From the IMG/VR virus record IMGVR_UViG_2585427593_000001, positions 56,832-120,831 of that record: a stretch of DNA of 64,000 bases. One strand, written 5' to 3'. The stretch is from a virus. Taxonomy: Duplodnaviria; Heunggongvirae; Uroviricota; Caudoviricetes. Positions 1-64,000 of the stretch are shown here, one piece after another; positions within the stretch are counted from its first letter, which is position 1, and each line of letters opens with the position of its first letter. The position numbers were made by a program, and so were the translations under genes. The notes under the pieces are model-generated. The model was not told where the DNA came from and did no database searches. It saw nothing but the letters and a program-made list of their open reading frames with translations.

Positions 1-392
1 CCTTCGATGAGGATCCGGAGCTGCGCCATATCGTGCCGATCGGCTCCTTCGGCAAGCATCTGTCCTATGGTGCGCCTGACGGTGACGATCAGCTCGGTCG
101 CTTCCTGAAGCTGAAGGGAAGGGGCATCACGACTGTCACGATCATGTGGGACGGCGAAGTCAACGCGCTGCTCGCCGCCCTCGACGCTGCGAAGGTTCTC
201 TCCGGTATCGGGATGAAGGTCCGCATCGCCTTGCTGCCTTTCGAAAAGGATCCGAACGAAGTCACTGGCGACGTGGTGCGCAAGGCATTCTATGCGGCTC
301 AGTTCTGGACGCCGGCGCTCGATATCAGGTGGCGCCTTCGCAATCCATATGCAGAGGAAGCCAAGAAGAAAGCTGCTGCTGCAAAGGAATAA
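1..392 (+). CDS. DnaG-like primase, C-terminal Toprim portion (5' partial, continues upstream of the window)
   Basis: The reading frame is open from position 1. LLPFEKDPNEVTGDVVRKAF matches the DnaG Toprim LPDGEDPD..VRK motif, and WDGE resembles the DxD motif. Confidence 0.6.
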   Translation, partial: FDEDPELRHIVPIGSFGKHLSYGAPDGDDQLGRFLKLKGRGITTVTIMWDGEVNALLAALDAAKVLSGIGMKVRIALLPFEKDPNEVTGDVVRKAFYAAQFWTPALDIRWRLRNPYAEEAKKKAAAAKE

Positions 393-454
393 GTAGCTTC
401 TTACTTACTTCCTACCGCGTTCCGACGACGCGCTCGCTATAACTGAAAACACAA

Positions 455-1030
455 ATGTCAAAGCAAACGACAAGCGTCAAAGGCCGTTTGTCGACGAGGA
501 AAACTATGTCCGTTTATCCGATCAAGGTCCACTCGATCTCGCTCGATCATCGAGGTGGGACCAAGTCCTATCACCTGATGATGATCCAGGCCGCGAACGG
601 CAACTCGGTCGTCGTCTATCGCTGGGGCAAGACCGGCGTGTTCGGCGAAACCAAGATCGAGACCTATGACAGTCCGGTCAAGGCGCAGAAGGGCTGGGAC
701 AAGAAGGAACGCGAGAAGACCAACAACGGCTACTCGCAGACCGGCCCCGTCGTCGAGAAGACTGCCAACGACGCGAGCGAGCTTATGGCCGCGATCGGTC
801 GCAATATGTTTGCGAAGCTCGGCGCTTCGAACGTCAAGCACCTCGATCCTTCCTTCGATACCAGCGGCATGCGCGAAGCCGACGATCCTCAGTATGACGA
901 GGAAACCGGCCGGAAGCTCGATACCGCCCGGAAGATGGACCTCGCCGCACTGCTCGAGGAGCAGAAGCGCAAGGAAGAGGCCGAAATCGCCGCAAACTAC
1001 GAAGTCAACGAACTCTACGGGAGGTTCTAA
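455..1030 (+). CDS. WGR-domain protein
   Basis: VVVYRWGKTGVFGETKIETY...KGY fits the WGR domain signature (W-G-R/K-x-G). The codon usage is phage-typical. Confidence 0.55.
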   Translation: MSKQTTSVKGRLSTRKTMSVYPIKVHSISLDHRGGTKSYHLMMIQAANGNSVVVYRWGKTGVFGETKIETYDSPVKAQKGWDKKEREKTNNGYSQTGPVVEKTANDASELMAAIGRNMFAKLGASNVKHLDPSFDTSGMREADDPQYDEETGRKLDTARKMDLAALLEEQKRKEEAEIAANYEVNELYGRF

Positions 1031-1587
1031 TGTCGCGCCATTACCTGACGCTGGACAACGATAACCAGTTCCAGTTCGCTTGCCCGATCTTCAACGTCAC
1101 CACCAAGATGAGCCTGTGCATGAAGCTGCGCGAGCTGGTCTGGATGGGCAAGCGCCCGGACGTTCGCAAGGGCTGCCAGGCGTGCATGTCGGCCGGCAAG
1201 TGCCCGGCTGCCGCAATCGTCTCGAAGATCTCCTATGGGCGCGATGTGCCCGATGAATACGGCTCCAAGACGCCGATCGTCGGCAAGCTTCGTCGCGACA
1301 TTCTGGAGCGCGTCCACCGCCCGATGGTGCTCGAGAAGACGCTCAACGATTTCAGCGTCCCGCCTGCCGAGCGCGACCTCATCGCCGGCGCTTCCGAGCG
1401 TATCGGCAAGATGATCGGCGCAGCACCGCTGCCGTCCACCGACGGCCCGCCGAGCCGCTCTGCCTTCGATACCGAGACGGCCGCTCCCAAGCAGCCGCGC
1501 AAGGCAAGGCCGAAGGCCGACAATTCCAACAAGGTCAACGAGGCAGCCAGGACCGGCGACCTCGCGGCCGCAATCAATGCAGCATAA
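1030..1587 (+). CDS. hypothetical protein with a C-terminal TGDLAAAINAA motif
   Basis: The ORF overlaps the upstream stop by ATGA. The C-terminal motif is shared with two other proteins in the window. Confidence 0.5.
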   Translation: MSRHYLTLDNDNQFQFACPIFNVTTKMSLCMKLRELVWMGKRPDVRKGCQACMSAGKCPAAAIVSKISYGRDVPDEYGSKTPIVGKLRRDILERVHRPMVLEKTLNDFSVPPAERDLIAGASERIGKMIGAAPLPSTDGPPSRSAFDTETAAPKQPRKARPKADNSNKVNEAARTGDLAAAINAA

Positions 1588-1599
1588 GGAGAGGTATTC

Positions 1600-3129
1600 A
1601 TGGACGCATATGGAGTTGCGCGTCTGATCGAGGACATCGCGTCCACGTCGTCGCGCACGGAGAAAGAGCGCCTTACGAAGACGCTTGCCGAGTCCGATAT
1701 CGGCAAGTTCATTCTGACTTGGGCCTACAACCCGTTCATCACCTTCGGCATCACGCCGGCCATTTCCGATAATGCCGGCAAGCTCGCCTTCGAGTTCAAG
1801 CCTAGCCTCGTCGAGCCGCTTCTGCAGCAGCTTTCGAGCCGCGAGCTCACCGGCATGGCAGCCGAGCGCGAAATCGGCGAGGTGATGGCAGCGCTTAACG
1901 AAGACGGGCAGCGCCTGCTCTTCCTGATCCTGTCCAAGGATCTGAAGTGCGGCATTGCCGTGAACACCATCAACCAGGCTATGCCCGGCCTGATCCCGGT
2001 CTTCTCCGTCCAGCGCGCCGTCGCCTACGAGGCGAAACGCATGACGAAGGTCATGAAGGCCGAGTTCAAGCTCGACGGAAACCGCAACTCCTTCCTGTCG
2101 AAGGATGGAAATGGCGGGTTCTTCACGCGCACGGGCAATCGCGTCGCGCCGCTCGACTTCCTGGTGCCGCACGTCATGAAGGCTGCAGCCTACGCCGCCC
2201 AGAAGGGCAGCGATGCGTTGAAGAAGGTTCTGATCGGCGATCGCATCGGCAGTATGTCGAGCCTCAACTTCATGCTCGACGGCGAAGCCATGATGACGCT
2301 GTTTGAGGAGACCGGCGCATTCCGGCGCAAGGACGAAGACGCTCTCGGCGCCGAGCTCCATCTCTACGACATGATGCCCTTGGAGCATTTCGACGCGCCT
2401 GGCGCCGTCGGAGAGCCGCTCAAGGTCCGTCGTCAGTGGGTCGCGGAGTTCGTCAAGCTCGCCAAGGAGGCTCTTACCGGCACTGCAGGCGCCGAAGCCG
2501 TTCAGCTCGTGCCGCAGTTCTTCGTCAACAACGACTCCGAGGTTCAGGCGCTGTTTGAGCGCGCCCGCTCGATGACGCTCGCCAAGTATCTCGCCCGCGG
2601 CAATGCCGAGCGCGAGAAGGAGCTGCTCGCCAAGACGATCGACAAGGCGACCGGCCAGCCGAAGGTTCTCGAAGGTATCGTGGTCAAGGACGACGATGCC
2701 CTCTACGAGAAGAAGAAGTCCGCGGCCTGGCAGAAGCTCAAGGCGGAAGAGACGCTCGATCTGCCGATCGTCGGTGTCTACAACGGCCAGGAGCATTCCA
2801 AGTATGAAAACATCCTGGGCGGCGTCATCGTCGACCATAAGGGTGTCGAGGTGCGCGTCGGAGGAGGGATCTCCGATGAGGATCGTGCCTATCTCTGGAC
2901 TCTCTGGGAGAAGGACGCGGCAATCATCGGTGTTGCTCCGAAGGTAGGCTTCAAGGGCGCGACCTTTGAATACGACACGCTCAAGCGGCTCGGGGCGACC
3001 AATCTCCTCACCCGGCTTCTCGAAACCGAGTTCATGGAAGTGACGCCCGACGGATCGCTCCGTCACCCGCGGGCAATTCGCTTCCGTGACGACAAGGACG
3101 GCGAAGTCGAATCCAGGGAAGCGGCGTGA
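1600..3129 (+). CDS. ATP-dependent DNA ligase
   Basis: Adenylation motif I KxDGxR is present (EFKLDGNR), with ligase-like N-terminal and OB-like C-terminal regions. Confidence 0.8.
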   Translation: MDAYGVARLIEDIASTSSRTEKERLTKTLAESDIGKFILTWAYNPFITFGITPAISDNAGKLAFEFKPSLVEPLLQQLSSRELTGMAAEREIGEVMAALNEDGQRLLFLILSKDLKCGIAVNTINQAMPGLIPVFSVQRAVAYEAKRMTKVMKAEFKLDGNRNSFLSKDGNGGFFTRTGNRVAPLDFLVPHVMKAAAYAAQKGSDALKKVLIGDRIGSMSSLNFMLDGEAMMTLFEETGAFRRKDEDALGAELHLYDMMPLEHFDAPGAVGEPLKVRRQWVAEFVKLAKEALTGTAGAEAVQLVPQFFVNNDSEVQALFERARSMTLAKYLARGNAEREKELLAKTIDKATGQPKVLEGIVVKDDDALYEKKKSAAWQKLKAEETLDLPIVGVYNGQEHSKYENILGGVIVDHKGVEVRVGGGISDEDRAYLWTLWEKDAAIIGVAPKVGFKGATFEYDTLKRLGATNLLTRLLETEFMEVTPDGSLRHPRAIRFRDDKDGEVESREAA

Positions 3130-3293
3130 TGCGTCTCGTCCTCTCTCTGTTGGCACTCACCGCGTATGTCGCGGTGGGTCGCTTCTTCTTCCAGACAACC
3201 AAGGCACAGATCCTTCTAGGCGGCGTGGGCTTCATTGCCGCCCTTGTGATCTATCTGCTGATGAGGAACGACGATGAAGCTGTGGATCCCTAA
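3129..3293 (+). CDS. small membrane protein (54 aa)
   Basis: ATG overlaps the ligase stop. The product has a hydrophobic helix. It is not in the ORF track because it is under 60 aa. Confidence 0.3.
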   Translation: MRLVLSLLALTAYVAVGRFFFQTTKAQILLGGVGFIAALVIYLLMRNDDEAVDP

Positions 3294-3693
3294 TATCGTC
3301 CAGGATCGGGAGGCTACTTCGTTTCTGCACTCGAAGGTGCTTCAAAAAGCTCTTTAAAAGAGTTCGCGGGCGATTCCGGTATCGTGGTCTCGTCTGGGAT
3401 TAGCTCCAGTTTGCTCGGCGGAGTGAAAAACAACTCGCTGTGGTCCCCTTTGGGCCAGATTGCCTGGAATATCTGGGAAATCGTCGCATCCGGTGCGAAG
3501 GAGTATGCTTTCGTGGGAGCTGCTTCCTTCGCCCCAACCCCTTGCGTTGGAGGAAAGCTGGCTATGACCACAAACCGTTCGGCCTTGCTGCTCATTCTGT
3601 CCATTCGAATCTCCATTGAAGAGGCGACTATAGCATGTCTGCGCCGGCACTATTGTTATGGTTGAGATATCAACAGGTCCGATTGACCTACAG

Positions 3694-4854
3694 TTACCGA
3701 TGCGGGAGTTTCATCTTCAAGATTTCCTTCGTGAGGTCGAGCTGGCCTGCTTTGATCAATCGAATCATCGCTCTGAAATAGCCGCCCGCGTTCTTGATCG
3801 GATCAGATCCTGGCGCGGGCCGCGTTTGCATCTGGACCACGTAAACCAGCGTGGCTGAAGCCCCGAGCGCCCCGATTTCACGGGTTGCCTCCTCCCAGCC
3901 CGACGCTGAGACCCCAAAAGCGCCCCTCATGCGCGACACGCCCATAATTAGGTCGCGGTCGCTGCGCACATCGCCTATAAACTCCATCGCATCAGGGCAG
4001 GCTCTCGCCAAATCGCCGGCATTTAGGCTCATGCCCGGCCGTTCCGGCTCCCTCACATCATCAATGCCGTTGTTACAAGACTGGTCAGGGGCATATTTGT
4101 TGTTGTCTTTGTGACGGCAAGAATTGCCGGCAGAGGCGGCATAATATTTACCTTCTGCTTCCTCCCTGATCGAGCGCCATGCATCCCGGGCGTCGTCGGC
4201 CGATCCCGCTCCGGACCTGCGTGGTGTGATCCTAGCGAGCTCAAGCGCGCGGGCCGTCAGTTCGCTAATGTCGATGCTCGGGAAAGTCTCTGCAAGCGTT
4301 CTGAGAGCCTCCTGCGCTGATCTTCGATGAATGGTGAGCTCGTCAAAGGCAGCAGCTCGCTCTCGCTCCACGTCTTTGATCGCCTGGAGCTGATCGCGAA
4401 GCTCCGGCAGGCGCGCGAGGAGGGGCGAGAGGTCAAAGCCATACGCCTTGACGATCTGACCCCGCAGAGATCGCTGCGCGAACCGTTTGCCGTTCGGACT
4501 ATCCTTGGCGCCAATCACACCGTCGGCGAGCAGACGGGCAAGCGCATAGCGAACGGATCGCTCTGGAATACCGGTGCGCTCGACCAGGAATTCGTTCGAC
4601 GGCCAGACGAGCATCCGATTTTCGATCAGCTCTCCACCGTAGACGCCGACGAGCTGGTCGAGGACGAACCTGCAGCTTGACGGTAGTTTCAGCACGCGGG
4701 CAGCCACCCGCGCTGCCTCGTAGAGGACTTGTTTGTCCGCTGTGTCTGGCTCTGCGGCCGACGGTGGTGTCGGCTTTAGAGCGCGCCAGCCGGACGACTG
4801 TGCGCTTCTCATGGTTATCCCTTTCACAGGGCAACGCTTCGCCGTTCGCCTCAA
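3694..4854 (-). CDS. repC: RepC-like replication initiator protein
   Basis: KDSPNGKRFA, FGFDLSPLLARLPEL and C-terminal AGGYFRAMIRLIKAGQ match conserved blocks of repABC-replicon RepC. It lies on the minus strand in a low-GC island. Confidence 0.8.
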   Translation of the reverse strand: MRRTAKRCPVKGITMRSAQSSGWRALKPTPPSAAEPDTADKQVLYEAARVAARVLKLPSSCRFVLDQLVGVYGGELIENRMLVWPSNEFLVERTGIPERSVRYALARLLADGVIGAKDSPNGKRFAQRSLRGQIVKAYGFDLSPLLARLPELRDQLQAIKDVERERAAAFDELTIHRRSAQEALRTLAETFPSIDISELTARALELARITPRRSGAGSADDARDAWRSIREEAEGKYYAASAGNSCRHKDNNKYAPDQSCNNGIDDVREPERPGMSLNAGDLARACPDAMEFIGDVRSDRDLIMGVSRMRGAFGVSASGWEEATREIGALGASATLVYVVQMQTRPAPGSDPIKNAGGYFRAMIRLIKAGQLDLTKEILKMKLPHR

Positions 4855-4983
4855 ATAGGCGTTGACAAATCAGCGGTGATTCGGGATAACCAAAGTGCTT
4901 GATAGCTCTGGTGTCCCGACGGTCACTATCTAATTTCGAAGGCTCTGGGATTGCAGTCCTGGAGCCTTCAGCGTTTTAAGCCC

Positions 4984-5187
4984 TTAATTTCGTTCCTGAA
5001 TTAACTTGTTGAGGGCAGCCGCAACGGCTTCAGACCGATTGCGGAACTCACCCGACTTGACCAGTTCGTCCAAACGTGTCGTCAGACGGTTCTCAATCCA
5101 AAGAAGAACCTGCTTCTCGCCTCGCGCTTCACGCTTGACGCGATATCTCTCTGACGCCGTAATCTCGCTTTGGATGCCCATGATCAA
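4984..5187 (-). CDS. ribbon-helix-helix (CopG/ParD-like) DNA-binding protein
   Basis: A 67-aa protein with an RHH-like N-terminal strand and the SEAVAAALNKL helix. Confidence 0.5.
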   Translation of the reverse strand: MIMGIQSEITASERYRVKREARGEKQVLLWIENRLTTRLDELVKSGEFRNRSEAVAAALNKLIQERN

Positions 5188-5347
5188 AAATCCGACTCAT
5201 TCAAACCATTACATCGCTAGTGATCGCCCGATTCTGCTGATTTGTGAAGTCCCCAATATCCACAACAGCCAGAGGTAGGCCCTAGCGGCGATTTTCTTGC
5301 ATAAGGTGCGTTATGGAACTCCCGCCTTTGGGCGTAATAGCCGAAGC

Positions 5348-5716
5348 TTACTTAAACGCCCAACTGCAACTGGCAACCCATGCGGCAACGCCGGCGTCGA
5401 CTTTTGCGTGATCCAATGAGTTAATCGCGGGCGTATAAATGGCAATCAGCTTGGAGAGTTTCTGCGTGTCCGCGAGGCCACCATCAGGGTGACTTGCGTC
5501 AACTGTAGTAATTGGAACCATCGCTGCTTGCGCCGCTTTCTGGTGAGCGTCTGCGACGGCCTTATGAGTTTCGAGCTGAGTTTGCATCATCTCACCAATG
5601 GCTTTGCATTGCTCGCGAGTTATCTGACCATCCGCCGCCTGAGAGGTTCCGGCCGCAAGGGTCGCGGCCAGCAGGATCAACCTTGGAATGTAATGTCTAT
5701 TTGTAGGAGAGTGCAT
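5348..5716 (-). CDS. secreted hypothetical protein (signal peptide)
   Basis: The N-terminal hydrophobic stretch LILLAATLAAGTSQAADG looks like a signal peptide. Confidence 0.45.
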   Translation of the reverse strand: MHSPTNRHYIPRLILLAATLAAGTSQAADGQITREQCKAIGEMMQTQLETHKAVADAHQKAAQAAMVPITTVDASHPDGGLADTQKLSKLIAIYTPAINSLDHAKVDAGVAAWVASCSWAFK

Positions 5717-5903
5717 TATTTTGCCCTATGTTGAACTACACGTGAAAGCCTGTAGCCGGTCTCTATGACTGTCAAGCGAGCGGAACTTCATGCTCCTCCC
5801 AATCGATGGGGCAACCACATATTAAGTGGTGCGTTTGGAGTCCAGAAAAATAAGTAACTGTTGACTTATTTTTTTTCATGTGGTCTGAGAGCAGGTGCAG
5901 TAA

Positions 5904-5926
5904 CCCCATGCGCTTCTCGCTATAAG
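5904..5926 (+). promoter_or_regulatory. phage promoter-like element (CGCTATAAG)
   Basis: Matches the repeated GCGCTATAA family. Confidence 0.4.
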
Positions 5927-5984
5927 TGAAAGCGTCAGAGCGAGAATGCAACTAACTAGAGCCGCACCATCCAGGGGATATAAA

Positions 5985-6377
5985 ATGGCTAAGGAAAAAG
6001 GAACACCCACAAGGTTTTCCAACTATATATTTAAGAAGCTGATGGAATCGACGAAGTCTCAGAAAGAGATCGCCGAGGAAGCCGGTTACTCCAATCCGAA
6101 CATGATCACCATGCTTAAGCTTGGTCATGTCAAGCTGGCGCTCGATCGCGTGCCGGCAATGGCGAAAGCCTTGAACGTCGATCCGCTCGACCTGTTCAAG
6201 ATCGCTCTGACACAATTCTATGACGAACAAGCCGTCAGGTTTCTTACAGAGATCATCGAAGGCGGCGTCTCGCCTTCCGAGAAGAAGATCCTCCAGATCA
6301 TCCGGGACGCCAGCGGTAACGACACACCGCAGCTCACACCGGAGCGGGCAAAGCAGCTCGCCGAGATCTTCCACTAA
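5985..6377 (+). CDS. XRE-family HTH transcriptional regulator
   Basis: The HTH reads KSQKEIAEEAGYSNPNMITMLKLGHVKLALD. The likely start is ATG 5985, which has an RBS (the ORF track starts at 5946). A promoter-like element lies upstream and a terminator downstream. Confidence 0.65.
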   Translation: MAKEKGTPTRFSNYIFKKLMESTKSQKEIAEEAGYSNPNMITMLKLGHVKLALDRVPAMAKALNVDPLDLFKIALTQFYDEQAVRFLTEIIEGGVSPSEKKILQIIRDASGNDTPQLTPERAKQLAEIFH

Positions 6378-6408
6378 CTCGCTCCTGACCTGACGCGGTT
6401 CCAAAGGC

Positions 6409-6445
6409 GGCCTGCTATAAACGTGGCAGGCCCTCTTTTTATTTG
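6409..6445 (+). terminator. rho-independent terminator
   Basis: The hairpin GGCCTGC...GCAGGCC is followed by CTCTTTTTATTT. Confidence 0.6.
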
Positions 6446-6450
6446 CCGAC

Positions 6451-6470
6451 ATAAGTAATCACTGACTTAA
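6451..6470 (+). promoter_or_regulatory. 5' UTR hairpin (AAGTAATCACTGACTTA) without the canonical -10, abutting the RBS
   Basis: Variant of the palindrome family. Confidence 0.35.
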
Positions 6471-6490
6471 CCTACGAGGAAACGAGAAAC

Positions 6491-6718
6491 ATGTCTAACG
6501 AGTCCCCCTTCCTGCGCAATCTGTCGATGAATGACGAGCAGGCTTACCAGTTGGCGATGGAGCTTGAAGGTAAACAGGAGGACGCTATGAACGGTTGCAC
6601 GATCTACAGCGGCAAGCATCCCGTGCATGGCAATATCCACATCGTCATTCCGGCGATGGGCGAGGCAAAGGCACTTCTGCCCTTCGATCTGAAGCCTGTA
6701 GTTCTCCGTTCTTTTTAA
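6491..6718 (+). CDS. hypothetical protein
   Basis: An ORF preceded by an AAGTAA-N-TTACTT-like hairpin and an RBS. Confidence 0.4.
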   Translation: MSNESPFLRNLSMNDEQAYQLAMELEGKQEDAMNGCTIYSGKHPVHGNIHIVIPAMGEAKALLPFDLKPVVLRSF

Positions 6719-6727
6719 GTTTAGAAA

Positions 6728-6746
6728 TAAGTAATAGATTACTTAT
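6728..6746 (+). promoter_or_regulatory. 5' UTR hairpin AAGTAATAGATTACTTA abutting the CobT RBS
   Basis: Palindrome family member. Confidence 0.4.
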
Positions 6747-6765
6747 TCGAAGGAGTTAGCGAAGC

Positions 6766-9063
6766 ATGAACCGCGATATCATGGAGCTGCGCGAAGTCGT
6801 TCAGAAGCTCGTCCCTCTGCTCGCTGGCAAGGGGCTCGTTGTGACGCAGCGCGGCTCCCAGGCTTACGTGCGGACTAACACCACGACGAAGCAGCCGGAA
6901 GAGGTCAACATCCCGAACATCCCGGACAACGCGTCCCAGGAGTTCGTCTGGGCGATCCAGGGCTTCATTGACCACGAAGTGGGCCACATCCTGCACACCG
7001 ATTGGCACTGGTATGGTGGCAAGGGTGGCGTATCGGAAGCTGATCTGCGCAATCCGGCAAAGCGCGCATTCATGAACACCCACAATATCGTGGAGGACGT
7101 GATGATCGAGCGGGAGATGTCGAAAACCTTTCCTGGCTCCGCGCGCAACATCTCCAACACCCGCAAGTGGTTCCTGGCGAAGATCACCGACGAGGCGCTC
7201 AAGGGCGTCAAGGATCCTCGCGAGCAGTTCAACTACCTGATCGTCCCGGCCATGCGCGCCCTCGGTGACCACGAGGAAATGCAGGAGTGGATGGATAAGG
7301 GCGACTGGTGGAAGAACAAGTATGTCGCCGAACTCATCAAGACGATGAAGCCGGCAACCCTCGACCTCCTCAAGACCTGCACGACGACTAAGGAGACGCT
7401 GGTCATCGCCGAAGAGGTCCACGCGATCATCATGGGCAAGGTTGCACCCCCTGCCCCTCCGAAGCCGCCTGAAAAGAAAAAGGAAGACAAGAAGGACAAG
7501 GGCAAGTCGAAGGACAAGCCCGAGAAGGAGGCTGGCGAAGGCGACGGTGATGGCGAGCGCGATCACAAGGAGCCGGAGAAGGAAGAGGACAAGAAGCCCT
7601 CCGACGACGGCAAGGGGAAGAAGGAAGATGAAGACGACAAGGGCGAAGGCGTCGGCGACGAAGAAGACGAGGCTGTCGAGCCGGAAGCGGATGAGCCCGA
7701 CGCTGGCGACGACGAGGACGATCCTGCTGCCGATGAGGCTGATGGCGAAGACGCTGACGATGATGACGATGAACCTGCAGCCGGCGCATCAGACGATGAC
7801 GGTGAGGATGAGTCCGAGGATTCCGGATCGGCTGCGGGCGACGAAGATGACGTTGAAGACGATGAACCGGCGAGTTCTGGTTCTGGTGGAGCCGGTGGGG
7901 CCGACGAAGACGAGGACGGCGAAGGCTCGGCAGGATTCGATGAAGATGCACCGGGCGGCCCGCAGATCATTACGGCGGGCGCCGACGGTGGTGCAGTAGG
8001 CGACCCCGACGACGAGACCGAGGAAGAGACCCAGGGCGGAGGAGGCGGTGTCGGCAACGGCATGTCCAAGTCCCTCTTCGACTTTGAGGACGGTGACTTC
8101 GACGAGGTCGACATGTCGGCGCAGATCGCCATCAAGATCTCAGAGGAAGCCGTCCTTGCGATGGATCCGAAGCAGTATCTTGTCTACACCCGCGACCTCG
8201 ATCGTATCGAGCCTGTCGTGCCGCCCGAGGACATGAAGAAGACTTGGGTGCCGTCCCTTGAGGACGACACCCGGCAGATGACCTCGAAGATGCGCAAGGA
8301 CATCGAGCGCATGATGGCATCGCAGTCGCACGTCATCCGCACGCCTGGTCATCGAAACGGCAAGCTGCATGCGCCGTCGCTGTTTCGCGTGCCGCAGGGC
8401 GATCCGCGCGTCTTCACGCAGAAGCAGGAGCATGTGTCGAAGGATACGGCTGTCGAGCTTGTGATCGACAATTCCGGCTCGATGAGTGGAGCGAAGATGA
8501 AGCTCGCCATGACGGCCGGCTATGCGCTCTGCACCACGCTCGACGCGGTCAAGATCGCGCACGAGGTCATCGGCTTTACGACCGGTGGCTGGCATCACCT
8601 GCCCCACACGATCCGGCAGGCGATCACCGACGATCTGCACAAGTCCTCGATCTCCTGGGACCGCGTTGGACCGCTGGTGCTGCCGATCTACAAGACCTTC
8701 GAGGAGCGCATCACCGCGACCGTCAAGGCGCGCTTTGCGTATATGCGCGAGGCGCAGGTCGGCATCTCCGGCAACGTCGACGGCGAGTCCCTCGAATACT
8801 GCGCCGAGCGTCTGCTTAAGCGCCCTGAAAAGCGCAAGGTGATGATGGTTCTGTCCGACGGTCAGCCGGCCGGCTCCCACAAGGCAGGGCCTCATCTGTC
8901 CCATGTCGTCAAGCAGCTTGGCAAGATGGGTATCGAATGCATCGGCATCGGTATCCAGGATGACAGCGTGAAGCGCTACTATCCGAAGTTTACGGTCCTG
9001 CACAACGCCGCGGATCTCCCCGGTCAGGTGATGGGCGAAATCAAGCGTATCCTGCTGTCCTGA
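6766..9063 (+). CDS. CobT-like protein with a vWA domain and a long acidic linker
   Basis: A C-terminal vWA MIDAS motif is present (DNSGSMSG). A D/E-rich low-complexity region of about 200 aa is typical of CobT-like phage proteins. It is paired with the downstream CobS-like AAA+ gene. Confidence 0.8.
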   Translation: MNRDIMELREVVQKLVPLLAGKGLVVTQRGSQAYVRTNTTTKQPEEVNIPNIPDNASQEFVWAIQGFIDHEVGHILHTDWHWYGGKGGVSEADLRNPAKRAFMNTHNIVEDVMIEREMSKTFPGSARNISNTRKWFLAKITDEALKGVKDPREQFNYLIVPAMRALGDHEEMQEWMDKGDWWKNKYVAELIKTMKPATLDLLKTCTTTKETLVIAEEVHAIIMGKVAPPAPPKPPEKKKEDKKDKGKSKDKPEKEAGEGDGDGERDHKEPEKEEDKKPSDDGKGKKEDEDDKGEGVGDEEDEAVEPEADEPDAGDDEDDPAADEADGEDADDDDDEPAAGASDDDGEDESEDSGSAAGDEDDVEDDEPASSGSGGAGGADEDEDGEGSAGFDEDAPGGPQIITAGADGGAVGDPDDETEEETQGGGGGVGNGMSKSLFDFEDGDFDEVDMSAQIAIKISEEAVLAMDPKQYLVYTRDLDRIEPVVPPEDMKKTWVPSLEDDTRQMTSKMRKDIERMMASQSHVIRTPGHRNGKLHAPSLFRVPQGDPRVFTQKQEHVSKDTAVELVIDNSGSMSGAKMKLAMTAGYALCTTLDAVKIAHEVIGFTTGGWHHLPHTIRQAITDDLHKSSISWDRVGPLVLPIYKTFEERITATVKARFAYMREAQVGISGNVDGESLEYCAERLLKRPEKRKVMMVLSDGQPAGSHKAGPHLSHVVKQLGKMGIECIGIGIQDDSVKRYYPKFTVLHNAADLPGQVMGEIKRILLS

Positions 9064-9110
9064 AAAAAGTAAGCGGGAGCTTAATATTCCCGCTTGCACA
9101 CCAACGCGAA

Positions 9111-9130
9111 ACTAAGTAATGACTTACTTA
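9111..9130 (+). promoter_or_regulatory. 5' UTR hairpin TAAGTAATGACTTACTTA upstream of the CobS gene
   Basis: Palindrome family member. Confidence 0.4.
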
Positions 9131-9170
9131 TAGCGCAACGCGAAAGCGCTTACTCACAAGAGGGTTAAAC

Positions 9171-10466
9171 ATGAGCCAGTTAGCAAACGCTGGTGCAGCT
9201 GCCACTGCACCGGACGATAAGATCTTGTGCCAGATCGACAACGTGCGCGTCCACTCGATCCAGAGCCACATCAAGAAGACCCATCCCGATTGGACGATCG
9301 AACGCTACCAGGCCGAGTTCCCTGGCGAGCCGCTCTTTTCCCAGACCGCGCTTGATGTCATCGAGCGCCAGAAGAAGGAAAAGGAGCTGGCCGCAGCGGC
9401 TGCGCCCCAGGTCAATATGGCTGTCTCCGCAGGTATCGGGCCTGCCAAGATGAGCTTCAAGAACGCCATGTTCCACGAGCTGTTCGAACTCGGCAACGCG
9501 GCCGCTGCCATGTCGTCGAAGGGCCAGCCGATCCCGGTCAAGGTGCTCGACGGTCACGACGCGCAGTCGCTCGACTACCTGCCCGAGCTCGACAAGAGCT
9601 ACGTCTTCAATATCGACCTGCTCAAGAAGGTCATCATCGGCATGGAACTGAACATGCCGACCTACCTCTGGGGCTTCCACGGCACCGGCAAGACCACGAT
9701 CCTGCAGCAGGCAGCCGCCCGCACGCGCCGGCCGTTCATCCGCGTCCAGCACACGATCAACATGCAGGAGTCGGACGTTCTCGGCCAGTGGACCGTTCGC
9801 GCCAAGGAAGTCGAAGTCGAGGAGCTCGACAATGCCGGCAAGAAGGTCGTCGTCAAGAAGCAGCAGTCCGTCACCGAATACCAGCTCGGACCCCTGCCCC
9901 TCGCCATGATCAACGGCTGGGTCTACTGCGCCGACGAATACGACTTCGCCATGCCGTCGGTCACTGCCGTCTACCAGCCGGTTCTCGAAGGCCAGGCGCT
10001 GCTGATCAAGGACGCTCCTCCGCACTTCCGCAAGATCGTCCCGCATCCGAACTTCCGCTTCGTTGCGACCGGCAACACCAACGGCGTCGGCGACGAAACC
10101 GGCCTCTATCAAGGCACGCTCGTTCAGAACGCCGCAAACTATTCCCGCTTCGCGATCACCGAAGAGGTCGAATACATGGATGCGAAGATCGAGACCGCGA
10201 TCCTGCAGTCCAAGACCGGCATCGACAGCGCATCCGCTGGCAAGATCGTCAAGATGGCGAACGAAGTCCGCAAGATGTTCCGCGACGGCAAGATCACCAT
10301 GACGGTCTCGCCGCGTGAGCTGATCCGCTGCGCCTCGCTCGGTATTGCCTACGGTGGCAACTGGTCGCTCGGCATGGAGCTTGCCTTCGCCAACCGTCTG
10401 TCGCGTGTCGATAAGAAGGTTGTCCAGGAATACATGCAGCGCGTCTTCGGTGGAGCCGCTGCATAA
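9171..10466 (+). CDS. CobS/MoxR-like AAA+ ATPase
   Basis: Walker A GFHGTGKTT and Walker B-like VYCADEYD are present, and the vWA partner lies upstream. Confidence 0.8.
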   Translation: MSQLANAGAAATAPDDKILCQIDNVRVHSIQSHIKKTHPDWTIERYQAEFPGEPLFSQTALDVIERQKKEKELAAAAAPQVNMAVSAGIGPAKMSFKNAMFHELFELGNAAAAMSSKGQPIPVKVLDGHDAQSLDYLPELDKSYVFNIDLLKKVIIGMELNMPTYLWGFHGTGKTTILQQAAARTRRPFIRVQHTINMQESDVLGQWTVRAKEVEVEELDNAGKKVVVKKQQSVTEYQLGPLPLAMINGWVYCADEYDFAMPSVTAVYQPVLEGQALLIKDAPPHFRKIVPHPNFRFVATGNTNGVGDETGLYQGTLVQNAANYSRFAITEEVEYMDAKIETAILQSKTGIDSASAGKIVKMANEVRKMFRDGKITMTVSPRELIRCASLGIAYGGNWSLGMELAFANRLSRVDKKVVQEYMQRVFGGAAA

Positions 10467-11110
10467 TGGCAATCGTTCGCGATCCGAAGCTCGACAAGGC
10501 CCAGGTCAGGGCCTTCGCATCCAAGGTTCTCAGGCGCGTTCACGGGCTTGGGGCCAAGACGCAGACCATCGACGACATTGAAAGCGAGTTGTGGGTTGCC
10601 TGGTGCATCGCCTGCGACCGTTACAGTGCCGAAGGTGGTGCTGCGTTCTCGACCTACCTCTATTCCGGCATGCGCCGGCATATCAACCGGTGGATCGAGA
10701 AGAACTTCGAACGCTTCCACGAAGAGACCATCGCCGCATCCCTGGACGCCGAAGTCGAGCTCGACGGTCAGGAAGGTCGCGGTAGCCAGGTCGGGCAGCT
10801 CGTCGCCGATCCGAACATGAACCAGGACCAGGCGTATCAGCGCGAGAACTGCTTCGCCTATGCGCTGAGCCGTGTATCGCCGCGCGCCGGCCAGTTCTTG
10901 AAGTTCCTGAAGGACCATCCGCCCGAGCTGATCGAGCGCATGAAGGATCTCGAAGCCAAGGCCGCATATGCCAAGGAGCAAGGCGTCAACTACGCCATGC
11001 CCCACCGTCTCACCTCATCGATGATCCTCGACTTCATGGGCGCCAGCCGCGTCGAGCGAAAGCAGATCATGGATGAAGTTACCCAGATCGGGCAGCTGAT
11101 TTCGCAGTAG
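10466..11110 (+). CDS. phage sigma factor (sigma-70/ECF-like region 2)
   Basis: FSTYLYSGMRRHINRWIEKN resembles sigma-70 region 2.2-2.4. The 214-aa product overlaps the CobS stop by ATG/TAA. Confidence 0.6.
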   Translation: MAIVRDPKLDKAQVRAFASKVLRRVHGLGAKTQTIDDIESELWVAWCIACDRYSAEGGAAFSTYLYSGMRRHINRWIEKNFERFHEETIAASLDAEVELDGQEGRGSQVGQLVADPNMNQDQAYQRENCFAYALSRVSPRAGQFLKFLKDHPPELIERMKDLEAKAAYAKEQGVNYAMPHRLTSSMILDFMGASRVERKQIMDEVTQIGQLISQ

Positions 11111-11117
11111 GACCAAA

Positions 11118-11666
11118 ATGACCACTATTCCTGAATTCTCACCCGGCTGTTTCGGCTCGGCCGTCGCCTTCAAGAAGGACGACACGGTATGCCGTGGTTG
11201 CAAGTTCGCTGAGTTCTGCGAGCCGGCGCATCTTGAGGCCCAGGCGGCGCTGCGTGAGCGATACGGGATCAAGACGACCCAGCAGGTGCTGTCCGATCAG
11301 AAGCAGGCGCGTGAGGCTGAGAAGGCAGCGCGCCAGGCTTCCAAGGACGCATCTGTGCTCGTGCTACCCAAGAAGACCCAGGATCTTATCGATCGTCTCG
11401 ATCGCGGCAATTACGACGTGAAAGGCAAGTTCTCGCGCGGTGAGAACCCCTTCGGCCAGTCCATGCGCTTCATGCAGATCGTCGGGCATCTACTCCTCAA
11501 TCTCAAAGACGTGCGTCTCAATCGCCAGCTCCTCGCGGCCGCCTTCGTCAAGAAGCTCGAATGGCAGCAGGGCACGGCCGATGCGCACGCCCGCATGGCA
11601 ATCCAGGCGCTGGAGCATATCGGCGCCATCGCCAACAACGACGGTGTAATCTCGCTTAGAGGATAA
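11118..11666 (+). CDS. hypothetical Cys-cluster protein
   Basis: An N-terminal CFG...CRGCKFAEFC cluster suggests a possible zinc finger. Confidence 0.5.
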   Translation: MTTIPEFSPGCFGSAVAFKKDDTVCRGCKFAEFCEPAHLEAQAALRERYGIKTTQQVLSDQKQAREAEKAARQASKDASVLVLPKKTQDLIDRLDRGNYDVKGKFSRGENPFGQSMRFMQIVGHLLLNLKDVRLNRQLLAAAFVKKLEWQQGTADAHARMAIQALEHIGAIANNDGVISLRG

Positions 11667-11671
11667 CAGCA

Positions 11672-14600
11672 ATGCATTCGGTTCTCGCAGCGCGGACTGA
11701 CTTCTCAGTCGGCGAAAGCATCCTCACGACCAAGCTTCTGATCAAGAACGCCGTCGATGTCGGTGCAAAGGCCGTCGCCATGACCGACACCATGTCGATC
11801 ACCGGCATGATCGATTTCACCAATAAGGCGAAGGCTGAAAAGCTGAAGCCGATCATCGGCGTGCGCCTGCGCCTGGTCGACAATCCGACCTGGCGTCCGG
11901 GCAAGGACGAAAAGAAGAAGGACATGCCGCGCGCCTACTTCCTGACGGCCTATGCGCGAACCGAGGCCGGCATGAAATCGATCTTCCGGATGCTGACGCT
12001 CGCAAACTCCGACGACCGCTTCTACTACGAGGCCAAGCTCGGCTTTTCGGATCTCTACGACGAGCTGAAGGCACTCTCGGGCAAGGATCTCGCCATCGTG
12101 CTCGGTGACGCCCATAGCGTTCTGGAGCATCCGCACGCCGACGGCATCGTGAGAACGATCAAGGACGAAGTGGAGCTTGTCTACGCTCCGCTGATCCCGA
12201 TCGACACGCCCTATTTCGGCCGCCTCAACGAGCTGGCGCTGGAAAAGATCGTGGACGTTGGCGTCCTGCCGATCGTCGTGCGTCCGGCCTTCTACGGCCA
12301 GGGCGAAGCTGACACGCAGGAGATCATGACGGCAATCTCCGAGAATCATAAGGTGACGGATGGCTGGTTCAGGTCGCGGCATAATCGCGACATGCATGTC
12401 ATGGGTGCGCCCGAGCTCGTCGGCGAAATGAAGAAGGCTGTCGCTCACCTGGTCAAGCGCGGCAATGAGCCGACGTTCGTTGCGGCGCAGTTTAAGAGGG
12501 GCCTCATCGCTACCGCTGAGCTGGTCGATGCCGTCGAATATGAATGGAAGAAGGCTGAGGTCTCGCTGCCCATCATGGCGCCGAACGAGTTCGCAGCCGT
12601 CGTCGAAGAGTGCAAGAAGGGCTGGAAGACGCGCTTCGACAAGCCGATCTTCGGGCATCAGCCCGACGCGAAGGAGCTGGTCGAGGTCTATAAGCCCCGC
12701 CTCGCCTATGAGCTTGAGACGCTGAAGCGCCTGAACTTCTCTGGCTATTTCCTGCTGGTGCAGGACGTGGTTCAGTTCGCGAAAACCAGCGGCATCATGG
12801 TTGGCCCTGGTCGTGGTTCCGTGGGCGGATCCCTCGTCGCGTATCTGATGGGCATTACCGAGTGCGATCCGATCCGCTTCGGCCTGCTCTTCGAGCGCTT
12901 CATCAACCCGGAACGTATCGACTTGCCCGACGCCGACCTCGACTTCATGTCCGAGCGCCGGCACGAGGTATTCGAATATCTGACCAAGAAGTATGGCGCG
13001 GCGCGTGTCGCCGGTGTCAACAACTATGGCACGCTCGGCTCTCCGTCGGCGATCCGCGATGTCGGCCGCGTCACCAATATTCCTGAAAAGGACTATTCCG
13101 TCTCGAAGTATGTGCCGAAGCTGCACGGTCAGAACGTGTCATTGCCCGAAGGTCGCAAGCAGGTCGCGGAGATCGACGCCTTCGCGCTGAACTATCCGAC
13201 CCACTGGTCGATCATGGAGCGCCTCGAAGGCACCATCCGCAACTTCGGCCAGCACGCAGGCGGCGTCATTGTCGGTGGGGTCGATATTGTCGATCGCGCC
13301 GTCGTCGAGCGCCGCAAGGATGGCAACGTCGTCTGCTGGGACAAGCGCATTGTCGAAGACCAGGGCCTGGTCAAGATGGACGTTCTCGGGCTCAACACGC
13401 TCGATCTGATGACGCTTGCGCTCGACTACATCCGCGAGAACTCCGGCAAGCGCCTCGACCTGAACCGCATTCCCCTCGATGACGAGAAGGTGCTGGCAAA
13501 CTTCGCCAAGGCGCACACGACCGCGATCTTCCAGTTTGAGTCAGGCGGTATGCGCCGGCTTCTGAAGGAGCTCGGCCGCGATGGCTCGATCACCTTCGAC
13601 GATATCACCGCGGCGACCGCGCTCTATCGTCCTGGTCCGATGGAGTCGGGCATGATGGACTCGTTCTACAAGCGCAAGCAGGGCGACGAGGAGATCGAAT
13701 ATGACCATCCGCTGATGGAGCCGGTGCTCGAGGAAACCTTCGGCGTCATCGTCTACCAGGAGCAGGTCATGAAGATCTCCCAGGTGATTGCCGGCTATTC
13801 GGGCGCTGCCGCTGACAAGCTTCGCAAGATCATGGGTAAGAAGCTGCCCGAGGAGATGAAGAAGGAGCGCAAGAAGTTCTGCGACGGCTGTGTCGCCACG
13901 ATCGGCTGCACCGAGGAATGGGCAGGCGCGCTGTTCGACAAGATCGAAGGCTTCGCCGGCTACGGCTTCAACAAGTCGCACTCGGTCGAATACACGCTGA
14001 TCTCCTACCAGGCGATGTATCTGAAGACCTACCACGCTGCCGAGTTCTACGCGGCCGCGCTGACGGTGCAGAAGGAAGAAAAGCTCACCGGTATTATCCG
14101 TGACGCAAGGATGCTCGGTATCGAGGTCTCGATGCCCGATATCAACATCTCGACCGACCGCTTCGAAATGGCGACCTCGGTGCGCCTGGTCATGCCGCTG
14201 CAGAGGATCAAGGGTCTGTCGGAGAAGGCAACCAATGCCATCCTCGAAGCCCGCAAGGCAGGTGGACCCTTTAAGGACAAGAACGACTTCCTGTCCCGCG
14301 TGGAAAAGCGCGTCTGCAATAAGCGCGTCCAGGAGGCTCTGGAGCTCGTCGGCGCGTTTGCGCGCATCGAGCCCGGATCTGTGCCGGCCAACGACCCGAG
14401 CCGCATCAAGGACCAGATCGAGCTGCTGCCGGGCCTCATCGCCAGCCACGTCCCGATCGACCACGAGCTCAACAAGGACAACGACACGAAGATTGCGCTT
14501 GGCGAGGTCGTTGACGACTACCGTCGCGCACACGGCCCGACCTCGGGCTCTGTCGACGGCTATCCGGTCAAGCCGTTCTTCGGCAGGAACGCCGACTTCA

Positions 14601-15040
14601 TGATTATCTCGGACGCGCCTGGCAACGAGGAAGACACGGGCGGCATCATGGGCTTCTCGATGTCGAATAACGCGGTTGTGGAAGCGATCGAAGCGGCAAG
14701 CCTCGACAGGTCGCACGCCTACTGGACCGCGCTCATCAAGCGTCCGAAGCGTGGCAAGCAGGTGGGTCCGGACGAGATCGCCATGTATTGGCCCTATCTC
14801 GAACGGGAGATCGACCTGCTCAAGCCGCCTATCATTGTGCTGCTCGGATCGCAGACCGTTCGCCACTTCATCCCGGACTTCAAGGGCAAGGCGTCCGACG
14901 CGGCCGGCAAGGTGATCTATTCGAAGAAGTATGACGCCAACATCGTGATCGGCTTCTCGCCTGGTGAAATCTACCACGACCCGGATAAGCAGCAGAACAT
15001 GAACGAGGTGTTCGGCGCCGTTGCGGATTGCCTGTCATGA
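11672..15040 (+). CDS. dnaE: DNA polymerase III alpha (DnaE-type) with a C-terminal family-4 UDG-like domain
   Basis: An N-terminal PHP domain is present. The DnaE signature GPGRGSVGGSLVAYLMGITECDPIRFGLLFERFINPERIDLPDADLDF is present. The C-terminal ~200 aa align to UDG4 (SDAPGNEED versus GEGPGEEED, and a GFSPGE substitution for the catalytic HPxY motif). Confidence 0.9.
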   Translation: MHSVLAARTDFSVGESILTTKLLIKNAVDVGAKAVAMTDTMSITGMIDFTNKAKAEKLKPIIGVRLRLVDNPTWRPGKDEKKKDMPRAYFLTAYARTEAGMKSIFRMLTLANSDDRFYYEAKLGFSDLYDELKALSGKDLAIVLGDAHSVLEHPHADGIVRTIKDEVELVYAPLIPIDTPYFGRLNELALEKIVDVGVLPIVVRPAFYGQGEADTQEIMTAISENHKVTDGWFRSRHNRDMHVMGAPELVGEMKKAVAHLVKRGNEPTFVAAQFKRGLIATAELVDAVEYEWKKAEVSLPIMAPNEFAAVVEECKKGWKTRFDKPIFGHQPDAKELVEVYKPRLAYELETLKRLNFSGYFLLVQDVVQFAKTSGIMVGPGRGSVGGSLVAYLMGITECDPIRFGLLFERFINPERIDLPDADLDFMSERRHEVFEYLTKKYGAARVAGVNNYGTLGSPSAIRDVGRVTNIPEKDYSVSKYVPKLHGQNVSLPEGRKQVAEIDAFALNYPTHWSIMERLEGTIRNFGQHAGGVIVGGVDIVDRAVVERRKDGNVVCWDKRIVEDQGLVKMDVLGLNTLDLMTLALDYIRENSGKRLDLNRIPLDDEKVLANFAKAHTTAIFQFESGGMRRLLKELGRDGSITFDDITAATALYRPGPMESGMMDSFYKRKQGDEEIEYDHPLMEPVLEETFGVIVYQEQVMKISQVIAGYSGAAADKLRKIMGKKLPEEMKKERKKFCDGCVATIGCTEEWAGALFDKIEGFAGYGFNKSHSVEYTLISYQAMYLKTYHAAEFYAAALTVQKEEKLTGIIRDARMLGIEVSMPDINISTDRFEMATSVRLVMPLQRIKGLSEKATNAILEARKAGGPFKDKNDFLSRVEKRVCNKRVQEALELVGAFARIEPGSVPANDPSRIKDQIELLPGLIASHVPIDHELNKDNDTKIALGEVVDDYRRAHGPTSGSVDGYPVKPFFGRNADFMIISDAPGNEEDTGGIMGFSMSNNAVVEAIEAASLDRSHAYWTALIKRPKRGKQVGPDEIAMYWPYLEREIDLLKPPIIVLLGSQTVRHFIPDFKGKASDAAGKVIYSKKYDANIVIGFSPGEIYHDPDKQQNMNEVFGAVADCLS

Positions 15041-15627
15041 AGCTGCTCGACTGGTTGAAGAAGGGGCTGGCGCGCAAGGGCAAGGATCTTCGGCGCCAGG
15101 ATGAGACCCGCAGCGGGGAGGTTAGCGCCGCTGAAACGTTCAAGCGGGTCCGGGAGACGGTGAATCCCATCCCCGTGAGCTACGGCAAGATGTGGACCGC
15201 TGAGGGGCCGAGCAAGTATCAGCAGATCGTCACCTGGCGCGGCATTCCGCTGACCGACACGCAGTATGGCTACCGGGCATCTCCCGACCTGTGGCAAGCG
15301 CGCGCAGGCATCCCGAGCGTTATCGATGGAATGAAGGTGTTCGACAAGCACACGATCACGGATTGGAACGACATGACCGAAGATGAACGTCTGGAGCTGG
15401 TCGACGAGTGGAAGAAGGTAGCATCGCTCGGCCGAATGGGCATCGTCATGCCGGGCGACCCCTCGCCCGAGGAAATGCACATGGAGCGCATGAAGCATAG
15501 GGCTGAAACTGACCAGCTCGCGGCAGATATGGAAGCTCATAAGCGCAAGCTTTTAAAGGAGCTCGAGGAGGCCGCGAATCTGGAGCAGCAGCACTACCAG
15601 GCTAATCCGACGTTTGGAGCGTTCTGA
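15037..15627 (+). CDS. hypothetical protein ending NPTFGAF
   Basis: ATGA overlap with the dnaE stop. It carries the shared C-terminal FGAF motif. Confidence 0.5.
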   Translation: MKLLDWLKKGLARKGKDLRRQDETRSGEVSAAETFKRVRETVNPIPVSYGKMWTAEGPSKYQQIVTWRGIPLTDTQYGYRASPDLWQARAGIPSVIDGMKVFDKHTITDWNDMTEDERLELVDEWKKVASLGRMGIVMPGDPSPEEMHMERMKHRAETDQLAADMEAHKRKLLKELEEAANLEQQHYQANPTFGAF

Positions 15628-15812
15628 TGGGTGAGGAAGACGCCTACGGGCTTCCGGTTCATACCGATCCAATCGATTACTTTGACCGCCCTCACCTACC
15701 TCCTCGAATGATCTTCAAGGATGGCAAGTGGCAGCAGGCGAACAAGCTCTCCTTCATGAATGAGGAGGAGCCGAATCCCTACGCTGAAAATCCTGCTTTC
15801 GGCGCTTTCTGA
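15627..15812 (+). CDS. hypothetical protein ending NPAFGAF
   Basis: Translationally coupled to the upstream ORF and ends in the same FGAF motif. Confidence 0.4.
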   Translation: MGEEDAYGLPVHTDPIDYFDRPHLPPRMIFKDGKWQQANKLSFMNEEEPNPYAENPAFGAF

Positions 15813-15846
15813 TCGACGCAGCCCGAGCGTCAGAGCGCTATAATTT
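15812..15846 (+). promoter_or_regulatory. phage promoter-like element (GCGCTATAAT), no hairpin
   Basis: The motif lies upstream of the 15873 gene. Confidence 0.4.
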
Positions 15847-15872
15847 CAGTATCTCAAACAGAGGAATGACAC

Positions 15873-16448
15873 ATGACTACCCCGACGACGGCAGACGCCG
15901 CGACTGTGTCGACGACCTACCAGGTCCGCGACTTCGTTGATGCCGCGCAGCTCAAGCGCGACCTCGCCTATTCCCCGAATAACCTGACCGATGCCATGAT
16001 GCAGCAGGCGTCCATGTTCTCCCACTACGGGATCCTGGCAGCCGACGCCGCGCGCCAGGTGGACGTGGTCAAGATGCTCCTCGAAAACACCGAGGCGGCC
16101 GTCCAGCAGATCATCCGCGACGAGCTCGCGAGCGCCGGCGAGAAGGTGACGGAAAGCATGGTCGCTGCCAAGGTTGCGCGCCATACCCGCACGATCTCCA
16201 TGAAGAAGGCGCTCAACGAAGCCAAGCGCGTCGAGTCCATCTGCAAGACCGCGGTCGAAGCCTTCCGGCATCGTCGTGACATGCTGGTTCAGCAGGGCCT
16301 GATCTCCCGCGAGGAGATGAAGGGCGAGCTGACCATCCGCGAACGCAACGCCCGCGAAGATGCTCTGGAGTCGACCAGGGCGCTCGCGCTCGACCGGGCG
16401 GCTCGTCGTAATGCCGCGAACTCTGCCGCAGAAACTTCTGCAAATTAA
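15873..16448 (+). CDS. hypothetical protein
   Basis: An ORF with an RBS, preceded by a GCGCTATAAT promoter-like element. Confidence 0.5.
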   Translation: MTTPTTADAATVSTTYQVRDFVDAAQLKRDLAYSPNNLTDAMMQQASMFSHYGILAADAARQVDVVKMLLENTEAAVQQIIRDELASAGEKVTESMVAAKVARHTRTISMKKALNEAKRVESICKTAVEAFRHRRDMLVQQGLISREEMKGELTIRERNAREDALESTRALALDRAARRNAANSAAETSAN

Positions 16449-16451
16449 GTG

Positions 16452-16497
16452 CAATCCCTCGTCATTTGCGTTATAAAGTAAGTAAGCACTTACTTAG
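16452..16497 (+). promoter_or_regulatory. phage promoter (CAATCCCTC-N-GCGTTATAAAG) plus TAAGTAAGCACTTACTTAG hairpin
   Basis: Family consensus match. Confidence 0.6.
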
Positions 16498-16525
16498 TGT
16501 GACGCCTCTTCAAAGGAAGATCCTC

Positions 16526-16789
16526 ATGGAAGCAATCATCGCATACCTGCGCAAGATCGTTGGTCTCGAACTGACCATCGACCGTGTTGTCTCTCGTCAG
16601 TCCAAGGTCGTTCGCGACCTCGAGACTCTCGAAAAGGTCCACAAGGTTAAGGCCGACAAGGCAGACAAGAAGGCAACGGCCGCATGGAAGCGCGCCGAAG
16701 CTGCACGCCTGGAAGCCGCTGACGCAGCCGAACTCTCGAACAACTGGAAGAATTCCGGACTGATCCGGCCGACCCGCAAGGCCGCCTGA
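16526..16789 (+). CDS. hypothetical protein
   Basis: ATG 16526 follows the AAGGAAG RBS. The track start at 16466 lies inside the promoter hairpin. Confidence 0.45.
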   Translation: MEAIIAYLRKIVGLELTIDRVVSRQSKVVRDLETLEKVHKVKADKADKKATAAWKRAEAARLEAADAAELSNNWKNSGLIRPTRKAA

Positions 16790-16805
16790 TCCGACGGGAA
16801 TGCAT

Positions 16806-16857
16806 GCGATCCCATCATGTGATCGCTATAAGTAGATAGCTAATTAGCTAGATAGCT
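16806..16857 (+). promoter_or_regulatory. phage promoter (GCGATCCC-N-TCGCTATAAG) plus TAGCTA palindromic element
   Basis: Lies upstream of the SSB-like gene. Confidence 0.55.
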
Positions 16858-16906
16858 AAACGGCAAGTCTTAAGCACAAAGCACAAAGCACGAAGGACTA
16901 AAGCAT

Positions 16907-17980
16907 ATGGCTCTTAACCCCGAACTGAAGAAGATGGTCTCCGCTGCCAAGAACAAGTATTCTGGCGGAAGTGGCAAGACCGTAAAGCCCAAGGACGGTC
17001 GCAACACCTACCGTATCCTGGCCCCGACCTCCGCCCAGGCTCCCTGGGTTCCGGCTTCCGGCCAGTATTGGGCCGATCTCGGCGTTCACTGGATCAAGGC
17101 AGACAAGAACGGCAAGCCGCTCGTCGTCGTTGGCGACTGCGACACCGTTTACCAGCAGCCTTCTCCGCTGAACACGGCAATCGAAATGGCGATTGCCTCG
17201 GCAATGGACGAAGACTCCAAGGAACTCTACAACGAGTGGAAGGCCAAGAAGTCGGTCCTCCTTTGCGCTGTCGATTTCTCGGGCAACCTCGATGAAGTTG
17301 TTCCGCTCGAACTGACCGGCACGACCTTCGGCAAGGTCGCGGACCTCATCAACGTCTACGACGACGCTGGTAAGGACATCACCGACCCGCTCACCGGCGT
17401 TAACATCATCATCACGAAGACCGGCAAGGGTCTGAATACCAAGTATGACGTGATGGTCGACCCGGCACCGTCCAAGCCGCTCAGCGCAGACATTCTGACC
17501 CGCACCCCGGATCTGCACGCCTTCATCGCGCAGAACTTCTTCCGTGGTGAAGAGCAGAAGGCGCTGAACTGCATCGCGCAGATCGCCGGCATCGCTGTTC
17601 CGGCGCTGACTGGTCCGTCTGGCCCGGCTGGCGTTCGCACGCCGACTGCAGCACTCGCCTCCTCGGCTGCCTCCGTTGCCGGCGCGACGGTCGACAACTC
17701 TGCGGCTATCGCTGCTGAAGCCGCCCGCAAGGCAGCTGCAGAACAGGCTGCCGCAGCACAGGCCGCAGCTGCTGCCGCACAGGCTGCTCCGGTCGAAGAT
17801 CCGCTCGCTGCAAAGCGCGCTGAGATCCTGCGTCGCCAGCAGGAAGCAGAGGCTGAGCTTGCCGCTCTGTCCGCTGAACCGGCACCGGCTGCCGCAGCCG
17901 CAACGCCGGCCGCTGGCATCTCTTCGCTGCCTGTTTCCGAACAGGACGCGATCCTCGCTGAACTCGACAACCTCGTGTGA
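16907..17980 (+). CDS. putative ssDNA-binding protein (T4 gp32-like)
   Basis: The N-terminal region is loosely gp32-like (NTYRILAP). The C-terminus is an A/Q-rich low-complexity region with an acidic tail. Strong upstream promoter elements, a CA-repeat leader and a strong downstream terminator suggest high expression. Confidence 0.45.
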   Translation: MALNPELKKMVSAAKNKYSGGSGKTVKPKDGRNTYRILAPTSAQAPWVPASGQYWADLGVHWIKADKNGKPLVVVGDCDTVYQQPSPLNTAIEMAIASAMDEDSKELYNEWKAKKSVLLCAVDFSGNLDEVVPLELTGTTFGKVADLINVYDDAGKDITDPLTGVNIIITKTGKGLNTKYDVMVDPAPSKPLSADILTRTPDLHAFIAQNFFRGEEQKALNCIAQIAGIAVPALTGPSGPAGVRTPTAALASSAASVAGATVDNSAAIAAEAARKAAAEQAAAAQAAAAAAQAAPVEDPLAAKRAEILRRQQEAEAELAALSAEPAPAAAAATPAAGISSLPVSEQDAILAELDNLV

Positions 17981-18044
17981 AGCTCCCCGCCAGGCAGTTT
18001 CCCCTCCCCTGCCTGGTCGCCTCATCGTCGCGGATGAGGCTTAG

Positions 18045-18090
18045 CGACGACGCCGATTCCCGCCCCGGCGTCGTCGCCTTTCCTTTTGAG
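18045..18090 (+). terminator. rho-independent terminator (multi-hairpin) after the SSB-like gene
   Basis: The stem CGACGACGCC...GGCGTCGTCG is followed by CCTTTCCTTTTG. Confidence 0.6.
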
Positions 18091-18098
18091 AGGCTTTT

Positions 18099-19052
18099 AT
18101 GTCCAAGAATTACATGCTGATCGACGGCAACTCGCTCGGTCACTATTACAACAACGCCAAGCCGCTTCACATTGGCGAGTTCCAGGTTCAAGCCATTCAC
18201 GGCTTCCTGAAGGGCCTGCGTGCGCAGATCGCCATGTTCCAGAATTATCAGCCGGTCGTCCTCTGGGATGGCGCGTCGTGGCGCAAGCTCATGTTCGCTG
18301 CCTACAAGGACAACCGCGAGAAGCGCGAAACCAAGAACGAGATCAAGGTCCAGGACCAGAAGGACGCCTACAAGAAGCAGCAACCATATATTCGCAAGGC
18401 GCTGCGCTTCCTCGGCGTGCCCCAGGTCATGGCGCTCAACATGGAAGCCGATGATCTCGGCGCGATCCTAACCGACCGCTACACGAAGTCCGGCGCGAAC
18501 ATCATTCTCCTCACCGGAGATAAGGACTGGCTCCAGCTCGTCAGCCCCGGCGTCGTCTGGAAGGACTTTGTCAACGATCGGCTCGTGACGCATCGGAGCT
18601 TCAAGGAGTTCACCGGCGTCGACACCATCCGGCAGTTTGTCGAGGTCAAGGCGCTGGCCGGTGATATGGGCGACAACGTCGCAGGTGTCGGTGGCATCGG
18701 CCAGAAGGGCGCGGTCGACTTCATCAACCAGTATGGCTCGGTCTCGGCATTCACCAACGCCTGCATCCTCGAAAAGAGCATCGATCTCGCAAAGCTGCCC
18801 AAGAAGTATCGGGCGCTTGTCGATGACGAGGACAAGGCTATCACCTTTTCCCGCAACATCGATCTCATGGATCTTCGGACAACGGTGCGTCCCGCGCCCC
18901 AGGCGCTCGAGGTCGATAAGGGCGATCCCAGCAGGGAGAAGTTCCAGCAGTTCTGCGAGCTCCTCCTCTTTAAGTCGATCCTGAAGGAATTCGACAGCTG
19001 GATCTCCGTCTTCCCGGCTTTCCGTGAGCTGCCGCAGGCGCTTGCAGCCTAA
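18099..19052 (+). CDS. 5'-3' exonuclease / flap endonuclease (FEN, RNase H-like)
   Basis: LIDGNSL is the FEN N-terminal motif and TGDKDWLQLV is the FEN helical arch motif. Confidence 0.85.
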   Translation: MSKNYMLIDGNSLGHYYNNAKPLHIGEFQVQAIHGFLKGLRAQIAMFQNYQPVVLWDGASWRKLMFAAYKDNREKRETKNEIKVQDQKDAYKKQQPYIRKALRFLGVPQVMALNMEADDLGAILTDRYTKSGANIILLTGDKDWLQLVSPGVVWKDFVNDRLVTHRSFKEFTGVDTIRQFVEVKALAGDMGDNVAGVGGIGQKGAVDFINQYGSVSAFTNACILEKSIDLAKLPKKYRALVDDEDKAITFSRNIDLMDLRTTVRPAPQALEVDKGDPSREKFQQFCELLLFKSILKEFDSWISVFPAFRELPQALAA

Positions 19053-19071
19053 TCAACACGAAGGAGTAAAT

Positions 19072-20211
19072 ATGAGCAGTCCTGCAGATATCATGAAGGC
19101 TCTGACTGGCGTCATTGGGGCAAACGACCCCGAAGCGACCGTCACCGCCTATTTGGACAGCGGCTTTCCGCCGCTCAACAACGCATCGAGCTCCGATTGG
19201 GATGAATGCTTCCCGGTTGGTCGCGTGATCGAAATCGCCGGCCCGCCGTCGTCTGGCAAGACCGCGATCGCGACGAAGGCGATGGCAGCGGCGCAGGCTT
19301 TGGGTGGCGTTGCAGCGTTCCTCGATTACGAGCGGTCCTTCTCGCTGAAGCTGGCGCCGAACCTCGGCCTCGATACCACGCCCGGCCGGTTCGTCTACAA
19401 GAAGCCGGAAACCTTTGAGGACGGCGTTGCGATGTTCCACCTGATGGTGGAAACCATTCGCGAAAAGAAGCTCATCAAGGCTGATGCGCCGATCTGCGTC
19501 GTCTTCGACAGCCTCGCGGCCATGACGCCTCAGTCGACGCTCTACGACTCCAAGGGCAAGCGCCGCGCGCCGGGCGACCGCAACATGAACGACAACACGG
19601 CGCTGGCCCGCGCGACCTCGAACCACTTCGCCGGCATCGCCCAGATCGCCGAGAAGTATAACGTCTGCGTCATCTTCCTGAACCAGATGCGCACGAAGAT
19701 CGGTGTCATGTTCGGCGATCCGCGCAAGACGACCGGTGGCGATACGCCTGAATTCTACTTCTCGCAGCGCCTCTGGCTCACCTCGAGCAAGATCGTGGAT
19801 GAGAAGACGAAGGAAGTCATGGGCATGGAAGTGTCCGGCATCTTCATGAAGAACAAGGTTTCGCGGCCGTTTGTGAAGTCCAAGTGGCGCTTCATGTTCC
19901 AGGCCGACGGCACCGGACGTTTCGACCGCGAGCGTTCGTTGGTCGAGTTCCTCAATGAGCGTAAGCTCCTGCCGAATATCGACCCGACGACCGGCAAGGA
20001 AACGGCTGCCGGCTATTACTATTGGGAAGGCAAGCGGCTGACGCGTGAACAGCTCGCTCGCGCGGTCGAGGCGGAAGGCGATGCGGGCTTTACCAAGCTG
20101 AAGGCTCTGCTGCCGGCCAAGTATGTTGCGCCGGTCGTTGCCACCGCCGAGCTCGATGAAGTCGCCGCGACGGTCGGCGGCCTGGATGAGACCAGCGCCG
20201 AAGCGGCGTAA
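19072..20211 (+). CDS. RecA/UvsX-like recombinase
   Basis: A Walker A in a RecA-fold context (IEIAGPPSSGKT) and a Walker B-like VVFDSLAAM are present. ATG 19072 has an RBS. Confidence 0.75.
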   Translation: MSSPADIMKALTGVIGANDPEATVTAYLDSGFPPLNNASSSDWDECFPVGRVIEIAGPPSSGKTAIATKAMAAAQALGGVAAFLDYERSFSLKLAPNLGLDTTPGRFVYKKPETFEDGVAMFHLMVETIREKKLIKADAPICVVFDSLAAMTPQSTLYDSKGKRRAPGDRNMNDNTALARATSNHFAGIAQIAEKYNVCVIFLNQMRTKIGVMFGDPRKTTGGDTPEFYFSQRLWLTSSKIVDEKTKEVMGMEVSGIFMKNKVSRPFVKSKWRFMFQADGTGRFDRERSLVEFLNERKLLPNIDPTTGKETAAGYYYWEGKRLTREQLARAVEAEGDAGFTKLKALLPAKYVAPVVATAELDEVAATVGGLDETSAEAA

Positions 20212-20221
20212 ATGAGATGTT

Positions 20222-20260
20222 AGAAGGCGGCGCGGTAATTATTCGCCGCCTTCAACTTTC
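20222..20260 (+). terminator. putative terminator after the recombinase gene
   Basis: The stem GAAGGCGGCG/CGCCGCCTTC is followed by a weak T tract. Confidence 0.45.
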
Positions 20261-20272
20261 AGGAGTAATTGT

Positions 20273-20812
20273 ATGAGAATGAAGCCCTACTATCATAACA
20301 TCGGAGCTGGCATGTTTGTCGGCACCGAGGGTCGTGCTGAAACGCAACGTCAGCTGGCTCAAGACGAGCATTATCTGGTATTTCTGCCGATCCCGGAGAA
20401 GGTGCCTGAGACTCCCGAGGAGAAAGCCAAGCACGCCGATGCTGAAAGGGCTGCCTTGAGAACCCTCGTGACGGCGCACATCGGCCCGCAAGAGAGCCAG
20501 GTCTCATTTGGCCGTAATGATTTTTCGCTCGTCTCCCACTTTATCCCTGGGGAGTTTAGCGACCAGAATACGTCCGATTTCAGAGATATTACTTATTGGG
20601 TCGAACGGGTAGGCGCGGATCTTGGCACGATTCGGCTCGACTCCGTCTTATTGCGTCTGATCAAGGGTAAGCAAGGCTACGTGCCCGAGTTGGCCCGCTT
20701 TGTCGCAAAAGAAGGTGAGAAGGTTCGGGTCGGATATCTTGAAGGCCAGGCCCTGGAAACCGCGGTCAAGCAGCCGTGGGCCGCAGCTCGAGAGATCTAT
20801 TCCCTCTTCTAA
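20273..20812 (+). CDS. hypothetical protein
   Basis: An ORF with an RBS in a lower-GC stretch. Confidence 0.45.
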   Translation: MRMKPYYHNIGAGMFVGTEGRAETQRQLAQDEHYLVFLPIPEKVPETPEEKAKHADAERAALRTLVTAHIGPQESQVSFGRNDFSLVSHFIPGEFSDQNTSDFRDITYWVERVGADLGTIRLDSVLLRLIKGKQGYVPELARFVAKEGEKVRVGYLEGQALETAVKQPWAAAREIYSLF

Positions 20813-20817
20813 TCTCT

Positions 20818-20869
20818 GCGTTCCCGTGCCCAGCTTGCTATAAGTATCGTGTAATCAATAGCAAGCTGG
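20818..20869 (+). promoter_or_regulatory. phage promoter embedded in a 12-bp-arm inverted repeat (CCCAGCTTGCTA/TAGCAAGCTGGG)
   Basis: GCGTTCCC-N-TTGCTATAAG; the inverted repeat is read directly from the sequence. Confidence 0.5.
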
Positions 20870-20876
20870 GCACTCA

Positions 20877-21422
20877 ATGAAAGTTATTTCCATCTGGCAG
20901 CCCTTCGCCTCATTGGCGGTGAAGGGCTTTAAAACTTTTGAAACACGCACCTGGCCTGCGCCGGCTTCGATCATTGGTCAAACGATTGGTATTGCGTCCA
21001 CCAAGGGGCTGAAGCCTGTGCAGCGCGCCTATTTCGACGACGAACGCTTCAGGCAGTTCTACGCCGGAACCGGAATGCCGCCTCTCGATGAATTGCCGTG
21101 CGGCTATCTGCTCGGCACCGTGACGATCGATGAAAGCGTCCTCATGACCGAGGAATTCATGGACGAAGTCTCGGACGAGGAAAAGGCATACGGTCATTGG
21201 GAGCTCGGCAACTACGCCTGGCGCCTGGAACCGCGCATTTCGCTTGAACATCCGATCCCGATTAGAGGCGCACAGGGGCTCTATGAATGGAATGGAGTTC
21301 TTCCCGATGGCAGCGAGACGCAAGTTTCCGAAACCCCCTCAGCGCAAGTGGCCCAAGAAGGGCATCTTATGGACGTTCAAGCGCGGTCGAGCGGTAATCG
21401 GCCACGGCTGCGCGTTGTCTAG
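20877..21422 (+). CDS. ASCH-domain protein
   Basis: ISIWQPFASL...KTFETR is the ASCH N-terminal signature. Confidence 0.6.
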   Translation: MKVISIWQPFASLAVKGFKTFETRTWPAPASIIGQTIGIASTKGLKPVQRAYFDDERFRQFYAGTGMPPLDELPCGYLLGTVTIDESVLMTEEFMDEVSDEEKAYGHWELGNYAWRLEPRISLEHPIPIRGAQGLYEWNGVLPDGSETQVSETPSAQVAQEGHLMDVQARSSGNRPRLRVV

Positions 21423-21744
21423 TGGCGATCTGGTCTACGTCGCGCGTCGTTGGCGCGGCGAGATCTGGTGCGGCGGGGAGGCTTCCATCTCCGCTGCGGC
21501 CGCGGCCGGCAAGGATGGCTGGGCGCTCGATCATGACCACGTCCTCGAGCTCCGGCTTAAGAAGGTGAAATACGTGGTCTTTCAAGAGCGGGAGCGCGAC
21601 GGTGCCCGCTACATCACCACCCTCGAAGCCTTCACCGACCCGTCGACCCATCAGATGATGAACTACAAGGCTCGAGGTGGTGAGCTCCAGCACTACGTCA
21701 ACATGAAGCACTTCCGGATCGAGCCGGGCAAGGTGAAGTTCTGA
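21283..21744 (+). CDS. hypothetical protein (start uncertain, overlaps the ASCH gene tail)
   Basis: A long ORF in another frame. Candidate starts are ATG 21283 and TTG 21415, so the start is ambiguous. Confidence 0.3.
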   Translation: MNGMEFFPMAARRKFPKPPQRKWPKKGILWTFKRGRAVIGHGCALSSGDLVYVARRWRGEIWCGGEASISAAAAAGKDGWALDHDHVLELRLKKVKYVVFQERERDGARYITTLEAFTDPSTHQMMNYKARGGELQHYVNMKHFRIEPGKVKF

Positions 21745-21762
21745 AAGTCCCGCGCAGAACCT

Positions 21763-21818
21763 GACGCATCCCAATGCGCGCTTCGCTATAAGCTAAGCAA
21801 TAAGTAATTGATTACTTA
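21763..21818 (+). promoter_or_regulatory. phage promoter plus hairpin upstream of sbcD
   Basis: GCATCCC-N-TCGCTATAAG followed by TAAGTAATTGATTACTTA. Confidence 0.6.
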
Positions 21819-21830
21819 AACGAGGTTACA

Positions 21831-22919
21831 ATGAAGTTCGCCGTTCTCGCAGACATTCACGCCTATGGGTCGACCGTTTATTCCGGCACCGAAAGCGACG
21901 GCGTCAACACGCGCCTCAAGATCATCCTCGACGAAATGAAGCGCGCTGCCGCCCAGCTTGTGGCCGAGGGTGGCAAGCTGATGTTCATCGCCGGCGATAT
22001 CTTCCACACGCGCGGCGCCATCGACCCGGAAGTGCTGAATCCGCTGCGCGAAGCCGTCGAGCGCATCTTGAGCCTCGGCATCGATATCTACGCGATCCCC
22101 GGCAACCACGACCTCAAGTCGCCGGACAGCCGTGCCCTGTCATCACAGATCGAGAACCTCGCCCAGATCTCGCTCGCGGGCGGCGAATTCAAGGTCTTCA
22201 ACCGTGCGACTTCCCGCGAAATCGATGGGCAGTGGTTCGGTTTCGTGCCCTGGCGTAACACGATCGATGACCTGAAGAAGGATCTGACGGCGCTGCAGGG
22301 ACCGAAGGCTGCTGAAATGCACGTCTTCATCCACGCCGGCATCGACGGCGTTCTCTCCGGCATGCCGGCGCACGGCCTGACGGATGGTGACTTGGCTGCC
22401 TACGGCTTCAAGCGCATCTATGCTGGCCACTACCACAACCATGTGATCTTTCCGGGCGAGAAGGTCGTGTCGATCGGCGCGACCTCGCATCATAATTGGG
22501 GCGACGTTGGCACGCGCGCCGGCTTCCTTATAGTCGACACCGACGCCGATACTGTCACCTTCCACGACAGCCATGCGCCGAAGTTCGCAGACCTGACCGG
22601 CCTCGATGAGCTGGAAATGGAACTCGAATGCAGGGGCAACTACGTTCGCTTCCGTGGCCCGACCATGACCCAGCTCGAAATCAACGAACTGCGCGACCAG
22701 TTCCGCAAGTGGGGCGCGCTCGGCGTCTCGATCGAGGTTCCGAAGTCGACGATTGCCACCAGGTCGGCCAGTCCCGTGAAAGGCGTCACGGTCGATCAGT
22801 CCGTCGCCAATTTTATCGACGCCAAGAAGGACATTCCGCCGGCGATCGACCGGGCAAAGCTCAAGAAGCGCGCCCAGGAACGCCTGGACGAGTCCCGTTC
22901 AGTCTTCGAAGAAGCCTGA
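21831..22919 (+). CDS. sbcD: SbcD/Mre11-like nuclease (T4 gp47-like)
   Basis: Calcineurin-like phosphoesterase motifs are present (FAVLADIH, GDIFHTR, GNHD). Confidence 0.85.
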   Translation: MKFAVLADIHAYGSTVYSGTESDGVNTRLKIILDEMKRAAAQLVAEGGKLMFIAGDIFHTRGAIDPEVLNPLREAVERILSLGIDIYAIPGNHDLKSPDSRALSSQIENLAQISLAGGEFKVFNRATSREIDGQWFGFVPWRNTIDDLKKDLTALQGPKAAEMHVFIHAGIDGVLSGMPAHGLTDGDLAAYGFKRIYAGHYHNHVIFPGEKVVSIGATSHHNWGDVGTRAGFLIVDTDADTVTFHDSHAPKFADLTGLDELEMELECRGNYVRFRGPTMTQLEINELRDQFRKWGALGVSIEVPKSTIATRSASPVKGVTVDQSVANFIDAKKDIPPAIDRAKLKKRAQERLDESRSVFEEA

Positions 22920-22984
22920 CGCACTCCATTCGCTGATGTCGTAAAACGATATCAAGTCATTGAAAATTAATCAGGAATACGAAC

Positions 22985-23317
22985 ATGCAGCTTTATACGG
23001 TGCATTTCACGACCAAGCATGTCGTGAGCCAGTTTGACGACAAGGGCCGCAAGACCGGCGAATACACGACCGATATCGCCCAGACCATCAACGCGCTGCC
23101 GCTTTCGACCTGCCAGAGCTACAAGAAGTTCGATAACTGGCGCGTCGAGCCCTATTACGCCGATATCTCCAAGCGGCCGATGGAAAGCAAGAAGCAGAGC
23201 TTCAACTTCCGCGGCACGGCACCGACCAGCGGCAAGAAGGCGCCGGCGTCCTCGTCTGTTAAGAACGCCGCAAAGACCGGCGACCTGGCTGCCGCTATCA
23301 GCGCTGGGGCGAAGTGA
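22985..23317 (+). CDS. hypothetical protein ending KTGDLAAAISAGAK
   Basis: A small ORF between sbcD and sbcC that carries the shared TGDLAAAI motif. Confidence 0.5.
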   Translation: MQLYTVHFTTKHVVSQFDDKGRKTGEYTTDIAQTINALPLSTCQSYKKFDNWRVEPYYADISKRPMESKKQSFNFRGTAPTSGKKAPASSSVKNAAKTGDLAAAISAGAK

Positions 23318-25254
23318 TGAAGTTTCCTGAACTCGAAATACATAACTTCCTGGCGATCACCGACGCCAAGATCAATCTGTCCGATCGCGGCCTGGTCCTG
23401 CTGCAGGGCAGTAACCACGCCGACAGCTCGGCCGACTCCAACGGCGTCGGCAAGTCCTCGATCCCGGAAGCGCTCGAATGGTGCTGGTTCGGCGAGACGG
23501 CACGCGGCCTGGCCGGCGATGGCGTCATCAACAACGTGGCGAAGAAGGATTGCTTCGTGAAGTCCGTCGCCGTCGACGGGCATATCACTTATACGGCGAC
23601 CCGCTATCGCAAGCACAGGACGGGCAAGAACACGTTCACCCTGAAGTCGTTCGACGGCTTCAAGGAAACGGATCTGACGAAGGGCACCGAGAAGCTCACC
23701 GAGGAAGTCGCCCGCGGCATCATCGGCTGCTCGCTCGAGGTCTTCGCCGCATCGATCTACGCGGCGCAGGAAAAGATGCCCGACCTGCCGGCGATGACCG
23801 ATAAGAACCTGAAGGTCATCATCGAGGAGGCATCCGGCGCATCCCTTCTGGAGAACGTCTATCGGCACGCCGCGAAGGCACTGAACGATGCCGAGAAGGA
23901 ATTGGTGACGCGCAAGGCAACGGCTTCAGCTTCCCAGAGCCAGCTCGATTTCATCCGCAGCCAGCTGGTCAACGCTACGGCTCAGCTTTCGAGCTGGGAC
24001 ACGAATAGGGGCGTTCGCGAAGCCGACATCAGGGCATCCGTCACGCCGCTGCTTCCCGTCATCAAGAAGCTGAAGGAAGACGTGGACGCGATCGACAAGG
24101 CAGCGATCGAGGCTAAGATCGCCGACTGCGACAGCAAGATCGGACTGGTCGCGGAAGAGCAGAAGGGCCTGACTGCGCTCGACAAGACGCTTGCCGACGC
24201 CAAGGTCTATCTCGGCATGTATCAGAACGAGGTCGCAATGCACTCTAACGCGCTCACCCGCGCGAGTGCGGCGCTGGCCGGCGTCGAACATCAGGTCGGC
24301 TGCCCCTGCACGTCCTGCGGCCGTCCGTTGACCGATAAGGAGCTCGCAGCGGCCAAGGCAAGTAAGCAGGCAGACGTTGACGGCCACAAGAAGGCAGTGG
24401 CCGAAGCTGAGGAGAAGGTCCGCCTGCAGGAAAGCGCTGTAGACGACGCCCAGCGCGCTCGGAACGAATTTGCTGCTACGATGACTGACATCACTGCGGT
24501 CGCAACCCAGCGCGCTGTATATGACAAGCATCTTGCGTCCTATTACGACCTGGTGCGTCAGCAGACGAGTATTGTGAACCAGGCGAAGAACCTGCGCGAT
24601 CAGCTGATCGCGGTTCAGGCTGAAGCCAACCCGCATCAGAAGACCATTGACACGCTGACCAAGCAGGCCGAGACCGTCGAGAAGGCGCTCACCGAGGCTC
24701 TGGCGAAGGTCACTGAGCAGGAAGAGGAAGTCGCGCTTGAGGCCGAGGTCGTGAAGATCTACGGGCCGGCTGGCGTCCGCGCCACGATCCTCGACGACGT
24801 GACGCCGTTCCTCAATTCGCAGACCGCGAAGTATCTGACGATCCTGTCCGACGGCAACATCGAGGCGACCTGGACCACGCTCACTCCGGATGCCAAGGGC
24901 AATCTGAAGGAGAAGTTCACCATCGACGTGAACAACACGCTCGGCGGGGATAACTTCAAGGCGATCTCCGGTGGTGAGAAGCGCAAGGTCAGGATCGCGA
25001 CGGCGCTGGCGCTGCAGGATCTCGTGGCGACCCGCGCGACGAAGCCGATCGAGCTTTGGATCGGCGATGAAATCGATGACGCATTGGACAAGTCCGGCCT
25101 CGAGCGCCTGATGCAGATCCTCGAGGAGAAGGCACGAGAACGCGGCTCGGTCTTCGTCATCAGCCACAACGAGCTGCGCGACCATATCAAGCAGGTCATG
25201 CTGATCGAGAAGCTCGCCAACAAGACCACGAAGATCACGGAGATGGCAGCATGA
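23314..25254 (+). CDS. sbcC: SbcC/Rad50-like ATPase (T4 gp46-like)
   Basis: N-terminal Walker A (GSNHADSSADSNGVGKSS), coiled coil, CxxC zinc hook (GCPCTSCG), and C-terminal signature/Walker B (GGEKRKV...GDEIDDALD). Confidence 0.85.
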   Translation: MMKFPELEIHNFLAITDAKINLSDRGLVLLQGSNHADSSADSNGVGKSSIPEALEWCWFGETARGLAGDGVINNVAKKDCFVKSVAVDGHITYTATRYRKHRTGKNTFTLKSFDGFKETDLTKGTEKLTEEVARGIIGCSLEVFAASIYAAQEKMPDLPAMTDKNLKVIIEEASGASLLENVYRHAAKALNDAEKELVTRKATASASQSQLDFIRSQLVNATAQLSSWDTNRGVREADIRASVTPLLPVIKKLKEDVDAIDKAAIEAKIADCDSKIGLVAEEQKGLTALDKTLADAKVYLGMYQNEVAMHSNALTRASAALAGVEHQVGCPCTSCGRPLTDKELAAAKASKQADVDGHKKAVAEAEEKVRLQESAVDDAQRARNEFAATMTDITAVATQRAVYDKHLASYYDLVRQQTSIVNQAKNLRDQLIAVQAEANPHQKTIDTLTKQAETVEKALTEALAKVTEQEEEVALEAEVVKIYGPAGVRATILDDVTPFLNSQTAKYLTILSDGNIEATWTTLTPDAKGNLKEKFTIDVNNTLGGDNFKAISGGEKRKVRIATALALQDLVATRATKPIELWIGDEIDDALDKSGLERLMQILEEKARERGSVFVISHNELRDHIKQVMLIEKLANKTTKITEMAA

Positions 25255-25655
25255 CGGAGAAGATGGAGCCGGTTCACCCCGGCGATCTTGAGGATTTGCT
25301 CAAGTCGGCGTTCGCGGCCGGCCTGGGCATGAGCCAGTCCCAGCTCGACGGCGCCGACTCTTTCCGCTGGAAGGAATATCGCAAGCGGCCGGTCCCTATC
25401 AGCGTTCACCAGCGGGTCGAACATGCGCTGGCTCGTTCGGTCGTCACCGACGAAATGGTCGAGCGCGCGGCAAAGGCGCTCGAAAAGAAGATCAAGCAGG
25501 ACACCTATGGGTGGTCTGAGGAGGATTTCGAGACCTGGTGGAACAGGGATAGCCGGTTTTTCAAACAGGTTCATGTTTGGGGTTGGTTCAAGGGCACCGA
25601 GAAAGAGAAGTGCCTTTATGAGGCTCGGATCATTTTGGAGGCGGCCCTGTCATGA
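25251..25655 (+). CDS. hypothetical protein
   Basis: ATGA overlap with the sbcC stop. Confidence 0.5.
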   Translation: MTEKMEPVHPGDLEDLLKSAFAAGLGMSQSQLDGADSFRWKEYRKRPVPISVHQRVEHALARSVVTDEMVERAAKALEKKIKQDTYGWSEEDFETWWNRDSRFFKQVHVWGWFKGTEKEKCLYEARIILEAALS

Positions 25656-25815
25656 GCGGCTGCCTCTATCAGCTTCAGACGAACGCCCTGCCTGGTCAGA
25701 TCATGGTCATCGCCGGCCCGTTCGACACCTACGGTCGGGTAATCAAGCTCCAGGACAGCGGCTATCACTTGATCCGCGGTCTTGGTCATCAGAAGCCTTC
25801 GGAAAGGATTACCTC

Positions 25816-26109
25816 ATGAACCGTCGCGAACATCTGCTGACGATCCTCGGCGAGGAAGGTGTTGAAGTCTCGCAGCGCTGCTCGAAGGCGTTGCGCTTTG
25901 GCTTGGAGGAGATTCAGCCCGGCCAGGAGCTGACCAACGCGCAGAGGATCCGCGGCGAATATCTCGATATGTTCGCGGTAATGGAAATGCTGATCGAGGA
26001 AGGTTTGATCGCGCCTATTGACGGTCATGACCTTCAAGCGATCCGGGCCAAGAAGGCGAAGGTCGAGAAGTTCCTCGCCTATTCTCGCGATTGTGGGACG
26101 CTTACCTGA
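25816..26109 (+). CDS. hypothetical protein
   Basis: ATG has the GGAAAGGA RBS. The ORF is in frame with a longer track ORF. Confidence 0.4.
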   Translation: MNRREHLLTILGEEGVEVSQRCSKALRFGLEEIQPGQELTNAQRIRGEYLDMFAVMEMLIEEGLIAPIDGHDLQAIRAKKAKVEKFLAYSRDCGTLT

Positions 26110-26127
26110 GCCACCACAATATCTTGT

Positions 26128-26173
26128 GCGTTCCCTCGAAATCTGCGCTATAAAGTAAGTAAGCACTTATTTA
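26128..26173 (+). promoter_or_regulatory. phage promoter plus hairpin
   Basis: GCGTTCCCTC-N-GCGCTATAAAG followed by TAAGTAAGCACTTATTTAG. Confidence 0.6.
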
Positions 26174-26189
26174 GAAATAGGAGTATGAC

Positions 26190-26651
26190 ATGGCCCGGAA
26201 TTTGACCCCCGAAGCCAAGCGCATCATGGAAGAGGTCGCAGCCGAGATCGTCGAGAAGCTCAAGGGCGAGTTCTACGAAGTCGACGGCGTGCCGATGGCA
26301 ACCGTGAAATACGAAGCCGGCAACTTCAAGAAGAAGACGCTGATGGCTGGGTGGCTGTTCCAGCTCGAATACGCCTATGTCGGCGCAATGGGCAAGATTG
26401 TGTTCGGCCTCTCGCCGGAGGATGCCCAGGAATACAAGTTCGCTGAAATGAACCCGAAGGAAGTCGACAGCGCCTTCCCGCTCATCGGTGGAGCCGTTGC
26501 AAAGCTGTTCGGTCATGAAGGTGAAAACCTTCAGATCGTCCTCGATCAGGAGATCACCAAGCGCGCGGATGTGCTGGCGAAGGCCGAGGAGATGGAGAAG
26601 AAGCAGACGGAAATGGCTCTGCAAAACAACGAACTGTTTGGAGCCTTTTGA
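26190..26651 (+). CDS. hypothetical protein ending ELFGAF
   Basis: A promoter and hairpin lie upstream. It carries the shared C-terminal FGAF motif. Confidence 0.5.
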   Translation: MARNLTPEAKRIMEEVAAEIVEKLKGEFYEVDGVPMATVKYEAGNFKKKTLMAGWLFQLEYAYVGAMGKIVFGLSPEDAQEYKFAEMNPKEVDSAFPLIGGAVAKLFGHEGENLQIVLDQEITKRADVLAKAEEMEKKQTEMALQNNELFGAF

Positions 26652-27242
26652 ATGGGTAAGATCCTCATTGCCGGCCTCGACGGATCCCTTCGCAACTTTG
26701 GCGTAGCGACCGCGTGGCTGGACCTCGAAACCCTGAAGCTGGACATTCACCAGCTCACGATCATCAAGACGGAACTCTCGAAGGATAAGAAGGTCCGTTC
26801 CTCGTCCGACTACCTGCGCCGGTCGCTGGAGATCAAGAACGGCGTGCATCCGGCGCTGAAGGGTGTCACGACCGCCTTCTACGAAGTGCCGTCGGGCGGC
26901 CAGGACTACAAGTCTGTCATGGGCTTTGGCATCGTCATCGGCACCTATGCCGGCCTGCCGGTTCCGGGCTGCGAGGTCTCGCCCTACGAGACGAAGCTTG
27001 CGGCCGTCGGCACCAAGACTGCGTCGAAGGAGGAGATGATCGCCTGGGCCTTCGAGAAGTATCCGGACGCGCCCTGGCGCCTCTACGAAAAGGGTGGCAA
27101 GAGCTGGAAGAAGGGCGACCCCCATTCTGACAACGAGCACGTCGCCGACGCCGTTGCGATCATGGAAGCCGGCATCAAGACGCCCTCTTTCCTTCAGACC
27201 TTGGCAATCCTGCGGTCGCTCCCTGTGGCACAGGCGGCATAA
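26652..27242 (+). CDS. RuvC-like Holliday junction resolvase
   Basis: N-terminal ILIAGLDGS resembles the RuvC GIDPG motif. The C-terminal HVADAVAIMEAG resembles the RuvC DAADALAIAI motif. Confidence 0.6.
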   Translation: MGKILIAGLDGSLRNFGVATAWLDLETLKLDIHQLTIIKTELSKDKKVRSSSDYLRRSLEIKNGVHPALKGVTTAFYEVPSGGQDYKSVMGFGIVIGTYAGLPVPGCEVSPYETKLAAVGTKTASKEEMIAWAFEKYPDAPWRLYEKGGKSWKKGDPHSDNEHVADAVAIMEAGIKTPSFLQTLAILRSLPVAQAA

Positions 27243-27263
27243 CCTTTTTATTTGTCAAGGCTA

Positions 27264-27283
27264 GTAAGTAATCACTTACTTAT
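27264..27283 (+). promoter_or_regulatory. hairpin GTAAGTAATCACTTACTTAT preceded by TTGTCA and followed by CTATAG, upstream of nrdB
   Basis: A palindrome family member in an alternative arrangement. Confidence 0.4.
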
Positions 27284-27344
27284 CTATAGTGCGAACCCAT
27301 CCTCGTGATGGGTTCATCCAACCTCCGAACCAACGAGAATATCC

Positions 27345-28313
27345 ATGCTTTTCGAACGCCAGGTCGAACGCTTACCCGACCTCTACCCTTGGGCACAGGA
27401 CTTCATCGAAGCCATGCAGGATGGCTTCTGGACTGCCAAGAAGTTCACCTTCGACAGCGATGTTACCGACTACGAACTCCACCTGACCGAACAGGAACGC
27501 CAGATCATCAAGCGTTGCCTCGCCGCGATCGCCCAGATCGAGGTCAAGGTGAAGGAATATTGGGGCCTGCTCGGCCGTAAGCTCCAGCATCCGTCCATGT
27601 CCGACTTGGGCATTACGATGGCCTATATCGAGGTCATCCACAACAACGCCTATGAGAAGCTCCTCAAGAAGCTCGGGCTCATCAACGTCTTCAAGGAAAA
27701 CATGCACGTTCCGGCCATTGCTGGCCGCGTCGGTTATCTGAACAAGCACACCGAGCTGTCCTTCAAGGGCGACGACCGCAAGCAGTTTATCTATTCGCTG
27801 ATCCTCTTCACGCTGTTCGTGGAGAACGTCAGCCTCTTCAGCCAGTTCTACATCGTCCTTTGGTTCAATCGCTTCGAGAACCGCTTCAAGGACGCGGCCC
27901 AGCAGGTGAAATACACCCGCAACGAGGAGATGCTCCACGCCCAGGCCGGCATGAAGATCATCAACACGCTGCGCCAGGAATATCCGGAGCTCTTCGACGC
28001 GGAGCTGGAAGCCAAGATCAAGGAAGAGTGCCAGGTCGCGCTCGATGCGGAATCCGCCCTGATCGACTGGATGCTCGGCGACTACGACCAGCCGAAGCTC
28101 AATGCCTCGATCCTCAAGACCTATGTCGCCCAGCGCCTGAACGAGTCCCTCGCCGGCATTGGCTACACGCCGATGTTCGAGGTCTCCGAAGCTGAGAAGG
28201 CCGAGACCTTCTGGATGACCGAAGGGCTGCTCGCGCCCGCCAAGGTCGATTTCTTCCACTCCGAACCCACCGCCTACCAGCAGGCCGATCAGCCTGACGA
28301 CGACAATTTCTAA
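27345..28313 (+). CDS. nrdB: ribonucleotide reductase class I beta subunit
   Basis: The di-iron carboxylate ligand pattern and R2 family blocks are present (EQERQIIKRC, FVENVSLFSQFY, EEMLHAQAG). Confidence 0.85.
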   Translation: MLFERQVERLPDLYPWAQDFIEAMQDGFWTAKKFTFDSDVTDYELHLTEQERQIIKRCLAAIAQIEVKVKEYWGLLGRKLQHPSMSDLGITMAYIEVIHNNAYEKLLKKLGLINVFKENMHVPAIAGRVGYLNKHTELSFKGDDRKQFIYSLILFTLFVENVSLFSQFYIVLWFNRFENRFKDAAQQVKYTRNEEMLHAQAGMKIINTLRQEYPELFDAELEAKIKEECQVALDAESALIDWMLGDYDQPKLNASILKTYVAQRLNESLAGIGYTPMFEVSEAEKAETFWMTEGLLAPAKVDFFHSEPTAYQQADQPDDDNF

Positions 28314-28330
28314 GCAAGAAGGAAACGTGA

Positions 28331-30013
28331 ATGCGCCCTGATTGGGAACACTTCAACGACATTGCGTTGAAGACCCTCTCCCGCGGATATCTGCGCGAGG
28401 GGATCGCAAAGGAAGACCTCAAGGATGAGGCCATCAAGCGCGCCAACGCGCTTGTTGATGCTGCCGAGAAGGAACTCGGCATGAAGCTGCCGATGGTTCG
28501 CTACGGCATGAAGCGCGGCTGGGTATCACCCGCCTCGCCGATCTGGTCGAACTTCGGCACGGATCGCGGCCTGCCCATCAGTTGTAACGGCTCGTTCATG
28601 GCCGACGACATGGACTCCATCCTGTTCAAGAACGCCGAAATCGGCGCGATGACCAAGGAAGGCGCCGGCACGTCGCTCTACATGGGCGCACTCCGTCCGT
28701 TCGGCTCGCCGATCGCGGGCGGTGGAACGTCCGAAGGTCCGGTTCACTTCGCCCGTCTGCCGCAGGAGCAGGTCCAGGTTATTTCGCAGTCGAATGTCCG
28801 GCGTGGCAACTGCGCGGTCTATCTCGATATCGAGCACCAGGACATCGATCGCTGGATGCAGATGCGCTCCACGACCGAAGGCGTGCATCACCCGATCCAG
28901 CATCTGTCGTTCGGCGTCGTCATTGGCGACGACTGGATGAACGAAATGCTGGCGGAGCCGAAGGGCGGCCCCAAGCGCAAGCTGATGGCGAAGATCCGCA
29001 ACAAGCGGCGCGAGACCGGCTTCCCCTACATCGTTTTCCGCGACAATGCGAACAACGCCCGGCCGGAGATCCTGAAGCGGCTTGGTCTGCTGATCTACGC
29101 CTCGAACCTCTGCACCGAGATCATGCTGCCTTCCGGGCCGGATGAAAGCTTCGTCTGCGATCTGTCGTCGGTCAACGTCCTCTATTACGACGAATGGAAG
29201 GGCACCGAGTTCGTCCGGGAAATGATCTATTTCCTCGATGCGGTCATGTCCGAATACATTCGCAAGACCAAGGGCAAGCGGCTCATGGCCGATGCTCATC
29301 GCTTTGCCGTGCGCTGGCGCGCCCTCGGCCTCGGAACGCTCGGCTGGCACTCCTACCTGCAGTCGCGTGAGATCCCGATCGAGACGCAGGAGGCCCGCGA
29401 CCTCAACATCGAGATCCACAAGTATCTCCATGACGAGTCCCACGCCGCATCCCGCTGGCTGGCGATGCAGTATGGCGAACCTGAAGGTCTCAAGGGCACC
29501 GGCTACCGCAACCTGACGGTCAATGCGATCGCGCCGACCACCTCGTCCTCGATCATCTGCGGCCAGGTCTCGCAGTCCATCGAGCCGTGGGAGGCCGTCG
29601 TCTTCGAGAACGACAACGCCAAGGGCGTGTTCACGAACTACAATCCGCAGTTCGTCGCACTTCTCGATCGCCTCGGCATGAACCGCACCGATGTCTGGGA
29701 GTCCATCCTGGCATCAGGCGGCCGCGTCGAGCATCTGGACTTCCTGACCCAGCGTCAGAAGGACACCTTCAAGCCGTGGGTCGACATCGACCAGATGGAG
29801 CTGGTGCGCCAGAACAACGACCGCACGCCGTTCATCGACCAGGGCATCTCCTTCAACGTCCAGCTTCCTCCCGAAGCGACCATGAAGGACGACATCGACA
29901 TCATCGTTGAGTCCTGGAGGGGCGGCGCGAAGTCTCTCTACTACCGCAAGGGTTTGAACAAGGCACAGGAGCTGGCCCGTGCCAATGCTTCGTGCGTAGC
30001 GTGCGAGGCATAA
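28331..30013 (+). CDS. nrdA: ribonucleotide reductase alpha subunit (short form, no ATP cone)
   Basis: The NLCTEIMLPS active-site motif and catalytic-core blocks are present. Confidence 0.85.
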   Translation: MRPDWEHFNDIALKTLSRGYLREGIAKEDLKDEAIKRANALVDAAEKELGMKLPMVRYGMKRGWVSPASPIWSNFGTDRGLPISCNGSFMADDMDSILFKNAEIGAMTKEGAGTSLYMGALRPFGSPIAGGGTSEGPVHFARLPQEQVQVISQSNVRRGNCAVYLDIEHQDIDRWMQMRSTTEGVHHPIQHLSFGVVIGDDWMNEMLAEPKGGPKRKLMAKIRNKRRETGFPYIVFRDNANNARPEILKRLGLLIYASNLCTEIMLPSGPDESFVCDLSSVNVLYYDEWKGTEFVREMIYFLDAVMSEYIRKTKGKRLMADAHRFAVRWRALGLGTLGWHSYLQSREIPIETQEARDLNIEIHKYLHDESHAASRWLAMQYGEPEGLKGTGYRNLTVNAIAPTTSSSIICGQVSQSIEPWEAVVFENDNAKGVFTNYNPQFVALLDRLGMNRTDVWESILASGGRVEHLDFLTQRQKDTFKPWVDIDQMELVRQNNDRTPFIDQGISFNVQLPPEATMKDDIDIIVESWRGGAKSLYYRKGLNKAQELARANASCVACEA

Positions 30014-30015
30014 GA

Positions 30016-30234
30016 ATGGGCTACCACATCATGACGAAGCCGGGTTGCAACTATTGCACCCGCGCCAAGGCTCTCCTGAAGAGCCAGAACATCTCCTACA
30101 CGGTGCAGGATCACGACACCCAGGAGAAGATCGATAAGTTCAAGGACGCCGGCTACAAGTCCTTCCCGATGATCTTCCACGACGGGGTGCTGGTGGGCGG
30201 CTACGACGCCTTGGTTGACTACCTCGAATACTAA
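30016..30234 (+). CDS. glutaredoxin / NrdH-like redoxin
   Basis: It has a CNYC active site and a thioredoxin fold of about 72 aa. It lies immediately after nrdA. Confidence 0.7.
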   Translation: MGYHIMTKPGCNYCTRAKALLKSQNISYTVQDHDTQEKIDKFKDAGYKSFPMIFHDGVLVGGYDALVDYLEY

Positions 30235-30265
30235 AAAGCGGCGCTTCGGCGCCGCTCTCATTTCA
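30235..30265. terminator. bidirectional terminator between the glutaredoxin gene and the opposite-strand moron
   Basis: AAAAAGCGGCGCTTCGGCGCCGCTCTCATTTC: the stem is flanked by A and T runs. Confidence 0.6.
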
Positions 30266-30604
30266 TGCGTTAACACAGGCGCAGTAGTAATTACCGGTCT
30301 TCGGGTTGTATACCTTTTTACAGAACAGTCCGAAGTCTGAGCACAGTCCCTTGCACGTATTAGGACTGTCGTCGTAGCAACGGCTTGCTACCGGTCCATC
30401 CGCATTTAAGATTTCTAACTCAGCTAGGTAATCCTCAGCCGAGTTAGGGCTGATTCTAGTCTTCCCGTCCTTTTGAGCTAATGAAAATCCGTAGGGAAAG
30501 AAGACATCTCCAAAAGACAGATTCGATAGAGCCTTTAGCGCAGGATGCGTTTTACTTTTTAAATCCTCGTCGTCAAAGACATGCACTCCATTTATTTCTT
30601 TCAT
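30263..30604 (-). CDS. Cys-rich small protein on the opposite strand (moron, low GC)
   Basis: A strong RBS (GGAGGAGGGACATG) is on the minus strand. GC is about 42% against about 60% for the flanks. The C-terminus has 6 Cys. The gene is flanked by a bidirectional terminator. Confidence 0.5.
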   Translation of the reverse strand: MKEINGVHVFDDEDLKSKTHPALKALSNLSFGDVFFPYGFSLAQKDGKTRISPNSAEDYLAELEILNADGPVASRCYDDSPNTCKGLCSDFGLFCKKVYNPKTGNYYCACVNA

Positions 30605-30679
30605 GTCCCTCCTCCATATTAGAAACACCGGAAATATCTTCCCAAGATAACTAAGAGTCAATGGCTGGTATGAATGCAT

Positions 30680-30724
30680 GCGCTCCCTCAATGATTGCGC
30701 TATAAAGTAAGTAAGCACTTACTT
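30680..30724 (+). promoter_or_regulatory. phage promoter plus hairpin upstream of thyX
   Basis: GCGCTCCCTC-N-GCGCTATAAAG followed by TAAGTAAGCACTTACTT. Confidence 0.6.
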
Positions 30725-30741
30725 CAACTAAGGAAAACGGA

Positions 30742-31692
30742 ATGTCCGGCAAGGAACGCATGTTCGCCAAGATCGTCTTGGCGTCGAAGACCTGGGATTC
30801 AACGGCGCTGCCGCTGATCACCATGCATCTGCACTACCCCGATATCATCCACGGCGAAGTGATGACCCACCGGGTATTCAGCCGCAACGCCCGCTCGATG
30901 CGCGCCGTCCCGGTCGCCACGATGGTCAAGGAAGTGCGCGAGGATCCTTTCGTGCCCTGGCATTGGGGCAAGAACCAGAAGGGAATGCAGGCTTCTGAGG
31001 AATGCAACGAGCTGGTCAAGATCGGTTCCTTTTGGGAAGGAGGCCCGCATAATGATCGCGAGGTCAATATCCTGAAGACCCGCGAAGAAGCATGGCGCCT
31101 CGCTGCGAATGCGGCTGCGGATTTCGCCGAGAACTATGCCCACGCCGGCTATCACAAGCAGATCGCCAATCGTATCATCGCGCCCTACACCTGGAAGCAC
31201 ACGCTCATCACGTCGAAGAGCTGGGCGAACTTCTTCCATCTGCGCGATCACGAAGACGCCGAGCCGCACTTCCACGATCTCGCGGCGCTCGTGCGCCAGG
31301 CGCTCCGGAACGCAAGCTATCAGTGGCTGAAGCCCGGCGAATGGCACCTGCCCTACGTGACCAAGTCCGAAATGGCGAACAACCCGCTCGAGGTGCAGCG
31401 TCAGCTGTCTGTCGCCCGCTCGGCCCGCATTTCCTATGCGCCGTTCGATGGTGACTTCTCGATCGCCCGCGAGATCGAGCGCTACAACCTTCTCGTAGGT
31501 TCGCAGCCGCTTCATGCCTCGCCGACCGAGCACCAGGCAACGCCTGACATGTTCAAGAAGGTGAACGGCAAGCTCGTCTTCGACAATCCGGAGCTTGGCG
31601 GAAACTTCGGCCCCGGCTGGATCCAGTTCCGCAAGACCCTGCCCTTCGAATACATCGAAGACACGATGGAGCTCGGAGCGTTCGCGGCATGA
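30742..31692 (+). CDS. thyX: flavin-dependent thymidylate synthase
   Basis: The ThyX RHR motif is present (THRVFSRNARSMRA). Confidence 0.8.
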   Translation: MSGKERMFAKIVLASKTWDSTALPLITMHLHYPDIIHGEVMTHRVFSRNARSMRAVPVATMVKEVREDPFVPWHWGKNQKGMQASEECNELVKIGSFWEGGPHNDREVNILKTREEAWRLAANAAADFAENYAHAGYHKQIANRIIAPYTWKHTLITSKSWANFFHLRDHEDAEPHFHDLAALVRQALRNASYQWLKPGEWHLPYVTKSEMANNPLEVQRQLSVARSARISYAPFDGDFSIAREIERYNLLVGSQPLHASPTEHQATPDMFKKVNGKLVFDNPELGGNFGPGWIQFRKTLPFEYIEDTMELGAFAA

Positions 31693-31866
31693 GCTACGAC
31701 CTCGATGAGCGCCGCAACGGCTGGCACTTCCGGTTTCCGGCAGGTGATGAAGGCGCGCTCTGGTTTGGCCCCTTCCGCAGCCAGGAAGCGGCAAATGCGG
31801 CTGCCCTGAAGGCTGTCGAGGAATTTATCGCCCAGAACGTCAAGCAGGCGCTGGGCCTCAAGTAAG
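31690..31866 (+). CDS. small hypothetical protein (58 aa)
   Basis: ATGA overlap with the thyX stop. It is under the track threshold. Confidence 0.3.
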
Positions 31867-31875
31867 GAGAAAACA

Positions 31876-32337
31876 ATGGGTGCAACGATGATTAACCAGC
31901 AGCAGCTCCGCGTCCAGCTGCTCGACCCGAAGGCGCAGGTGCCGACGTATGGTTCCGAAGAGGCTGCCGGCGCCGACCTCTATGCGGCTTTCGATGAGGA
32001 AAAGCGCTACGTCCTTCCGGGCGAGCGCGTTCTCGTTCCGACCGGTATCGCAATCGAGCTCCAGCCTGGCACCGAGGCTCAGGTTCGCCCGCGCAGCGGT
32101 TTGGCAGCCAAGCACGGCATCACCGTTCTCAACACGCCCGGAACGATCGACAGCGACTATCGCGGCGAAATCAAGGTGATCCTGTTCAACACTTCGCTGC
32201 AGGCGTTTGAAATCAAGTCCGGCGACCGTATCGCCCAGCTTGTCATTGCGCCGGTGATCCGTGGCGTCTTCGAAGTCGCCGAGTCCCTCGATGATACGAG
32301 CCGCGGCGAAGGCGGTTTCGGCAGCACGGGCAAGTAA
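31876..32337 (+). CDS. dut: dUTPase
   Basis: Conserved dUTPase motifs are present ([36 protein letters not shown]). Confidence 0.9.
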
Positions 32338-32338
32338 C

Positions 32339-32959
32339 ATGCTGTTCGGACTCACCGGCTCGGCCGGCACGGGAAAGACCACGCTCGCTAAGCGGGTCGC
32401 GGAGGATCTGGGCATCGAATACATGCCCGCATCCGTCAGCGAAACGGCCAAGAAGCACGGCTTCAACAGCGTCGGCGTCTTGAACCTGCAGGACAGGATC
32501 AAGCTGCAGGAGAAGCTGCTCGAGGATCATGTGGAGATGGTCTGCAGGGCTGATCGACCGCTGATTGTCGATCGCACGCCGATCGACTTCGTCGGTTACA
32601 TGATGGGCGAGCTCGACATGCACTCGCACATGCGCCTGACGCCCGAGGAGATCGCCTGGGTCGAGGATTACAAGCGCCTCTGCCTGGAGACCACGGTCAA
32701 GCTCTACGACTACGTCTTCATCCTCTCGCAGCTCGATTCCTACGAGATCAAGGAGACGCGGCCGGCTGACAACCGCGCCTACCAGACCCACACCCAGCTG
32801 ATCATGCAGGGCTGCACGTCGGAGATCCACGGCCGGCTGAACTACATGGTCATCCGCAACCAGGATCTGCACACCCGCGAAGAGATCCTGCACAACACCC
32901 TCGTCCAGCGCATGGACGACATTTCGAAGGAGCGTGCCAGCTCGGCTCACATTCACTGA
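32339..32959 (+). CDS. P-loop (deoxy)nucleoside/nucleotide kinase-like protein
   Basis: Walker A GLTGSAGTGKTTLAK is present. The DRTPIDFVGYM block resembles the dNK/dNMP kinase family. Confidence 0.5.
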   Translation: MLFGLTGSAGTGKTTLAKRVAEDLGIEYMPASVSETAKKHGFNSVGVLNLQDRIKLQEKLLEDHVEMVCRADRPLIVDRTPIDFVGYMMGELDMHSHMRLTPEEIAWVEDYKRLCLETTVKLYDYVFILSQLDSYEIKETRPADNRAYQTHTQLIMQGCTSEIHGRLNYMVIRNQDLHTREEILHNTLVQRMDDISKERASSAHIH

Positions 32960-32977
32960 ACTTCCCGCTCACAACCT

Positions 32978-33036
32978 GCTGCACTCCGAAAAGCGCAGCG
33001 CTATAAGTGAAAATGTAAGTAAGCACATACTTCACA
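32978..33036 (+). promoter_or_regulatory. phage promoter plus hairpin
   Basis: CTGCACTCC-N12-GCGCTATAAG followed by GTAAGTAAGCACATACTTCAC. Confidence 0.55.
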
Positions 33037-33158
33037 AGAGCGAGAGACGACGATGCACGGTAAAGGTTTCGCACTAACCGCCTTCGTCGTCTCATACCTC
33101 TTCGTCGTGTGGTGCTTGACCCCGAATTTCTGAACTGAAGCTCTCAAGGAGAAAGTGC

Positions 33159-33599
33159 ATGACCACCGAAAACCAGGCTACCGGCGAAGTCACGAAGATC
33201 GACCCGACGCTCGCTTCGATCCAGCAGGAGCGCGATGACGCTGCCGCTCACCTGGCCCGCGTCAAGGCCGACGCCGAAGAACGCGCCCGCGTTCGCGAGA
33301 AGCGCGCCCTGCTCGGCGAAGTCCTCAACATGAAGGCTGACATCGAGAAGCGGTTCGACGCTGTCAAGCGTCAGAAGAAGCTCCTCAAGGGTCTCAAGCT
33401 CGACCTTTCGGCGCTCAACGACGACGGGGATCTGACGGCCGAGGATCTGAAGAACCTCCTGAAGCGCGGCCACGAAGCCTTCCACGTCGAAAACCTCGAC
33501 AAGCCCGCCGTAGAAGATCTCGCCGCGGCTTTGCCGAACCTGATCTTCTCGATCGTGAAGAACCGCAACGACCTTCTGCCGCTCCGTCGCGCTTCGTAA
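33159..33599 (+). CDS. hypothetical coiled-coil protein
   Basis: A promoter and hairpin lie upstream. The product has charged heptad-like repeats. Confidence 0.5.
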   Translation: MTTENQATGEVTKIDPTLASIQQERDDAAAHLARVKADAEERARVREKRALLGEVLNMKADIEKRFDAVKRQKKLLKGLKLDLSALNDDGDLTAEDLKNLLKRGHEAFHVENLDKPAVEDLAAALPNLIFSIVKNRNDLLPLRRAS

Positions 33600-33708
33600 T
33601 CTGCCAATAGCGGCGACCACCGTCGGGGTCGCTGCTTAGGAGAGCCGGCGTGCAGCTGACCACTGAGGCTGCCTAGACCGCGTCGGCTCTCCACCCTTCC
33701 GGCGTTAT

Positions 33709-33785
33709 GGCCCCGGTAGCTTAGGCCAAAGCAGCACCCCCAGAAGGTGCTTACCGAGGTTGGACTCCTCGACGGGGCCACACCA
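33709..33785 (+). ncRNA. degenerate tRNA-like element
   Basis: A 7-bp acceptor (GGCCCCG/CGGGGCC) is followed by ACACCA. An anticodon-like arm (GCACC-CCCAGAA-GGTGC) and a T-like arm (CGAGG-TTGGACT-CCTCG) are present, but the T-loop lacks C56 and there is an extra nucleotide before the acceptor 3' strand. Confidence 0.25.
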
Positions 33786-34291
33786 GTTTTCGCGTTGTCC
33801 GCTGGCGTCGCGAGCCAGCGCGTCTCTGGAAGGAGTTTCGTTCCTTTCGCCTTCCAGAGACATCTTTCGAGGCGGTCAGACTGAAGACCTTCCCGCCTCA
33901 CTTGAGCGCCTGCATCTGTATGGTGTCAGTCAGGATAATAGGCCCACCGTATGGGAGCCCGCTACGAGTTTCGGCGTTGAGTGCGTAGGAGCCCTGGCCG
34001 AGTGTGACAGCTCGGATATCACTGGCCGTCAGCCAGAGGGGTATATGCGCTCAACGCCACCGAAGCACCCTTTGGGCGCGACTGTAAGGATGGCGGGTAG
34101 CAGACAAGTCCGTGCCGAGCTTTCGCAGAGCCAAAGGCGCAAACGTCAGCGTAGGCGTGACGAGCGGAGAGAGAGCCGCACAAGCTCTGGCTTCCGAGCC
34201 ACCATCTTTCAGCACCGGTCATAAGGTGGATCAATGGTGTTCAGGGATTTACGGAAGCAGTCGGGTAGCGCGAGCTACAGGCCAACCGGCT

Positions 34292-34318
34292 AGGGGTTCG
34301 AGTCCCCTGTGAGCGCCA
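34292..34318 (+). ncRNA. canonical T-arm plus acceptor-like 3' end (tRNA 3' half, tmRNA-like or intron-split tRNA)
   Basis: AGGGGTTCGAGTCCCCT is a perfect T stem-loop and is followed by GTGAGCGCCA. No matching 5' acceptor strand is found within 90 nt upstream. Confidence 0.3.
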
Positions 34319-34445
34319 GTTTCGAATGCCATCTTCCTGACGGGCATGTCGGTGGATGGAGCAGCCAACAGCGAACCCGGTTGGCGCCAGCAATGGCTCG
34401 GAGGGAGTATGCCCATAGGCTCCCTCCGGAAGGTTCATTGCATGA

Positions 34446-34532
34446 GGTCTGGTAGCGAAGCGGTTGAACGCGCAGGACTGCAAATCCTGTTCCGAAAGGG
34501 CGTCGCAGGTTCGAATCCTGCCCAGACCTCCA
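34446..34532 (+). tRNA. type-II (long variable arm) tRNA with anticodon GCA, U73 and encoded CCA
   Basis: Hand-folded cloverleaf: acceptor GGTCTGG/CCAGACC; D-loop AAGCGGTTGAA; anticodon arm CAGGA-CTGCAAA-TCCTG; 15-nt variable arm; T-arm GCAGG-TTCGAAT-CCTGC; discriminator T followed by CCA. Confidence 0.55.
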
Positions 34533-34556
34533 ATCTTATTCCCGCGCACAACCTAC

Positions 34557-34606
34557 CGCACTCCGCGATTAGCTGCGCTATAAACGATAAGTAAGCAATT
34601 ACTTAG
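34557..34606 (+). promoter_or_regulatory. phage promoter plus hairpin upstream of the GHKL gene
   Basis: CCGCACTCC-N-GCGCTATAAAC followed by TAAGTAAGCAATTACTTAG. Confidence 0.6.
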
Positions 34607-34619
34607 TGAGGCACGAAAG

Positions 34620-37025
34620 ATGCAGGTTTCAACGATCGCAGAACTCGACACGCACGCCGTTATCGGCGGTGGCGAGGCGAAATCTTTCGGCATGGACGAC
34701 TCTGCCGAGCTCTATGCCCTTCTGTCCGACAAGATCTACCGCGACAAGAAGCGCGCCGCGATGCGCGAGACCATCTGTAACGCTTGGGACGCGCACATCT
34801 CCGTCGGAAAGACCGATCTCCCGGTCGAGATCACTGTCACCGATACCGAGATCAAGATCCGCGACTTCGGCCCAGGGATCCCTGACGCCTTGATGCATTC
34901 GATCTATTGCATCTACGGCAAGTCAACGAAGGTGAAGGACGACAAGGCGACCGGTGGCTTTGGCCTCGGTTCGAAGTCGCCTTTCGCCGTCACGGACCAC
35001 TTCAACGTGGTCAGCATGTATGAAGGCATCAAGTCGGTCTACGCCATCTCTCGCGGTGGCGTCGCAACCGACGGCAAGCCCGACATGCGCTTGATGATGT
35101 CGGTCCCGACCACCGAAAGCGGCCTCCTTGTGTCGATCCCGGTGAAGAGCCGCAGCGACCGTTACGAGTTCGAGGGTCATATCCGCGCCGTCGTCAAGCA
35201 GGGCGGTATGCTCGTAAACATGAACGGCACGCCGCTTGACCGTTTCAACTGGACCGAGGCGCGCAAGACCGAATACGCCATCATCCCGCAGGGTGATCTG
35301 ACCGAGGGCCGCGTCTACGTTCTCTACGGCACCGTCATGTATCCGCTGACGACGACCGACGCGAAGATCCGGAACCTGGCTCAGAAGGCGGTCGATCTCT
35401 GCGGCACGATGTCGATCCTGGTGCTGCTGCCGCCTCCGAATTCCATTGGCGTAACGCCCTCGCGCGAGGCGCTGTCGTTCTCGCCCGTCACGGACGAAAC
35501 GCTGATCCGGCTTCTGAATAAGGTGATCGCCCAGATTCGCGCCGCGCTCCCGGCAGCCAGCCGGCGCGTTCTTCGAAGCTGGGTGGAAAGGCAGGGCCGC
35601 AAGGCCCTCGACACTCACTACAACTCCACGAGGATGTCGCCTGGCCTCCTTCCGACTGCCGACCTTATTGCCGAACATGCGATGAGGACGGACAGCTACG
35701 CCCATTCGAAGGGCGGCGTCGAGAGGCGAGCAGTCGCCAAGATCGCACAGAAGCTATGGCGCGACGATCGCCGCTATTATCGTCGCGCGGTAAAGACCTA
35801 CGGCACCGGCGCCGAGCTGGAGTTCCAGCGCACGGCAATGCCTGCGCTGCGGATCGCTTCGAAGATGGGTCTGCTCAAGGATCTGATGGTGTTCGATATC
35901 TATCGGCACAAGTTCGGCATTCCCGGCCCGAAGACGCTACCGATTACAGAGATTCCGAGGACGGGCTACGTTTTCCCGGTCCTTTGTGTCGCCCGCAATA
36001 TGCGCGACCTGCGCCCTCAGCTGAGCAATAGCTCCACGAGCTTCCGTTACAACATTTCCGGCGAGCACTTCTACACCGCTGGCCTGGTCATGCGGCAGTG
36101 GACCGACAAGAACCTCAAGGCGTTGCGCGAGCTCTGCGACCACTACAACATCGAGCTTCACCTCTTCGATTATGAGGATGCGAAGAAGAACCGCAAGCCG
36201 CCCGTCAAGCGCGAGGGCGCGGAGACGTATTTCGTCCTCGAGGATTTCGGGGCCGAGCGCCGCAACAAGATCAAGACCCCTATCGTTCCGACCTGCATCG
36301 CGCCTGACTTTTACCTGATGACCTGGCAGCGAGATGCAAAGCTTCGTCTGCCGTTCGCTGCTGCACACCTGCTTCAGCAGATCACCGAGCTCTATCCCAA
36401 TACTGCCCTTATCACGACGAAGGCGCAGGAAGAAAAGCTTCAGAAGGCAGGCGCACGCAGTCTCGGAAAGGTCGTTGCCGAGCGTGTCGCCAAGTTGGGC
36501 AATAGTCGCGAAGTCCTCTACGGCGAAGCTATCCGTCATGGCCGCATGATCGATGAGGGAGACGGCTACTATCACAACTCCATTCCGGAAGCGCTCGTGA
36601 AGCTATCCAAGATGGATATGCGCTTCGCCAAGCTGCTGTTCCCGGACAAGGCGACGCCCGGCAAGGCGCACGCTGAAGCCTCGCTGCTTTGGGATTTCCT
36701 GCTCGGCCTCGAATATCAGCCGGAAGACACCCGCGAGGTCGTCAAGACCGCGATGGCCGGCGTGCGCCAGGCGATCAAGGAGACCTTCCCGCCGATCACC
36801 AAGAACCGGGTCGAGCAGCTCTACTCCTACTTGGGGCCGATCCGTGGCGCCAGCATCATCAGCGACTTGCACTACAGCCCGAGGTCCGATCTCGCGCTCG
36901 ACATGATCGAAACGATCAAGTTCCTGCAGCGCCGGCACGAAGCCAAGAAGAACAAGATCAAGGCGGCAAAGGTCGCCATCACCCCGGCAGCCAATGCCAA
37001 CATCGCCCTTAAGGAGGCAGCATGA
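34620..37025 (+). CDS. GHKL (Bergerat-fold) ATPase domain protein, 801 aa
   Basis: N-box ETICNAWDAH, G1 box IRDFGPGIP and G2 box GGFGLGSKS are present. There is no Toprim or HisKA domain. A strong promoter and hairpin lie upstream. Confidence 0.65.
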   Translation: MQVSTIAELDTHAVIGGGEAKSFGMDDSAELYALLSDKIYRDKKRAAMRETICNAWDAHISVGKTDLPVEITVTDTEIKIRDFGPGIPDALMHSIYCIYGKSTKVKDDKATGGFGLGSKSPFAVTDHFNVVSMYEGIKSVYAISRGGVATDGKPDMRLMMSVPTTESGLLVSIPVKSRSDRYEFEGHIRAVVKQGGMLVNMNGTPLDRFNWTEARKTEYAIIPQGDLTEGRVYVLYGTVMYPLTTTDAKIRNLAQKAVDLCGTMSILVLLPPPNSIGVTPSREALSFSPVTDETLIRLLNKVIAQIRAALPAASRRVLRSWVERQGRKALDTHYNSTRMSPGLLPTADLIAEHAMRTDSYAHSKGGVERRAVAKIAQKLWRDDRRYYRRAVKTYGTGAELEFQRTAMPALRIASKMGLLKDLMVFDIYRHKFGIPGPKTLPITEIPRTGYVFPVLCVARNMRDLRPQLSNSSTSFRYNISGEHFYTAGLVMRQWTDKNLKALRELCDHYNIELHLFDYEDAKKNRKPPVKREGAETYFVLEDFGAERRNKIKTPIVPTCIAPDFYLMTWQRDAKLRLPFAAAHLLQQITELYPNTALITTKAQEEKLQKAGARSLGKVVAERVAKLGNSREVLYGEAIRHGRMIDEGDGYYHNSIPEALVKLSKMDMRFAKLLFPDKATPGKAHAEASLLWDFLLGLEYQPEDTREVVKTAMAGVRQAIKETFPPITKNRVEQLYSYLGPIRGASIISDLHYSPRSDLALDMIETIKFLQRRHEAKKNKIKAAKVAITPAANANIALKEAA

Positions 37026-38584
37026 GCAAGGTAAAGATCCTTGGCGCCATCGCATCGAATTCCGGCGTCACTCTCTATCTCAGTAATGGAGAGGAGATGA
37101 ACCTCAAGAAGGACACGCAGCGCACGAAGGACATTCTCGACCAGACGGTTGAGGCTCTCGCACGCGGCGAACACCTCGAAATCGATCTTTCGAGCCTGTC
37201 CATCGAAAAGACGATCGAGGAGAAGACCAACGGCGTCGTCAAGTTCGTCCGCGGCCGCTTCTCGCAGCTGAAGTCCATGTTCGGTGCCACGCCCACCGAG
37301 CCGAAGACGGTCACTGTCGTTCTCGGCAGCGTTCAGCGGGCACCGGATCCCGTCCAGGCTGCACCTGCAGCGCAGGTTCCTCCTCCGTTGCCGTTCAAGC
37401 CGGTGGAAGAACCCGAGCCGGTCGCGCATGAGTCGGAAGAACTGCACGCCGTCGTCAACGATAAGGTCATTCCGGGTGTCGAGGCACTCTCGCCTTACAT
37501 GGACGCAATCAATGCTGGCGAAGACGCTATCGGCTTTCAGAAGTTCATGGAGCGCATTGCGACCGTTATCGACACCCGCTCGCACTCGGTCAAGGAGCTG
37601 CTCAACTTCATGAGCAAGGGCGATCTGCCGATCGCTGACGACGGCTCGATCGTCGCCTACAAGGTTCTAAAGACGACCGGCAACAGCAAGGGCTTTGTCG
37701 ATTGCCACTCGGGCAAGGTAACGCAGAAGCTCGGCTCCTTCGTGCAGATGGACGAGAAGCTCGTCGATCCGAACCGGCGCAATGAATGCTCTACCGGCCT
37801 GCATATCGCGCGCCGCAAGTATCTCAGGAGCTTCAACGGCAATATCATCACGCTGGTCAAGGTTGCGCCTGAAGACGTGATTGCGGTCCCGCCTGGCGAG
37901 CCCGACAAGATGCGAGCGAAGGGCTATCATATTGTCGCGGTGCTTCCTTCTGATGTCCATCAGACGCTGCGCGATAACAAGCCGATGACCGGGCACGAAA
38001 AGGCGTCGAAGCTGCTCGCGGACGTGATCAAGGGCAATCACACGCCGATCCTCGAGATCGTCAACATCGGCAAGGCGATGGGCGGCGATGTTACCGTCAC
38101 GCCCGTCGAAGGTGCACAGAAGCTGCCGCGCGCTGCAGTCGGCACGTCCGGTGTTGCTAAGGCACTTGATGACCGTCCGGTCAACCCGAATGAGGTGAAG
38201 GCCGACGTGTCGATCCGCGAGCTGCGCAAGAAGGTCGACCAGGTCGAGACGACCAAGAAGCAAAAGGCCATTCAGAAGGCCGCACAGAGCGGTGATCTCG
38301 CGGCCGCTATCAGTCAGCCCGCAACCCCGGCTCCCGCGCCTGCGGCCAAGCCTGAGTCGAGGAAGGCTGCTGCGAAGTCAGTGAAGCCCGACGTGATCAA
38401 GATGGCGGCTACCTTCGCTTCCAAGGTCAATCCTCCTGAAAAGCCGCTGCCCGCAAAGCACGCCGCTGCACTGAAGCTGCATGGCGAAGGCAAGTCCAAC
38501 CGTCAGATCGAGGCCGAGCTGCATATCTGCCGCAAGACCCTCAAGAAGCTGTTCGACAAGAACGGTCTGAAGCCGAACGGCTGA
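37022..38584 (+). CDS. protein with a C-terminal LuxR/sigma-70 region-4-type HTH
   Basis: ATGA coupling to the GHKL gene. The C-terminal HTH reads GKSNRQIEAELHICRKTLKKL. An internal AAQSGDLAAAIS motif is present. Confidence 0.55.
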   Translation: MSKVKILGAIASNSGVTLYLSNGEEMNLKKDTQRTKDILDQTVEALARGEHLEIDLSSLSIEKTIEEKTNGVVKFVRGRFSQLKSMFGATPTEPKTVTVVLGSVQRAPDPVQAAPAAQVPPPLPFKPVEEPEPVAHESEELHAVVNDKVIPGVEALSPYMDAINAGEDAIGFQKFMERIATVIDTRSHSVKELLNFMSKGDLPIADDGSIVAYKVLKTTGNSKGFVDCHSGKVTQKLGSFVQMDEKLVDPNRRNECSTGLHIARRKYLRSFNGNIITLVKVAPEDVIAVPPGEPDKMRAKGYHIVAVLPSDVHQTLRDNKPMTGHEKASKLLADVIKGNHTPILEIVNIGKAMGGDVTVTPVEGAQKLPRAAVGTSGVAKALDDRPVNPNEVKADVSIRELRKKVDQVETTKKQKAIQKAAQSGDLAAAISQPATPAPAPAAKPESRKAAAKSVKPDVIKMAATFASKVNPPEKPLPAKHAAALKLHGEGKSNRQIEAELHICRKTLKKLFDKNGLKPNG

Positions 38585-38615
38585 TCCCATCCGATAACCC
38601 TGCGCGCAATGTGAT

Positions 38616-38663
38616 GTCTCCCGTCGCATTGCGCGCTATAACTTAAGTAAGCACTTACTTTAA
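38616..38663 (+). promoter_or_regulatory. phage promoter plus hairpin upstream of the Rnl-like gene
   Basis: TCTCCC-N-GCGCGCTATAAC followed by TAAGTAAGCACTTACTTTA. Confidence 0.6.
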
Positions 38664-38678
38664 GAGGAACATATTCAG

Positions 38679-39290
38679 ATGGCCGTCACCATTCCCGATC
38701 GCCCGTTCGAAAGCTTCCAGAAGATCGCCCGCGCCAAGCAGGGCTTCGGCTGCGTCATCACTGAAAAGCTCGACGGCAGCAATGCTCAGATCCTCATCGA
38801 GGACAACAAGATCGTCGGTGTCGGATCCCGGCAGCGTTGGATCATGCCTGGCAAGGAGACCGATAATTACGGCTTCGCTCGCTGGGTTCAGGACAACGAA
38901 GAAGAACTGGTCACGAAGCTCGGCGACGGCCAGCATTTCGGCGAGTGGTATGGATCCGGCATTCAGCGCGCATACGGCCGCACCGGCAACGACAAGCGCT
39001 TCGCGCTGTTCAACACCGGTCGCTGGTCTGACGCTGCTGTGCGTCCCGCATGCTGCGAATGCGTGCCCGTGCTGTTCGCCGGTGAGTTCTCACGCCGGAA
39101 CGTCGACCAGGTGATGCGCGACCTCGCCGAAAAGGGCTCTGCGATGGTTCCGGGCTTCATGCGGCCGGAAGGCATCATCATCTATCTGCCGGGTCCGCGC
39201 ATCCTGCTGAAGGAGACTTACGAGCACTCCGACGGCAAGTGGAAGTCTGCTCCGGTCAATGACAACGCTGCAGCTTCGGCTGCGGCGTAA
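38679..39290 (+). CDS. Rnl-like polynucleotide ligase (KxDG nucleotidyltransferase)
   Basis: Motif I is ITEKLDGSNAQI. The compact 203-aa product resembles an RNA-ligase nucleotidyltransferase domain. Confidence 0.55.
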   Translation: MAVTIPDRPFESFQKIARAKQGFGCVITEKLDGSNAQILIEDNKIVGVGSRQRWIMPGKETDNYGFARWVQDNEEELVTKLGDGQHFGEWYGSGIQRAYGRTGNDKRFALFNTGRWSDAAVRPACCECVPVLFAGEFSRRNVDQVMRDLAEKGSAMVPGFMRPEGIIIYLPGPRILLKETYEHSDGKWKSAPVNDNAAASAAA

Positions 39291-39299
39291 GGAGATATC

Positions 39300-39980
39300 A
39301 TGACCCTGATCGTCCACAAGCACGAACTGATCCAGCAGCCGTCGCCGGCTCCCGCTGATCGCGGCCCCTACGTTCACAGCGCCAACGGTCGCAAGATCTA
39401 TCCGTTCGATCCGCGGCCGGAGGAGATCTCGATCAACGTGATCGCCCATCACCTGGCGAACAACAATCGCTGGAACGGCGCAACGCAGCACCGGCGTTTC
39501 AAGACGCGCATCTCCTTCTCCGTTGCCGAGCATTCGGTTCTCGTCGCCAAGTATGTCGTCGAGGAGCTGAAGCTGCCGGAATACGAGCTGGAAGCCCTGC
39601 TTCATGACGCGCCGGAATACCTGTTCGGCGATATGATCCGTCCGTTCAAGCATCATCCGAGCATTCACCCGATCATCAAGCCGATCGAGGATCGCGCCGA
39701 AGAGGTAATTGCCAAGCGGTTCGGTCTGCTCTTCCCGCTGCCGAAGGAAATCAAGATCGCCGACGAGGCTGTCTGCGCCGCGGAACAGCAGCAGATCGTG
39801 CCGGAAGATGCCCGCGAGCAGTGGCGCGCAATCGATACCAGCCGCATTGCGCCCTACGAAATCGAGATGATGGATGCCTACAGCGCCAAGGAATATTTCC
39901 TGATGGCCTATGAAAGCGCCATTCGTCGCCGGCCTGATTTCCAGGCACTGCCGTCTTCTGTTGAGATATATTCTAAGTAA
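39300..39980 (+). CDS. HD-domain phosphohydrolase
   Basis: The H...HD motif is present (VAEHSV...LLHDAPE). Confidence 0.65.
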   Translation: MTLIVHKHELIQQPSPAPADRGPYVHSANGRKIYPFDPRPEEISINVIAHHLANNNRWNGATQHRRFKTRISFSVAEHSVLVAKYVVEELKLPEYELEALLHDAPEYLFGDMIRPFKHHPSIHPIIKPIEDRAEEVIAKRFGLLFPLPKEIKIADEAVCAAEQQQIVPEDAREQWRAIDTSRIAPYEIEMMDAYSAKEYFLMAYESAIRRRPDFQALPSSVEIYSK

Positions 39981-39992
39981 TCAATTACTTAG
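39975..39992 (+). promoter_or_regulatory. 5' UTR hairpin AAGTAATCAATTACTTAGGAGG fused to the RBS
   Basis: Palindrome family member. Confidence 0.4.
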
Positions 39993-40001
39993 GAGGCGCC
40001 A

Positions 40002-40256
40002 GTGACGGACGACAGCAAGGAATGGCCCAGCTTCGCCGATGAGCTGGGCCGCAAGACCGCCGAGGTTCTGGCGAAATGGACCGCGGCCTATGACGCCGGA
40101 CGCATCACGATCAAGGAATACTACCTCGTGATCGTCTCCCTCTACGACTCCACCAGCGGCCTCATGCCGCGCGAAATCAGCGATCTGCTGGCAAATATCG
40201 AGAAGGAATTACGGGATGAAGCAGCGCGTCGTAAGGCGGCAAAAGCTGGTGTGTGA
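40002..40256 (+). CDS. hypothetical protein
   Basis: A hairpin and RBS lie upstream. Confidence 0.4.
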
Positions 40257-40518
40257 CGCCTGCTACGCCGCAGAGGAGATCGACCGTCTCACCTATGACA
40301 TGATCGGCAAGCGCTGCCCGCATTGCGACTCGGTCATGCTGACGGCCGAGGACTTCCGAGAATATCGCCGCGTCGAGCGTCGTATCGGTTGGCTGCACCG
40401 CTTGCTTGCCCTGCTGGCGCTGATCCGGGTAATTCCGCCGCAAGGTGGCCCGCTCATTCGCGTTCAGGTCAAGGACGGCGAGACGATCGCCAGGTTGCGC
40501 GAGGGTGGCCTGATTTGA
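40216..40518 (+). CDS. zinc-ribbon hypothetical protein
   Basis: Paired CxxC motifs are present (CDAC...CPHC). Confidence 0.4.
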
Positions 40519-41057
40519 GCAAGTTCCCGAAGGACACCTGGATCCTCATCGCCATCAAGAACGCCTATCTGATTGTTGGCGAGGATGGCACGATCTGGCG
40601 TGCGAACAAGGCTGACAAGAAGGGTATCGTTGACCGGTCGAAGGGCTATTCCGTCGTCGCTCAGCAGATCCACAAGAAGTCCGGCCGCGTGTTCTTCAAT
40701 ATGACCTATGTCGGCTACACCAAGTCCATTCTGGTCAATCGCGTCGTGGCGCTGCGCTATCTCCCGAATCCGGAGAACCTGCCGCAGGTCAACCATATCG
40801 ACGGCGACAAGGAGAATAACCGCAAGGATAATCTCGAGTGGGCTTCCGGTTCCGACAACGAGAAGCACGCCCATCGCACCGGCCTCAAGACCGGGCGCGG
40901 CTCTGCCAATTCCAATGCGAAGCTCACCGCTGACCAGGTGGTGAAGATCCGGGCGGCTGCGAACGACAACACGCCGGAAGAGCTGGCGAAGACCTATGGC
41001 GTCTCACGCTCGACCATCATCAATATCCTCGACAAAAGGACTTGGACGCACATATGA
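40515..41057 (+). mobile_element. HNH homing endonuclease (free-standing), probable TTG start
   Basis: The HNH motif is VNHIDGDKENNRKDNLEWAS. A C-terminal HTH-like region reads ELAKTYGVSRSTIINIL. The Arg-rich N-terminus in the track ORF is out-of-frame overlap. Confidence 0.65.
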
Positions 41058-41176
41058 GCCAGTTTCCCAATTTCTTGATCGCCTACACTTCCATCTGCGC
41101 TGTCTCGATTGCCTTGTATTTCGCCTACAAGGCAATCGAACATTACGGCAGCAACCGCGACTGGTGGGTTTAAGCT

Positions 41177-41743
41177 ATGACCCATCTCCCCATCATCGCC
41201 GGCCTCGACCTCGAAACCACCGGCAAGTTCGAGCCCGATCACCGCATCATCGAAGTCTACATCGGCCTCTACCGCGCCAGCACGAAGATCTGGAGCTACC
41301 AGCAGCGGATTGACCCGCAGCGATCGATCTCCGCGGACGCCCAGCGTGTTCATGGCATCGCTGCCGGCGATCTCATCGGTATGCCCATCTGGGATTCGGT
41401 GGCTCCCACGATCAACCAGATCCTGAAGCGCGCCGATCTCGTCGTCGCCCATAACGGCGATGGCTTCGACAGGCCGTTTCTGGAAATGGAGATGAACCGC
41501 ATCGGGCTCACGCTCACCGAAAAGCCGTGGATCGACTCGATGGTCGATGGCGTTTGGGCAACCGCTGATGGTAAAAAGCCGCGACTCGGCGAGCTGGCTT
41601 TCGCCTGTGGCGTTGATTACGACCCTGCCAAGGCGCACGCCGCGGCCTATGACGTGGATGTTATGATGGAATGCTTCTCCAAGGGCCTCGATTGGGGCTT
41701 CTATTCGATCCCTGAAATGGAGGGGGTGAAGCTCGCTGCGTGA
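41177..41743 (+). CDS. DEDDh 3'-5' exonuclease (DnaQ/epsilon-like proofreader)
   Basis: Exo I GLDLETTG, Exo II VVAHNGDGFDRPFL and Exo III HAAAYDVDV motifs are present. Confidence 0.85.
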   Translation: MTHLPIIAGLDLETTGKFEPDHRIIEVYIGLYRASTKIWSYQQRIDPQRSISADAQRVHGIAAGDLIGMPIWDSVAPTINQILKRADLVVAHNGDGFDRPFLEMEMNRIGLTLTEKPWIDSMVDGVWATADGKKPRLGELAFACGVDYDPAKAHAAAYDVDVMMECFSKGLDWGFYSIPEMEGVKLAA

Positions 41744-41822
41744 TATCCTGCCGACTTCCTAAGTGCATTGCGTTAAGTTCAATTCATCGAACAAACGCAG
41801 TCACTTAGAGAGGAATGAGCAG

Positions 41823-42605
41823 ATGACTAATCCCGCACTTGCCACGTCGACCGCAGCCATGCCAAACGCCGCTGATCTGGACGCACTCGATGCCGTCCTC
41901 GAAAACTTCAACCTGGAAGACACGACGGAAGAGGACATTGTCCTCGAGGCCAATGGTGACGACGTTCCCGCGGATGACGTGATCGTCGAGGAGACGGCGC
42001 CGGTTGAACTGGCATCGGATGAGCTCGCAGATCTCGACCTGGCGCTGACCAAGAACGAGGTCTATTCCGAGCAGACCTCGTCCGCGGTCGAAACGACGGA
42101 ACTGCCGGCACCGACGGAAGCCAAGCGCCCCGGCACGCGCACGCCGCGCGCTGCAGGTGCTGCCGCTGCCGCCCGCACTCCCCGCGACATTTCGAAGGTC
42201 GCTGACGAGTTCTTCGTCCTGAACGGCGATCCGACTGTCATGTCGGCCGACGATATGGCTGCCGCCCGCGTGGCAACGATGGCTCTCAAGCCGAACCAGG
42301 TGAAGATCGCCGAGAAGTTCGAAAACCTCTTCACGGCTCTCAGCGCCGGCAAGGCGCCGTCGACCTACGTCATGATCGCCTTCAACCTTCTGAACTCGAA
42401 GGGCTCGATGACCTCTGCCGATGTCGTCGGCGCCTACAAGGCGTCCGGTCTCGGCGAAGGCACCGCTCGCTCGCAGTCGGGCCAGATCATGCACCTCTTT
42501 GCGACTGTCGGGATTGCCACCCGCGCCGGACAGACGCTCACCTTGCGCCCGGACAGCGTCATCGCCGGGCGTCTGCGCAGCCTGCCGACTCCTGCTGCTA
42601 GCTAA
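41823..42605 (+). CDS. hypothetical acidic/Ala-rich protein
   Basis: ATG 41823 has the GAGAGGAATGAG RBS. The ORF track begins 60 nt upstream. Confidence 0.5.
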   Translation: MTNPALATSTAAMPNAADLDALDAVLENFNLEDTTEEDIVLEANGDDVPADDVIVEETAPVELASDELADLDLALTKNEVYSEQTSSAVETTELPAPTEAKRPGTRTPRAAGAAAAARTPRDISKVADEFFVLNGDPTVMSADDMAAARVATMALKPNQVKIAEKFENLFTALSAGKAPSTYVMIAFNLLNSKGSMTSADVVGAYKASGLGEGTARSQSGQIMHLFATVGIATRAGQTLTLRPDSVIAGRLRSLPTPAAS

Positions 42606-42663
42606 CTCGGCACGCTACGCAGGGCGGGCGACGAGTCCCGATCTCGTCGCCCGCTCATTACCT

Positions 42664-42714
42664 GACGCATCCCAATCTCAATCGCGCTACAAGCTAAGTA
42701 AGACATTACTTAGT
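42664..42714 (+). promoter_or_regulatory. phage promoter plus hairpin
   Basis: GCATCCC-N-GCGCTACAAG followed by TAAGTAAGACATTACTTAG. Confidence 0.55.
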
Positions 42715-43009
42715 GCAGGAGGATGACGTGAACCTCTATTTCATCAACGGCAGCGACAACAACGGCGACAGCATGGATCTCTTCGTGCGCGCCGAGTCGC
42801 CGCCTGAAGCATTCGAAATCTGGAAAGCCTGCGAGGTCGCGTTCGGATGGGAGACCGTCTTTGAAGGTAGCCTGTCGTCTGAGCCGGCCGGCGATGCTGG
42901 TGTCGAAGATCTCCGCATTTATCTCGTGCCGGGTAACACTGACGCCGGCGTCATCCACTGGCACACGCCGGATGGCGTCAATTGCGTCGCTTTCGCGGAG
43001 CCGATCTGA
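42713..43009 (+). CDS. hypothetical protein
   Basis: A promoter, hairpin and AGGAGG RBS lie upstream. Confidence 0.45.
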   Translation: MQEDDVNLYFINGSDNNGDSMDLFVRAESPPEAFEIWKACEVAFGWETVFEGSLSSEPAGDAGVEDLRIYLVPGNTDAGVIHWHTPDGVNCVAFAEPI

Positions 43010-43188
43010 ATGCCCAAGAAGCTCTCCGAGAAGCGGCTTGACCGGATGGCGATGCTCGTTTGGGCAATGAATGCCGGCATTCGCACCAATATCGAAACGC
43101 GGTGGAATTTCATCCGCGAGGATCCCGTGACCGACAAATACCGCGAGATCGCGAAGGCATTGGCGAAGGAGTGCGGCTATGTGGGTTA
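43009..43188 (+). CDS. small hypothetical protein (59 aa)
   Basis: ATG overlaps the upstream stop. It is under the track threshold. Confidence 0.3.
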
Positions 43189-43586
43189 ATCTCGATGACA
43201 GTGATTTCGCACTCGTCATGGAAGCGCTGCGCGGCAATTGCTCCGACAAGCCCGATGAGCCGACCGCCTACGATCCGGTCTACGATCGGCTCCAGGCTTG
43301 CCGTGCTGACTTCGATCCAGCCGATCCCTACCGCGCGGCAGCACAAATGCAGGCCGATGACGACCTCGAGGTCGATGATGACGCTGTCGTTGCGCTTGGT
43401 GATGATCCTGGCGCCTGGGTTCATGCGTGGATCTGGATTCGCAACGACGAGGCCGGCATCCCGGACGAAGACGAGAACAAATGCCGCGATTGCGGCGAGG
43501 AATATGCCGACGGTGGCGACGGTTACAACGGGCGCTGCCCGGACTGCGCCGACAAAGCAGAAGAGGAAGGACGCTCCGATGACTGA
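43179..43586 (+). CDS. acidic protein with a C-terminal zinc ribbon
   Basis: The product is D/E-rich and has CRDCG...CPDC motifs. Confidence 0.45.
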   Translation: MWVNLDDSDFALVMEALRGNCSDKPDEPTAYDPVYDRLQACRADFDPADPYRAAAQMQADDDLEVDDDAVVALGDDPGAWVHAWIWIRNDEAGIPDEDENKCRDCGEEYADGGDGYNGRCPDCADKAEEEGRSDD

Positions 43587-43941
43587 GAAGACCGACATTT
43601 TCGTATTCGGCTCAAACCTGGCCGGCCGTCATGGCGCCGGCGCAGCGCTCTATGCCCTCCAGAAACACGGCGCTGTCCTGTTTCAGGGTGAAGGCTTGCA
43701 GGGTCGTTCTTATGGCATCCCGACCAAGGACCATCAGATCCGGACGCTGCACCTCGACAACATCCGCAAGCACGTCGAGGAGTTCAAGGAGTTCGCCCGG
43801 CTGCACGACGACATGACCTTCTACGTCACGCCGATCGGCTGCGGTCTCGCCGGCTACAAGCGCGAGCAGATCCGTCCGATGTTCGAGGACATGCCGTGCA
43901 ATTGCCGGTTCGCCGAGACCTGGGACGAGGAAGCCGCCTGA
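43579..43941 (+). CDS. hypothetical Rossmann-like protein (possible macro/ADP-ribose-processing-like)
   Basis: IFVFGSNLAGRHGAGAA and PIGCGLAGY are Gly-rich loops. ATG 43579 has an RBS. Confidence 0.4.
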   Translation: MTEKTDIFVFGSNLAGRHGAGAALYALQKHGAVLFQGEGLQGRSYGIPTKDHQIRTLHLDNIRKHVEEFKEFARLHDDMTFYVTPIGCGLAGYKREQIRPMFEDMPCNCRFAETWDEEAA

Positions 43942-44108
43942 TGCGGATCGACTTCACCAAGGACCAGTTGGACCTGGTTATCTCCGCTCTCGTCCGGAGT
44001 ATCGCCCAGGTCGAAGAAGCGCCTGGGACCGATCCTGTGCTCGACCTTGTAGCGCGGCTACGCGCTGAAAAGGAACGCCTCATGCGGGCGCGGGAAGCGG
44101 CCTATTAG
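43941..44108 (+). CDS. small hypothetical protein
   Basis: ATG overlaps the upstream TGA. Confidence 0.35.
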   Translation: MRIDFTKDQLDLVISALVRSIAQVEEAPGTDPVLDLVARLRAEKERLMRAREAAY

Positions 44109-44142
44109 ACGGCAATCACAAGTTCTCCGGCAAGGTGCGCCC

Positions 44143-45618
44143 TTGCCGCGTTTCGACACGTTCTGGAAAGAAAAGGACATTCTAGTGAGCAATATTTCGG
44201 GCAAGACGCTCGTGGCGTGGGGCTTGGAGCCTGGCGCCTGGTTCAAGGAAGCATTGCCGGTCGCCCGTCAGATGCGCGAAGACGGCAAGACGGACAAGCA
44301 GATCATCGATCACCTGTTCACGATGCGCGCGACTGTCGCCGTCGATGAAGGTGTGCCGCTGCGCACCAACAACATTCCGTTCGGCCAGTTCATCGAGCCG
44401 GAAGGTGACGACGAGAAGGCAAATGTCGCCTCGGTTCTCGCTCACATGGATGCGCTGATGCGCGTTCCGACGATCGAGCGCGGCGCAGTCATGCCGGATG
44501 CGTGCCCTTCCGGCTCGGCGCTCGGCACCATCCCTGTCGGTGGTGTGGTCGCGACCAAGAACGCGATCCATCCGGGCTTCCACTCCGCGGATATCTGCTG
44601 CTCGATGGCGATCTCCGTCTTCAAGCGCGACACGCCGGTTGATTACGTCCTCGACATTGCGATGAAGGCGTCTCACTTCGGCGTCGGCAAGCGCACGATG
44701 TCGGAAGTGCGCCAGTATAAGGATCTGGTGCAGCTGGTGAACGGCTTCGAAGCCAATCCCTTCCTGAAGGGGCTGGAAGACTACGCTCTCCAGCACTTCA
44801 TGACGCAGGGCGACGGCAACCACTTCTTCTATGTCGGGCAGCTCGAAAGCACCGGCCAGATGGCGATCGTCACGCACCACGGCTCTCGCGGTCTGGGTGG
44901 TCAGCTCTACAAGCGCGGCAAGGCAGCGGCCGAGCGTCACACGCGCATCGTCGCAGGGCGGATCCCGCTGCACAATGCCTGGATCGAGGCAGATAGCCAG
45001 GTCGGCCAGGACTATTGGCAGGCGCTGCAGGCAATCCGCCTGTGGACGAAGATGAACCACTTTGCGATCCACAACCTGGTCGCCAAGCGCCTCGGCAATC
45101 AGATCGTCGGGCAGTTCTGGAACGAGCACAATTTCGTCTTCCAGCGCTCCGACGGCCTGTTCTACCACGCCAAGGGCGCGACGCCTTCCTTCAATGGCTT
45201 CTCGAAGGATGACCAGGGCCTGACGCTGATCCCGATGAACATGGCGCAGCCGATCCTGATCGCCGAGCATGCCAATAACGAAGACGCGCTCGGCTTCGCG
45301 CCGCACGGCGCCGGCCGCAATCTCTCCCGCACCGGGCATATCAAGCGCCTGATGGAAGAGTTCGGCGACACGCGCGGCCTGGGACCGAATGCGATCAAGG
45401 CGATCATGGAGCGTGAGACCAAGGGTCTCGACGTTCGCTTCTACACCGGCGACCCTGACGTTTCCGAGCTGCCGAGCGCCTACAAGAACGCTGACCAGGT
45501 CCAGGCTCAGATCGAGAAGTTCGGTCTCGCCAAGATCGCCGATCGCGTTCTGCCGCGTGGTTCGATCATGGCCGGCGAAATGAAGTGGCACAAGCCCAAG
45601 AAGTCGAAGGTCGCTTAA
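44143..45618 (+). CDS. rtcB: RtcB-family RNA ligase
   Basis: RtcB metal-ligand and GMP-His blocks are present (MPDACPSGSALGTIPVGG, GDGNHFF, YHAKGATP). Confidence 0.8.
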   Translation: MPRFDTFWKEKDILVSNISGKTLVAWGLEPGAWFKEALPVARQMREDGKTDKQIIDHLFTMRATVAVDEGVPLRTNNIPFGQFIEPEGDDEKANVASVLAHMDALMRVPTIERGAVMPDACPSGSALGTIPVGGVVATKNAIHPGFHSADICCSMAISVFKRDTPVDYVLDIAMKASHFGVGKRTMSEVRQYKDLVQLVNGFEANPFLKGLEDYALQHFMTQGDGNHFFYVGQLESTGQMAIVTHHGSRGLGGQLYKRGKAAAERHTRIVAGRIPLHNAWIEADSQVGQDYWQALQAIRLWTKMNHFAIHNLVAKRLGNQIVGQFWNEHNFVFQRSDGLFYHAKGATPSFNGFSKDDQGLTLIPMNMAQPILIAEHANNEDALGFAPHGAGRNLSRTGHIKRLMEEFGDTRGLGPNAIKAIMERETKGLDVRFYTGDPDVSELPSAYKNADQVQAQIEKFGLAKIADRVLPRGSIMAGEMKWHKPKKSKVA

Positions 45619-45685
45619 ACCCTCCCGCATTCCAAAAGCAACTGCGCGATACTTAATTATCGACGCAAAATGAAAGGATTAGCAG

Positions 45686-47296
45686 ATGACTGCTGTTTCC
45701 AGTGTGACCTCGCACGCCTATACGGGCTCTTCATCTTTCGGGCCTTTTGCCGACGCTGTGCGGAAGCGCTTCGCCTCTGCCATTGAAGGCGGCCAGCCGC
45801 TCTTTACCTCTGACGCTACCGACCTTTGGGATGAATATCTCAACGGCTTCGATGATCCGATCGAGCGCCAGAACCATAACTGCAATTGCTGCCGGAGCTT
45901 CATTCGTCATTACGGCGGGCTTCTCGTCATCGATGACAAGGGCATTCAGCGCTCGGCAATCTGGGACGAGGATCTCGCGCCGTCCTTCTTCAAGAAGGCT
46001 GCAGCAAACCTGAAGAAGGCGGCCGTGCGGGCAAACGTCAACGGTGTCTTCATTTCGTCCGACGCGCAGTGGGGCACTCCGAAGACCGGACCCTGGACCC
46101 ATTTCTCGCTGGCGCAGAGCAATGAACGTGTCCACCGCGACCGCGTCAACTCCGCGTTCCAGGTGATGGCGCAGAAGAAGCAGGACTTCGGAACGCTGAA
46201 GCATGGCCTCGCCGACTACTCTCGCGACGTTGTCGCCTCTGCGGTGAACCTGCTCGAGTCCGAGGCGCTGTATCGTTCGGAAAAGGTCATCGGGCCGGCG
46301 AAGTTCCTGCTCGCGATCCACGACGCCTACAAGGGCCTCTACAAGCACCGCTATGCCAACGTGATCTGGAAGGCAGTCGCAGCCGCCCCGGTCGGCTTCT
46401 GCACGCCGCGTTCGTCCATGATCGGCACGCTTCTCGATGACCTGAAGGAAGACATGAGCGTCGAGCTGGTGAAGAGCCGCTTCAAGACGAAGATGGATCC
46501 GCTCCAGTATCAGCGCCCGCAGGCCGCACCCTCTGCAGGAAACATCGCCGTCGCCGAGAAGCTGGTCGAAAAGCTCGGCATTCAGAACTCGCTCAAGCGG
46601 CGTTTCGCCCGTCTCGATGAGATCACGACCATTTGGACGCCGACGGCAGCTGCCAGCGCGCCGGCGACGGACGGCGTGTTCAGTCATCTGACGCCGAAGA
46701 ATACGCCGGCGAAGTCCGATGCGCCGGTCGCGCCGATCCAGAATATCACCTGGGAGAAGTTCCTGCGGACGGTTGTTCCGAAGGCGCTGGCGATGGAAGT
46801 GCAGATGCGTGCCGGGCACGGCGCATTCGCTGCACTGGTGACGGCGGAGGATCCCGACGCCCCTCCGATCCTGCAGTGGGACCGCGAGGAGAAGCGCAAT
46901 CCGTTCTCCTGGTATCTCTACGGAGGTGGCTCGACTCCTTCCCATTGGGGCCTGCCGACTTCCGGCTGGGTCAAGGTCAACGCCCTCACCTTGAAGCCGT
47001 CCGCCTGGGACCGTGATCCCAACACTCACGACAACCAGGGCAACGGCGCGCTCTTCATCCTCGAAGGTGCTCGCGACCATCGCACGCCTGGCCTGTGCCT
47101 CTTCCCGGAGATCCTCAAGTCGAGCCTTCACTCGATCCGCTCGACGATCGAGGCATTCTCCCACCGCGGGCAGATGTCCGGTCAGAATGAAGCGTCCGCT
47201 TGCGGGCTGCTCTGCGACCAGAAGGGCTTGGGCTATGTGGTCCGCGTGACGACCGATCTCGGCCGCGCCGACTACCGCATCGATCGTTGGGATTGA
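45686..47296 (+). CDS. hypothetical 536-aa protein downstream of rtcB
   Basis: A long ORF with phage codon usage and a CNCC cluster. No recognised domain. Confidence 0.55.
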   Translation: MTAVSSVTSHAYTGSSSFGPFADAVRKRFASAIEGGQPLFTSDATDLWDEYLNGFDDPIERQNHNCNCCRSFIRHYGGLLVIDDKGIQRSAIWDEDLAPSFFKKAAANLKKAAVRANVNGVFISSDAQWGTPKTGPWTHFSLAQSNERVHRDRVNSAFQVMAQKKQDFGTLKHGLADYSRDVVASAVNLLESEALYRSEKVIGPAKFLLAIHDAYKGLYKHRYANVIWKAVAAAPVGFCTPRSSMIGTLLDDLKEDMSVELVKSRFKTKMDPLQYQRPQAAPSAGNIAVAEKLVEKLGIQNSLKRRFARLDEITTIWTPTAAASAPATDGVFSHLTPKNTPAKSDAPVAPIQNITWEKFLRTVVPKALAMEVQMRAGHGAFAALVTAEDPDAPPILQWDREEKRNPFSWYLYGGGSTPSHWGLPTSGWVKVNALTLKPSAWDRDPNTHDNQGNGALFILEGARDHRTPGLCLFPEILKSSLHSIRSTIEAFSHRGQMSGQNEASACGLLCDQKGLGYVVRVTTDLGRADYRIDRWD

Positions 47297-47326
47297 TATC
47301 CCTGCCTGGAAGCGCTCATCACCTGG

Positions 47327-47373
47327 GCGCTTCCAGCTCTGTCTGCACTATAAAGTAAGTAATCAATTACTTA
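47327..47373 (+). promoter_or_regulatory. phage promoter plus hairpin upstream of the NAD salvage genes
   Basis: GCACTATAAAG followed by TAAGTAATCAATTACTTAG. Confidence 0.55.
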
Positions 47374-47382
47374 GAGGACAAC

Positions 47383-47574
47383 ATGAGCGAAGGCACGCAG
47401 CACATTGTAGGTCACGTCACCAACGCCCGCTTTCTCGACATCGGCTCCGACAAGCAGGTGCTCGCCGGCACGTTGGAAGGCAAGACCTTCTATTCCGAGC
47501 CGATCATCGAGCTCGACGGCAACATCATCCGGACTGCCAACGGCAGCTTCCGCTACAGCAGGAACCTTCACTGA
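47383..47574 (+). CDS. hypothetical protein
   Basis: A promoter and hairpin lie upstream. Confidence 0.45.
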   Translation: MSEGTQHIVGHVTNARFLDIGSDKQVLAGTLEGKTFYSEPIIELDGNIIRTANGSFRYSRNLH

Positions 47575-48611
47575 TGCGCGATTTCCACTACGGCATCTAT
47601 ATCGGCCGCTTCCAGCCGCTCCATATCGGCCACGAGCAGGTCATTCGCCAGGCGCTGGAGCGCTGCGAGACCCTGATCATCATCGTCGGATCGAGCTACA
47701 TGGCTCGCAATCCGGTCAACCCCTTCACGTTCGAAGAACGCGCCAAGATGATCCAGATGGCGTTCATGCACGAGGTCTTCAGCGGCCGGATCGTCATTCT
47801 CCCGCTCTACGACTACGAGCACGACTACGACTGGACCGCGAACCTCAAGAAGGGCGTCACCGAAGCCATTCTCGATCATGCCAACAAGGGCGGCATCCGC
47901 CTGCATGGCATTCGCGACTTCAAGATCGCGCTCACCGGCTACGGCAAGGACTCCTCGTCCTACTATCTCGAGATGTTCCCCGAATGGGACAACATTCAGA
48001 TCGACACGCAGCACGGCACGATCAACGCGTCCGATATCCGCTACGACTATTTCCGTCGGCTGCCGCGGATGCCGCACGATGCGGTGAGCCCGAAGACCCT
48101 GCAGTTTCTGAAGGACTTCTCTCTCTCCGAGCCGTTCAAGGATCTCGTCGCCTACAAGGATGCGCTGTCCCGCGACAATATCGATTACGGTCAGGGTCCG
48201 TTTCTCGCGGCAGATGTTCTGATCACCTGGCGCGGCAAGATCCTGCTGATCACGCGCGGCAAGGATGTCGGCAAGGGCACGCTCGCCATGCCGGGCGGCT
48301 TCGTCGAGAGGGGTGAGCGCTTCCTCGATGCCGCGATCCGCGAGCTGAAGGAAGAAGCCAACATCGACGGCCAGGACATCGCCGACTACCTCGCCGGCCA
48401 CATGCTGGCTGACAACCCGAAGCGCTCGCTGCGGGGCAGGATCGTCTCGATGGTCTTCCACTTCGACATTCCCGCTGAGGTCGAGGTCACGACGCCGAAG
48501 GGTGGCGACGATGCCTCACACGCCGACTGGTATGACTTCGAGAGCCTCGGCACCGAGCGCTTCTACGAAGATCACCACACCCTCATCACCAACATCCTTG
48601 CTGGGGAGTAA
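47574..48611 (+). CDS. bifunctional NMN adenylyltransferase / Nudix ADP-ribose pyrophosphatase (NadM/NatV-like)
   Basis: The N-terminal (H/T)xGH cytidylyltransferase motif is GRFQPLHIGH. The C-terminal Nudix box is GGFVERGERFLDAAIRELKEEANI. Confidence 0.8.
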   Translation: MRDFHYGIYIGRFQPLHIGHEQVIRQALERCETLIIIVGSSYMARNPVNPFTFEERAKMIQMAFMHEVFSGRIVILPLYDYEHDYDWTANLKKGVTEAILDHANKGGIRLHGIRDFKIALTGYGKDSSSYYLEMFPEWDNIQIDTQHGTINASDIRYDYFRRLPRMPHDAVSPKTLQFLKDFSLSEPFKDLVAYKDALSRDNIDYGQGPFLAADVLITWRGKILLITRGKDVGKGTLAMPGGFVERGERFLDAAIRELKEEANIDGQDIADYLAGHMLADNPKRSLRGRIVSMVFHFDIPAEVEVTTPKGGDDASHADWYDFESLGTERFYEDHHTLITNILAGE

Positions 48612-48613
48612 CC

Positions 48614-50065
48614 ATGAGCAAGAACATCATCCTGTCGACCGACAGCTACAAGCACAGCCACTTCATCCAGTATCCGCCCGGCGCCAAGTTCGTCTCCTCC
48701 TACATCGAGGCGCGCCGCGGCTCCGATAAGGATCAGATCCTGCAGTTCTTCGGGCTCCAGGCGTTCATCAAGGAATACCTGATGAAGCCGATCACCGATG
48801 ACACGATCCAGGAGGCCCATTCGATCCTCGAGGGTCACGGTCTGCCCTTCAACGAGAGCGACTGGCTGACGATCGCCGACGAGCATCGCGGTTTCCTGCC
48901 GATCGAGATCCAGGCGCTGCCGGAAAGCTCGGTCGTTCCGCGTGGTGTGCCGCTGGTCCAGGTGCGCAACACCGATCCGCGCTTCCCGTGGCTGACGAGC
49001 TTCATCGAGACGGCGCTGCTGCGCGCAATCTGGTATCCGTCTTCCGTCGCGACGCTTTCCTTCATCACGAAGGCGGTCATCTATGACGCGCTGCGCCGCA
49101 CGTCCGAAGATCCGGATGGGCAGGTGCTGTTCAAGCTGCACGACTTCGGCGCCCGCGGCGTTTCGTCCGGCGAGTCCGCTGGTATTGGTGGCGCCGCTCA
49201 CCTGCTGAACTTCCGCGGCAGCGATACGGTCGAGGCGCTCGCCTTCATCAATCGCTTCTACTACCCGAGCGGTGTGCCCGGCTTCTCGATCCCGGCGTCC
49301 GAGCATTCGACCATGACGAGCTGGGGCAAGGACCGTGAGGCCGATGCCTACCGGAACATGCTGAAGGAGTTCGGACACGGGCTCTTCTCGATCGTCTCCG
49401 ACAGCTACGACCTCTTCAACGCGGTCGACAACATCTTCGGCGACGAGCTGAGGAACGATATCCTCGCCCTCGAAGGCGCGCTGGTCGTTCGCCCGGATTC
49501 CGGTGATCCGATCGAGACCCCGATCGCTGTCGTCAAGAAGCTCTGGGATGCCTTCGGTGGCACGACCAACTCGAAGGGCTACAAGGTGCTCAACCCGAAG
49601 GTCCGCGTGATCCAGGGCGACGGCATGAACGGCTTGTCGATCGCGCGGCTTGTCACCCGCATGGTCGAGGAAGGCTTCTCGATCGACAACATCGCTTTCG
49701 GCATGGGCGGTGGGCTGCTGCAGGGCCACATGCGCGATGACATGCGCTTCGCCATGAAGGCCAATGCTATCGACTTCGGCAGCGGCTGGGTCGATGTCCA
49801 GAAGAAGCCGGCGACCGATCCCTTGAAGGCGTCGAAGGCTGGCAGGCAGGCCGTCATCTCCGACGCTTCCGGCAAGCTTATTGCGATCCGCGAGGATGCG
49901 CTGCCGCAGGACGGTCGCAACGAGCTGGAAGTCGTCTACAAGGACGGTCGCCAGTTCAACACCCTCTATTGGGAAGACCTGACGGCACACGCCCACATGC
50001 AGCTGGTGGACTTCTGCGACACCGTCATGAAGCGCACCGAGGAAGAGGAGGCAGCGGCTGCATAA
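48614..50065 (+). CDS. nadV: nicotinamide phosphoribosyltransferase (NAMPT/NadV)
   Basis: The N-terminal LSTDSYKHSHF block and NAPRTase-family blocks throughout the sequence. Confidence 0.85.
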   Translation: MSKNIILSTDSYKHSHFIQYPPGAKFVSSYIEARRGSDKDQILQFFGLQAFIKEYLMKPITDDTIQEAHSILEGHGLPFNESDWLTIADEHRGFLPIEIQALPESSVVPRGVPLVQVRNTDPRFPWLTSFIETALLRAIWYPSSVATLSFITKAVIYDALRRTSEDPDGQVLFKLHDFGARGVSSGESAGIGGAAHLLNFRGSDTVEALAFINRFYYPSGVPGFSIPASEHSTMTSWGKDREADAYRNMLKEFGHGLFSIVSDSYDLFNAVDNIFGDELRNDILALEGALVVRPDSGDPIETPIAVVKKLWDAFGGTTNSKGYKVLNPKVRVIQGDGMNGLSIARLVTRMVEEGFSIDNIAFGMGGGLLQGHMRDDMRFAMKANAIDFGSGWVDVQKKPATDPLKASKAGRQAVISDASGKLIAIREDALPQDGRNELEVVYKDGRQFNTLYWEDLTAHAHMQLVDFCDTVMKRTEEEEAAAA

Positions 50066-50079
50066 GCCGCTCACTCCCT

Positions 50080-50124
50080 CCCGCACTCCGTCGCGTTCAG
50101 CGATATAAGTAATTCATTACTTAG
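50080..50124 (+). promoter_or_regulatory. phage promoter plus hairpin upstream of the membrane/SPFH genes
   Basis: CCGCACTCC-N-GCGATATAAG followed by TAAGTAATTCATTACTTAG. Confidence 0.55.
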
Positions 50125-50141
50125 CTAGAGAGGAAAGCTAA

Positions 50142-50285
50142 TGCGTCCCGAAGATATCAACACCATCAACCCGGACGGCAAGGCGTTCAACGGCAACAAG
50201 GGCGCGCTCATCGTTGCTGTCGTGATCATCGCCGGCGTCCTGATGGGCCTCGCAGTCCATGTCGTGAAGGCGGCCTACAGCTGAT
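50142..50285 (+). CDS. small membrane protein (47 aa)
   Basis: A single transmembrane helix. Under the track threshold. Confidence 0.3.
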
Positions 50286-50398
50286 GGCAAAGGCAATCGG
50301 CGTCTGCGTCATCGCAATCATCATCGCAATGGGCGTCGTCAAGGCGCTCGAACTGCTCCGCAAGCGCGCGGGCAACTCTGAAGGAGAGAAGAAGTAAA
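50285..50398 (+). CDS. small membrane protein (37 aa)
   Basis: A single transmembrane helix, coupled to the neighbouring genes. Confidence 0.25.
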
Positions 50399-51252
50399 TG
50401 GGTAAGTTGGGATTGATCCTGGGCGGTATCATCGCCTTTTTCGTCGTGTGCCTCTTGGGAGGCTCGTTCTATACGGTCGACGAAGGCGAGCGCGCCGTTG
50501 TCGTCAGCCAGGGCAAGATTGCCTCGATCGCCGGACCTGGCTTCCATTGGAAGAAGCCGTTCCTGGATGACGCTCATATCATCAGCGTCCGCACCCAGGC
50601 CGTCGAGTTCCCGGAAGAGCCGGTTTACACCGCCGATCGCCAGACGGCGACCGTGACCTTCTCGGTCAACTACGCGGCAGTTCCGGCTGACGCGGAAGTG
50701 ACCACGCTCTATCGCGAATACCAGACGCTCGAAGGCTTCGAAAGCCGTGCGCTCAAGCGCCAGGTCCGCGAGCAGATCAAGAATGTCTTCGGCACGTTCA
50801 CCGCTGACACCGCGATCCGCGAACGTGGGCGCTTGAACAACGAGGTCGCAAAGGCGATCGCCAACCTCGGCGCCGGATTGGTCAAGGTCGAAGGTTTGAA
50901 CATCGAGAACATCAATTTCTCCGATGTTGTCGAAGCCGCGGCAGAGCAGCGTGCCCAGCAGGAAATGCTGGTCAATACGAAGGAGCAGCAGCGCCTGGTC
51001 GCCGTCAAGGAAGCAGCGATCGCCGTGACCCAGGCTCAGGCTCAGGCCGACAGCCAGCTCGCCGTCGCAAAGGCTAAGGCTGAAGCTGTTCGCTTGAACG
51101 GTGAAGCTGAAGCTGCGGCGATCAAGGCAAAGTCCGATGCTCTTGCTCAGTCACCGAACCTGGTCGAGCTGACGAAGGCCGAGCGCTGGGATGGTAAGTT
51201 GCCGACCCAGTTCGTTCCGGGCTCCGCAACGCCGTTCCTCAACATCAAGTAA
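50398..51252 (+). CDS. SPFH/band-7 (prohibitin/HflC-like) membrane protein
   Basis: An N-terminal transmembrane helix is followed by the SPFH core (FYTVDEGERAVVVSQGK). A terminator follows. Confidence 0.7.
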   Translation: MGKLGLILGGIIAFFVVCLLGGSFYTVDEGERAVVVSQGKIASIAGPGFHWKKPFLDDAHIISVRTQAVEFPEEPVYTADRQTATVTFSVNYAAVPADAEVTTLYREYQTLEGFESRALKRQVREQIKNVFGTFTADTAIRERGRLNNEVAKAIANLGAGLVKVEGLNIENINFSDVVEAAAEQRAQQEMLVNTKEQQRLVAVKEAAIAVTQAQAQADSQLAVAKAKAEAVRLNGEAEAAAIKAKSDALAQSPNLVELTKAERWDGKLPTQFVPGSATPFLNIK

Positions 51253-51276
51253 CCGCGGATCCCGCTTAAATATAGA

Positions 51277-51306
51277 AAAGGCGCCCCATTGGCGCCTTTT
51301 CTTGTT
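51277..51306. terminator. bidirectional rho-independent terminator
   Basis: AAAAGGCGCCCCATTGGCGCCTTTTCTTG lies between the convergent SPFH and secreted-protein genes. Confidence 0.7.
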
Positions 51307-51332
51307 AGAACCGTCGAAGCCGGGAACGGGCG

Positions 51333-51821
51333 TTATGTTTCGAGAATGGTCTTGACCGCATCCAGTTTCCCGCTCACATTTTCCTTCACCTGGATCAGTG
51401 TGCCATAGTTCAATGGGTTGATCCCGTGTGAGCCTCCTGAACAATTCTCATGCATCATCGCCACCATCTTATCCAACCCGTCTTTCGCAGTGTCGATCTG
51501 TTTCGCAGCGTTTGGCGTCTTGCCTTTGGCTACGGCTACTCTTAGGTCGACGAGTTGCTTGTTGACTTCGTTGCTCCGTTTTACAAAAGCGTCATAGGCT
51601 TCCGGTGGCCGTCCGTTGGCGCCACCAGGGCAATTGTTGGTCATCAGCGCCACCATCGCCTGCGCTTGAGTGATTGCCTCTCCTAGGAGTCTGTCGATTG
51701 CGGAGTTCGTGTCGGCGAAAGAGACGCCCGCGGCCAGCGGATTGAGCAGAAGACCTGCACACAGCGTCGCTACAGTCGCGGACTGCCGCAAGCGAGCCGG
51801 AATTCTTCCGAAAGTGAACAT
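51333..51821 (-). CDS. secreted hypothetical protein with duplicated NCxGG motifs
   Basis: A signal peptide is present. It lies on the minus strand at the edge of a low-GC island. Confidence 0.45.
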   Translation of the reverse strand: MFTFGRIPARLRQSATVATLCAGLLLNPLAAGVSFADTNSAIDRLLGEAITQAQAMVALMTNNCPGGANGRPPEAYDAFVKRSNEVNKQLVDLRVAVAKGKTPNAAKQIDTAKDGLDKMVAMMHENCSGGSHGINPLNYGTLIQVKENVSGKLDAVKTILET

Positions 51822-52360
51822 TGTGGAATCTCCTCTCAATTTCGATTGCAAAAGCACTGGCCCGCCAGTGATGACAGGTCGATCAACTTAAAATTGACTT
51901 AAACGACTAGGGATTGCAAGCGTTAGAGTTGTTTATCTTTCGGAGTAATTCTTAGGGTAGTGTATGACCCGATGCAGATAGCCTGCCGACTTCCGAATAG
52001 ACGTCTGCTATAAACGCAGAATCGAGAGCGAAAGCAGCAAGCGCCGAGACCAGCCGGCGCGCCCGTGAGGATGGGCCGCACGGGCGCAGGCGAGTGCCTC
52101 GCTCTTGATACGGAGGATTGCTATGTGGTGGCTACCATTTAGCGTCATGCTGCAGATACGAAAGACCCGGACGAGCTGGTCAATAACCGTCCGGGTCAAT
52201 ATCGTAGGATAGCATAAGAGCTGGCAGGAGGTTCGCGCTTCCTGTCAGCACTCCGGTTATATTATAGCATCAACGGCCATTTTCAAGCCGTCGATCGCCT
52301 CCCGCATTCCATTTTGCAATTTGTGATTATCACTCTGTCAGCAATACGACGGAGAAAAAT

Positions 52361-52678
52361 ATGTATTTTTACAGCGACACGTCGCCTAGAGGTCCATCTG
52401 ATATCAATGTATGGAAGATGAATGGATCCAAATGCTATCTCACCCACTTCTCGAATTACCTGTTTCTAATGTTCGTTTCGAAGCGGGGCACGCGCGCCGA
52501 ACGGGCATCAGTTGAAAAAGAGATCCTCGTTTGCGAGAAGAAGCTCGCCTTCTGGCAGCGGCATCCCCGATTTGACGCCGAATATGTTCAGAAGGAAAAG
52601 GAGAAGATGATCAAGGCTTGGCGTCAGGAGCCTGGCGCCGCCGCGGCAACTGCCTCGGGCACGATCGCGGCGCCGTAA
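52361..52678 (+). CDS. hypothetical protein (AT-rich)
   Basis: An ORF in the accessory region. Confidence 0.3.
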   Translation: MYFYSDTSPRGPSDINVWKMNGSKCYLTHFSNYLFLMFVSKRGTRAERASVEKEILVCEKKLAFWQRHPRFDAEYVQKEKEKMIKAWRQEPGAAAATASGTIAAP

Positions 52679-52839
52679 AAGAGCGCCTCTTTGCCGACCT
52701 GGACCAGGTCGCTCTCTTTTTGATTGACGAAGTCGTCCTTGTTAAAAGGTAGACCGTTACCGACCATGTAGACTTCAATTGCGGAGATAATAGCGAGCCG
52801 GATTGCGCCGGCGTGCTGGACGAATTCCATATGCGTCAT
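52624..52839 (-). CDS. hypothetical protein
   Basis: An ORF convergent with the 52361 ORF. Confidence 0.25.
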   Translation of the reverse strand: MTHMEFVQHAGAIRLAIISAIEVYMVGNGLPFNKDDFVNQKESDLVQVGKEALFYGAAIVPEAVAAAAPGS

Positions 52840-53221
52840 GCCTTTGTTCCTGTTACGTTCAATAGGATATAATTCCTACCCGCGAGGCATAGCGGTGGTC
52901 AACCGGATTCTTAATCAAGTTGTAAGGATCGAATTGCCTGCTGCTAACCAAGCAGCGAGCGTGTATATTTAAACGTGTGCAGATGCAACACTCGGGATCA
53001 AAAATCGATAGCTAGGTAGCTAATAGGCTTCCCAAAATCTGACTATTGAATTTGCTTAGACTTTACCTATTGGGCATTAGATTCCAATGGTTTCAGACAT
53101 GCGTTTGCAGTCAGGAGCGCGTCATCAGCTAAGAAAATCAGTGGGTTCCTCCTTTTAGCTAGAACTCGCTTAAAACGAGTGCCCGAAAGTTTACCGAAAT
53201 CCAACTAACAACGGGTATAAA

Positions 53222-53467
53222 ATGCACCTTGCCTACCTCGCTGTCAGCGTCATCCTTCTAGGAGGCGTAAAGGAACCGGTTCCGCAAATCATCCCGCAGG
53301 GTTTTTACGACGAAAAGGGATGCGATCTGTGGAAGAGGAATATGGAAAGCGCCAAAGTGCCTTTCGTTGATCCGGGCTCGTCTCGGCCGGTTCTCTCCCG
53401 GCAGTTCGTCTGCCAGCCCGTCGACCTGGACGACCTGCAGAAAATGCTCGATCGCGCCCGCGGATAA
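53222..53467 (+). CDS. small hypothetical protein with an N-terminal hydrophobic segment
   Basis: ORF. Confidence 0.3.
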   Translation: MHLAYLAVSVILLGGVKEPVPQIIPQGFYDEKGCDLWKRNMESAKVPFVDPGSSRPVLSRQFVCQPVDLDDLQKMLDRARG

Positions 53468-53507
53468 ACATATGGCCCGTCAAGCGGGCCATCGTCATTT
53501 CTGGTCT

Positions 53508-53726
53508 TTATCGTTTGGTGTCGATCGGAAAGATCTCTGCGCCGAGGAAGTAAGCCTCTCGCAGGAACTGATCCAGGTCGACTTCGCTCTGATCGAGGAA
53601 TCTTGCAACATCGAATGTAAGTTGTTGGTCTTTAAAATGGGTTTCCACGGCATTCAATACTCGTGCCTTTAACCCAGTCAATTGCCCGTCAAACTCCGCC
53701 CTATTCATTGGTTTCTCACTTTCCAT
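53508..53726 (-). CDS. hypothetical protein
   Basis: ORF. Confidence 0.3.
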   Translation of the reverse strand: MESEKPMNRAEFDGQLTGLKARVLNAVETHFKDQQLTFDVARFLDQSEVDLDQFLREAYFLGAEIFPIDTKR

Positions 53727-53934
53727 TTACGCGGATCGCTCTATCTACGACCTGCCCTATATCAGGACTTAAGTAAGGTCATACTGAATATTTACTCTTT
53801 ATCAACCCTCAGTTTCGCCAAAATTTGCGTGAAAGGGTTAACGCGGAGCGTGTGCGCTTCCTTTCGGTTCCTGCTATAAATGATAGAGACTAAAGAAACT
53901 GACAAACGTTTAAATTGTCCAACCGGAGCGTCAC

Positions 53935-54249
53935 ATGACCAATATTTTCACCACTTCTAACCCGATCGATGCCGGCGCTGCGTTGATTGGCAAGGGCGAT
54001 GTCGGCCTTATTCTGAAGGCCGACGGCAGCTGCCAGGCCCTGACCTTTGGCTATGACCGCGAGCGGCTGCTGCGGTCTGATGACGCACAGACCGACGAGG
54101 ATCGCGCCATGCTCGAGCAGGGCAAGAAGCTGTTCGCCCTCGCGTTTGCTGCCGGCCACCCGAAGCTGCTCAAGGTATTGATGGATATAGCGTCTGACCC
54201 CGATGTAGTCGACTTCGACACCCTGACCGCAACGAAGACCTGCCACTGA
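53935..54249 (+). CDS. hypothetical protein
   Basis: ORF with an RBS. Confidence 0.4.
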   Translation: MTNIFTTSNPIDAGAALIGKGDVGLILKADGSCQALTFGYDRERLLRSDDAQTDEDRAMLEQGKKLFALAFAAGHPKLLKVLMDIASDPDVVDFDTLTATKTCH

Positions 54250-54254
54250 CGCAA

Positions 54255-54512
54255 ATGGCTACGCCCTTCACCAATCGGCAGCGCCTTGAGTTCGCTGCCG
54301 CGGGCTTTCTGATGGAGATGCGCAAGCAATGGGCGCAACTCCATCCCGAGGATCCCTGCCCCATTAAAAATCTCGCCGACTACCCTGGAAACGAGCGGTC
54401 GGCGCTCATGTCGGCTGTTCAGAAGGCGATCCAGTATGCCGGGTCAGACACCGATGTTGCCTTTGCAGCCTGGGTTGCAAAGCGGGAAGAAGAGGCGGCG
54501 CGCACGACCTGA
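54255..54512 (+). CDS. hypothetical protein
   Basis: ORF. Confidence 0.4.
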   Translation: MATPFTNRQRLEFAAAGFLMEMRKQWAQLHPEDPCPIKNLADYPGNERSALMSAVQKAIQYAGSDTDVAFAAWVAKREEEAARTT

Positions 54513-54560
54513 TGTTCTCCCAAGTTTTTGTGCGCTATAACGTAAGTAAGCAATTACTTA
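54513..54560 (+). promoter_or_regulatory. phage promoter plus hairpin
   Basis: GTTCTCCC-N-GCGCTATAAC followed by TAAGTAAGCAATTACTTAG. Confidence 0.6.
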
Positions 54561-54572
54561 GGAGACGCGAAA

Positions 54573-54887
54573 ATGATCCTGCCTATGCTCATGAATATCG
54601 CTCTCGGCGCCGGAAAGCTCGAGGTCGAGGCCGATGCTAAGAACTATCGCCTTGTCACGCGCGCCTTCGGCACGACGATCACGCTCGCCAAGCTGGACAA
54701 GGAAGCGGTCTATCAGCTGACCCGCACGCCGGACATGCCGGCAACGCGCGACGAGGCGGCCAAGGCATTCGAGAAGCACCAGAAGGATGAGGGCAAGGCG
54801 CTGGCCGACGATCCGGTTCCGCTGCCTACCCCGCGCCCTGAGCGCCGCAAGCCGCAGCTCTCGATCATTCAAGGCGGTGCGGCATGA
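54573..54887 (+). CDS. hypothetical protein
   Basis: A promoter and hairpin lie upstream. Confidence 0.45.
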   Translation: MILPMLMNIALGAGKLEVEADAKNYRLVTRAFGTTITLAKLDKEAVYQLTRTPDMPATRDEAAKAFEKHQKDEGKALADDPVPLPTPRPERRKPQLSIIQGGAA

Positions 54888-55117
54888 GCGCCCGCCTGGT
54901 CAAGAAGGTCATGGCCCTGGCGAAGGATAGGCATCACAAGCCCGTGGTCATCGGCATGCGTTCCGGGCGCACCTATGTCGGCGATCTGGTTAACGCCGAC
55001 ATCAGCAACGGCATCGTCGAGATCACGGTGAAGGACGGCGTCAGCAACAAGAGTTGGACCGCCCTAATCGACATCGACCTCATCGAAGCCGTCGAGCCGC
55101 GCTGGGAGATCACCTGA
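54884..55117 (+). CDS. hypothetical protein
   Basis: ATGA coupling to the upstream ORF. Confidence 0.45.
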   Translation: MSARLVKKVMALAKDRHHKPVVIGMRSGRTYVGDLVNADISNGIVEITVKDGVSNKSWTALIDIDLIEAVEPRWEIT

Positions 55118-55464
55118 TGACCGAGGAAGAAAAGAAAGTCCGTATCCGTGAGCTGAACGATGCGCTGCGCTTCCACGGCATCGTGCGCAACGGCAAGATC
55201 ATCCTCACCGGTGATCTCGCCTATGAGACCGACGACGCCGAGAAGATGACCAAGATCATCAAGGCGCTGCGTGCCTTCAACGATTTCAATGAGGACAACG
55301 ACCCGCACGGCGAGCACGATTGCGCCAAGTTCACCGTCGATGGCGAGGAGTTCATCTTCAAGGTCGACTATTACGCCTTGGATGAGGAGACCCTCTCGGA
55401 GCATCCGGAGGATCCCAACGTCACCATCAGGGTAATGTCGGTGTTCTACGCACGCGACTATTGA
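55117..55464 (+). CDS. hypothetical protein
   Basis: ATG overlaps the upstream stop. Confidence 0.45.
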   Translation: MTEEEKKVRIRELNDALRFHGIVRNGKIILTGDLAYETDDAEKMTKIIKALRAFNDFNEDNDPHGEHDCAKFTVDGEEFIFKVDYYALDEETLSEHPEDPNVTIRVMSVFYARDY

Positions 55465-55493
55465 CGACCGTCAGGAAGGCGCTCACTTCCGAG

Positions 55494-55544
55494 CGCACTC
55501 CTGCAAGTTCTGCGCTATAAACAATAAGTAAGAGCTTACTTAGA
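55494..55544 (+). promoter_or_regulatory. phage promoter plus hairpin
   Basis: GCGCACTCC-N-GCGCTATAAAC followed by TAAGTAAGAGCTTACTTAG. Confidence 0.6.
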
Positions 55545-55558
55545 ACACGGAGAAAGCA

Positions 55559-55780
55559 ATGCCGCCCGACAACATACTCGATCACTTCGCCAGGTGCGCG
55601 AGCTTGGATCAGGAATTCCCCGGCACAATCCTCAAGCGCTGGTTCGAAGGCTCTCACGGCCACTCGACGACGCAGGAGCTGATCATCAAAGCCGATGACG
55701 GCAATACCTATCGCGTAACGATGGATCGTGTCTCAGCCGACGCCGTCGAGGAAGTCCTGAAGGACTCTCATCCGTCATGA
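55559..55780 (+). CDS. hypothetical protein
   Basis: A promoter and hairpin lie upstream. Confidence 0.4.
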   Translation: MPPDNILDHFARCASLDQEFPGTILKRWFEGSHGHSTTQELIIKADDGNTYRVTMDRVSADAVEEVLKDSHPS

Positions 55781-56064
55781 AACGGCGGGTCAAGGTCGGC
55801 GATATCGAGGTCGGGGTCATGGATAACCCTAAGCCCGACCAAAACAATTGGATCGTCTACCGCTACCGGGCTCGAACCGACGAATACCTATCGAAGCAGG
55901 AAGCCCACAGCCAGACAAACGCGGAATACCTATTCACGCAGGTCGTCGGCCAGGAAGAGCTTCGACAGAAAAGGGCAGCAGCAGAGGCAGCTGTTGCCGA
56001 GAGCGACCCAGCGCTGGCTTTGCGCGGGCACTACCACGACCACCCTTTCTACGCGAGGTTCTGA
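55777..56064 (+). CDS. hypothetical protein
   Basis: ATGA coupling to the upstream ORF. Confidence 0.4.
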   Translation: MKRRVKVGDIEVGVMDNPKPDQNNWIVYRYRARTDEYLSKQEAHSQTNAEYLFTQVVGQEELRQKRAAAEAAVAESDPALALRGHYHDHPFYARF

Positions 56065-56065
56065 G

Positions 56066-56317
56066 ATGAGCGTCCAAAAGCGCAAGCGCGAACTCCTGCA
56101 GCTGGCGCGCGCGATATGCCCGAAAGCCACTATCGAGCATTCCGGCCATCACCTGCAGATCACTATTTTCGGGCCGAACGGCTCTCGCAAGGTCTTCTGC
56201 GCTTCAACGGCCGGCGACCATCGCGACACCAAGAACGTCAAGCGCGACCTTTTGGCCGCAGCCCGAGCGATCGGTTTGATCGCAAACCAGAACGAACCTC
56301 CCGCTTCCCAGCGCTGA
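56066..56317 (+). CDS. hypothetical protein
   Basis: The ATG lies immediately after the upstream stop. Confidence 0.4.
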   Translation: MSVQKRKRELLQLARAICPKATIEHSGHHLQITIFGPNGSRKVFCASTAGDHRDTKNVKRDLLAAARAIGLIANQNEPPASQR

Positions 56318-56358
56318 GAGTTCTAAAATAAGCAACGTCTAATGAAAGAGGAACGGCA

Positions 56359-56910
56359 ATGGGATACTCAATGACCGGCGAGAACAAAATCCAGATGGCG
56401 AAGGCTTTTGCCGTCGGCGCACACGGCGCGGTTGAGCAGGTTCGAAAATATACCGGCGAGCCCTACATCGTTCACCCGGCAGCCGTTGCCGCGATCGTCG
56501 AGACGGTGCCGACCCATACCTGGCAGATGCTGTGCTGCGCCTGGCTGCACGACACCGTCGAAGATACCGGCGTGAGCCTCGAGATGATCAAGGAATTGTT
56601 CGGGCGCGAAGTCGAGCAGGGCGTGTGGCATCTGACGAACGTCGCCAAGGAAGCCGGCAACCGCGCAACCCGCTTCAAGCTCAACCTGGAGCGCCTGGCC
56701 GTTGCGCCCAATTGGGTCAAGACGGTGAAATGCGCCGACCTCTACGACAACACCGGCTCGATTGTGAAGCACGACCCGAAGTTCGCCTCGGTTTATCTCA
56801 AGGAGAAGGCAGAGACGCTCGAGATCCTGCGCGGTGCTGACCAGATTCTCTGGGATATGACCTACGAGCAGCTCGGCAATGCCGCGCTCAGCCTGGGTGA
56901 TGCTGCATGA
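56359..56910 (+). CDS. small HD-domain (p)ppGpp hydrolase (SpoT/Mesh1-like)
   Basis: YTGEPYIVHP...WLHDTVEDT...FGREV...HLTNV matches the RelA/SpoT HD hydrolase block. Confidence 0.75.
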   Translation: MGYSMTGENKIQMAKAFAVGAHGAVEQVRKYTGEPYIVHPAAVAAIVETVPTHTWQMLCCAWLHDTVEDTGVSLEMIKELFGREVEQGVWHLTNVAKEAGNRATRFKLNLERLAVAPNWVKTVKCADLYDNTGSIVKHDPKFASVYLKEKAETLEILRGADQILWDMTYEQLGNAALSLGDAA

Positions 56911-57449
56911 ACGGTCCCGTCAACATCTACGAAATCGAGACCCTGCCGGATGGGCATACCACCCTGCAGGTGATCTCCATCCGCGACACGCTGCAGGGCG
57001 AACAGTATTTCGTGCGCCTGGCCGATGGCGCCGACGACTACGAGGACACGCCTTTCGAGGACTATCCGCAAGCTTATGCCCACTATCGCAACACCTTGCG
57101 CACCCTCGGCATCAACGTGGCTTATTGCGCGCCGCAGGTCGAGTTTAGCTTTGCAGAGGAGAGCAAGAAGGCGAAGACCTGGGTCGATGTCTTCTACGAC
57201 TTCCACAGCCAACTGTCGTATTGCAAGGCCGGGACCGAGCAGGCGACGGCTGTGCGCGACAAGTTCATGGCCGATCCTGAGTTCAAGGAGTTTGCCGCGG
57301 AGATCTTGGCCGAGGCCGGTGAAAAGGTCGACTGGATCCACGCGATCATTCGCACCACCTGCAGGCGGGTGCTGGCGAAGGAGCAGGTCGAGGCGAAACG
57401 AATGATCGAGGAGCAGTTAGGGTCACTGTCCACGTTCGGGGCTTTCTAG
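56907..57449 (+). CDS. hypothetical protein ending LSTFGAF
   Basis: ATGA coupling to the upstream ORF. It carries the shared C-terminal FGAF motif. Confidence 0.5.
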   Translation: MNGPVNIYEIETLPDGHTTLQVISIRDTLQGEQYFVRLADGADDYEDTPFEDYPQAYAHYRNTLRTLGINVAYCAPQVEFSFAEESKKAKTWVDVFYDFHSQLSYCKAGTEQATAVRDKFMADPEFKEFAAEILAEAGEKVDWIHAIIRTTCRRVLAKEQVEAKRMIEEQLGSLSTFGAF

Positions 57450-57487
57450 GGATCTTCGCGGCCGCACTCTGTCCTGCTCACACCCTA

Positions 57488-57520
57488 CCGCACTCCAATG
57501 CAGCAACTGTTAAAACTTGA
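57488..57520 (+). promoter_or_regulatory. class-2 promoter-like element CCGCACTCCAA-N11-TTAAAACTT
   Basis: Three near-identical copies occur in the window (57488, 62532, 62974). Confidence 0.45.
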
Positions 57521-57558
57521 ACATTCGCAAGTGAGCAATGCACAGGAGGACAGTCGCA

Positions 57559-57978
57559 ATGGTGAACGTGCCGAATATCGAGCGCGTTATCGCATCGATC
57601 AAGGGTGAGCTGCCTGAGACGCGCGATCTGGGTTTCAACATGGCTGCCTATGTCTACCAGGCAGGCCGCAATCTCCCCGACCATTCCGGGCGAAACCTCT
57701 CCTGGGTCGCCTGCGTCGGCGGGCATGCCTACATCCTGGATGTCGGCTGCACCTACGAGCAGGCAAAGCATGAAGATCCGAACGAGATCGAGGAAATCGC
57801 CCAGCAGTATCTCGGGCTGAGCGACGAGCAGGCGAACGCCCTCTTCTTCGACCTGCCCATCGGATTGACGCTGGAATGGATACCCGTTTCCCACGTCATC
57901 GAGGTTCTGGAGCGTCTGGCGCGCACCGGTGAAGTTCTCTGGTTTGAAGGCGAGAGCCACGTCGCCGAAGCTGCATAG
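57559..57978 (+). CDS. hypothetical protein
   Basis: A class-2 promoter lies upstream and the start has the CAGGAGG RBS. Confidence 0.45.
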   Translation: MVNVPNIERVIASIKGELPETRDLGFNMAAYVYQAGRNLPDHSGRNLSWVACVGGHAYILDVGCTYEQAKHEDPNEIEEIAQQYLGLSDEQANALFFDLPIGLTLEWIPVSHVIEVLERLARTGEVLWFEGESHVAEAA

Positions 57979-57987
57979 GAGGCAGTT

Positions 57988-58347
57988 TTGAAGGTCTATA
58001 TCGCAGCCATCACTCACAAGCAGGGCATCAATCTCTATGCCGGCGCGACCAAGGCAGAGCTGCTCTCCCAGCTTGCCGACTATGTCCGCGAGCAAGGCGG
58101 CCCGATCGAATGGGCAGGCTCCTTTCAGCCGGCAAGCCAGGACGAAATCGACGCCATGAGCGACGAGAAGGTCGTGGAGCTCTATTTCGAGGGTCATCCG
58201 TCGGAGTTCATCGACGAGGATTCGTCCGAGATCTCCGAGTCGGTATGGATCGTTTCGAGCGCCGGTGGCGCTGCGACGAAGGTCGCCTGGGACGATTCCT
58301 ACCGTCCGCAGGGCACGGCAATTTCCAGCCAGGAGAGGAAGCATTGA
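57988..58347 (+). CDS. hypothetical protein (TTG start)
   Basis: ORF. Confidence 0.4.
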   Translation: MKVYIAAITHKQGINLYAGATKAELLSQLADYVREQGGPIEWAGSFQPASQDEIDAMSDEKVVELYFEGHPSEFIDEDSSEISESVWIVSSAGGAATKVAWDDSYRPQGTAISSQERKH

Positions 58348-58778
58348 GCGATACACCCGAACCGACCAGCATTTGGACCCAGCTGAAGCTGGATCCTGAC
58401 CTGGTGCCCTTCATCGTGCTCTCGCCGCGGGATATCAACCATCTGGCCGAGCTTGCTGCGTGCGCGGAGGATCCCGTTGCCTGGTTGACCGAAGAGCTGC
58501 ACAAGCGCGGCCGGCACCGGAAGAATATACAGCAGGCATCCAGGACGCAGCGGATGGCTGAGGATCGTCGCCGGATCGTTGAGTCGACCGAGTGGCCGGG
58601 CTATCCAATCCTGCCGCTAAAGTCGCAGCCGTGGGTTACTGAGGCCAACAACGGCATCATGAAGTTCGGCTACATCAACGAGGCGAATCGGCTGATCGTC
58701 ATGGACAAACCTGCCGGCAAGACCTTGAAGGTTTACGCCTCGCTCGATGAGCTGGTTGACGAATGGAGCGTCGACTGA
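58344..58778 (+). CDS. hypothetical protein (TTG start overlapping the upstream stop)
   Basis: ORF. Confidence 0.35.
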   Translation: MSDTPEPTSIWTQLKLDPDLVPFIVLSPRDINHLAELAACAEDPVAWLTEELHKRGRHRKNIQQASRTQRMAEDRRRIVESTEWPGYPILPLKSQPWVTEANNGIMKFGYINEANRLIVMDKPAGKTLKVYASLDELVDEWSVD

Positions 58779-59390
58779 TGGCGCTAAGGGGCTGATTTAG
58801 CTAACGATTCAGCCCGACGCAACGTGAACGGTTTTAGCGAAATGTGATGATACCGCTCGCGCTATGTTTCCGCTAGTCTTGATTCGTTGGATTAAGCCGA
58901 ACCTCCGGTGCATGCACGTTTCTGTGCATTGCCAGCAAGCGGAGGTAAGGCTTAAATTCAAGTGCCACCAGACTAGAAAGGAGCCGCTCTTGGCTATTAT
59001 CTGGAAATGTTGTGTGGCAGCAGCGCTCGTGACAATCGGCATTCATTATATGTCGGAAGGCGTCGCGGTAATAAGAGAGGCCGTCTCGGGTAAACACCAA
59101 GACGGCCCTCACGATACGAAGAAGTAGCTGCTGCAACTTGGGGAAGGATGTGCCTGGTAAGCGCCTTCCCCACTTCTTCGATTAGAACGTTCTCGCATTT
59201 CCTACTGCATGTCAAATGGCGGCAGACGTTGTGTTCAGTAACGATTGAACACCAATTCGGCAGCGGCTTCTATCCTGAGTTCTTAGGAGGGCGTTTGAGG
59301 ATTAGCCTGGAACATCTGGGCGGGCACCTGTCCTCACATTCCGGAGGTGATGCCGGTGATGAACTGGTCATCCATGCAGTCGGAAATCTG

Positions 59391-59804
59391 TCATGGTCCA
59401 AAACTTCCAAGCCAACACCTGTCGAAGCCGAGGAGTGAAAGGACGCAAAACCTCACAAAGCGTGAGTTGCTGACATACCAGAATGTCGCATAGTGGGTGA
59501 AATTCAAGCCGGGCTCAATATAAGTGCCCATCTTCCCCCAAAACTCCCTCTCAGGCACTTCCTGCCCACTTACTACTTTTCTACAGATGATTTCGCCATC
59601 CTGGTTCAGATACCAAAGTGAACTGCATAAGTATATGCCGCGTTGAAAGCGATCCACGACGAATGCCCTGGACACATAGCGGGATGCCCCATTACCACCG
59701 CCGAAACCGCCTACAGGAAAAATGTCATATCTCTGCGACTGAGAAAAACTCGGCGAGCTTGTAAAAATGCCGGCTATGATGAGAATGATTTTGAACAGGT
59801 TCAT
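59391..59804 (-). CDS. secreted hypothetical protein (low-GC moron)
   Basis: The signal peptide MNLFKIILIIAGIFTSSPSFS is present. It lies in an AT-rich region. Confidence 0.4.
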   Translation of the reverse strand: MNLFKIILIIAGIFTSSPSFSQSQRYDIFPVGGFGGGNGASRYVSRAFVVDRFQRGIYLCSSLWYLNQDGEIICRKVVSGQEVPEREFWGKMGTYIEPGLNFTHYATFWYVSNSRFVRFCVLSLLGFDRCWLGSFGP

Positions 59805-60102
59805 CTTAGCCCCTAAATATCGAAGCGTGTAGCCTGTTTCACCGTGGGAGTCCCAGGCCCGCGCTGCCGCGATAGAGGCGATGGCGCTTTTCATGGCAGT
59901 TCTTCCTTGGAAAGATTCAATGACGCCGCGATTATTACCACTAACGCGGGCGTGGAGAAATAAACACAATGGACTAAACCGGGGGTTATCATTGATAACC
60001 GGCAGTTATCGGTGGTTAGATGCTCATCTCTACACCGTGCCAGGCAGCGGAAGCGACGAGTCCAGACGCTTCCGTTAACCGTTTATTAACCCTACTTTTC
60101 AG

Positions 60103-60498
60103 CTAGTTAAGATCGGTCTCAGCGCAATACATCCGGGTTGTCGAGGTGCCGATCCAGCAGAATTCGACCGAGCGCCCCTGCGCTTGCGTGATCCAATAAA
60201 CTTTACCACCTGTCGGTTTAATGCCTCCCTCCTCGGAGGCGAATACCGTCGATTGCCAGTTGATGTGCAGCCCATGAGCGTCAACCTGTTGACAAACGAC
60301 CTCTGCGCTTTCGCGAGGCATCATGCCTCGGCATTGATAGAAGCTACGGTTGGTCAGGTCGAAAACGTCGGCATAAAAGCGCCCGACTTGCCCCATCATT
60401 TGCATTTGGTCGTGCGGAAAGATCCTGATCGAGCTGTCGGCTGATGCCGTCGTGACCAATCCGCTCCAAAGGGCCGTAGCGATTAGATGCATGCGCAT
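60103..60498 (-). CDS. secreted hypothetical protein (low-GC moron)
   Basis: The signal peptide MHLIATALWSGLVTTASA is present. It lies in an AT-rich region. Confidence 0.4.
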   Translation of the reverse strand: MRMHLIATALWSGLVTTASADSSIRIFPHDQMQMMGQVGRFYADVFDLTNRSFYQCRGMMPRESAEVVCQQVDAHGLHINWQSTVFASEEGGIKPTGGKVYWITQAQGRSVEFCWIGTSTTRMYCAETDLN

Positions 60499-60595
60499 TT
60501 ACACCTCCTATTTCCGCTTGAACGCATGCAGCTTACCGCAAAGGGTGAAATTACAAAGACCTTGGTTTGAAACCGCGGCAGCGAGGCGAAGGGCG

Positions 60596-60621
60596 AACAA
60601 TATAAGTAAGGATTTACTTAT
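60596..60621 (+). promoter_or_regulatory. hairpin element (TAAGTAAGGATTTACTTAT) with a weak TATAAG upstream of the tail fibre gene
   Basis: A variant of the family. Confidence 0.4.
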
Positions 60622-60668
60622 TATTTGGGCGAAGCTAGAATCGGGGTCTCTTAAACCGGACCTTTCTC

Positions 60669-62516
60669 ATGAAGATCTTCGCCAAGGGCACTATGCTCGG
60701 CAACCCGCTCCTGTCGAGCGAGGTTGTTATTCCTGTCTTCACTGCCCCGACGATGCCTCCCTCTTATACCCAGCGATCGGGCGCGGACGAGAAGTGGGGC
60801 TTCCTCGACTTCATGGTGACGGACGCCGGCGCTGCGGTTAACTCCCCTGTCGGCCGCGTCCTCGTGACCAACGCGCCCTCGCCCAACGCACTCTACATCA
60901 TGACCGGCGACACGGCCGGCCTGGCGATCGTGCCCGATACGGGCCTGATCTACGTGACCAATGGCTCGCTCCTGACGCCTAGCATTCGCACGATCACCGT
61001 CACCGCGGTCAACCTCGCCGGCAGCGCCAGCACGACGATCCGCATTGCGGTCGTGGGCACGGCCACCAACGTCATCTACATCGACCCGACGGCCGGCAAT
61101 GACGGCAACACCGGCACCAAGCCCACGCAGGCGATCAAGACCTGGGCGGCCCGCACCTCGAAGGGCTCGGGCACCAAGACCTATGCCATTCGCCGCGGCA
61201 CCGTGCTCGACGCTGCAATGGTGCTCGCAAACAACGAGACCGTCCGTTGTTATGGCGACCCCGCCCTGCCGGCGCCGAAGGTCATCACGACCACGGCGTT
61301 TGGTCTCTCCGGCACCGATCTCGCCGGCGCAACCGTCCAGGACGTGGATATCTCGGGCGGACAGCGCGCCGTCAACATCAGCCGCGGCACCAATTTCAAG
61401 GCGCTCCGCTGCGTGTTCCGGACGCCGACCGATGGCACCAACCGTCAGCCCTTCTATACCTCCCAGCTCACGGGCCTGGTGTTCCGGCACAATTGGGTGC
61501 CGGCCAATTCCTATGGCGACAACGTCTATTGCCGCGGGTTGAAGAACGCAGAGCTCGCCTACAATCTGCTGGAAACGCCGCTCGGCAGCACGGCCGACAA
61601 TATGCAGATCACCTCTGAGCGCAACGTCCTCTACCCGTGCGCCGATGTCTGGATCCATCACAACACTATGGTCAACGTGGGCGGCACCTCGTCCAAGGGC
61701 AACTGCGTCATCGAGGGATGTGTGCGGGCGCTGGTCGAGAACAACGACTTCAGCGGGCTCTATTTCTGCATGTCCTCGGTCGCAACCTTCAACACCATCC
61801 GCAATAACCGGATGAGCAAGGCGACCTACAGCTCCAACTCCTTCACTATGGGCATCGGCTCGGCCTACGACACCGGTGAGCAGTCCTGGTATGACAATCG
61901 CCTGTCCAGTCCGGGCAACCGCGCTTTCTCGATCTCCGGCACCGGTGAGGCTTCAGGTGCTCCGCTCTGGTCCCGCTACGACTTGGAGATCAACGACAAC
62001 ATCGGCGAAGGCCATACGACCTTCTTCCATCAGAACCGCCTGATGTCCGGCTATTTCCAGTATAACGTCGGGCAGAACAACGTCTCCAATACGGTCTCTG
62101 GCGTCACGACGGTAGCGACGGGCGGCGATTACACGACCCGCACGGTCACGCCGAACTTCCTCAATGCCGGTCAGGGTCCGGTCTGTCTCGAGAAGGCTCG
62201 GATCACGGGCCTGGTCCAGGAAGGGCAGACGGTTACGGTCAGCGAGCCCGTATTCGCCGACGCCGTGTCGCTGCAGTATCAGTGGCGCCTGAACGGTAAG
62301 TATATCGCCGGCGCCACGGGCCAGAGCTTCTCGATCCCGGCAGGTTACGGCAGTCAGATCTCCGATCGCGTTCCGACCTTTGTCACGACCGGCTTTCCTG
62401 GCGGGGCGGCCGGCGAGCTGTCGTGCATCACCCGTGGCGTCGACGTTGCAGGCAACGTGATGATCGCCCCTGCCCTGTTTACCAACGACGAAGCCTATAT
62501 GCCGATCGCTGCATAA
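60669..62516 (+). CDS. tail fibre/tailspike with a right-handed beta-helix (pectate-lyase-like) domain
   Basis: The N-terminus is T/G/A-rich. It has repeated N-rich beta-helix rungs (NNDFSG, IRNNRMS, INDNIG). A promoter and hairpin lie upstream. Confidence 0.6.
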   Translation: MKIFAKGTMLGNPLLSSEVVIPVFTAPTMPPSYTQRSGADEKWGFLDFMVTDAGAAVNSPVGRVLVTNAPSPNALYIMTGDTAGLAIVPDTGLIYVTNGSLLTPSIRTITVTAVNLAGSASTTIRIAVVGTATNVIYIDPTAGNDGNTGTKPTQAIKTWAARTSKGSGTKTYAIRRGTVLDAAMVLANNETVRCYGDPALPAPKVITTTAFGLSGTDLAGATVQDVDISGGQRAVNISRGTNFKALRCVFRTPTDGTNRQPFYTSQLTGLVFRHNWVPANSYGDNVYCRGLKNAELAYNLLETPLGSTADNMQITSERNVLYPCADVWIHHNTMVNVGGTSSKGNCVIEGCVRALVENNDFSGLYFCMSSVATFNTIRNNRMSKATYSSNSFTMGIGSAYDTGEQSWYDNRLSSPGNRAFSISGTGEASGAPLWSRYDLEINDNIGEGHTTFFHQNRLMSGYFQYNVGQNNVSNTVSGVTTVATGGDYTTRTVTPNFLNAGQGPVCLEKARITGLVQEGQTVTVSEPVFADAVSLQYQWRLNGKYIAGATGQSFSIPAGYGSQISDRVPTFVTTGFPGGAAGELSCITRGVDVAGNVMIAPALFTNDEAYMPIAA

Positions 62517-62531
62517 GCCTCCGGGATCCTG

Positions 62532-62562
62532 CCGCACTCCAAAGTCGAATGAGCTAAAACTT
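62532..62562 (+). promoter_or_regulatory. class-2 promoter-like element CCGCACTCCAA-N11-GCTAAAACTT
   Basis: Second copy. Confidence 0.45.
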
Positions 62563-62973
62563 AATCATCAAGAGCGAACGAGAAAGAACGCGAACGATGA
62601 AGACGCTCAGTCGGCTTTGAGGGTGGCTACCTCGACCGTAAATAGCCCGGCAATGGACAGAGCCGTTATCCCACATACGGTAGGCAGGCCGCTAAAATAG
62701 GAGATGGGCAGAGCACATAGAGCCCTACCTCCCGGCTGCTGATCCCGACTGTCGCCCCGCCGTAACGGTCAGCCTGGGTGAAAATCGCTCCTACCCCTAT
62801 GCCTCGAATGGTCCGGTCCACCGGCCGCAGTCGTTGTCAGGGGATCTGCTTGAGTGTTCACGATCCGCTCCTAGAACCGTATCCCGCAGCCACGAGAGCT
62901 GTGATGACGCTGCGGAGCGCGATCAATGAACTCTCGGCTTAGCTACCTAGCTACATAGCCCGCTCACAACCTG

Positions 62974-63004
62974 CCGCACGCCAAGTGCGTCAGCGCTAAA
63001 ACTC
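62974..63004 (+). promoter_or_regulatory. class-2 promoter-like element CCGCACGCCAA-N-GCGCTAAAACTCG
   Basis: Third copy, upstream of the last gene. Confidence 0.45.
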
Positions 63005-63038
63005 GTTCATCAACAATGACGCACACGAAAGGTCGAGC

Positions 63039-64000
63039 ATGTCCAACACTGATCGCGGTCAGGAATTCCTCAAGGAGCTCCGCAAGGATAAGATTGAGGT
63101 TATCACCGAAACCGGTGAATATCGCCACTTCAAGCTGAACGGCGTCGAGATGCTCGAGTTCCTCGAGGACGGCTACACTCTCGCCATGTTCAATGACGCC
63201 ATCTCGTCCACGCTCGGCTACCAGGCGCAGAGCCATCGCAACATCTACCGCCTGACGTTCCTGGCGACCTACGAAAAGAAGCTGTTCGACCGCATGAAGC
63301 GGGTTCAGAACCGCGTCGAGACCCATCCGTCCTACAAGGACACGATGGCAGTCGTCACTCTCCTGCGCGCAGCGGCCGAGCTGGTCGAGGAAGAACGGCG
63401 GAAGCGTTTTGACGACGGCGTTACGACCTTCGATGACCTGCCCTTCCTCTTTGCCGAGGACGAGCGCGTCACCTGGCTGAACCCCGACGAGATCCAGATC
63501 GCCGGCTACTACAAGAGCGCCGAAACCAAGCGCAGCTTCTTCGGCTCCTTCATGCAGTTCAACGTGGAAATGGTCGTTAAGATCAGTGAATCCATCTCGC
63601 GCGCCATGATCTCGGCGACCGTTCCGGAATTTGCGGGCACGGTCGAGATCGCCAAGCTGCCGATCACCAAGCTGGTTGCCGGTTCGCGGATCGAACGCGA
63701 ACTGATCGACCGGGGTCAGTTGTTTGCCTCGGTCGCTGCCGGCCACGCCTACGTCGAATATACCGGCACGATCGTTAAGCCGTCCTTTTGGTCCGACACC
63801 GTGGTTCGCGCCGATGGCCGTGTCATGATCGACCCGGCGTCGATGGGTCGTATCGACAGCGAAGGCTATGAAAAGGCCAAGAAGCGCGTCATGCAGCAGA
63901 AGGGCTACCGTGACGACGACGAGTCCGAGGTCAAGATCGAGACGGTCGATGAGAAGGATCTGTTTGCCTGCTCGCCTTACGTTCTCGGCTTCTCCTTCCG
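63039..64000 (+). CDS. hypothetical protein (3' partial, runs off the window)
   Basis: An open frame with phage codon bias starts at ATG 63039 with an RBS. It is absent from the track because there is no in-window stop. The track antisense ORF 62964..63746 is an artefact. Confidence 0.55.
   Translation, partial: MSNTDRGQEFLKELRKDKIEVITETGEYRHFKLNGVEMLEFLEDGYTLAMFNDAISSTLGYQAQSHRNIYRLTFLATYEKKLFDRMKRVQNRVETHPSYKDTMAVVTLLRAAAELVEEERRKRFDDGVTTFDDLPFLFAEDERVTWLNPDEIQIAGYYKSAETKRSFFGSFMQFNVEMVVKISESISRAMISATVPEFAGTVEIAKLPITKLVAGSRIERELIDRGQLFASVAAGHAYVEYTGTIVKPSFWSDTVVRADGRVMIDPASMGRIDSEGYEKAKKRVMQQKGYRDDDESEVKIETVDEKDLFACSPYVLGFSF

Follow-up and report, generated by a model that had tools for sequence, protein, structure and literature searches.

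Conserved Ala-Ala carboxy-termini suggest an ssrA-like recognition code in a family of phage-plasmids

Non-structural proteins of a Rhizobium phage-plasmid frequently terminate in Ala-Ala (about 18-25% of the non-structural genes), and the family-wide conservation of this ending in specific enzymes suggests an undescribed built-in turnover or recognition code. On balance, we favour the reading that the genome encodes Ala-Ala-COOH as an ssrA-like (C-motif-1) recognition tail, most likely for ClpX with ClpP. The window analysed here (64,000 nucleotides, positions 56,832 to 120,831 of the IMG/VR virus record IMGVR_UViG_2585427593_000001) is part of a Rhizobium phage-plasmid of the RHEph10 / pLM21S1 / B1VFA lineage. 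This assignment follows from the plasmid replication initiator RepC (3694..4854 on the - strand, B1VFA-mapped, ending ...KLPHR; Pfam RP-C 4e-38, RP-C_C 9e-14), from phage structural and replication genes, from ParA and ParB, which are present in both B1VFA and RHEph10, and from relatives found as plasmids. B1VFA, V1VFA-S and RHph_X66 match the window at 92-94% identity, and the nearest DnaE (97% identical) belongs to a 119-kb Rhizobium beringeri plasmid, NZ_CP140813.1. The lineage is distant kin of the Acinetobacter AB group and of phage nickie (PMC7969092, PMC12509600), and the C-terminal pattern is not mentioned in the B1VFA/V1VFA-S announcement or, on a term search, in PMC7969092.

When our own gene calls were united with the B1VFA GenBank genes mapped onto the window, 18 of 82 genes ended in Ala-Ala, and the count was 18 of 66 where the two annotations agree. 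The preliminary description had named 18 such genes against an expectation of about one; all 18 are strong-coding ORFs with Ala-Ala directly before the stop, and the expectation of about one holds when taken from the internal Ala-Ala dipeptide frequency of 1.58% (binomial p = 8e-16). Measured against the C-terminal rate of 3.2% in Rhizobium replicons, the count gives p = 1e-10, with an odds ratio of 10 for the window versus these replicons (p = 3.5e-8). The excess is confined to the last two positions, with Ala found 22 times at -1 and 29 times at -2 and only 8-17 times at each of positions -3 to -12, and the two residues are coupled: of 21 proteins with a terminal Ala, 18 have Ala before it as well. 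Ala-Ala never occurs at N-terminal positions 2-3 in the window set. The suspected bias at the protein level was borne out, as all four Ala codons are used in the final pair across the window genes and genes not coupled to a neighbour still end in Ala-Ala at 12-13%. Nor do changed gene ends remove the pattern, the independent GenBank annotation of B1VFA giving 25 of 160 CDS.

The marked set comprises ligase, FEN, RecA, SbcC, RuvC-like and exonuclease proteins, ParA and a helicase, together with nucleotide and NAD enzymes and small unknown proteins. Within the window, where all 18 genes lie on the + strand, the ATP-dependent DNA ligase (1600..3129, Pfam DNA_ligase_A_M) ends ...ESREAA, and 19 of 24 family members (79%) retain Ala-Ala behind differing residues (ELKAAA, VLREAA, KEKFAA, NLKDAA). 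The 5'-3' flap endonuclease FEN (18099..19052, ...PQALAA; precomputed PF01367/PF02739 on homologues) shares its ending with 41 of 57 IMG/VR relatives (72%); a search of 5.8 billion proteins returned 118 homologues of 49-95% identity, 74 of which end in Ala-Ala, the tails consisting of a conserved FPxFR anchor, 0-12 variable residues and then Ala-Ala, often as LAA. In the AlphaFold model of FEN (mean pLDDT 93.5) residues 314-317 fall below 50 and residues 309-317 are coil, and the tail of this single modelled protein is predicted to be exposed and disordered. The RecA-like recombinase (19072..20211, ...TSAEAA, Pfam RecA) belongs to a family with Ala-Ala in 42 of 54 members (78%), with positional entropies of 1.15 bits for the last residue and 1.09 bits for the one before it, compared with 2.5-3.7 bits at -3 to -10. 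A lower rate was found for the SbcC/SMC-like ATPase (23317..25254, ...ITEMAA, Pfam SMC_N and AAA_23; 6 of 13 family members, with EVAA in RHEph10 and RHAA in Cupriavidus). The RuvC-like resolvase (26652..27242, ...PVAQAA, PHROG 159) has an RHEph10 orthologue ending QKAAA, and that of the DEDDh (RNase T-type) exonuclease (41177..41743, ...GVKLAA, Pfam RNase_T) has an unalignable tail followed by IPAAA.

Among the remaining enzymes, the ThyX-like protein (30742..31692, weak Pfam Thy1 match slightly below the cut-off) ends ...GAFAA, as does its B1VFA orthologue; the RNA-ligase-domain protein (38679..39290, ...AASAAA, Pfam RNA_ligase) corresponds to AQAAA in B1VFA; and the nicotinamide phosphoribosyltransferase NadV (48614..50065, ...EEEEAAAA, Pfam NAPRTase and NAMPT_N) has the same tail in B1VFA. 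The 801-aa protein at 34620..37025 (...ALKEAA, earlier labelled GHKL) has no Pfam match and is rIIA-like, its RHEph10 orthologue being annotated RIIA and ending HKEAA, and its B1VFA orthologue, at just 34% identity, still ends KEAA. The ending of the CobS/MoxR-like AAA+ ATPase (9171..10466, ...FGGAAA, Pfam AAA_5 and CbbQ_C) is lineage-restricted (5 of 54 in the family; RHFA in RHEph10), and the HD-domain (RelA/SpoT-type) hydrolase (56371..56910, ...SLGDAA, Pfam HD_4) has orthologues in B1VFA and RHEph10 that lack it. The other genes encode a 185-aa hypothetical protein without Pfam or PHROG match (1030..1587, ...AAAINAA; INAA in B1VFA, INAAA in RHEph10, 5 of 10 in the family), an 87-aa small protein (16526..16789, ...PTRKAA; family rate 8 of 17) and, as ORF calls, hypothetical proteins of 120 aa (43579..43941, ...WDEEAA), 104 aa (54573..54887, ...IQGGAA; GGAV in B1VFA) and 139 aa (57559..57978, ...HVAEAA). 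The B1VFA orthologue of the 120-aa protein is 98% identical but ends DDADG, which marks the Ala-Ala here as recently gained or lost. The last gene, 60669..62516 (615 aa, ...YMPIAA), had been called a tail fibre, a label best taken as provisional: this large hypothetical protein has no Pfam match, lies outside the structural block and has a B1VFA orthologue ending PITA.

The ending is all but absent from whole classes of proteins. DnaE, the Pol III alpha subunit, served as a negative control (11672..15040 on the + strand, ...ADCLS) and its family ends in Ala-Ala in 1 of 59 members; the SSB family does so in 1 of 58, and practically no DnaB-like helicase, primase or CobT has the ending. Consequently, the view that the replication and recombination proteome is marked stands for recombination and repair and fails for the replisome. 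In B1VFA and RHEph10, 1 of 59 genes in the structural blocks carries the ending versus 47 of 260 remaining genes (p = 5e-4). In the conserved tails the last two positions have an entropy near 1 bit each versus 2.2-3.8 bits upstream, and the residues directly upstream of Ala-Ala vary freely. Comparison of orthologues with RHEph10 revealed five gains and three losses of Ala-Ala, and comparison with B1VFA showed it toggled by single residues.

With DnaE as the marker, more than 50 relatives were collected, down to 44% DnaE identity. RHEph10 has the ending in 23 of 159 called genes, and the tails are still present in the Methylobacterium and Cupriavidus plasmid relatives. The frequency is much lower in Rhizobium replicons (9 of 280), in unrelated phages infecting Rhizobium or further alphaproteobacteria (3 of 257) and in the syntenic gammaproteobacterial relatives, namely nickie and Aeromonas and Acinetobacter plasmids (3 of 164); the equally compact nickie module of Pseudomonas, of similar GC, has none in 55 genes. 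It had been anticipated that a like frequency in related phages or host proteins would speak against the pattern: relatives indeed share it, whereas neither Rhizobium replicons nor other phages of these hosts, unrelated to the lineage, show it. The enrichment is not explained by gene calling, GC or host, and the frequency common to relatives points to conservation under selection rather than trivial background.

Rhizobium is expected to encode ClpX and ClpP. The syntenic relatives in Pseudomonas, Aeromonas and Acinetobacter lack the tails although ClpXP is generally known from these hosts too. As unrelated phages of alphaproteobacterial hosts likewise lack them, host ClpXP alone cannot explain the lineage restriction. 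Recognition of Ala-Ala-COOH by ClpX, to which the preliminary description appealed, is established in the literature (PMC7652416, PMC10862746): Ala-Ala-COO- is the key ClpX determinant and natural proteins with this ending are ClpXP substrates (PMC7652416). We infer ClpX as the reader and proteolysis as the outcome. A host AAA+ unfoldase, most likely ClpX with ClpP, would engage the exposed Ala-Ala carboxy-terminus, and a defined subset of non-structural proteins would then be degraded or remodelled, giving the marked recombination, repair, nucleotide-metabolism and partition proteins short half-lives. In the plasmid-prophage state leaky nucleases and recombinases would be removed, early and middle enzymes would vanish after transcription of their genes ends, and the tail-free virion proteins and core replisome would last, such that the code may act as a post-translational timer or safety layer on lysis versus plasmid lysogeny. 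The wider proposition, that an alpha- and betaproteobacterial phage-plasmid family uses a proteome-scale Ala-Ala-COOH code addressed to an AAA+ machine, either host ClpXP or a lineage-specific reader, is quite possible and is put forward with some reserve.

Natural C-motif-1 ClpX degrons include E. coli RecN, which ends LAA, and Caulobacter CtrA, which ends Ala-Ala. The critical feature of ssrA and C-motif-1 signals, a free Ala-Ala-COOH on a flexible tail, is shared by the tails described here, FEN tails often being LAA, and DNA-repair and recombination proteins are typical natural clients of such signals; here, however, the ending is family-conserved, encoded in many genes and most commonly preceded by Glu. 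Co-translational tagging by tmRNA (ssrA) is ruled out, since Ala-Ala is encoded in every ORF itself; in the window ARAGORN detected only tRNA-Leu and tRNA-Cys and no tmRNA. Host ClpX, alone or with ClpP, also handles lambda O, MuA, Mu repressor, P1 Phd and RK2 TrfA, which serve temperate elements in replication, transposition or maintenance, and TrfA of the Cupriavidus relative ends ...LRAA. Each of these is an isolated case, and their signals are diverse and often not Ala-Ala, whereas the present code is a uniform two residues in dozens of families. Engineered tags (LAA, AAV, ASV, LVA, DAS) tune protein half-life through variation within the terminal tripeptide or upstream of it. Compared with such tags (see PMC10862746), the natural tails vary in a similar way at -3, and they would represent the natural, evolved counterpart of engineered degradation tags. 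In ribosome quality control RqcH appends C-terminal alanines that act as a ClpXP degron (PMC7652416), but these tails are untemplated and follow ribosome stalling, in contrast to the GCN GCN codons of the genes here.

Were the tails degrons, a mobile element would be using the host ssrA/ClpXP quality control to regulate its own enzymes generally, and would be the first virus to mark its own proteins systematically with a host quality-control degron. This would explain the harmlessness of a plasmid-prophage that carries nucleases, a recombinase and a ligase, and early functions could be shut off without dedicated regulators; ClpX would be predicted as a host factor in rhizobial infection and lysogeny, and more than 200 graded Ala-Ala tails would form a natural library for alphaproteobacterial synthetic biology. 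Should ClpX not be the reader, a novel factor that binds C-termini would be implied by the conserved two-residue code. Whichever holds, counting C-terminal dipeptides offers a cheap genome scan for hidden post-translational regulation in phages.

The residues before Ala-Ala bear on the identity of the reader. A screen of tags for E. coli ClpXP found -3 unfavourable for Pro, His, Gly and small polar residues; E. coli ClpX favours Leu or another non-polar residue there, and neutral or basic tails (PMC10862746). Among 212 distinct tails, position -3 is depleted, as that screen would predict, of Gly (0.1x), His (0x), Pro (0.3x) and Thr (0.4x); Glu is the commonest residue there (28%, 3.8-fold enriched), and with Glu at -3, Lys, Arg or Glu is preferred at -4. 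Set against the E. coli ClpX preference, Glu at -3 implies that many tails may be weak degrons or suited to another reader. This [K/R/E]-E-A-A context, unlike the E. coli optimum, would fit an alternative in which Ala-Ala-COOH is a docking signal for a lineage-specific, non-proteolytic reader encoded by the phage-plasmid or its host. Such a reader, whether a hub protein, an AAA+ remodeller or a carboxylate-clamp domain, would assemble recombination, repair and nucleotide-metabolism enzymes into a complex or regulate their activity. We regard this alternative as unlikely, albeit worth serious attention: the trait is lineage-specific rather than host-general, the marked set is coherent (DNA-processing and dNTP/NAD enzymes), and another C-terminal motif of the same genomes, N-x-x-[FY]-G-[AR]-F-COOH, clearly resembles a docking signal. 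On the other hand, only two conserved residues on free linkers would be unusual for a docking peptide, none of the candidate partners is common to all Ala-Ala-rich genomes, and the presence/absence profile returned nothing beyond a sigma factor and a single small protein of unknown function.

It is less probable still that the tails are substrates or decoys of a protease other than ClpXP. As decoys they would saturate the host ssrA/ClpXP pathway as competitive inhibitors; as substrates they would be read by a phage protease, namely an HslV-family peptidase whose gene lies in another part of the genome and whose partner might be host HslU or the AAA ATPase starting at 63039 of the window. ssrA-like tails can be read by several AAA+ proteases (PMC10862746). 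The peptidase (B1VFA 45051-45560, RHEph10 gp093) matches PHROG 1040, 'peptidase HslV family', at E = 1e-27 to 1e-33 and has weak proteasome-beta similarity, yet tblastn located it in Rhizobiaceae elements only and not in the tail-bearing Methylobacterium and Cupriavidus plasmids. The ATPase is of the classic AAA type (PF00004; PHROG 29662, 'ATP-dependent protease'), but it is absent from RHEph10 and its best named match, far below the cut-off, is the anti-phage ATPase IteA.

A by-product of nucleotide constraint, arising from ATGA overlaps, from a Shine-Dalgarno-like GAGG in '...GAG GCN GCN stop' or from termination context, is very improbable and as the main cause is largely refuted. A Lys or Arg followed by Glu just ahead of Ala-Ala can be encoded as AAGGAGG, as at the end of 34620..37025 (cttAAGGAGGcagcATGA), GCA is the last codon in 42% of cases versus 14% internally, and Ala-Ala reaches 24% at stop/start overlaps versus 12-13% elsewhere (OR 1.86, p = 7e-4). 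However, the surplus of terminal GCA codons in the window (11 of 19) is largely due to ATGA stop/start overlaps (5 cases) and is gone in the uncoupled genes of the larger sample, whose Ala-Ala rate is about 4-8x background with ordinary Ala codon usage and stays at 12-13% in each non-overlapping gap class. The structural genes have the same overlaps but almost never the ending, and the nickie module has the same compactness and similar GC without it; moreover, Ala-Ala is family-specific, and Ala-Ala-ending and other genes of the window use stop codons alike.

Chance, composition or a gene-calling artefact has a negligible likelihood, since the binomial p is ~1e-15, the independent GenBank annotation agrees, and controls of similar GC and Ala content reach only 0-3%, although the window proteins are Ala-rich (10.7%) and one of our 19 own calls was a shadow ORF. 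This call (4327..4680 on the + strand, ending EPAA, with a weak coding score of 16.7) runs antisense within RepC and was therefore dropped from the count.

All 18 window genes that the preliminary description had reported to end in Ala-Ala-COOH were found by our own codon-usage based gene caller, which recovered 150 of the 160 GenBank stops of the Rhizobium phage B1VFA. A nineteenth call at 4327..4680 (+), with an EPAA ending, was dropped as a shadow ORF within RepC (3694..4854, -), a gene in a lower-GC stretch that the caller missed. Ala-Ala endings account for 18/82 genes in the union set and 18/66 in the conservative set, and with a window Ala content of 10.7% and an internal Ala-Ala frequency of 1.58% the binomial p is 8e-16. 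The signal is restricted to the last two positions: Ala occupies -1 (counted from the C-terminus) in 22 genes and -2 in 29, versus 8-17 at positions -3 to -12, and none of the window genes has Ala-Ala at N-terminal positions 2-3. A gene-calling artefact is ruled out, since the independent GenBank annotation of B1VFA shows the same pattern.

The window (GC ~59%) is closest to the Rhizobium phages B1VFA, V1VFA-S and RHph_X66 (92-94% identity), followed by RHEph10 and the RHph_N1/Y2 phages (~70%); Pseudomonas phage nickie is only a distant relative. The window DnaE shares 97% identity with that of a 119-kb Rhizobium beringeri plasmid, and related DnaE genes reside on ~105-120 kb plasmids of Sinorhizobium, Shinella, Pararhizobium, Methylobacterium, Cupriavidus, Acinetobacter and Aeromonas, typed as non-mobilizable by MOB-suite. 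B1VFA and V1VFA-S have been termed phage-plasmid-like, and RHEph10 has been tied to the phage-plasmid pLM21S1 (PMC12509600, PMC7969092). Because of these plasmid-borne DnaE relatives, RepC and the literature, the element is identified as a phage-plasmid. Genes for tRNA-Leu(CAG) (33709..33781) and tRNA-Cys(GCA) (34446..34532) lie in a gene-poor stretch ahead of the rIIA-like gene (34620..37025, +).

A census of C-terminal dipeptides in phage and host revealed enrichment in the phage, with 25/160 GenBank CDS of B1VFA ending in Ala-Ala versus 9/280 (3.2%) on Rhizobium etli and R. leguminosarum replicons; RHEph10 had 23/159. A host-proteome property is ruled out by these replicons and by other high-GC bacterial loci (10/375), a set obtained by a contig scan with a Rhizobium ABC ATPase and, being mostly non-rhizobial, used as a generic baseline only. 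The endings on host replicons are ~2x the internal dipeptide rate overall, an excess that may represent genuine host ClpXP clients; the 1-50 kb chunk of an R. leguminosarum Vaf-108 plasmid (L176) had 4/46, whereas the other chunks of the host replicons had 0-2 each. Nor is the trait general to phages of the same hosts, as unrelated alphaproteobacterial phages (RHEph01, RHEph04, T4-like RHph_Y68 and Ruegeria phage DSS3_VP1) yielded only 3/257; a search of IMG/VR with the RHEph04 DNA polymerase, meant to supply a background set, matched RHEph04 alone. The syntenic replication modules of the gammaproteobacterial relatives were likewise low (nickie 0/55, Aeromonas plasmid 2/61, Acinetobacter plasmid 1/48), and a Cupriavidus (beta) relative was intermediate (5/49: ligase-position protein, TrfA, RecA, SbcC and MazG). 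GC or Ala composition is ruled out by the nickie module, which has GC 0.58 and Ala 10.1%, and by RHEph01 and RHEph04, which with GC 0.57-0.59 and Ala ~10.8% gave 2/118-119. The pattern is therefore a trait of one lineage of elements and not of composition, host proteome or host range.

To follow the trait through this lineage, 80 IMG/VR loci (DnaE +/- 10 kb) were pulled with an alignment of three DnaE proteins, and 10-30% of genes ended in Ala-Ala in nearly all of these relatives, down to 44% DnaE identity. Clustering of their 1,582 proteins revealed that the trait is family-specific, being frequent in DNA ligase (19/24), RecA-like proteins (42/54), the flap endonuclease FEN (41/57) and SbcC (6/13) and rare in DnaE (1/59), SSB (1/58), CobT (4/51), CobS (5/54) and the sigma factor (6/55). 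In B1VFA and RHEph10, a single Ala-Ala ending occurs among the 59 genes of the structural and packaging blocks, compared with 47/260 for the remaining genes (Fisher p = 5e-4); beyond the window, both phages carry it on ParA, a DEAD/DEAH helicase and several unknown proteins.

Within families, the window and RHEph10 share the ending in 8 orthologous pairs, while it occurs in the window only in 3 and in RHEph10 only in 5, and window and B1VFA orthologues, ~95% identical at the protein level, switch by single residues (Val to Ala, Thr to Ala). Positional entropy is ~1 bit at -1 and -2 and 2.2-3.8 bits from -3 upstream. Typical FEN tails are PQALAA, IMQEAA, QEELAA, AAPAAA, PFGVAA, KIAKAA and TIRNAA, and a search of 5.8 billion proteins returned 118 full-length FEN homologues (49-95% identity), 74 of which end in Ala-Ala. 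A conserved (V)FPxF(R/K) anchor is followed by 0-12 variable residues and then Ala-Ala; most homologues lacking Ala-Ala end directly after the anchor. When the window FEN (18099..19052, +) was modelled with AlphaFold from a 52-sequence alignment (mean pLDDT 93.5), residues 309-317 were predicted as coil, with 314-317 (ALAA) below a pLDDT of 50. Retention with turnover among orthologues and low entropy at -1 and -2 only bear the mark of selection for a free Ala-Ala carboxy-terminus at the end of a tail that is otherwise unconstrained.

The FEN and RecA Ala-Ala tails have been lost in the sublineages represented by comparison loci L104 and L105 (IMG/VR, GC 0.43), L101, L115, L139/L140 and L164/L165, whose DnaE proteins are 46-65% identical to that of the window; example FEN tails there are FPKFRR, FRQQSL and FEGVTS. 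The RecA of L164 ends in AAE, and L165 has no RecA call.

Analysis of 212 distinct Ala-Ala tails revealed that Glu is enriched at -3 (3.8x), Gly (0.1x), His (0x), Pro (0.3x), Arg (0.3x) and Thr (0.4x) are depleted there, and Lys, Arg and Glu are favoured at -4. Translational coupling, Shine-Dalgarno or termination context could generate such endings, and the Ala-Ala rate in the IMG/VR set is indeed 24% for genes whose stop overlaps the following start, against 12-13% for each of the other spacing classes (OR 1.86, p = 7e-4). In the window, GCA is the last Ala codon in 11/19 cases, 5 of them ATGA overlaps. However, the 12-13% of uncoupled genes rules this context out as the main cause and leaves it as a modifier, and GCA as the last codon of uncoupled Ala-Ala-ending genes (17.5%) matches the internal frequency (14.3%). 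Stop-codon usage did not differ between Ala-Ala-ending and other genes. Overlap constraints modulate the pattern and do not create it; they may add to the preference for Glu at -3 and Lys/Arg at -4, since AAG GAG GCN is a Shine-Dalgarno site.

The simplest reading is that the endings are encoded ssrA-like tails, by which a chosen subset of proteins would be short-lived or remodelled by ClpX. This fits the observation that virion proteins and the replisome are spared, and also a plasmid-prophage lifestyle, in which leaky expression of nucleases and recombinases would do harm. An E. coli ClpXP tag screen showed that terminal Ala-Ala is required but does not suffice, and that position -3 works poorly with Pro, His, Gly or a small polar residue (PMC10862746); the -3 depletions of the phage-plasmid tails agree with that screen, whereas their Glu preference does not. 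The reference list of PMC5442325 includes papers on ClpXP degradation of RecN and on instability of the SOS regulon. The observation in the preliminary description is confirmed and extended to the whole phage-plasmid family, while its degron interpretation is plausible, unproven and, in our judgement, slightly better than an even chance.

A serious rival is that a lineage-specific reader, instead of ClpX, recognizes the tails, because the ClpX reading does not account for their absence from the gammaproteobacterial relatives and from unrelated phages that share the hosts. Three candidate encoded factors were considered, none of which matches the distribution of the trait within the family. An HslV-family peptidase (B1VFA 45051-45560; RHEph10 1556-2008, gp093; PHROG 1040, E = 1e-27 to 1e-33), itself ending in PVAA in B1VFA, is unsupported as a common reader, its matches being confined to Rhizobiaceae plasmids and phages. 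Its similarity to PDB entries is weak, with marginal proteasome-beta matches only by sequence search, and PGAP labels the homologues on Rhizobium plasmids 'peptidase S14'. The adjoining genes (B1VFA 44581-45054; RHEph10 1179-1559) encode proteins with the Acb2/Tad1 hairpin domain, that of anti-CBASS and anti-Thoeris sponges. A classic AAA ATPase (window 63039..64000, running past the end; B1VFA 28782-30563; PF00004 + DUF7025; PHROG 29662 'ATP-dependent protease'), which also matches the anti-phage ATPase IteA weakly and below threshold, is unsupported as the reader since RHEph10 lacks it. The third is an SPFH/Band-7 (prohibitin) protein (window 50398..51252), from the family to which the FtsH modulators HflK and HflC belong; its copies in the window, B1VFA and RHEph10 share 85-89% identity. 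Profiling of B1VFA genes for presence in RHEph10 and Cupriavidus and absence from the DnaE regions of the three gammaproteobacterial relatives, weak and uninformative on partial genomes, retained only the sigma-70-family factor (10466..11110) and a 153-aa unknown protein (21283..21744).

ClpX handling of individual phage and plasmid proteins is classical, whereas a uniform two-residue code spread over dozens of protein families of a mobile element would take that theme in a new direction. The pattern is unmentioned in the lineage paper PMC12509600 and, by term search, in PMC7969092, and full-text literature searches on phage proteins with C-terminal Ala-Ala or ClpXP degrons returned no title or abstract with a proteome-scale case.

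A second C-terminal motif, N-x-x-[FY]-G-[AR]-F-COOH after a charged helix, occurs on otherwise dissimilar window proteins (506..1030, 15037..15627, 15708..15812, 26190..26651, 56907..57449, 55777..56064 and 20279..20812), with the endings NELYGRF, NPTFGAF, NPAFGAF, NELFGAF, LSTFGAF, HPFYARF and EIYSLF. By analogy with SSB or clamp-binding tails, to which it is comparable, it looks like a docking peptide. Endings of the form [FYW]Gx[FWY] were found on 43 of the 1,582 proteins of the relatives' set, and the endings in relatives include ...GGWA in nickie, four ...SW in Cupriavidus and WS, VW and AW in Acinetobacter.

Follow-up and report, generated by a model that had tools for sequence, protein, structure and literature searches.

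Class P promoters and a separable 18-bp palindrome, most likely a repressor operator, in a Rhizobium phage-plasmid

The window, a 64,000-nucleotide stretch of a Rhizobium siphophage and phage-plasmid, shares about 94% identity with V1VFA-S, B1VFA and RHph_X66. Many members of this phage family are plaque-forming isolates. Plasmid lysogeny is real: sequenced strains carry related replicons as plasmids, and the element has repC and parAB (PMC12509600, PMC5537653); its plasmid-prophage state is documented (PMC5537653). Among its genes are those for a phage sigma factor of 214 aa (10466-11110, + strand) and, adjoining repC, for an Xre-type helix-turn-helix (HTH) protein of 130 aa (5985-6377, + strand). 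The intergenic motifs of the window are best read as two independent, separable DNA elements overlaid on one another: a promoter, which we call class P, and an 18-bp palindromic operator. This regulatory design is of a familiar kind; the phage family that carries it has so far been nobody's subject.

The roughly 23 copies of class P all follow the coding strand and precede a start codon by 12-75 nt, in agreement with the original prediction of a phage promoter family of about 20. The layout runs from a -45 box (CGCTCACAACCT), which is optional, through a -30 box (GCAYTCC) with an invariant CC at about -28/-27 and 10 unconserved nucleotides to a -10 element, GCGCTATAA(A/G). The -45 box, which the prediction had missed, occurs in 10 promoters, roughly half of the copies. 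As the 10 nt between the -30 and -10 boxes carry almost zero information, the layout is bipartite and sigma-like; the gap from the invariant CC to GCGC measures 10 nt, rather than the spacer of about 12 nt proposed before. Allowing at most one mismatch, TGCGCTATAA has 13 matches against 1.9 expected. A position weight matrix derived from these sites, which supplies the bit scores given below, finds 25 matches of at least 10 bits on the + strand, about 22 of them ahead of genes, and 3 weak matches on the - strand; 15 matches score 20-33 bits (12-30 bits with leave-one-out), and shuffled sequence yields 1-7 matches on both strands together. The search extended the family beyond the range first described, with members at 434, 5917, 15835, 57507, 62551 and 62993. 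The class P -10 matches the CTATAT part of the host rhizobial sigma-70 consensus CTTGAC-N17-CTATAT (PMC2873474), and against the 5-position host -35 core, TTGAC, class P has 2-4 mismatches, mostly 3-4. Class P thus combines a host-like -10 with a -30 box in place of the host -35. Orthologous sites are kept in relatives whose sigma factors are only 43-78% identical, while the flanks diverge; in lineages with 51-78% sigma identity, promoter and operator together form a conserved island. Class P is supported as a phage-specific promoter family.

The palindrome is an 18-bp sequence, TAAGTAA-N4-TTACTTA, with 7-nt arms and a centre of exactly 4 nt whose outer positions lean somewhat to G...C or T...A. 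The window holds 21 copies, and the arm sequences as first written are strongly enriched (TAAGTAAG, 17 matches against 0.21 expected; TTACTTAG, 11 against 0.25). Both elements thus lie where they had been placed, far above chance, although the palindrome as first written, TAAGTAAG-N4-TTACTTAG, has no match even with 2 mismatches. Each promoter had been thought to be coupled to a hairpin; the coupling stands for 12 of the roughly 23 class P promoters and fails for the rest. Where the two coincide, the -10 hexamer and the palindrome are separated by 1 nt (n=7), 3 nt (n=2), 8 nt (n=2) or -4 nt (n=1). The palindrome usually ends 9-29 nt before the start codon, and its right arm, said often to overlap the Shine-Dalgarno sequence, directly abuts it at only 3 sites (39974, 47356, 54543). 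In the complete genome of V1VFA-S the palindromes number about 40, some of them in the structural module (35-65 kb), where class P is absent.

All class P promoters described here are on the + strand. Four of those with a palindrome consist of the -30 and -10 boxes: 16451-16476 with operator 16479-16496 (29.3 bits, no palindrome mismatch, kept across 5 lineages), and 26128-26153 with 26156-26173 (33.0 bits), 30680-30705 with 30708-30725 (30.4 bits) and 38616-38641 with 38644-38661 (24.3 bits), each with 1 palindrome mismatch. The others also carry the -45 box: 21749-21791 (26.5 bits, 2 mismatches in the -45 box) with a perfect operator at 21801-21818; 32964-33006 (27.6 bits, no mismatch in the -45 box) with a degenerate operator at 33016-33033 (2 mismatches); 34541-34583 (28.5 bits) with 34588-34605, preceding rIIA, a gene named from the RHEph10 annotation; 42650-42692 (22.2 bits) with 42695-42712; 47311-47353 (20.3 bits) with 47356-47373; 50066-50108 (28.4 bits) with 50106-50123, which overlaps the -10 element; 54498-54540 (22.8 bits) with 54543-54560; and 55478-55520 (30.9 bits) with 55525-55542.

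The remaining class P sites have no such operator over the start. The promoter at 417-442 (GCGTTCC-N10-TCGCTATAA, 24.9 bits) has none downstream and a palindrome, at 390, upstream. The promoter at 5900-5925 (18.5 bits) lies ahead of the Xre-type HTH gene with its predicted start free of operator, an arrangement also found before the HTH gene in L128, L130, L131, L132 and L133. A weaker site at 15818-15843 (15.4 bits) also lacks an operator; that of the gp32-like SSB gene, 16806-16831 (26.7 bits), is followed by a different repeat and not the TAAGTAA palindrome; and 20818-20843 (17.1 bits) sits inside a separate 16-bp inverted repeat (20826-20841, 20858-20873). A degenerate promoter with a -45 box and no operator, 45610-45652 (14.4 bits), precedes a 536-aa ORF (45686-47296) that is absent from V1VFA-S, where the alignment to the window has a gap at 45624-47307. 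Two weak, doubtful class P-like sites follow, 51988-52013 (13.7 bits, with no ORF of at least 40 aa after it) and 53854-53879 (14.1 bits, also present in V1VFA-S). Variants at the far end, none with an operator, are 57474-57516 (-45 and -30 boxes, -10 CTGTTAAAAC; the V1VFA-S ortholog scores 10.1 bits), 62534-62559 (-10 GAGCTAAAAC, 18.0 bits) and 62959-63001 (-45 box without mismatch, -10 GCGCTAAAAC, 21.7 bits).

Palindromes also stand apart from any -10 element. The five already reported (6452, 6728, 9113, 27265, 39974) are real, and there are four more (390, 5851, 60603 and, doubtfully, 53770). At 390-407 (1 mismatch), the first TAA is the stop codon of ORF 33-392. The copy at 5851-5868 is a variant, TAAGTAA-ctgt-TGACTTA, 50-65 nt before the -10 of the HTH gene, and every lineage keeps the variant here. 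It contains a host-type -35 (TTGACT) that might give the HTH gene a second promoter; the matching -10 is poor. The same right arm, TGACTTA, recurs at 6452-6469, between the HTH-gene terminator (6409-6432) and a 75-aa gene, and this site has orthologs. The perfect copy at 6728-6745 lies 20 nt upstream of a cobT-like gene, which comes second in the sigma-containing operon, and has a positional ortholog in RHEph10 (35957). The operator at 9113-9130 precedes a MoxR-like gene; its counterparts in relatives have a -30 box (GCATCCC) 10 nt before them, so that the left arm replaces the -10 element. Another perfect copy, 27265-27282, precedes the ribonucleotide reductase beta gene (RHEph10 positional ortholog 57396). 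The site at 39974-39991, in an intergenic gap of about 20 nt, overlaps the upstream stop codon and abuts GGAGG, with a degenerate class P promoter immediately upstream. The doubtful copy is at 53770-53787 (2 mismatches), and a perfect one at 60603-60620 lies upstream of a 615-aa ORF.

If the palindrome worked as RNA, as originally proposed, each promoter would give a transcript with a 5' hairpin that protects the end, directs processing or controls translation. The almost always perfect complementarity of the arms in the window's lineage and the position close before start codons fit this idea; the promoters at 21783 and 32998, with 8-nt spacing, would yield transcripts that begin with the entire palindrome, and promoter-less intergenic copies would be transcribed whole and could form a weak hairpin. 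Yet compensatory change is nearly absent: across 83 sites in 7 genomes or loci, off-consensus arm positions were compensated in 2 cases, G-U in 12 and broken in 68. By contrast, compensatory changes are seen in a true hairpin of the MoxR leader, at a distance of 20 nt. In RHEph10, 39 orthologously placed sites share the 7+4+7 layout but are built on another half-site, the degenerate T[C/A]A[G/A]T[C/A]A, and their arms are mostly non-complementary: the variable positions are Watson-Crick complementary in 13, 15 and 19 of 39 sites, where independent halves predict 19.0, 19.1 and 22.8, and full pairing occurs in only 3 of 39. Conservation falls on the arm sequence, beyond mere pairing capacity. 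Predicted stems are about the weakest possible for 7 bp in a genome of 59% GC (-1.8 to -8.4 kcal/mol in the window, median -1.3 in RHEph10; random 7-bp stems with the base composition of the window reach -10.6 +/- 2.6), and Rfam gave no family match. Given the -10-to-palindrome spacing and canonical sigma geometry, +1 would lie within the left arm or past it at 10 of the 12 palindrome promoters. In relatives, moreover, promoters of the TTGCAA-N17-TACAAT type have the palindrome in their spacer, in a constant register and upstream of +1 (V1VFA-S 37207, 40998, 54235; RHEph10 2749, 13521, 112699), and the palindrome's genome-wide occurrence without a -10 element marks it as independent, which also points away from an RNA role. 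The palindrome is infrequent in coding sequence, as the original prediction required; a DNA operator predicts this equally, so it does not separate the models. We consider an RNA hairpin very unlikely, and read the palindrome as, most likely, the DNA binding site of a phage repressor. A further possibility, with a precedent in the PeSL cassettes of T4-type phages (PMC2839356), is that the promoter-palindrome cassettes are mainly recombination junctions for gene shuffling, with regulation secondary. Between the window and V1VFA-S, 8 of 28 alignment breakpoints lie within 30 nt of a cassette, compared with 1.4 expected at random, a figure uncorrected for the intergenic preference that breakpoints and cassettes share; the extra 536-aa ORF is also flanked by two cassettes. 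As cassettes are nonetheless kept at orthologous positions before core genes across deep divergence, which points to regulatory selection, we regard this reading as highly improbable and shuffling as more likely a by-product.

Class P is probably read by the phage sigma factor, which the original prediction had already picked out and which is the most plausible candidate. The protein matches Pfam Sigma70_r2 (30.9 bits, cut-off 24), and its residues 37-77 align with E. coli sigma-70 in region 2, with the FSTY...R..I.R motif among the aligned positions. Its AlphaFold model (pLDDT 78) has sigma factors as its only best Foldseek matches, over the full length. Homologs form 40 clusters, many on contigs of about 115-122 kb, and all relatives examined have the gene in a syntenic position. 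We looked for a host-type early promoter of the sigma-containing operon and identified none. Class P could instead be transcribed by host sigma-70 holoenzyme, redirected by a phage activator that acts through the -30 and -45 boxes, with the phage sigma serving other promoters and the operator acting as we propose, an arrangement akin to sigma appropriation at T4 MotA/AsiA middle promoters. Class P geometry does parallel T4 middle promoters: the -10 is host-like, a box centred near -30 replaces the -35, and the C-rich -45 box resembles a protein binding site. Such redirection would also let the HTH gene's class P promoter fire without phage sigma. However, no MotA/AsiA homolog appeared among about 30 proteins scanned, a set that took in a minority of the small ORFs, and it is simpler to assign the reading to a conserved sigma for which no other promoter set is obvious; we think redirection unlikely. 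The suggestion that CTATA(A/G) marks promoters of a T7/SP6-like RNA polymerase, starting right after TATA and leaving the hairpin at every 5' end, draws on the CTATA resemblance, its sole support, and runs against the bipartite conservation that extends to -50 across an uninformative 10-nt gap. Among the large ORFs tested in the window and V1VFA-S, none showed an RNA polymerase domain, and no polymerase is annotated in V1VFA-S or RHEph10. This origin is scarcely credible.

As RHph_X66 and RHph_N1_15 share the host R. phaseoli and carry two different site types, the palindrome binder would be phage-encoded. The most likely candidate for a dimeric repressor is the Xre-type HTH protein, which matches Pfam HTH_3 and PHROG repressor/regulator families. 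Most TAAGTAA lineages have NPNMITM or NQNMITM as the recognition helix of this protein, and RHEph10 and N1_15 have QSNMVTM, a correlation with site type that rests on a single evolutionary change; L132 and L133 have diverged helix variants within the TAAGTAA lineages. The DNA-contacting beta-strand of a neighbouring ribbon-helix-helix protein does not track site type. Counting against the HTH protein is the class P promoter ahead of its gene, since the supply of repressor in lysogeny is puzzling if class P needs phage sigma. This promoter, with its start uncovered by operator, would suit a binder that times the lytic cycle, as a Cro-like shut-off or a middle-to-late switch repressing class P, rather than maintaining lysogeny; so would the many plaque-forming isolates and the failure of mitomycin C to induce pLM21S1 (PMC5537653). 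Sites within late-module promoter spacers speak for global silencing over a middle-to-late switch, however, and the documented plasmid-prophage state needs some repressor, for which no other candidate was seen near repC. A purely lytic role thus seems to us distinctly unlikely.

We therefore consider it fairly likely, as a whole, that class P promoters read by the phage sigma are combined with an operator for a phage dimeric repressor to silence lytic genes genome-wide. In this model, host core RNA polymerase with the phage's divergent sigma would read class P, and a phage-encoded dimeric DNA-binding protein would occupy about 40 operators per genome. At 12 class P promoters the operator would span roughly -5 to +13, so initiation would be blocked; in the structural module of relatives, it fills the 17-nt spacer of host-type promoters; and in very short intergenic gaps, it may form a roadblock to elongation. 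The net effect, if the model is true, would be to keep lytic genes silent across the genome while the element persists as a plasmid prophage. The operator system resembles both the C1 operators of P1 and the stoperators of mycobacteriophages.

The DNA analyzed here belongs to a family of phage-plasmids of ~115-122 kb that carry repC/parAB and are found in Rhizobium, Sinorhizobium/Ensifer, Agrobacterium, Shinella, Pararhizobium and Methylobacterium; related replicons are 115-120 kb plasmids in Rhizobium, Sinorhizobium, Shinella, Pararhizobium and Methylobacterium. The Rhizobium siphophages V1VFA-S, B1VFA and RHph_X66 are ~94% identical to the window, and RHEph10 shares ~78% identity over conserved genes. 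The announcement of B1VFA and V1VFA-S noted parA, parB and repC and proposed a phage-plasmid lifestyle (PMC12509600), and pLM21S1 is a plasmid-like prophage that is not induced by mitomycin C (PMC5537653). Promoters and operators go unmentioned in the family's genome papers, including PMC12509600; we found no account of regulation in the literature, and searches with the motif strings returned irrelevant papers only. The window contains replication, nucleotide-metabolism and accessory genes, with the structural module lying outside it. At 51300-54300, GC content is ~50% vs 59% and small genes occupy both strands; in V1VFA-S, the matching sequence sits at the record's ends, where PMC12509600 places the direct terminal repeat.

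A repeated family of phage promoters, here called class P, had been proposed from the sequence, and this claim was borne out by motif and matrix enrichment and by the placement of the sites in front of genes. The motif TGCGCTATAA, allowing at most one mismatch, occurs 13 times in the window vs 1.9 expected. A weight matrix built from aligned sites gave 25 matches of at least 10 bits on the + strand, ~22 of them upstream of genes; the - strand yielded three weak matches and shuffled sequences 1-7. Every class P site is co-oriented with genes and lies 12-75 nt 5' of a start codon. The promoter of rIIA begins directly after tRNA-Cys, one of two tRNAs, at 33709-33781 and 34446-34532; tRNA-Cys(GCA), of 87 nt, was called by both Rfam and ARAGORN, and tRNA-Leu(CAG) by ARAGORN only.

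To describe the anatomy of class P, we aligned 15 sites on the -10 element, which resolved three blocks. The -10 block reads (T)GCGCTATAA(A/G), with TATAA invariant. The -30 box is GCAYTCC, and its invariant CC, 10 nt upstream of GCGC, falls at about -28/-27 when TATAAN is set as -12 to -7. The -45 box, CGCTCACAACCT, spans about -48 to -37; allowing up to three mismatches, 10 of 22 sites have it, and most of these lie in the window's right half. The 10 nt that separate the -30 box from the -10 carry almost no information, a signature of a bipartite, sigma-read promoter and not of a contiguous T7-type one. The rhizobial sigma-70 consensus is CTTGAC-N17-CTATAT (PMC2873474); the class P -10 equals this -10, and at -35 class P has two to four mismatches to the five positions of TTGAC, three or four at most sites.

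A further + strand variant lies at 57474-57516. It belongs to a sub-variant with a GCTAAAAC-type -10 that never occurs with the palindrome described below (sites 57507, 62551 and 62993, within 57474-57516, 62534-62559 and 62959-63001). These sites are grouped in a single region (6.6-13.5 kb in V1VFA-S coordinates) and may constitute a separately timed promoter class. Candidate - strand promoters at 9136 and 27292 were rejected: neither has a -30 box or a score above ~12 bits, and the apparent -10 is probably a by-product of the palindrome flank. The class P promoter at 20818-20843 sits inside a separate 16-bp inverted repeat, GTGCCCAGCTTGCTAT ... ATAGCAAGCTGGGCAC (20826-20873), which covers the promoter spacer and -10, is also present in V1VFA-S, and is probably the site of a different regulator.

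What reads these promoters? The original prediction had noted a resemblance to promoters of single-subunit polymerases such as T7 and SP6, an idea we reject because no polymerase domain was found in the large ORFs tested and there is no contiguous ~20-bp conservation into +1; the conserved blocks of class P are two or three, with uninformative gaps, and reach to about -50. Neither the large ORFs tested in the window nor the V1VFA-S proteins tested gave an RNA polymerase domain, and no RNA polymerase is annotated in V1VFA-S or RHEph10. Among the large proteins are a 765-aa CobT-like protein, a 431-aa MoxR ATPase, and rIIA and rIIB of 801 and 520 aa; a 1205-aa V1VFA-S protein is a tail-like beta-helix, and two large ORFs are without any domain match. 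The suggested likeness to ECF-sigma promoters also fails. ECF promoters combine a GGAAC-like -35 with a CGTC-like -10, 16-17 nt apart; here GCAYTCC ends 14 nt before TATAA, and the -10 GCGCTATAA resembles that of a primary sigma.

The candidate reader of class P is the phage sigma encoded at 10466-11110 (+, 214 aa). Pfam Sigma70_r2, the domain that contacts core polymerase and reads the -10, matches this ORF at 30.9 bits against a cut-off of 24, and region 2.1-2.4 of E. coli sigma-70 can be aligned to residues 37-77, including FSTY...R..I.R. Pfam gave no match to region 4, the C-terminal helix-turn-helix that reads the upstream element; in the AlphaFold model (pLDDT 78), an N-terminal three-helix domain and a disordered linker precede a helical C-terminal domain (residues 120-213, pLDDT ~80-90). 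The best Foldseek matches to this model are all sigma factors, over the full length and with probability 0.9-0.98 (E ~4e-3, TM-scores low); a PDB sequence search returned nothing. Homologs form 40 clusters, many on contigs of ~115-122 kb, and the gene order is constant in the loci examined: repC, a small ribbon-helix-helix gene, an HTH gene, a 75-aa gene, cobT-like, MoxR-like, sigma, dnaE. The sigma gene and class P promoters co-occur in all relatives examined. On the strength of its Sigma70_r2 domain, the synteny, the sigma-like fold and the lack of an RNA polymerase domain among the large ORFs tested, we take the phage sigma to be the probable reader of class P.

Class P may instead be read by host sigma together with a phage activator. 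T4 middle promoters, which depend on MotA/AsiA, have a host-type -10 and a replacement box near -30, and class P, with its host-type -10 and a box near -30 in place of the -35, shares this geometry, a likeness of layout only. However, no MotA- or AsiA-like family matched among ~30 proteins searched with Pfam or PHROGs, which took in a minority of the small ORFs. Scans of the window for E. coli-type sigma-70 promoters found no enrichment and did not reveal an early promoter for the sigma operon. The phage sigma is our preferred reader.

The second repeated element is a palindrome that the original prediction had coupled to the promoter as a 5' hairpin. The halves of the pattern as first written are strongly enriched in the window (TAAGTAAG, 17 copies vs 0.21 expected; TTACTTAG, 11 vs 0.25). 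As a repeated element it held up; the literal pattern TAAGTAAG-N4-TTACTTAG did not, having no matches, and the true register is TAAGTAA-N4-TTACTTA, present in 21 copies in the window with at most two mismatches and a centre of exactly 4 nt. All five palindromes described as lacking a promoter are real, and we found four more. The palindrome accompanies only 12 class P promoters, at which it spans about -5 to +13 relative to the inferred +1. In the complete V1VFA-S genome, ~40 palindromes are spread genome-wide, structural module included, whereas class P matches are confined to 66-118 kb and 1-13.5 kb. The palindrome is thus not part of the promoter but a separate element.

The placement of the palindromes is that of a multi-operator regulon: at least 20 copies lie at promoters or in short gaps, and copies overlap core promoter elements. 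By a crude ORF call, 15 of 19 palindromes in the window are not wholly inside an ORF, in sequence that is 90% coding, and the remaining four fall within over-extended N-termini. A scan of IMG/VR for TAAGTAA-N4-TTACTTA returned mostly single chance matches on unrelated contigs and was uninformative. In RHEph10, assembled from three pieces, the operators at 57396, 63891 and 104326 are flanked by extra inverted repeats, for example GCCTATGC...GCATAGGC; one RHEph10 operator copy has AGAGTGC...GCACTCT followed by a T-run, a terminator-like structure built around the operator.

If the palindrome acted in RNA, as had been proposed, then its arms should form a stable stem and covary. We found no support for this role, and five lines of evidence (stability, covariation, the arms of RHEph10 sites, geometry and late promoters) favor a DNA site. 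The 18-mers of the window, folded as RNA, have energies of -1.8 to -8.4 kcal/mol, compared to -10.6 +/- 2.6 kcal/mol for random 7-bp stems of window composition, and neither the window nor the RHEph10 sites form a thermodynamically meaningful stem. Compensatory pairing was likewise not seen: across 83 sites from V1VFA-S and six distant loci around sigma homologs (L128-L133, sigma 43-78% identical), off-consensus arm positions comprise 2 compensated, 12 G-U and 68 broken pairs. Pairing at the two outer positions of the central 4 nt gave an ambiguous picture, with G...C and T...A common and T...C, G...A and G...T also present. Rfam reports no family at the palindromes.

The arms of the RHEph10 sites point the same way. 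RHEph10 has 39 positionally orthologous sites, upstream of the 75-aa gene, cobT, moxR, nrdB, rIIA and others, which keep the 7+4+7 layout with a degenerate half-site, T[C/A]A[G/A]T[C/A]A, and a conserved ATAT centre. At the three variable positions, the arms are complementary in 13, 15 and 19 of 39 sites vs 19.0, 19.1 and 22.8 expected with independent halves. Only 3 of 39 sites are fully paired, and the median predicted stability is -1.3 kcal/mol. The two halves each fit a protein-like half-site consensus and do not fit each other.

Geometry provides the remaining evidence. The gap from TATAAN to the palindrome is 1 nt at seven promoters, 3 nt at two, 8 nt at two and -4 nt at one. Assuming standard sigma geometry, with a start ~7 nt after the hexamer, +1 would lie within the left arm or past it at all but two of the 12 promoters, so those 10 transcripts would not hold the hairpin. 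In the structural modules, the palindrome exactly fills the 17-nt spacer of host-type promoters (V1VFA-S 37207, 40998 and 54235; RHEph10 2749, 13521 and 112699), which read TTGCAA-N17-TACAAT, TTGATA-N17-TATTAT and TTGNNN-N17-TACCAT. The register within the spacer is identical in V1VFA-S and RHEph10 despite the differing palindrome sequence. This is a classic operator position, upstream of any transcript.

An internal control shows what a conserved RNA structure looks like in the same DNA. The MoxR-like gene is preceded, 20 nt past the 9113 palindrome, by a leader hairpin, GCGC-aacgcgaaa-GCGC (9133-9149), that has compensatory changes, with GCGC...GCGC in the window, GCGA...TCGC in L128 and GTGC...GCAC in L133; judged by these changes, the hairpin is a genuine conserved RNA structure. 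Nearby, between two + strand genes, a hairpin at 9071-9095 is followed by a T-run on the - strand only. Some 60 nt upstream of this terminator, the - strand carries a GCGCTATAA overlapping the palindrome (9113-9137; 12.3 bits, without a -30 box), and the pair could produce a short antisense RNA or serve as an insulator against antisense transcription. Elsewhere, the gp32-like SSB gene has a 75-nt leader (16833-16906) that opens with TAGATAGCTAATTAGCTAGATAGCTA (16833-16858) and contains tandem AAGCAC/CAAAG repeats at 16872-16897, with similar repeats in every relative (L128-L133 and RHEph10). The leader of T4 gene 32 is an autogenous translational operator, and by analogy the SSB leader may be one as well.

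Is the palindrome bound by a host or a phage protein? RHph_X66 has TAAGTAA-type sites and RHph_N1_15 has sites of the RHEph10 type, T[C/A]A[G/A]T[C/A]A-ATAT; both phages infect R. phaseoli. Site sequence is thus specific to the lineage and independent of the host, and we reject a host protein as binder: two site types in one host species argue that the binder is phage-encoded. The best candidate appears to be the Xre-type HTH protein of 130 aa encoded at 5985-6377 (+), an assignment that rests on one evolutionary change. This protein matches Pfam HTH_3 and PHROG repressor and regulator families, and its gene adjoins repC and is kept in every relative. The predicted recognition helix is N(P/Q)NMITM in most lineages with TAAGTAA-type sites, with diverged variants in L132 and L133, and QSNMVTM in RHEph10 and RHph_N1_15. 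The ribbon-helix-helix protein encoded beside repC was rejected as binder: its DNA-contacting beta-strand does not track site type, that of L128 resembling RHEph10, yet L128 sites are of the TAAGTAA type. In the RHph_N1_15 locus (L134, 3734-4135), the HTH ortholog is annotated as 91 aa with a start inside the recognition helix, and stops lie in frame upstream; in this isolate, which forms plaques, the repressor may be disrupted.

Some of the promoter-plus-palindrome cassettes also lie near alignment breakpoints. Among 28 breakpoints between the window and V1VFA-S, eight lie within 30 nt of a cassette vs 1.4 expected from random positions; we treat this enrichment as a lead only, because the null was not restricted to intergenic sequence. 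At 45624-47307, a 536-aa ORF (45686-47296) that has no Pfam match and is absent from V1VFA-S is flanked on both sides by class P cassettes. The bracketed ORF and the breakpoints near cassettes suggest cassette-mediated gene shuffling.

Collectively, our data support well an architecture, itself conventional, in which a phage sigma regulon is overlaid by a multi-operator repressor regulon. The first reading of the promoters was largely correct in that they are phage-specific, repeated and sigma-like; the RNA hairpin found no support, and the single-subunit polymerase was rejected. As a proposed mechanism, ~40 operators would each be occupied by an HTH protein dimer while the element persists as a plasmid prophage, covering the start region at class P promoters and the spacer at host-type ones; in very short intergenic gaps (39974, 6728 and 390), the bound operator could act as a roadblock. 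Release from repression would let host polymerase transcribe the sigma operon, after which the window's ~23 class P promoters would be fired by the phage sigma. Repression may alternatively serve as a lytic shut-off. A class P promoter also precedes the HTH gene itself, an awkward arrangement for a lysogenic repressor if the gene has no other promoter; a conserved operator variant at 5851 contains TTGACT.

A broader reading, which we offer tentatively and consider somewhat doubtful, is that these widespread alphaproteobacterial phage-plasmids use stoperator-like genome-wide silencing. One palindrome would serve in three geometries (the start of phage-sigma promoters, the spacer of host-type promoters, and a promoter-less roadblock in 20-30-nt gaps), alongside a ~45-bp tripartite promoter for a minimal, highly divergent phage sigma, in which the host -10 is kept and the -30 and -45 boxes replace the -35. 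No new principle is involved, as dispersed-operator repressors and phage sigma cascades are already well known; the family is widespread, and its regulation was previously uncharacterised. The analysis yields a promoter consensus, a candidate sigma, an operator of ~40 copies per genome, a candidate repressor and, in the RHEph10 group, a second natural specificity variant. These should help to annotate the elements and to sort rhizobiophages that affect legume inoculants into predicted immunity groups, and could give alphaproteobacterial genetics a compact orthogonal promoter/repressor pair.

Each component has partial precedents. T4 gp55 and SPO1 gp28 and gp33/34 are phage specificity factors that act on host core polymerase at a repeated phage promoter consensus. 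Class P resembles these cascades in placing a repeated phage consensus ahead of many units, with host core and a phage factor as the inferred reader. However, none of the T4 or SPO1 sets shares its consensus, GCAYTCC-N10-GCGCTATAA with or without CGCTCACAACCT, and the phage sigma is only weakly similar to known sigmas (Pfam region 2 only; no PDB sequence match). PeSL cassettes of T4-type phages, which pair a promoter with a stem-loop, are intergenic and tied to insertion/deletion junctions (PMC2839356). They share with our cassettes the short, repeated, intergenic pairing of promoter and palindrome and the association with breakpoints, but in a PeSL the stem-loop is a functional terminator and the promoter is of the host sigma-70 kind. 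Our palindrome follows a phage-type promoter, is not trailed by a T-run and is too weak for termination.

In its logic, the proposed repressor regulon resembles those of P1 and L5. C1 of P1, the repressor of a phage-plasmid, has ~22 dispersed 17-bp asymmetric operators and controls many lytic functions (PMC8546580). The likeness lies in a phage-plasmid with one repressor and many dispersed operators; the difference is that the P1 operator is asymmetric, whereas an 18-bp palindrome points to binding by a symmetric dimer. C1 operators are not known at P1 late promoters, whereas the sites described here also occur in the structural module of relatives. L5 and other Cluster A phages have >20 asymmetric 13-mers at promoters and in short gaps, proposed to block initiation and elongation (PMC9283540), and the specificity of the Cluster A repressor differs between lineages (PMC6550527). 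Our sites are similarly short, present in >20 copies at promoters and short intergenic gaps, and lineage-specific, but L5 sites are bound by a monomer and work in one orientation, while those here are palindromes with a fixed 4-nt centre in an unrelated host and phage family. As neither asymmetry nor orientation dependence is seen, the system falls outside the L5 and P1 families. In phiC31, near-identical early promoters that are not host-like are paired, in many intergenic regions, with a conserved inverted repeat that serves as operator for the phage repressor. In architecture, phiC31 would be the closest match, although it differs in sequences, host and repressor family and integrates into the chromosome where this family persists as a plasmid prophage.

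Follow-up and report, generated by a model that had tools for sequence, protein, structure and literature searches.

A tRNA-Cys(GCA) gene with a long variable arm in a Rhizobium phage and phage-plasmid lineage

By textbook rule, a long variable arm belongs only to the tRNAs for Leu, Ser, Sec and, in bacteria, Tyr, and it is exploited in different ways by SerRS, LeuRS and TyrRS. In E. coli, G2:C71 and C11:G24 are SerRS elements; A73 and U35 are strong determinants for bacterial TyrRS.

The major determinants of CysRS are U73 and the GCA anticodon, and in minihelices U73 by itself suffices (PMC9976931). The enzymes of E. coli and H. influenzae also require G15:G48; this requirement is known in few bacteria and is lineage-specific (PMC9976931). 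The long-armed selC* tRNA-Cys is reported to be cysteinylated by CysRS (PMC5389517). Since it is charged despite its long arm, such an arm would by analogy be compatible with CysRS. Allo-tRNAs are serine acceptors; their acceptor and T stems are in an 8/4 or 9/3 arrangement, and a tetraloop closes their long D-stem (PMC5389517). Here we describe a long-armed tRNA gene with anticodon GCA, found in a 64,000-nt stretch of phage DNA (the window, meaning the whole stretch that was analysed).

Fold, conservation and setting of the tRNA gene

ARAGORN identified an 87-nt tRNA-Cys(gca) gene with exact ends (Table 1). Against Rfam RF00005 the gene scored 64 bits (E=1.4e-11; gathering score 29), and the alignment showed a 7-bp acceptor stem, a 5-bp T-stem and an 11-nt insertion within the variable region. 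The features expected of RF00005 are present: a 7/5 cloverleaf, U8, A14, G18G19, U33 and a T-loop of the form UUCRANY. Reading of the sequence added A9, G15 and A37. The D-stem has 3 bp (G10-C25, C11-G24 and G12-C23), and the 9-nt D-loop is 2 nt longer than that of E. coli cysT. The variable arm contains the hairpin UCCGAAAGGG, and the last C of the variable region is C48, the Levitt partner of G15. The gene has the hallmarks of class II: a variable stem-loop of more than 10 nt, a 3-bp D-stem, a non-Watson-Crick 13:22 pair, and nucleotides 20a and 20b. An energy-only fold independently gave the acceptor, anticodon, variable (UCC/GGG with a GAAA loop) and T helices.

An earlier note on this DNA had described a cloverleaf with a 7-bp acceptor, GG in the D-loop, a TTCGAAT T-loop and an encoded CCA, and all of these were recovered (sequence, ARAGORN, Rfam). 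Its 15-nt variable arm, its GCA anticodon in the loop CT-GCA-AA and its U73 were likewise confirmed (sequence, ARAGORN). ARAGORN, which the note had proposed as a check, returned the same tRNA-Cys(gca) at the same position and strand. The note had also allowed that the variable region might fold as part of a class I structure. This was not seen: the MFE fold gave a 3-bp GNRA-capped hairpin, and Rfam treated the segment as a variable-region insertion. A scan for promoters and terminators around the gene found none, and there was no sigma-70-like promoter upstream.

Table 1. Positions of the tRNA elements and of nearby RNA-repair genes in the window
Feature	Position	Strand	Basis
Complete tRNA-Cys(GCA), class II-shaped, encoded CCA included	34446..34532	+	ARAGORN, Rfam RF00005, covariation in relatives
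Acceptor stem, 5' strand GGUCUGG (partner 34522-34528)	34446..34452	+	seven Watson-Crick pairs; 2:71, 3:70 and 6:67 double-changed in relatives
D-arm: stem GCG/CGC, A13.A22 mismatch, loop AGCGGUUGA, G18G19, extra 20a and 20b	34455..34471	+	sequence, Rfam alignment
Anticodon arm: stem CAGGA/UCCUG, loop CU-GCA-AA	34473..34489	+	ARAGORN anticodon at position 35; 27:43 and 28:42 co-vary
Anticodon GCA (G34-C35-A36)	34480-34482	+	sequence, ARAGORN
Variable region UUCCGAAAGGGCGUC, 15 nt: U, stem UCC/GGG, GAAA cap, CGUC	34490..34504	+	MFE fold
T-arm: stem GCAGG/CCUGC, loop UUCGAAU	34505..34521	+	Rfam alignment
Acceptor stem, 3' strand CCAGACC	34522..34528	+	covariation in relatives
Discriminator U73, major CysRS identity element	34529	+	sequence
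Genome-encoded CCA end	34530..34532	+	sequence
RNA ligase PF09414	38679-39290	+	E=4e-16
HD/YfbR-like phosphohydrolase	39300-39980	+	
RtcB PF01139	44143-45618	+	E=8e-26

The window belongs to the Rhizobium siphophage/phage-plasmid group of B1VFA, V1VFA-S, RHph_X66 and plasmid pRlX6 (PMC12509600), with 93-94% identity across ~70% of a 24-kb stretch. The tRNA gene lies in a 1-kb intergenic region, with a small hypothetical gene on one side and rIIA/rIIB on the other; dUTPase, P-loop NTPase, RNA ligase and RtcB genes are further neighbours. The same tRNA is present in B1VFA (92% identity, annotated 'tRNA-Cys-GCA'), on a 117-kb plasmid of Shinella zoogloeoides (92%, unrelated flanks) and on an IMG/VR contig, L010 (89%).

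We aligned five sequences, the window tRNA and four relatives with 82-92% identity whose flanks were unrelated or partly so. In this alignment 97% of cells were paired, and six pairs were double-changed (2:71, 3:70, 6:67, 10:25, 27:43 and 28:42). The observed pairing and covariation values were matched by 0-1 of 500 shuffles, and slid controls fell to 23-45% paired. The variable arm of the four close relatives had a YCC/GGG stem, with U.G changed to C-G, and a loop of GAAA, GGAA or GUAA, always of GNRA type. U73 and GCA were invariant. Pair 2:71 was G:C, A:U (B1VFA) or U:A (L010), and 3:70 also varied. All relatives retained G49:C65, and U8 was unable to pair with C65. The upstream flanks of the window, B1VFA and Shinella genes could not be aligned with one another while the tRNA was conserved, indicating that the gene is maintained as a unit.

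The slot itself is variable within the lineage. RHph_X66 and the Sinorhizobium plasmid pLM21S1 carry in it an ordinary 76-nt class I tRNA-Cys (GCA, U73), whose acceptor and D-arm differ from those of the window tRNA; downstream of it, homology with the flank of the window tRNA extends to the start codon of rIIA. The class I and class II tRNA-Cys in this slot are evidently two unrelated genes that serve as interchangeable cassettes. V1VFA-S has no tRNA at the slot. The gene at its rIIA position encodes 468 aa and not 801 aa (L003 4104-5660 versus window 34446-37025), which suggests that a deletion took the tRNA together with the 5' part of rIIA. In B1VFA, the tRNA (L001 344-430) is located 344 nt from the left genome end, within the direct terminal repeat of 3.6 kb reported for this phage. 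Every virion DNA is therefore expected to contain the gene twice, and the gene would arrive in the cell at the start of DNA entry.

Two further elements were observed upstream. The 120 nt immediately preceding the tRNA (34326-34445, plus strand) form three hairpins with an MFE of -53.4 kcal/mol (z=-2.9). Most of this stretch (34326-34436) is 95.5% identical to a segment of pLM21S1 (L005 3001-3111), where the class I tRNA-Cys lies ~680 nt further along. The structured stretch could function as a leader or small RNA, or represent a mobile module. The second element, 700 nt upstream of the tRNA (33709-33781, plus strand), is degenerate and tRNA-like. ARAGORN called it a 73-nt 'tRNA-Leu(cag)' without a long arm, and Rfam gave 42.7 bits under lax filters only. 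It has C33 in place of U33, a UUGGACU T-loop, and an acceptor mismatch or register ambiguity; in the copy of RHph_X66, the anticodon loop and the acceptor are different. The element has the look of a tRNA in decay and may correspond to the 'pseudo' tRNA listed in B1VFA and V1VFA-S. Positions 33816-33860, 3' of it, form a strong hairpin.

Cys codon usage, a further check proposed in the earlier note, gave no sign of enrichment: of ~16,500 window codons, 0.87% were for Cys (131 UGC and 12 UGU), as counted on crude gene calls (long ORFs with high GC3) and judged without a host reference. Because Cys codons are not enriched and V1VFA-S lives without the tRNA, codon demand offers no obvious reason for the gene. 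We also considered whether its main role might lie outside decoding: as a decoy or resistant substitute against a tRNA-Cys nuclease, in the processing or regulation of rIIA/rIIB, as a recombination hotspot, or as a decaying gene. The lack of Cys codon enrichment, the mosaic slot (class I, class II or empty among sister genomes) and the degenerate element upstream agree with such a role. So do the genes for an RNA ligase, an HD phosphohydrolase and RtcB, 4-11 kb from the tRNA. However, the universal tRNA nucleotides, U33, A37, CCA and the Cys identity elements are intact and conserved, and changes in the stems are compensatory. Such a pattern belongs to a translating tRNA and not to a decoy or pseudogene. 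A resistant substitute would itself have to be charged with cysteine, so that this variant extends the reading that we prefer, a cysteine-charged tRNA used in translation, and does not replace it. A main role outside decoding is unlikely.

The RNA-repair genes suggest that the phage mends RNAs (perhaps tRNAs) after cleavage by host defences, and that the lineage meets tRNA-cleaving defences. The long arm could hide tRNA-Cys from a host nuclease or quality-control factor that reads the compact core, while charging by CysRS would be kept. The presence of RNA ligase and RtcB genes in the same phage fits this idea, which we offer tentatively and regard as doubtful. If the arm is a counter-defence, it would represent a structural escape from host nucleases, in addition to mutations of the anticodon loop.

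Occurrence of long-armed tRNA-Cys

IMG/VR was scanned with the pattern TGCAAA-N(20-34)-GGTTCGAATCC, which gave at least 120 matches, and ARAGORN was run on those loci. Among the matches listed, at least 45 were tRNAs of 82-93 nt with anticodon GCA (at least 39 unique); 38 of the 39 unique tRNAs had a perfect 7-bp acceptor and U73. When variable-region length was left free (N 12-34), a second IMG/VR scan sampled 79 unique GCA tRNAs, of which 8 (10%) were at least 80 nt long. We also scanned the genomes of 185,579 species, one genome each, with a stricter pattern that additionally required U73 and CCA. Of its 64 matches, 27 were long-armed GCA tRNAs, and the others were 3' fragments of tRNAs or matches by chance. 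Some 20 of these 27 had at least 5 tRNA genes in an 8-kb locus, and these were mostly from Burkholderiales. Nine bacterial arrays, with 15-28 tRNA genes each, had a long-armed GCA tRNA as their sole Cys tRNA, and in the same arrays separate tRNAs served the Ser and Tyr anticodons.

The collected long-armed GCA set formed at least 47 clusters at <85% identity. Among cultured phages, B1VFA and D6, a Pseudomonas jumbo phage, carry such a tRNA under the plain annotation tRNA-Cys, and one long-armed tRNA-Cys was found on a 603-kb replicon of Jeotgalibacillus. Strict family patterns gave 0 matches in IMG/VR and the metagenome collection, a looser metagenome pattern gave 5 loci, none near the window tRNA in sequence, and E. 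coli genomes showed short T-arm matches only. Our literature search, with subscription journals mostly outside its reach, found no account of a long-armed tRNA-Cys with the canonical 7/5 fold, whether in phages or in tRNA arrays. Long-armed tRNA-Cys appears common yet unremarked; the oddity goes unnoticed because annotation pipelines label the genes plain 'tRNA-Cys'.

An inserted variable arm was also seen, in the IMG/VR and genome loci, on tRNAs for Thr (UGU), Asn (GUU), Asp (GUC), Lys, Ile (UAU), Met, Val and Trp (loci L026, L034, L040, L043, L045, L054, L072, L085, L093, L096, L181, L188 and others). The discriminators of these other arm-bearing phage tRNAs were mostly those expected for their own anticodon family: U in 7/8 Thr, G in 4/5 Asn, G in Asp, A in 2/3 Lys, and A in Ile, Met and Val tRNAs. 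Since the discriminator follows the anticodon, the long arm is not bound to serine identity. Some arrays (L134, L135, L145, L181, L184 and L188) contain Leu tRNAs (CAG, UAG, CAA, GAG) of 75-78 nt without a long arm, which share these arrays with long-armed tRNA-Cys. Loci L006, L007, L074, L128 and L156 gave CUA anticodons (ARAGORN 'Pyl') and four-base anticodon calls (ccta); these tRNAs may be stop-codon recoding or frameshift suppressors.

It is possible, though we hold it more improbable than not by a good measure, that long-armed tRNA-Cys forms a distinct and widespread mobile-element lineage (phages, phage-plasmids and arrays) in which the arm is selected and not neutral. If true, phage tRNA sets would routinely cross the line between class I and class II, as in the arms on tRNAs for Cys, Thr, Asn, Lys and Ile and in the Leu tRNAs that have no arm. 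Such sets are natural experiments on how far the class I/class II rule can be bent.

Identity elements and the predicted amino acid

The Cys identity nucleotides, U73 and G34-C35-A36, are both present in the window tRNA. Its Levitt pair is G15:C48 and not the E. coli-type G15:G48; the class I tRNA-Cys of RHph_X66 appears to have A15:U48 (hand numbering). To place these features in context, 66 collected long-armed GCA tRNAs (65 for arm geometry) were compared with the other tRNAs of the same phage and array loci. U73 was found in 65/66 long-armed GCA tRNAs and in 85/88 class I Cys tRNAs, whereas A73 was found in 46/49 Tyr and 85/87 Leu tRNAs. The pair G2:C71 was present in 16/66 long-armed Cys (24%), 32/88 class I Cys (36%) and 115/120 Ser tRNAs (96%). 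For A3:U70 the counts were 13/66 (20%), 13/88 (15%) and 99/120 (83%), respectively.

Arm geometry was also compared. Long-armed Cys tRNAs typically had a 3-bp variable stem and 3 unpaired nucleotides before the T-stem; 46/65 were Tyr-like and 2/65 Ser-like. At the same loci 24/32 tRNA-Tyr were Tyr-like, and 59/76 Ser tRNAs were Ser-like, with a 5-7 bp stem and a 1-nt spacer. The window variable arm, a 3-bp stem with a 4-nt 3' spacer, follows the tRNA-Tyr pattern and not the Ser geometry. Variable-region hairpins in the long-armed set averaged 3.4 bp, versus 2.81 +/- 0.09 in shuffled controls.

On the strength of these sequence features, the window tRNA is probably a cysteine acceptor with class II architecture. 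After processing, it would adopt a normal L-shape, to which the variable region adds a 3-bp hairpin capped by a GNRA loop. Host CysRS would charge it with cysteine through U73 and G34-C35-A36, the variable arm being tolerated and giving no identity signal. The charged tRNA would then decode UGC and UGU as cysteine, and could supplement or replace host tRNA-Cys during infection or phage-plasmid residence. The earlier note had named, as one of two options, a Cys-charged tRNA of aberrant architecture; the conservation of U73 and GCA, the acceptor statistics, the arm geometry and synteny all favour this option.

The other option in that note, a Ser-like body that could be serylated, fares less well. 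Under it SerRS would charge the tRNA, wholly or partly, via the long arm, and UGC/UGU would be read as serine. The long variable arm, the 3-bp D-stem, 20a/20b, G1:C72, G2:C71 and C11:G24 are consistent with this. U73 was held to be compatible with SerRS by the authors of the allo-tRNA work (PMC5389517), and it occurs in 30/120 Ser-anticodon tRNAs of the same phage and array loci, so that U73 alone leaves room for SerRS. However, the Ser acceptor set (G2:C71, A3:U70, G73) is incomplete in the window tRNA, which has G2:C71 with U3:A70 and U73, and its relatives B1VFA and L010 have lost G2:C71. The low frequencies of G2:C71 and A3:U70 across the class are Cys-like, and the arm geometry, in the window tRNA as in all but two members of the class, departs from that of Ser tRNAs. 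Moreover, the long-armed GCA tRNA fills the Cys slot of arrays, and in RHph_X66 the locus of the window tRNA is taken by a class I tRNA-Cys. Serine charging appears very unlikely from these comparisons.

That the tRNA is a tRNA-Tyr derivative which TyrRS charges, putting tyrosine at cysteine codons, is extremely improbable: tRNA-Tyr genes are its nearest non-Cys neighbours and share its type of variable arm and D-arm, but the Tyr set (A73, U35) is replaced by U73 and C35, and acceptor stems of the class lack the Tyr-type G2:C71/G3:C70 bias.

The origin of the scaffold was examined separately, by comparing the D-arm, variable region and T-arm with panels of Tyr, Ser, Leu and class I Cys tRNAs. 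For the D-arm, tRNA-Tyr genes and a class I tRNA-Cys from a metagenome, L289, tied at 85% identity. L289/L290 are 77-nt class I tRNA-Cys with the same D-arm as the window tRNA and ~77% identity to it (hand count); in the alignment, a clean gap of 10 nt falls in the variable region. A D-stem of 3 bp and purine 13 are also found in ordinary tRNA-Cys genes, E. coli cysT among them. Their D-stem is already class II-like, so likeness of the D-arm to Ser or Tyr tRNAs says little. The Ser-like D-arm described in the earlier note is a real resemblance, yet one without Ser specificity, as the arm type is common to tRNA-Tyr and ordinary tRNA-Cys. The L289/L290 alignment and the tRNA-Cys D-stems make it plausible that a small GNRA hairpin of 10 nt and two D-loop nucleotides were inserted into a tRNA-Cys. 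Re-moulding of a tRNA-Tyr (U35 to C, A73 to U) appears equally plausible.

With cysteine as the predicted amino acid, the combination of U73 and GCA seems sufficiently robust to confer Cys identity on a foreign scaffold. Long-armed tRNA-Cys could serve as scaffolds for engineered orthogonal Cys or Sec decoding.

Comparison with known tRNA systems

Class I tRNA-Cys, as in E. coli cysT and RHph_X66, resembles the window tRNA in GCA, U73, the loop YU-GCA-AA and the 7/5 arrangement. It also shares the 3-bp D-stem with a purine 13.A22 mismatch and unconstrained 2:71 and 3:70 pairs, and in RHph_X66 it lies in the same position upstream of rIIA. It differs in its variable region, 4-5 nt versus the 15-nt hairpin of the window tRNA, and the D-loop of the latter is longer by 2 nt. 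The E. coli tRNA has G15:G48 where the window tRNA has G15:C48.

The selC* tRNA-Cys has a long arm, U73 and a GCA or UCA anticodon (PMC5389517), a combination also found in the window tRNA. It is tRNA-Sec-like, with an 8-bp acceptor, a 4-bp T-stem (bulged in some) and a longer anticodon stem (PMC5389517). Its hosts are anaerobic bacteria with selenocysteine machinery, and it sometimes lies beside selB*/cysS* (PMC5389517). We rejected the window tRNA as a selC* member, given its 7/5 arrangement and 5-bp anticodon stem. A possible sixth anticodon-stem pair, G26.U44, is lost in B1VFA (A26, A44). Neither selB* nor cysS* is among the tRNA neighbours named above.

The earlier note had called the gene allo-tRNA-like. 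The likeness extends to a long variable arm on a non-serine anticodon and to U73, present in some allo-tRNAs. Identity with this group was rejected: the window tRNA is 7/5 and neither 8/4 nor 9/3, and its D-arm, with a stem of 3 bp and a 9-nt loop that holds a normal G18G19, is not of the long, tetraloop-closed kind.

Bacterial tRNA-Tyr(GUA) resembles the window tRNA in its D-arm (GUAGCGAAGCGG..AACGC) and its anticodon loop (CUG-N-AAA). In both, the variable stem has 3 bp and is flanked by spacers of 1 nt (5') and 3-4 nt (3'), and identity to an Anoxybacillus tRNA-Tyr is 74%. The two differ at U35 and A73 of tRNA-Tyr versus C35 and U73 of the window tRNA; that is, the main TyrRS determinants are exchanged for those of CysRS.

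Nematode nev-tRNAs are reportedly charged according to their arm, with leucine, and not according to the anticodon. The eukaryotic nev-tRNAs (Hamashima et al., cited in PMC5389517) resemble the window tRNA in carrying a long arm on anticodons of class I families. The tRNAs described here come from bacteria and phages, and their discriminator agrees with the anticodon.
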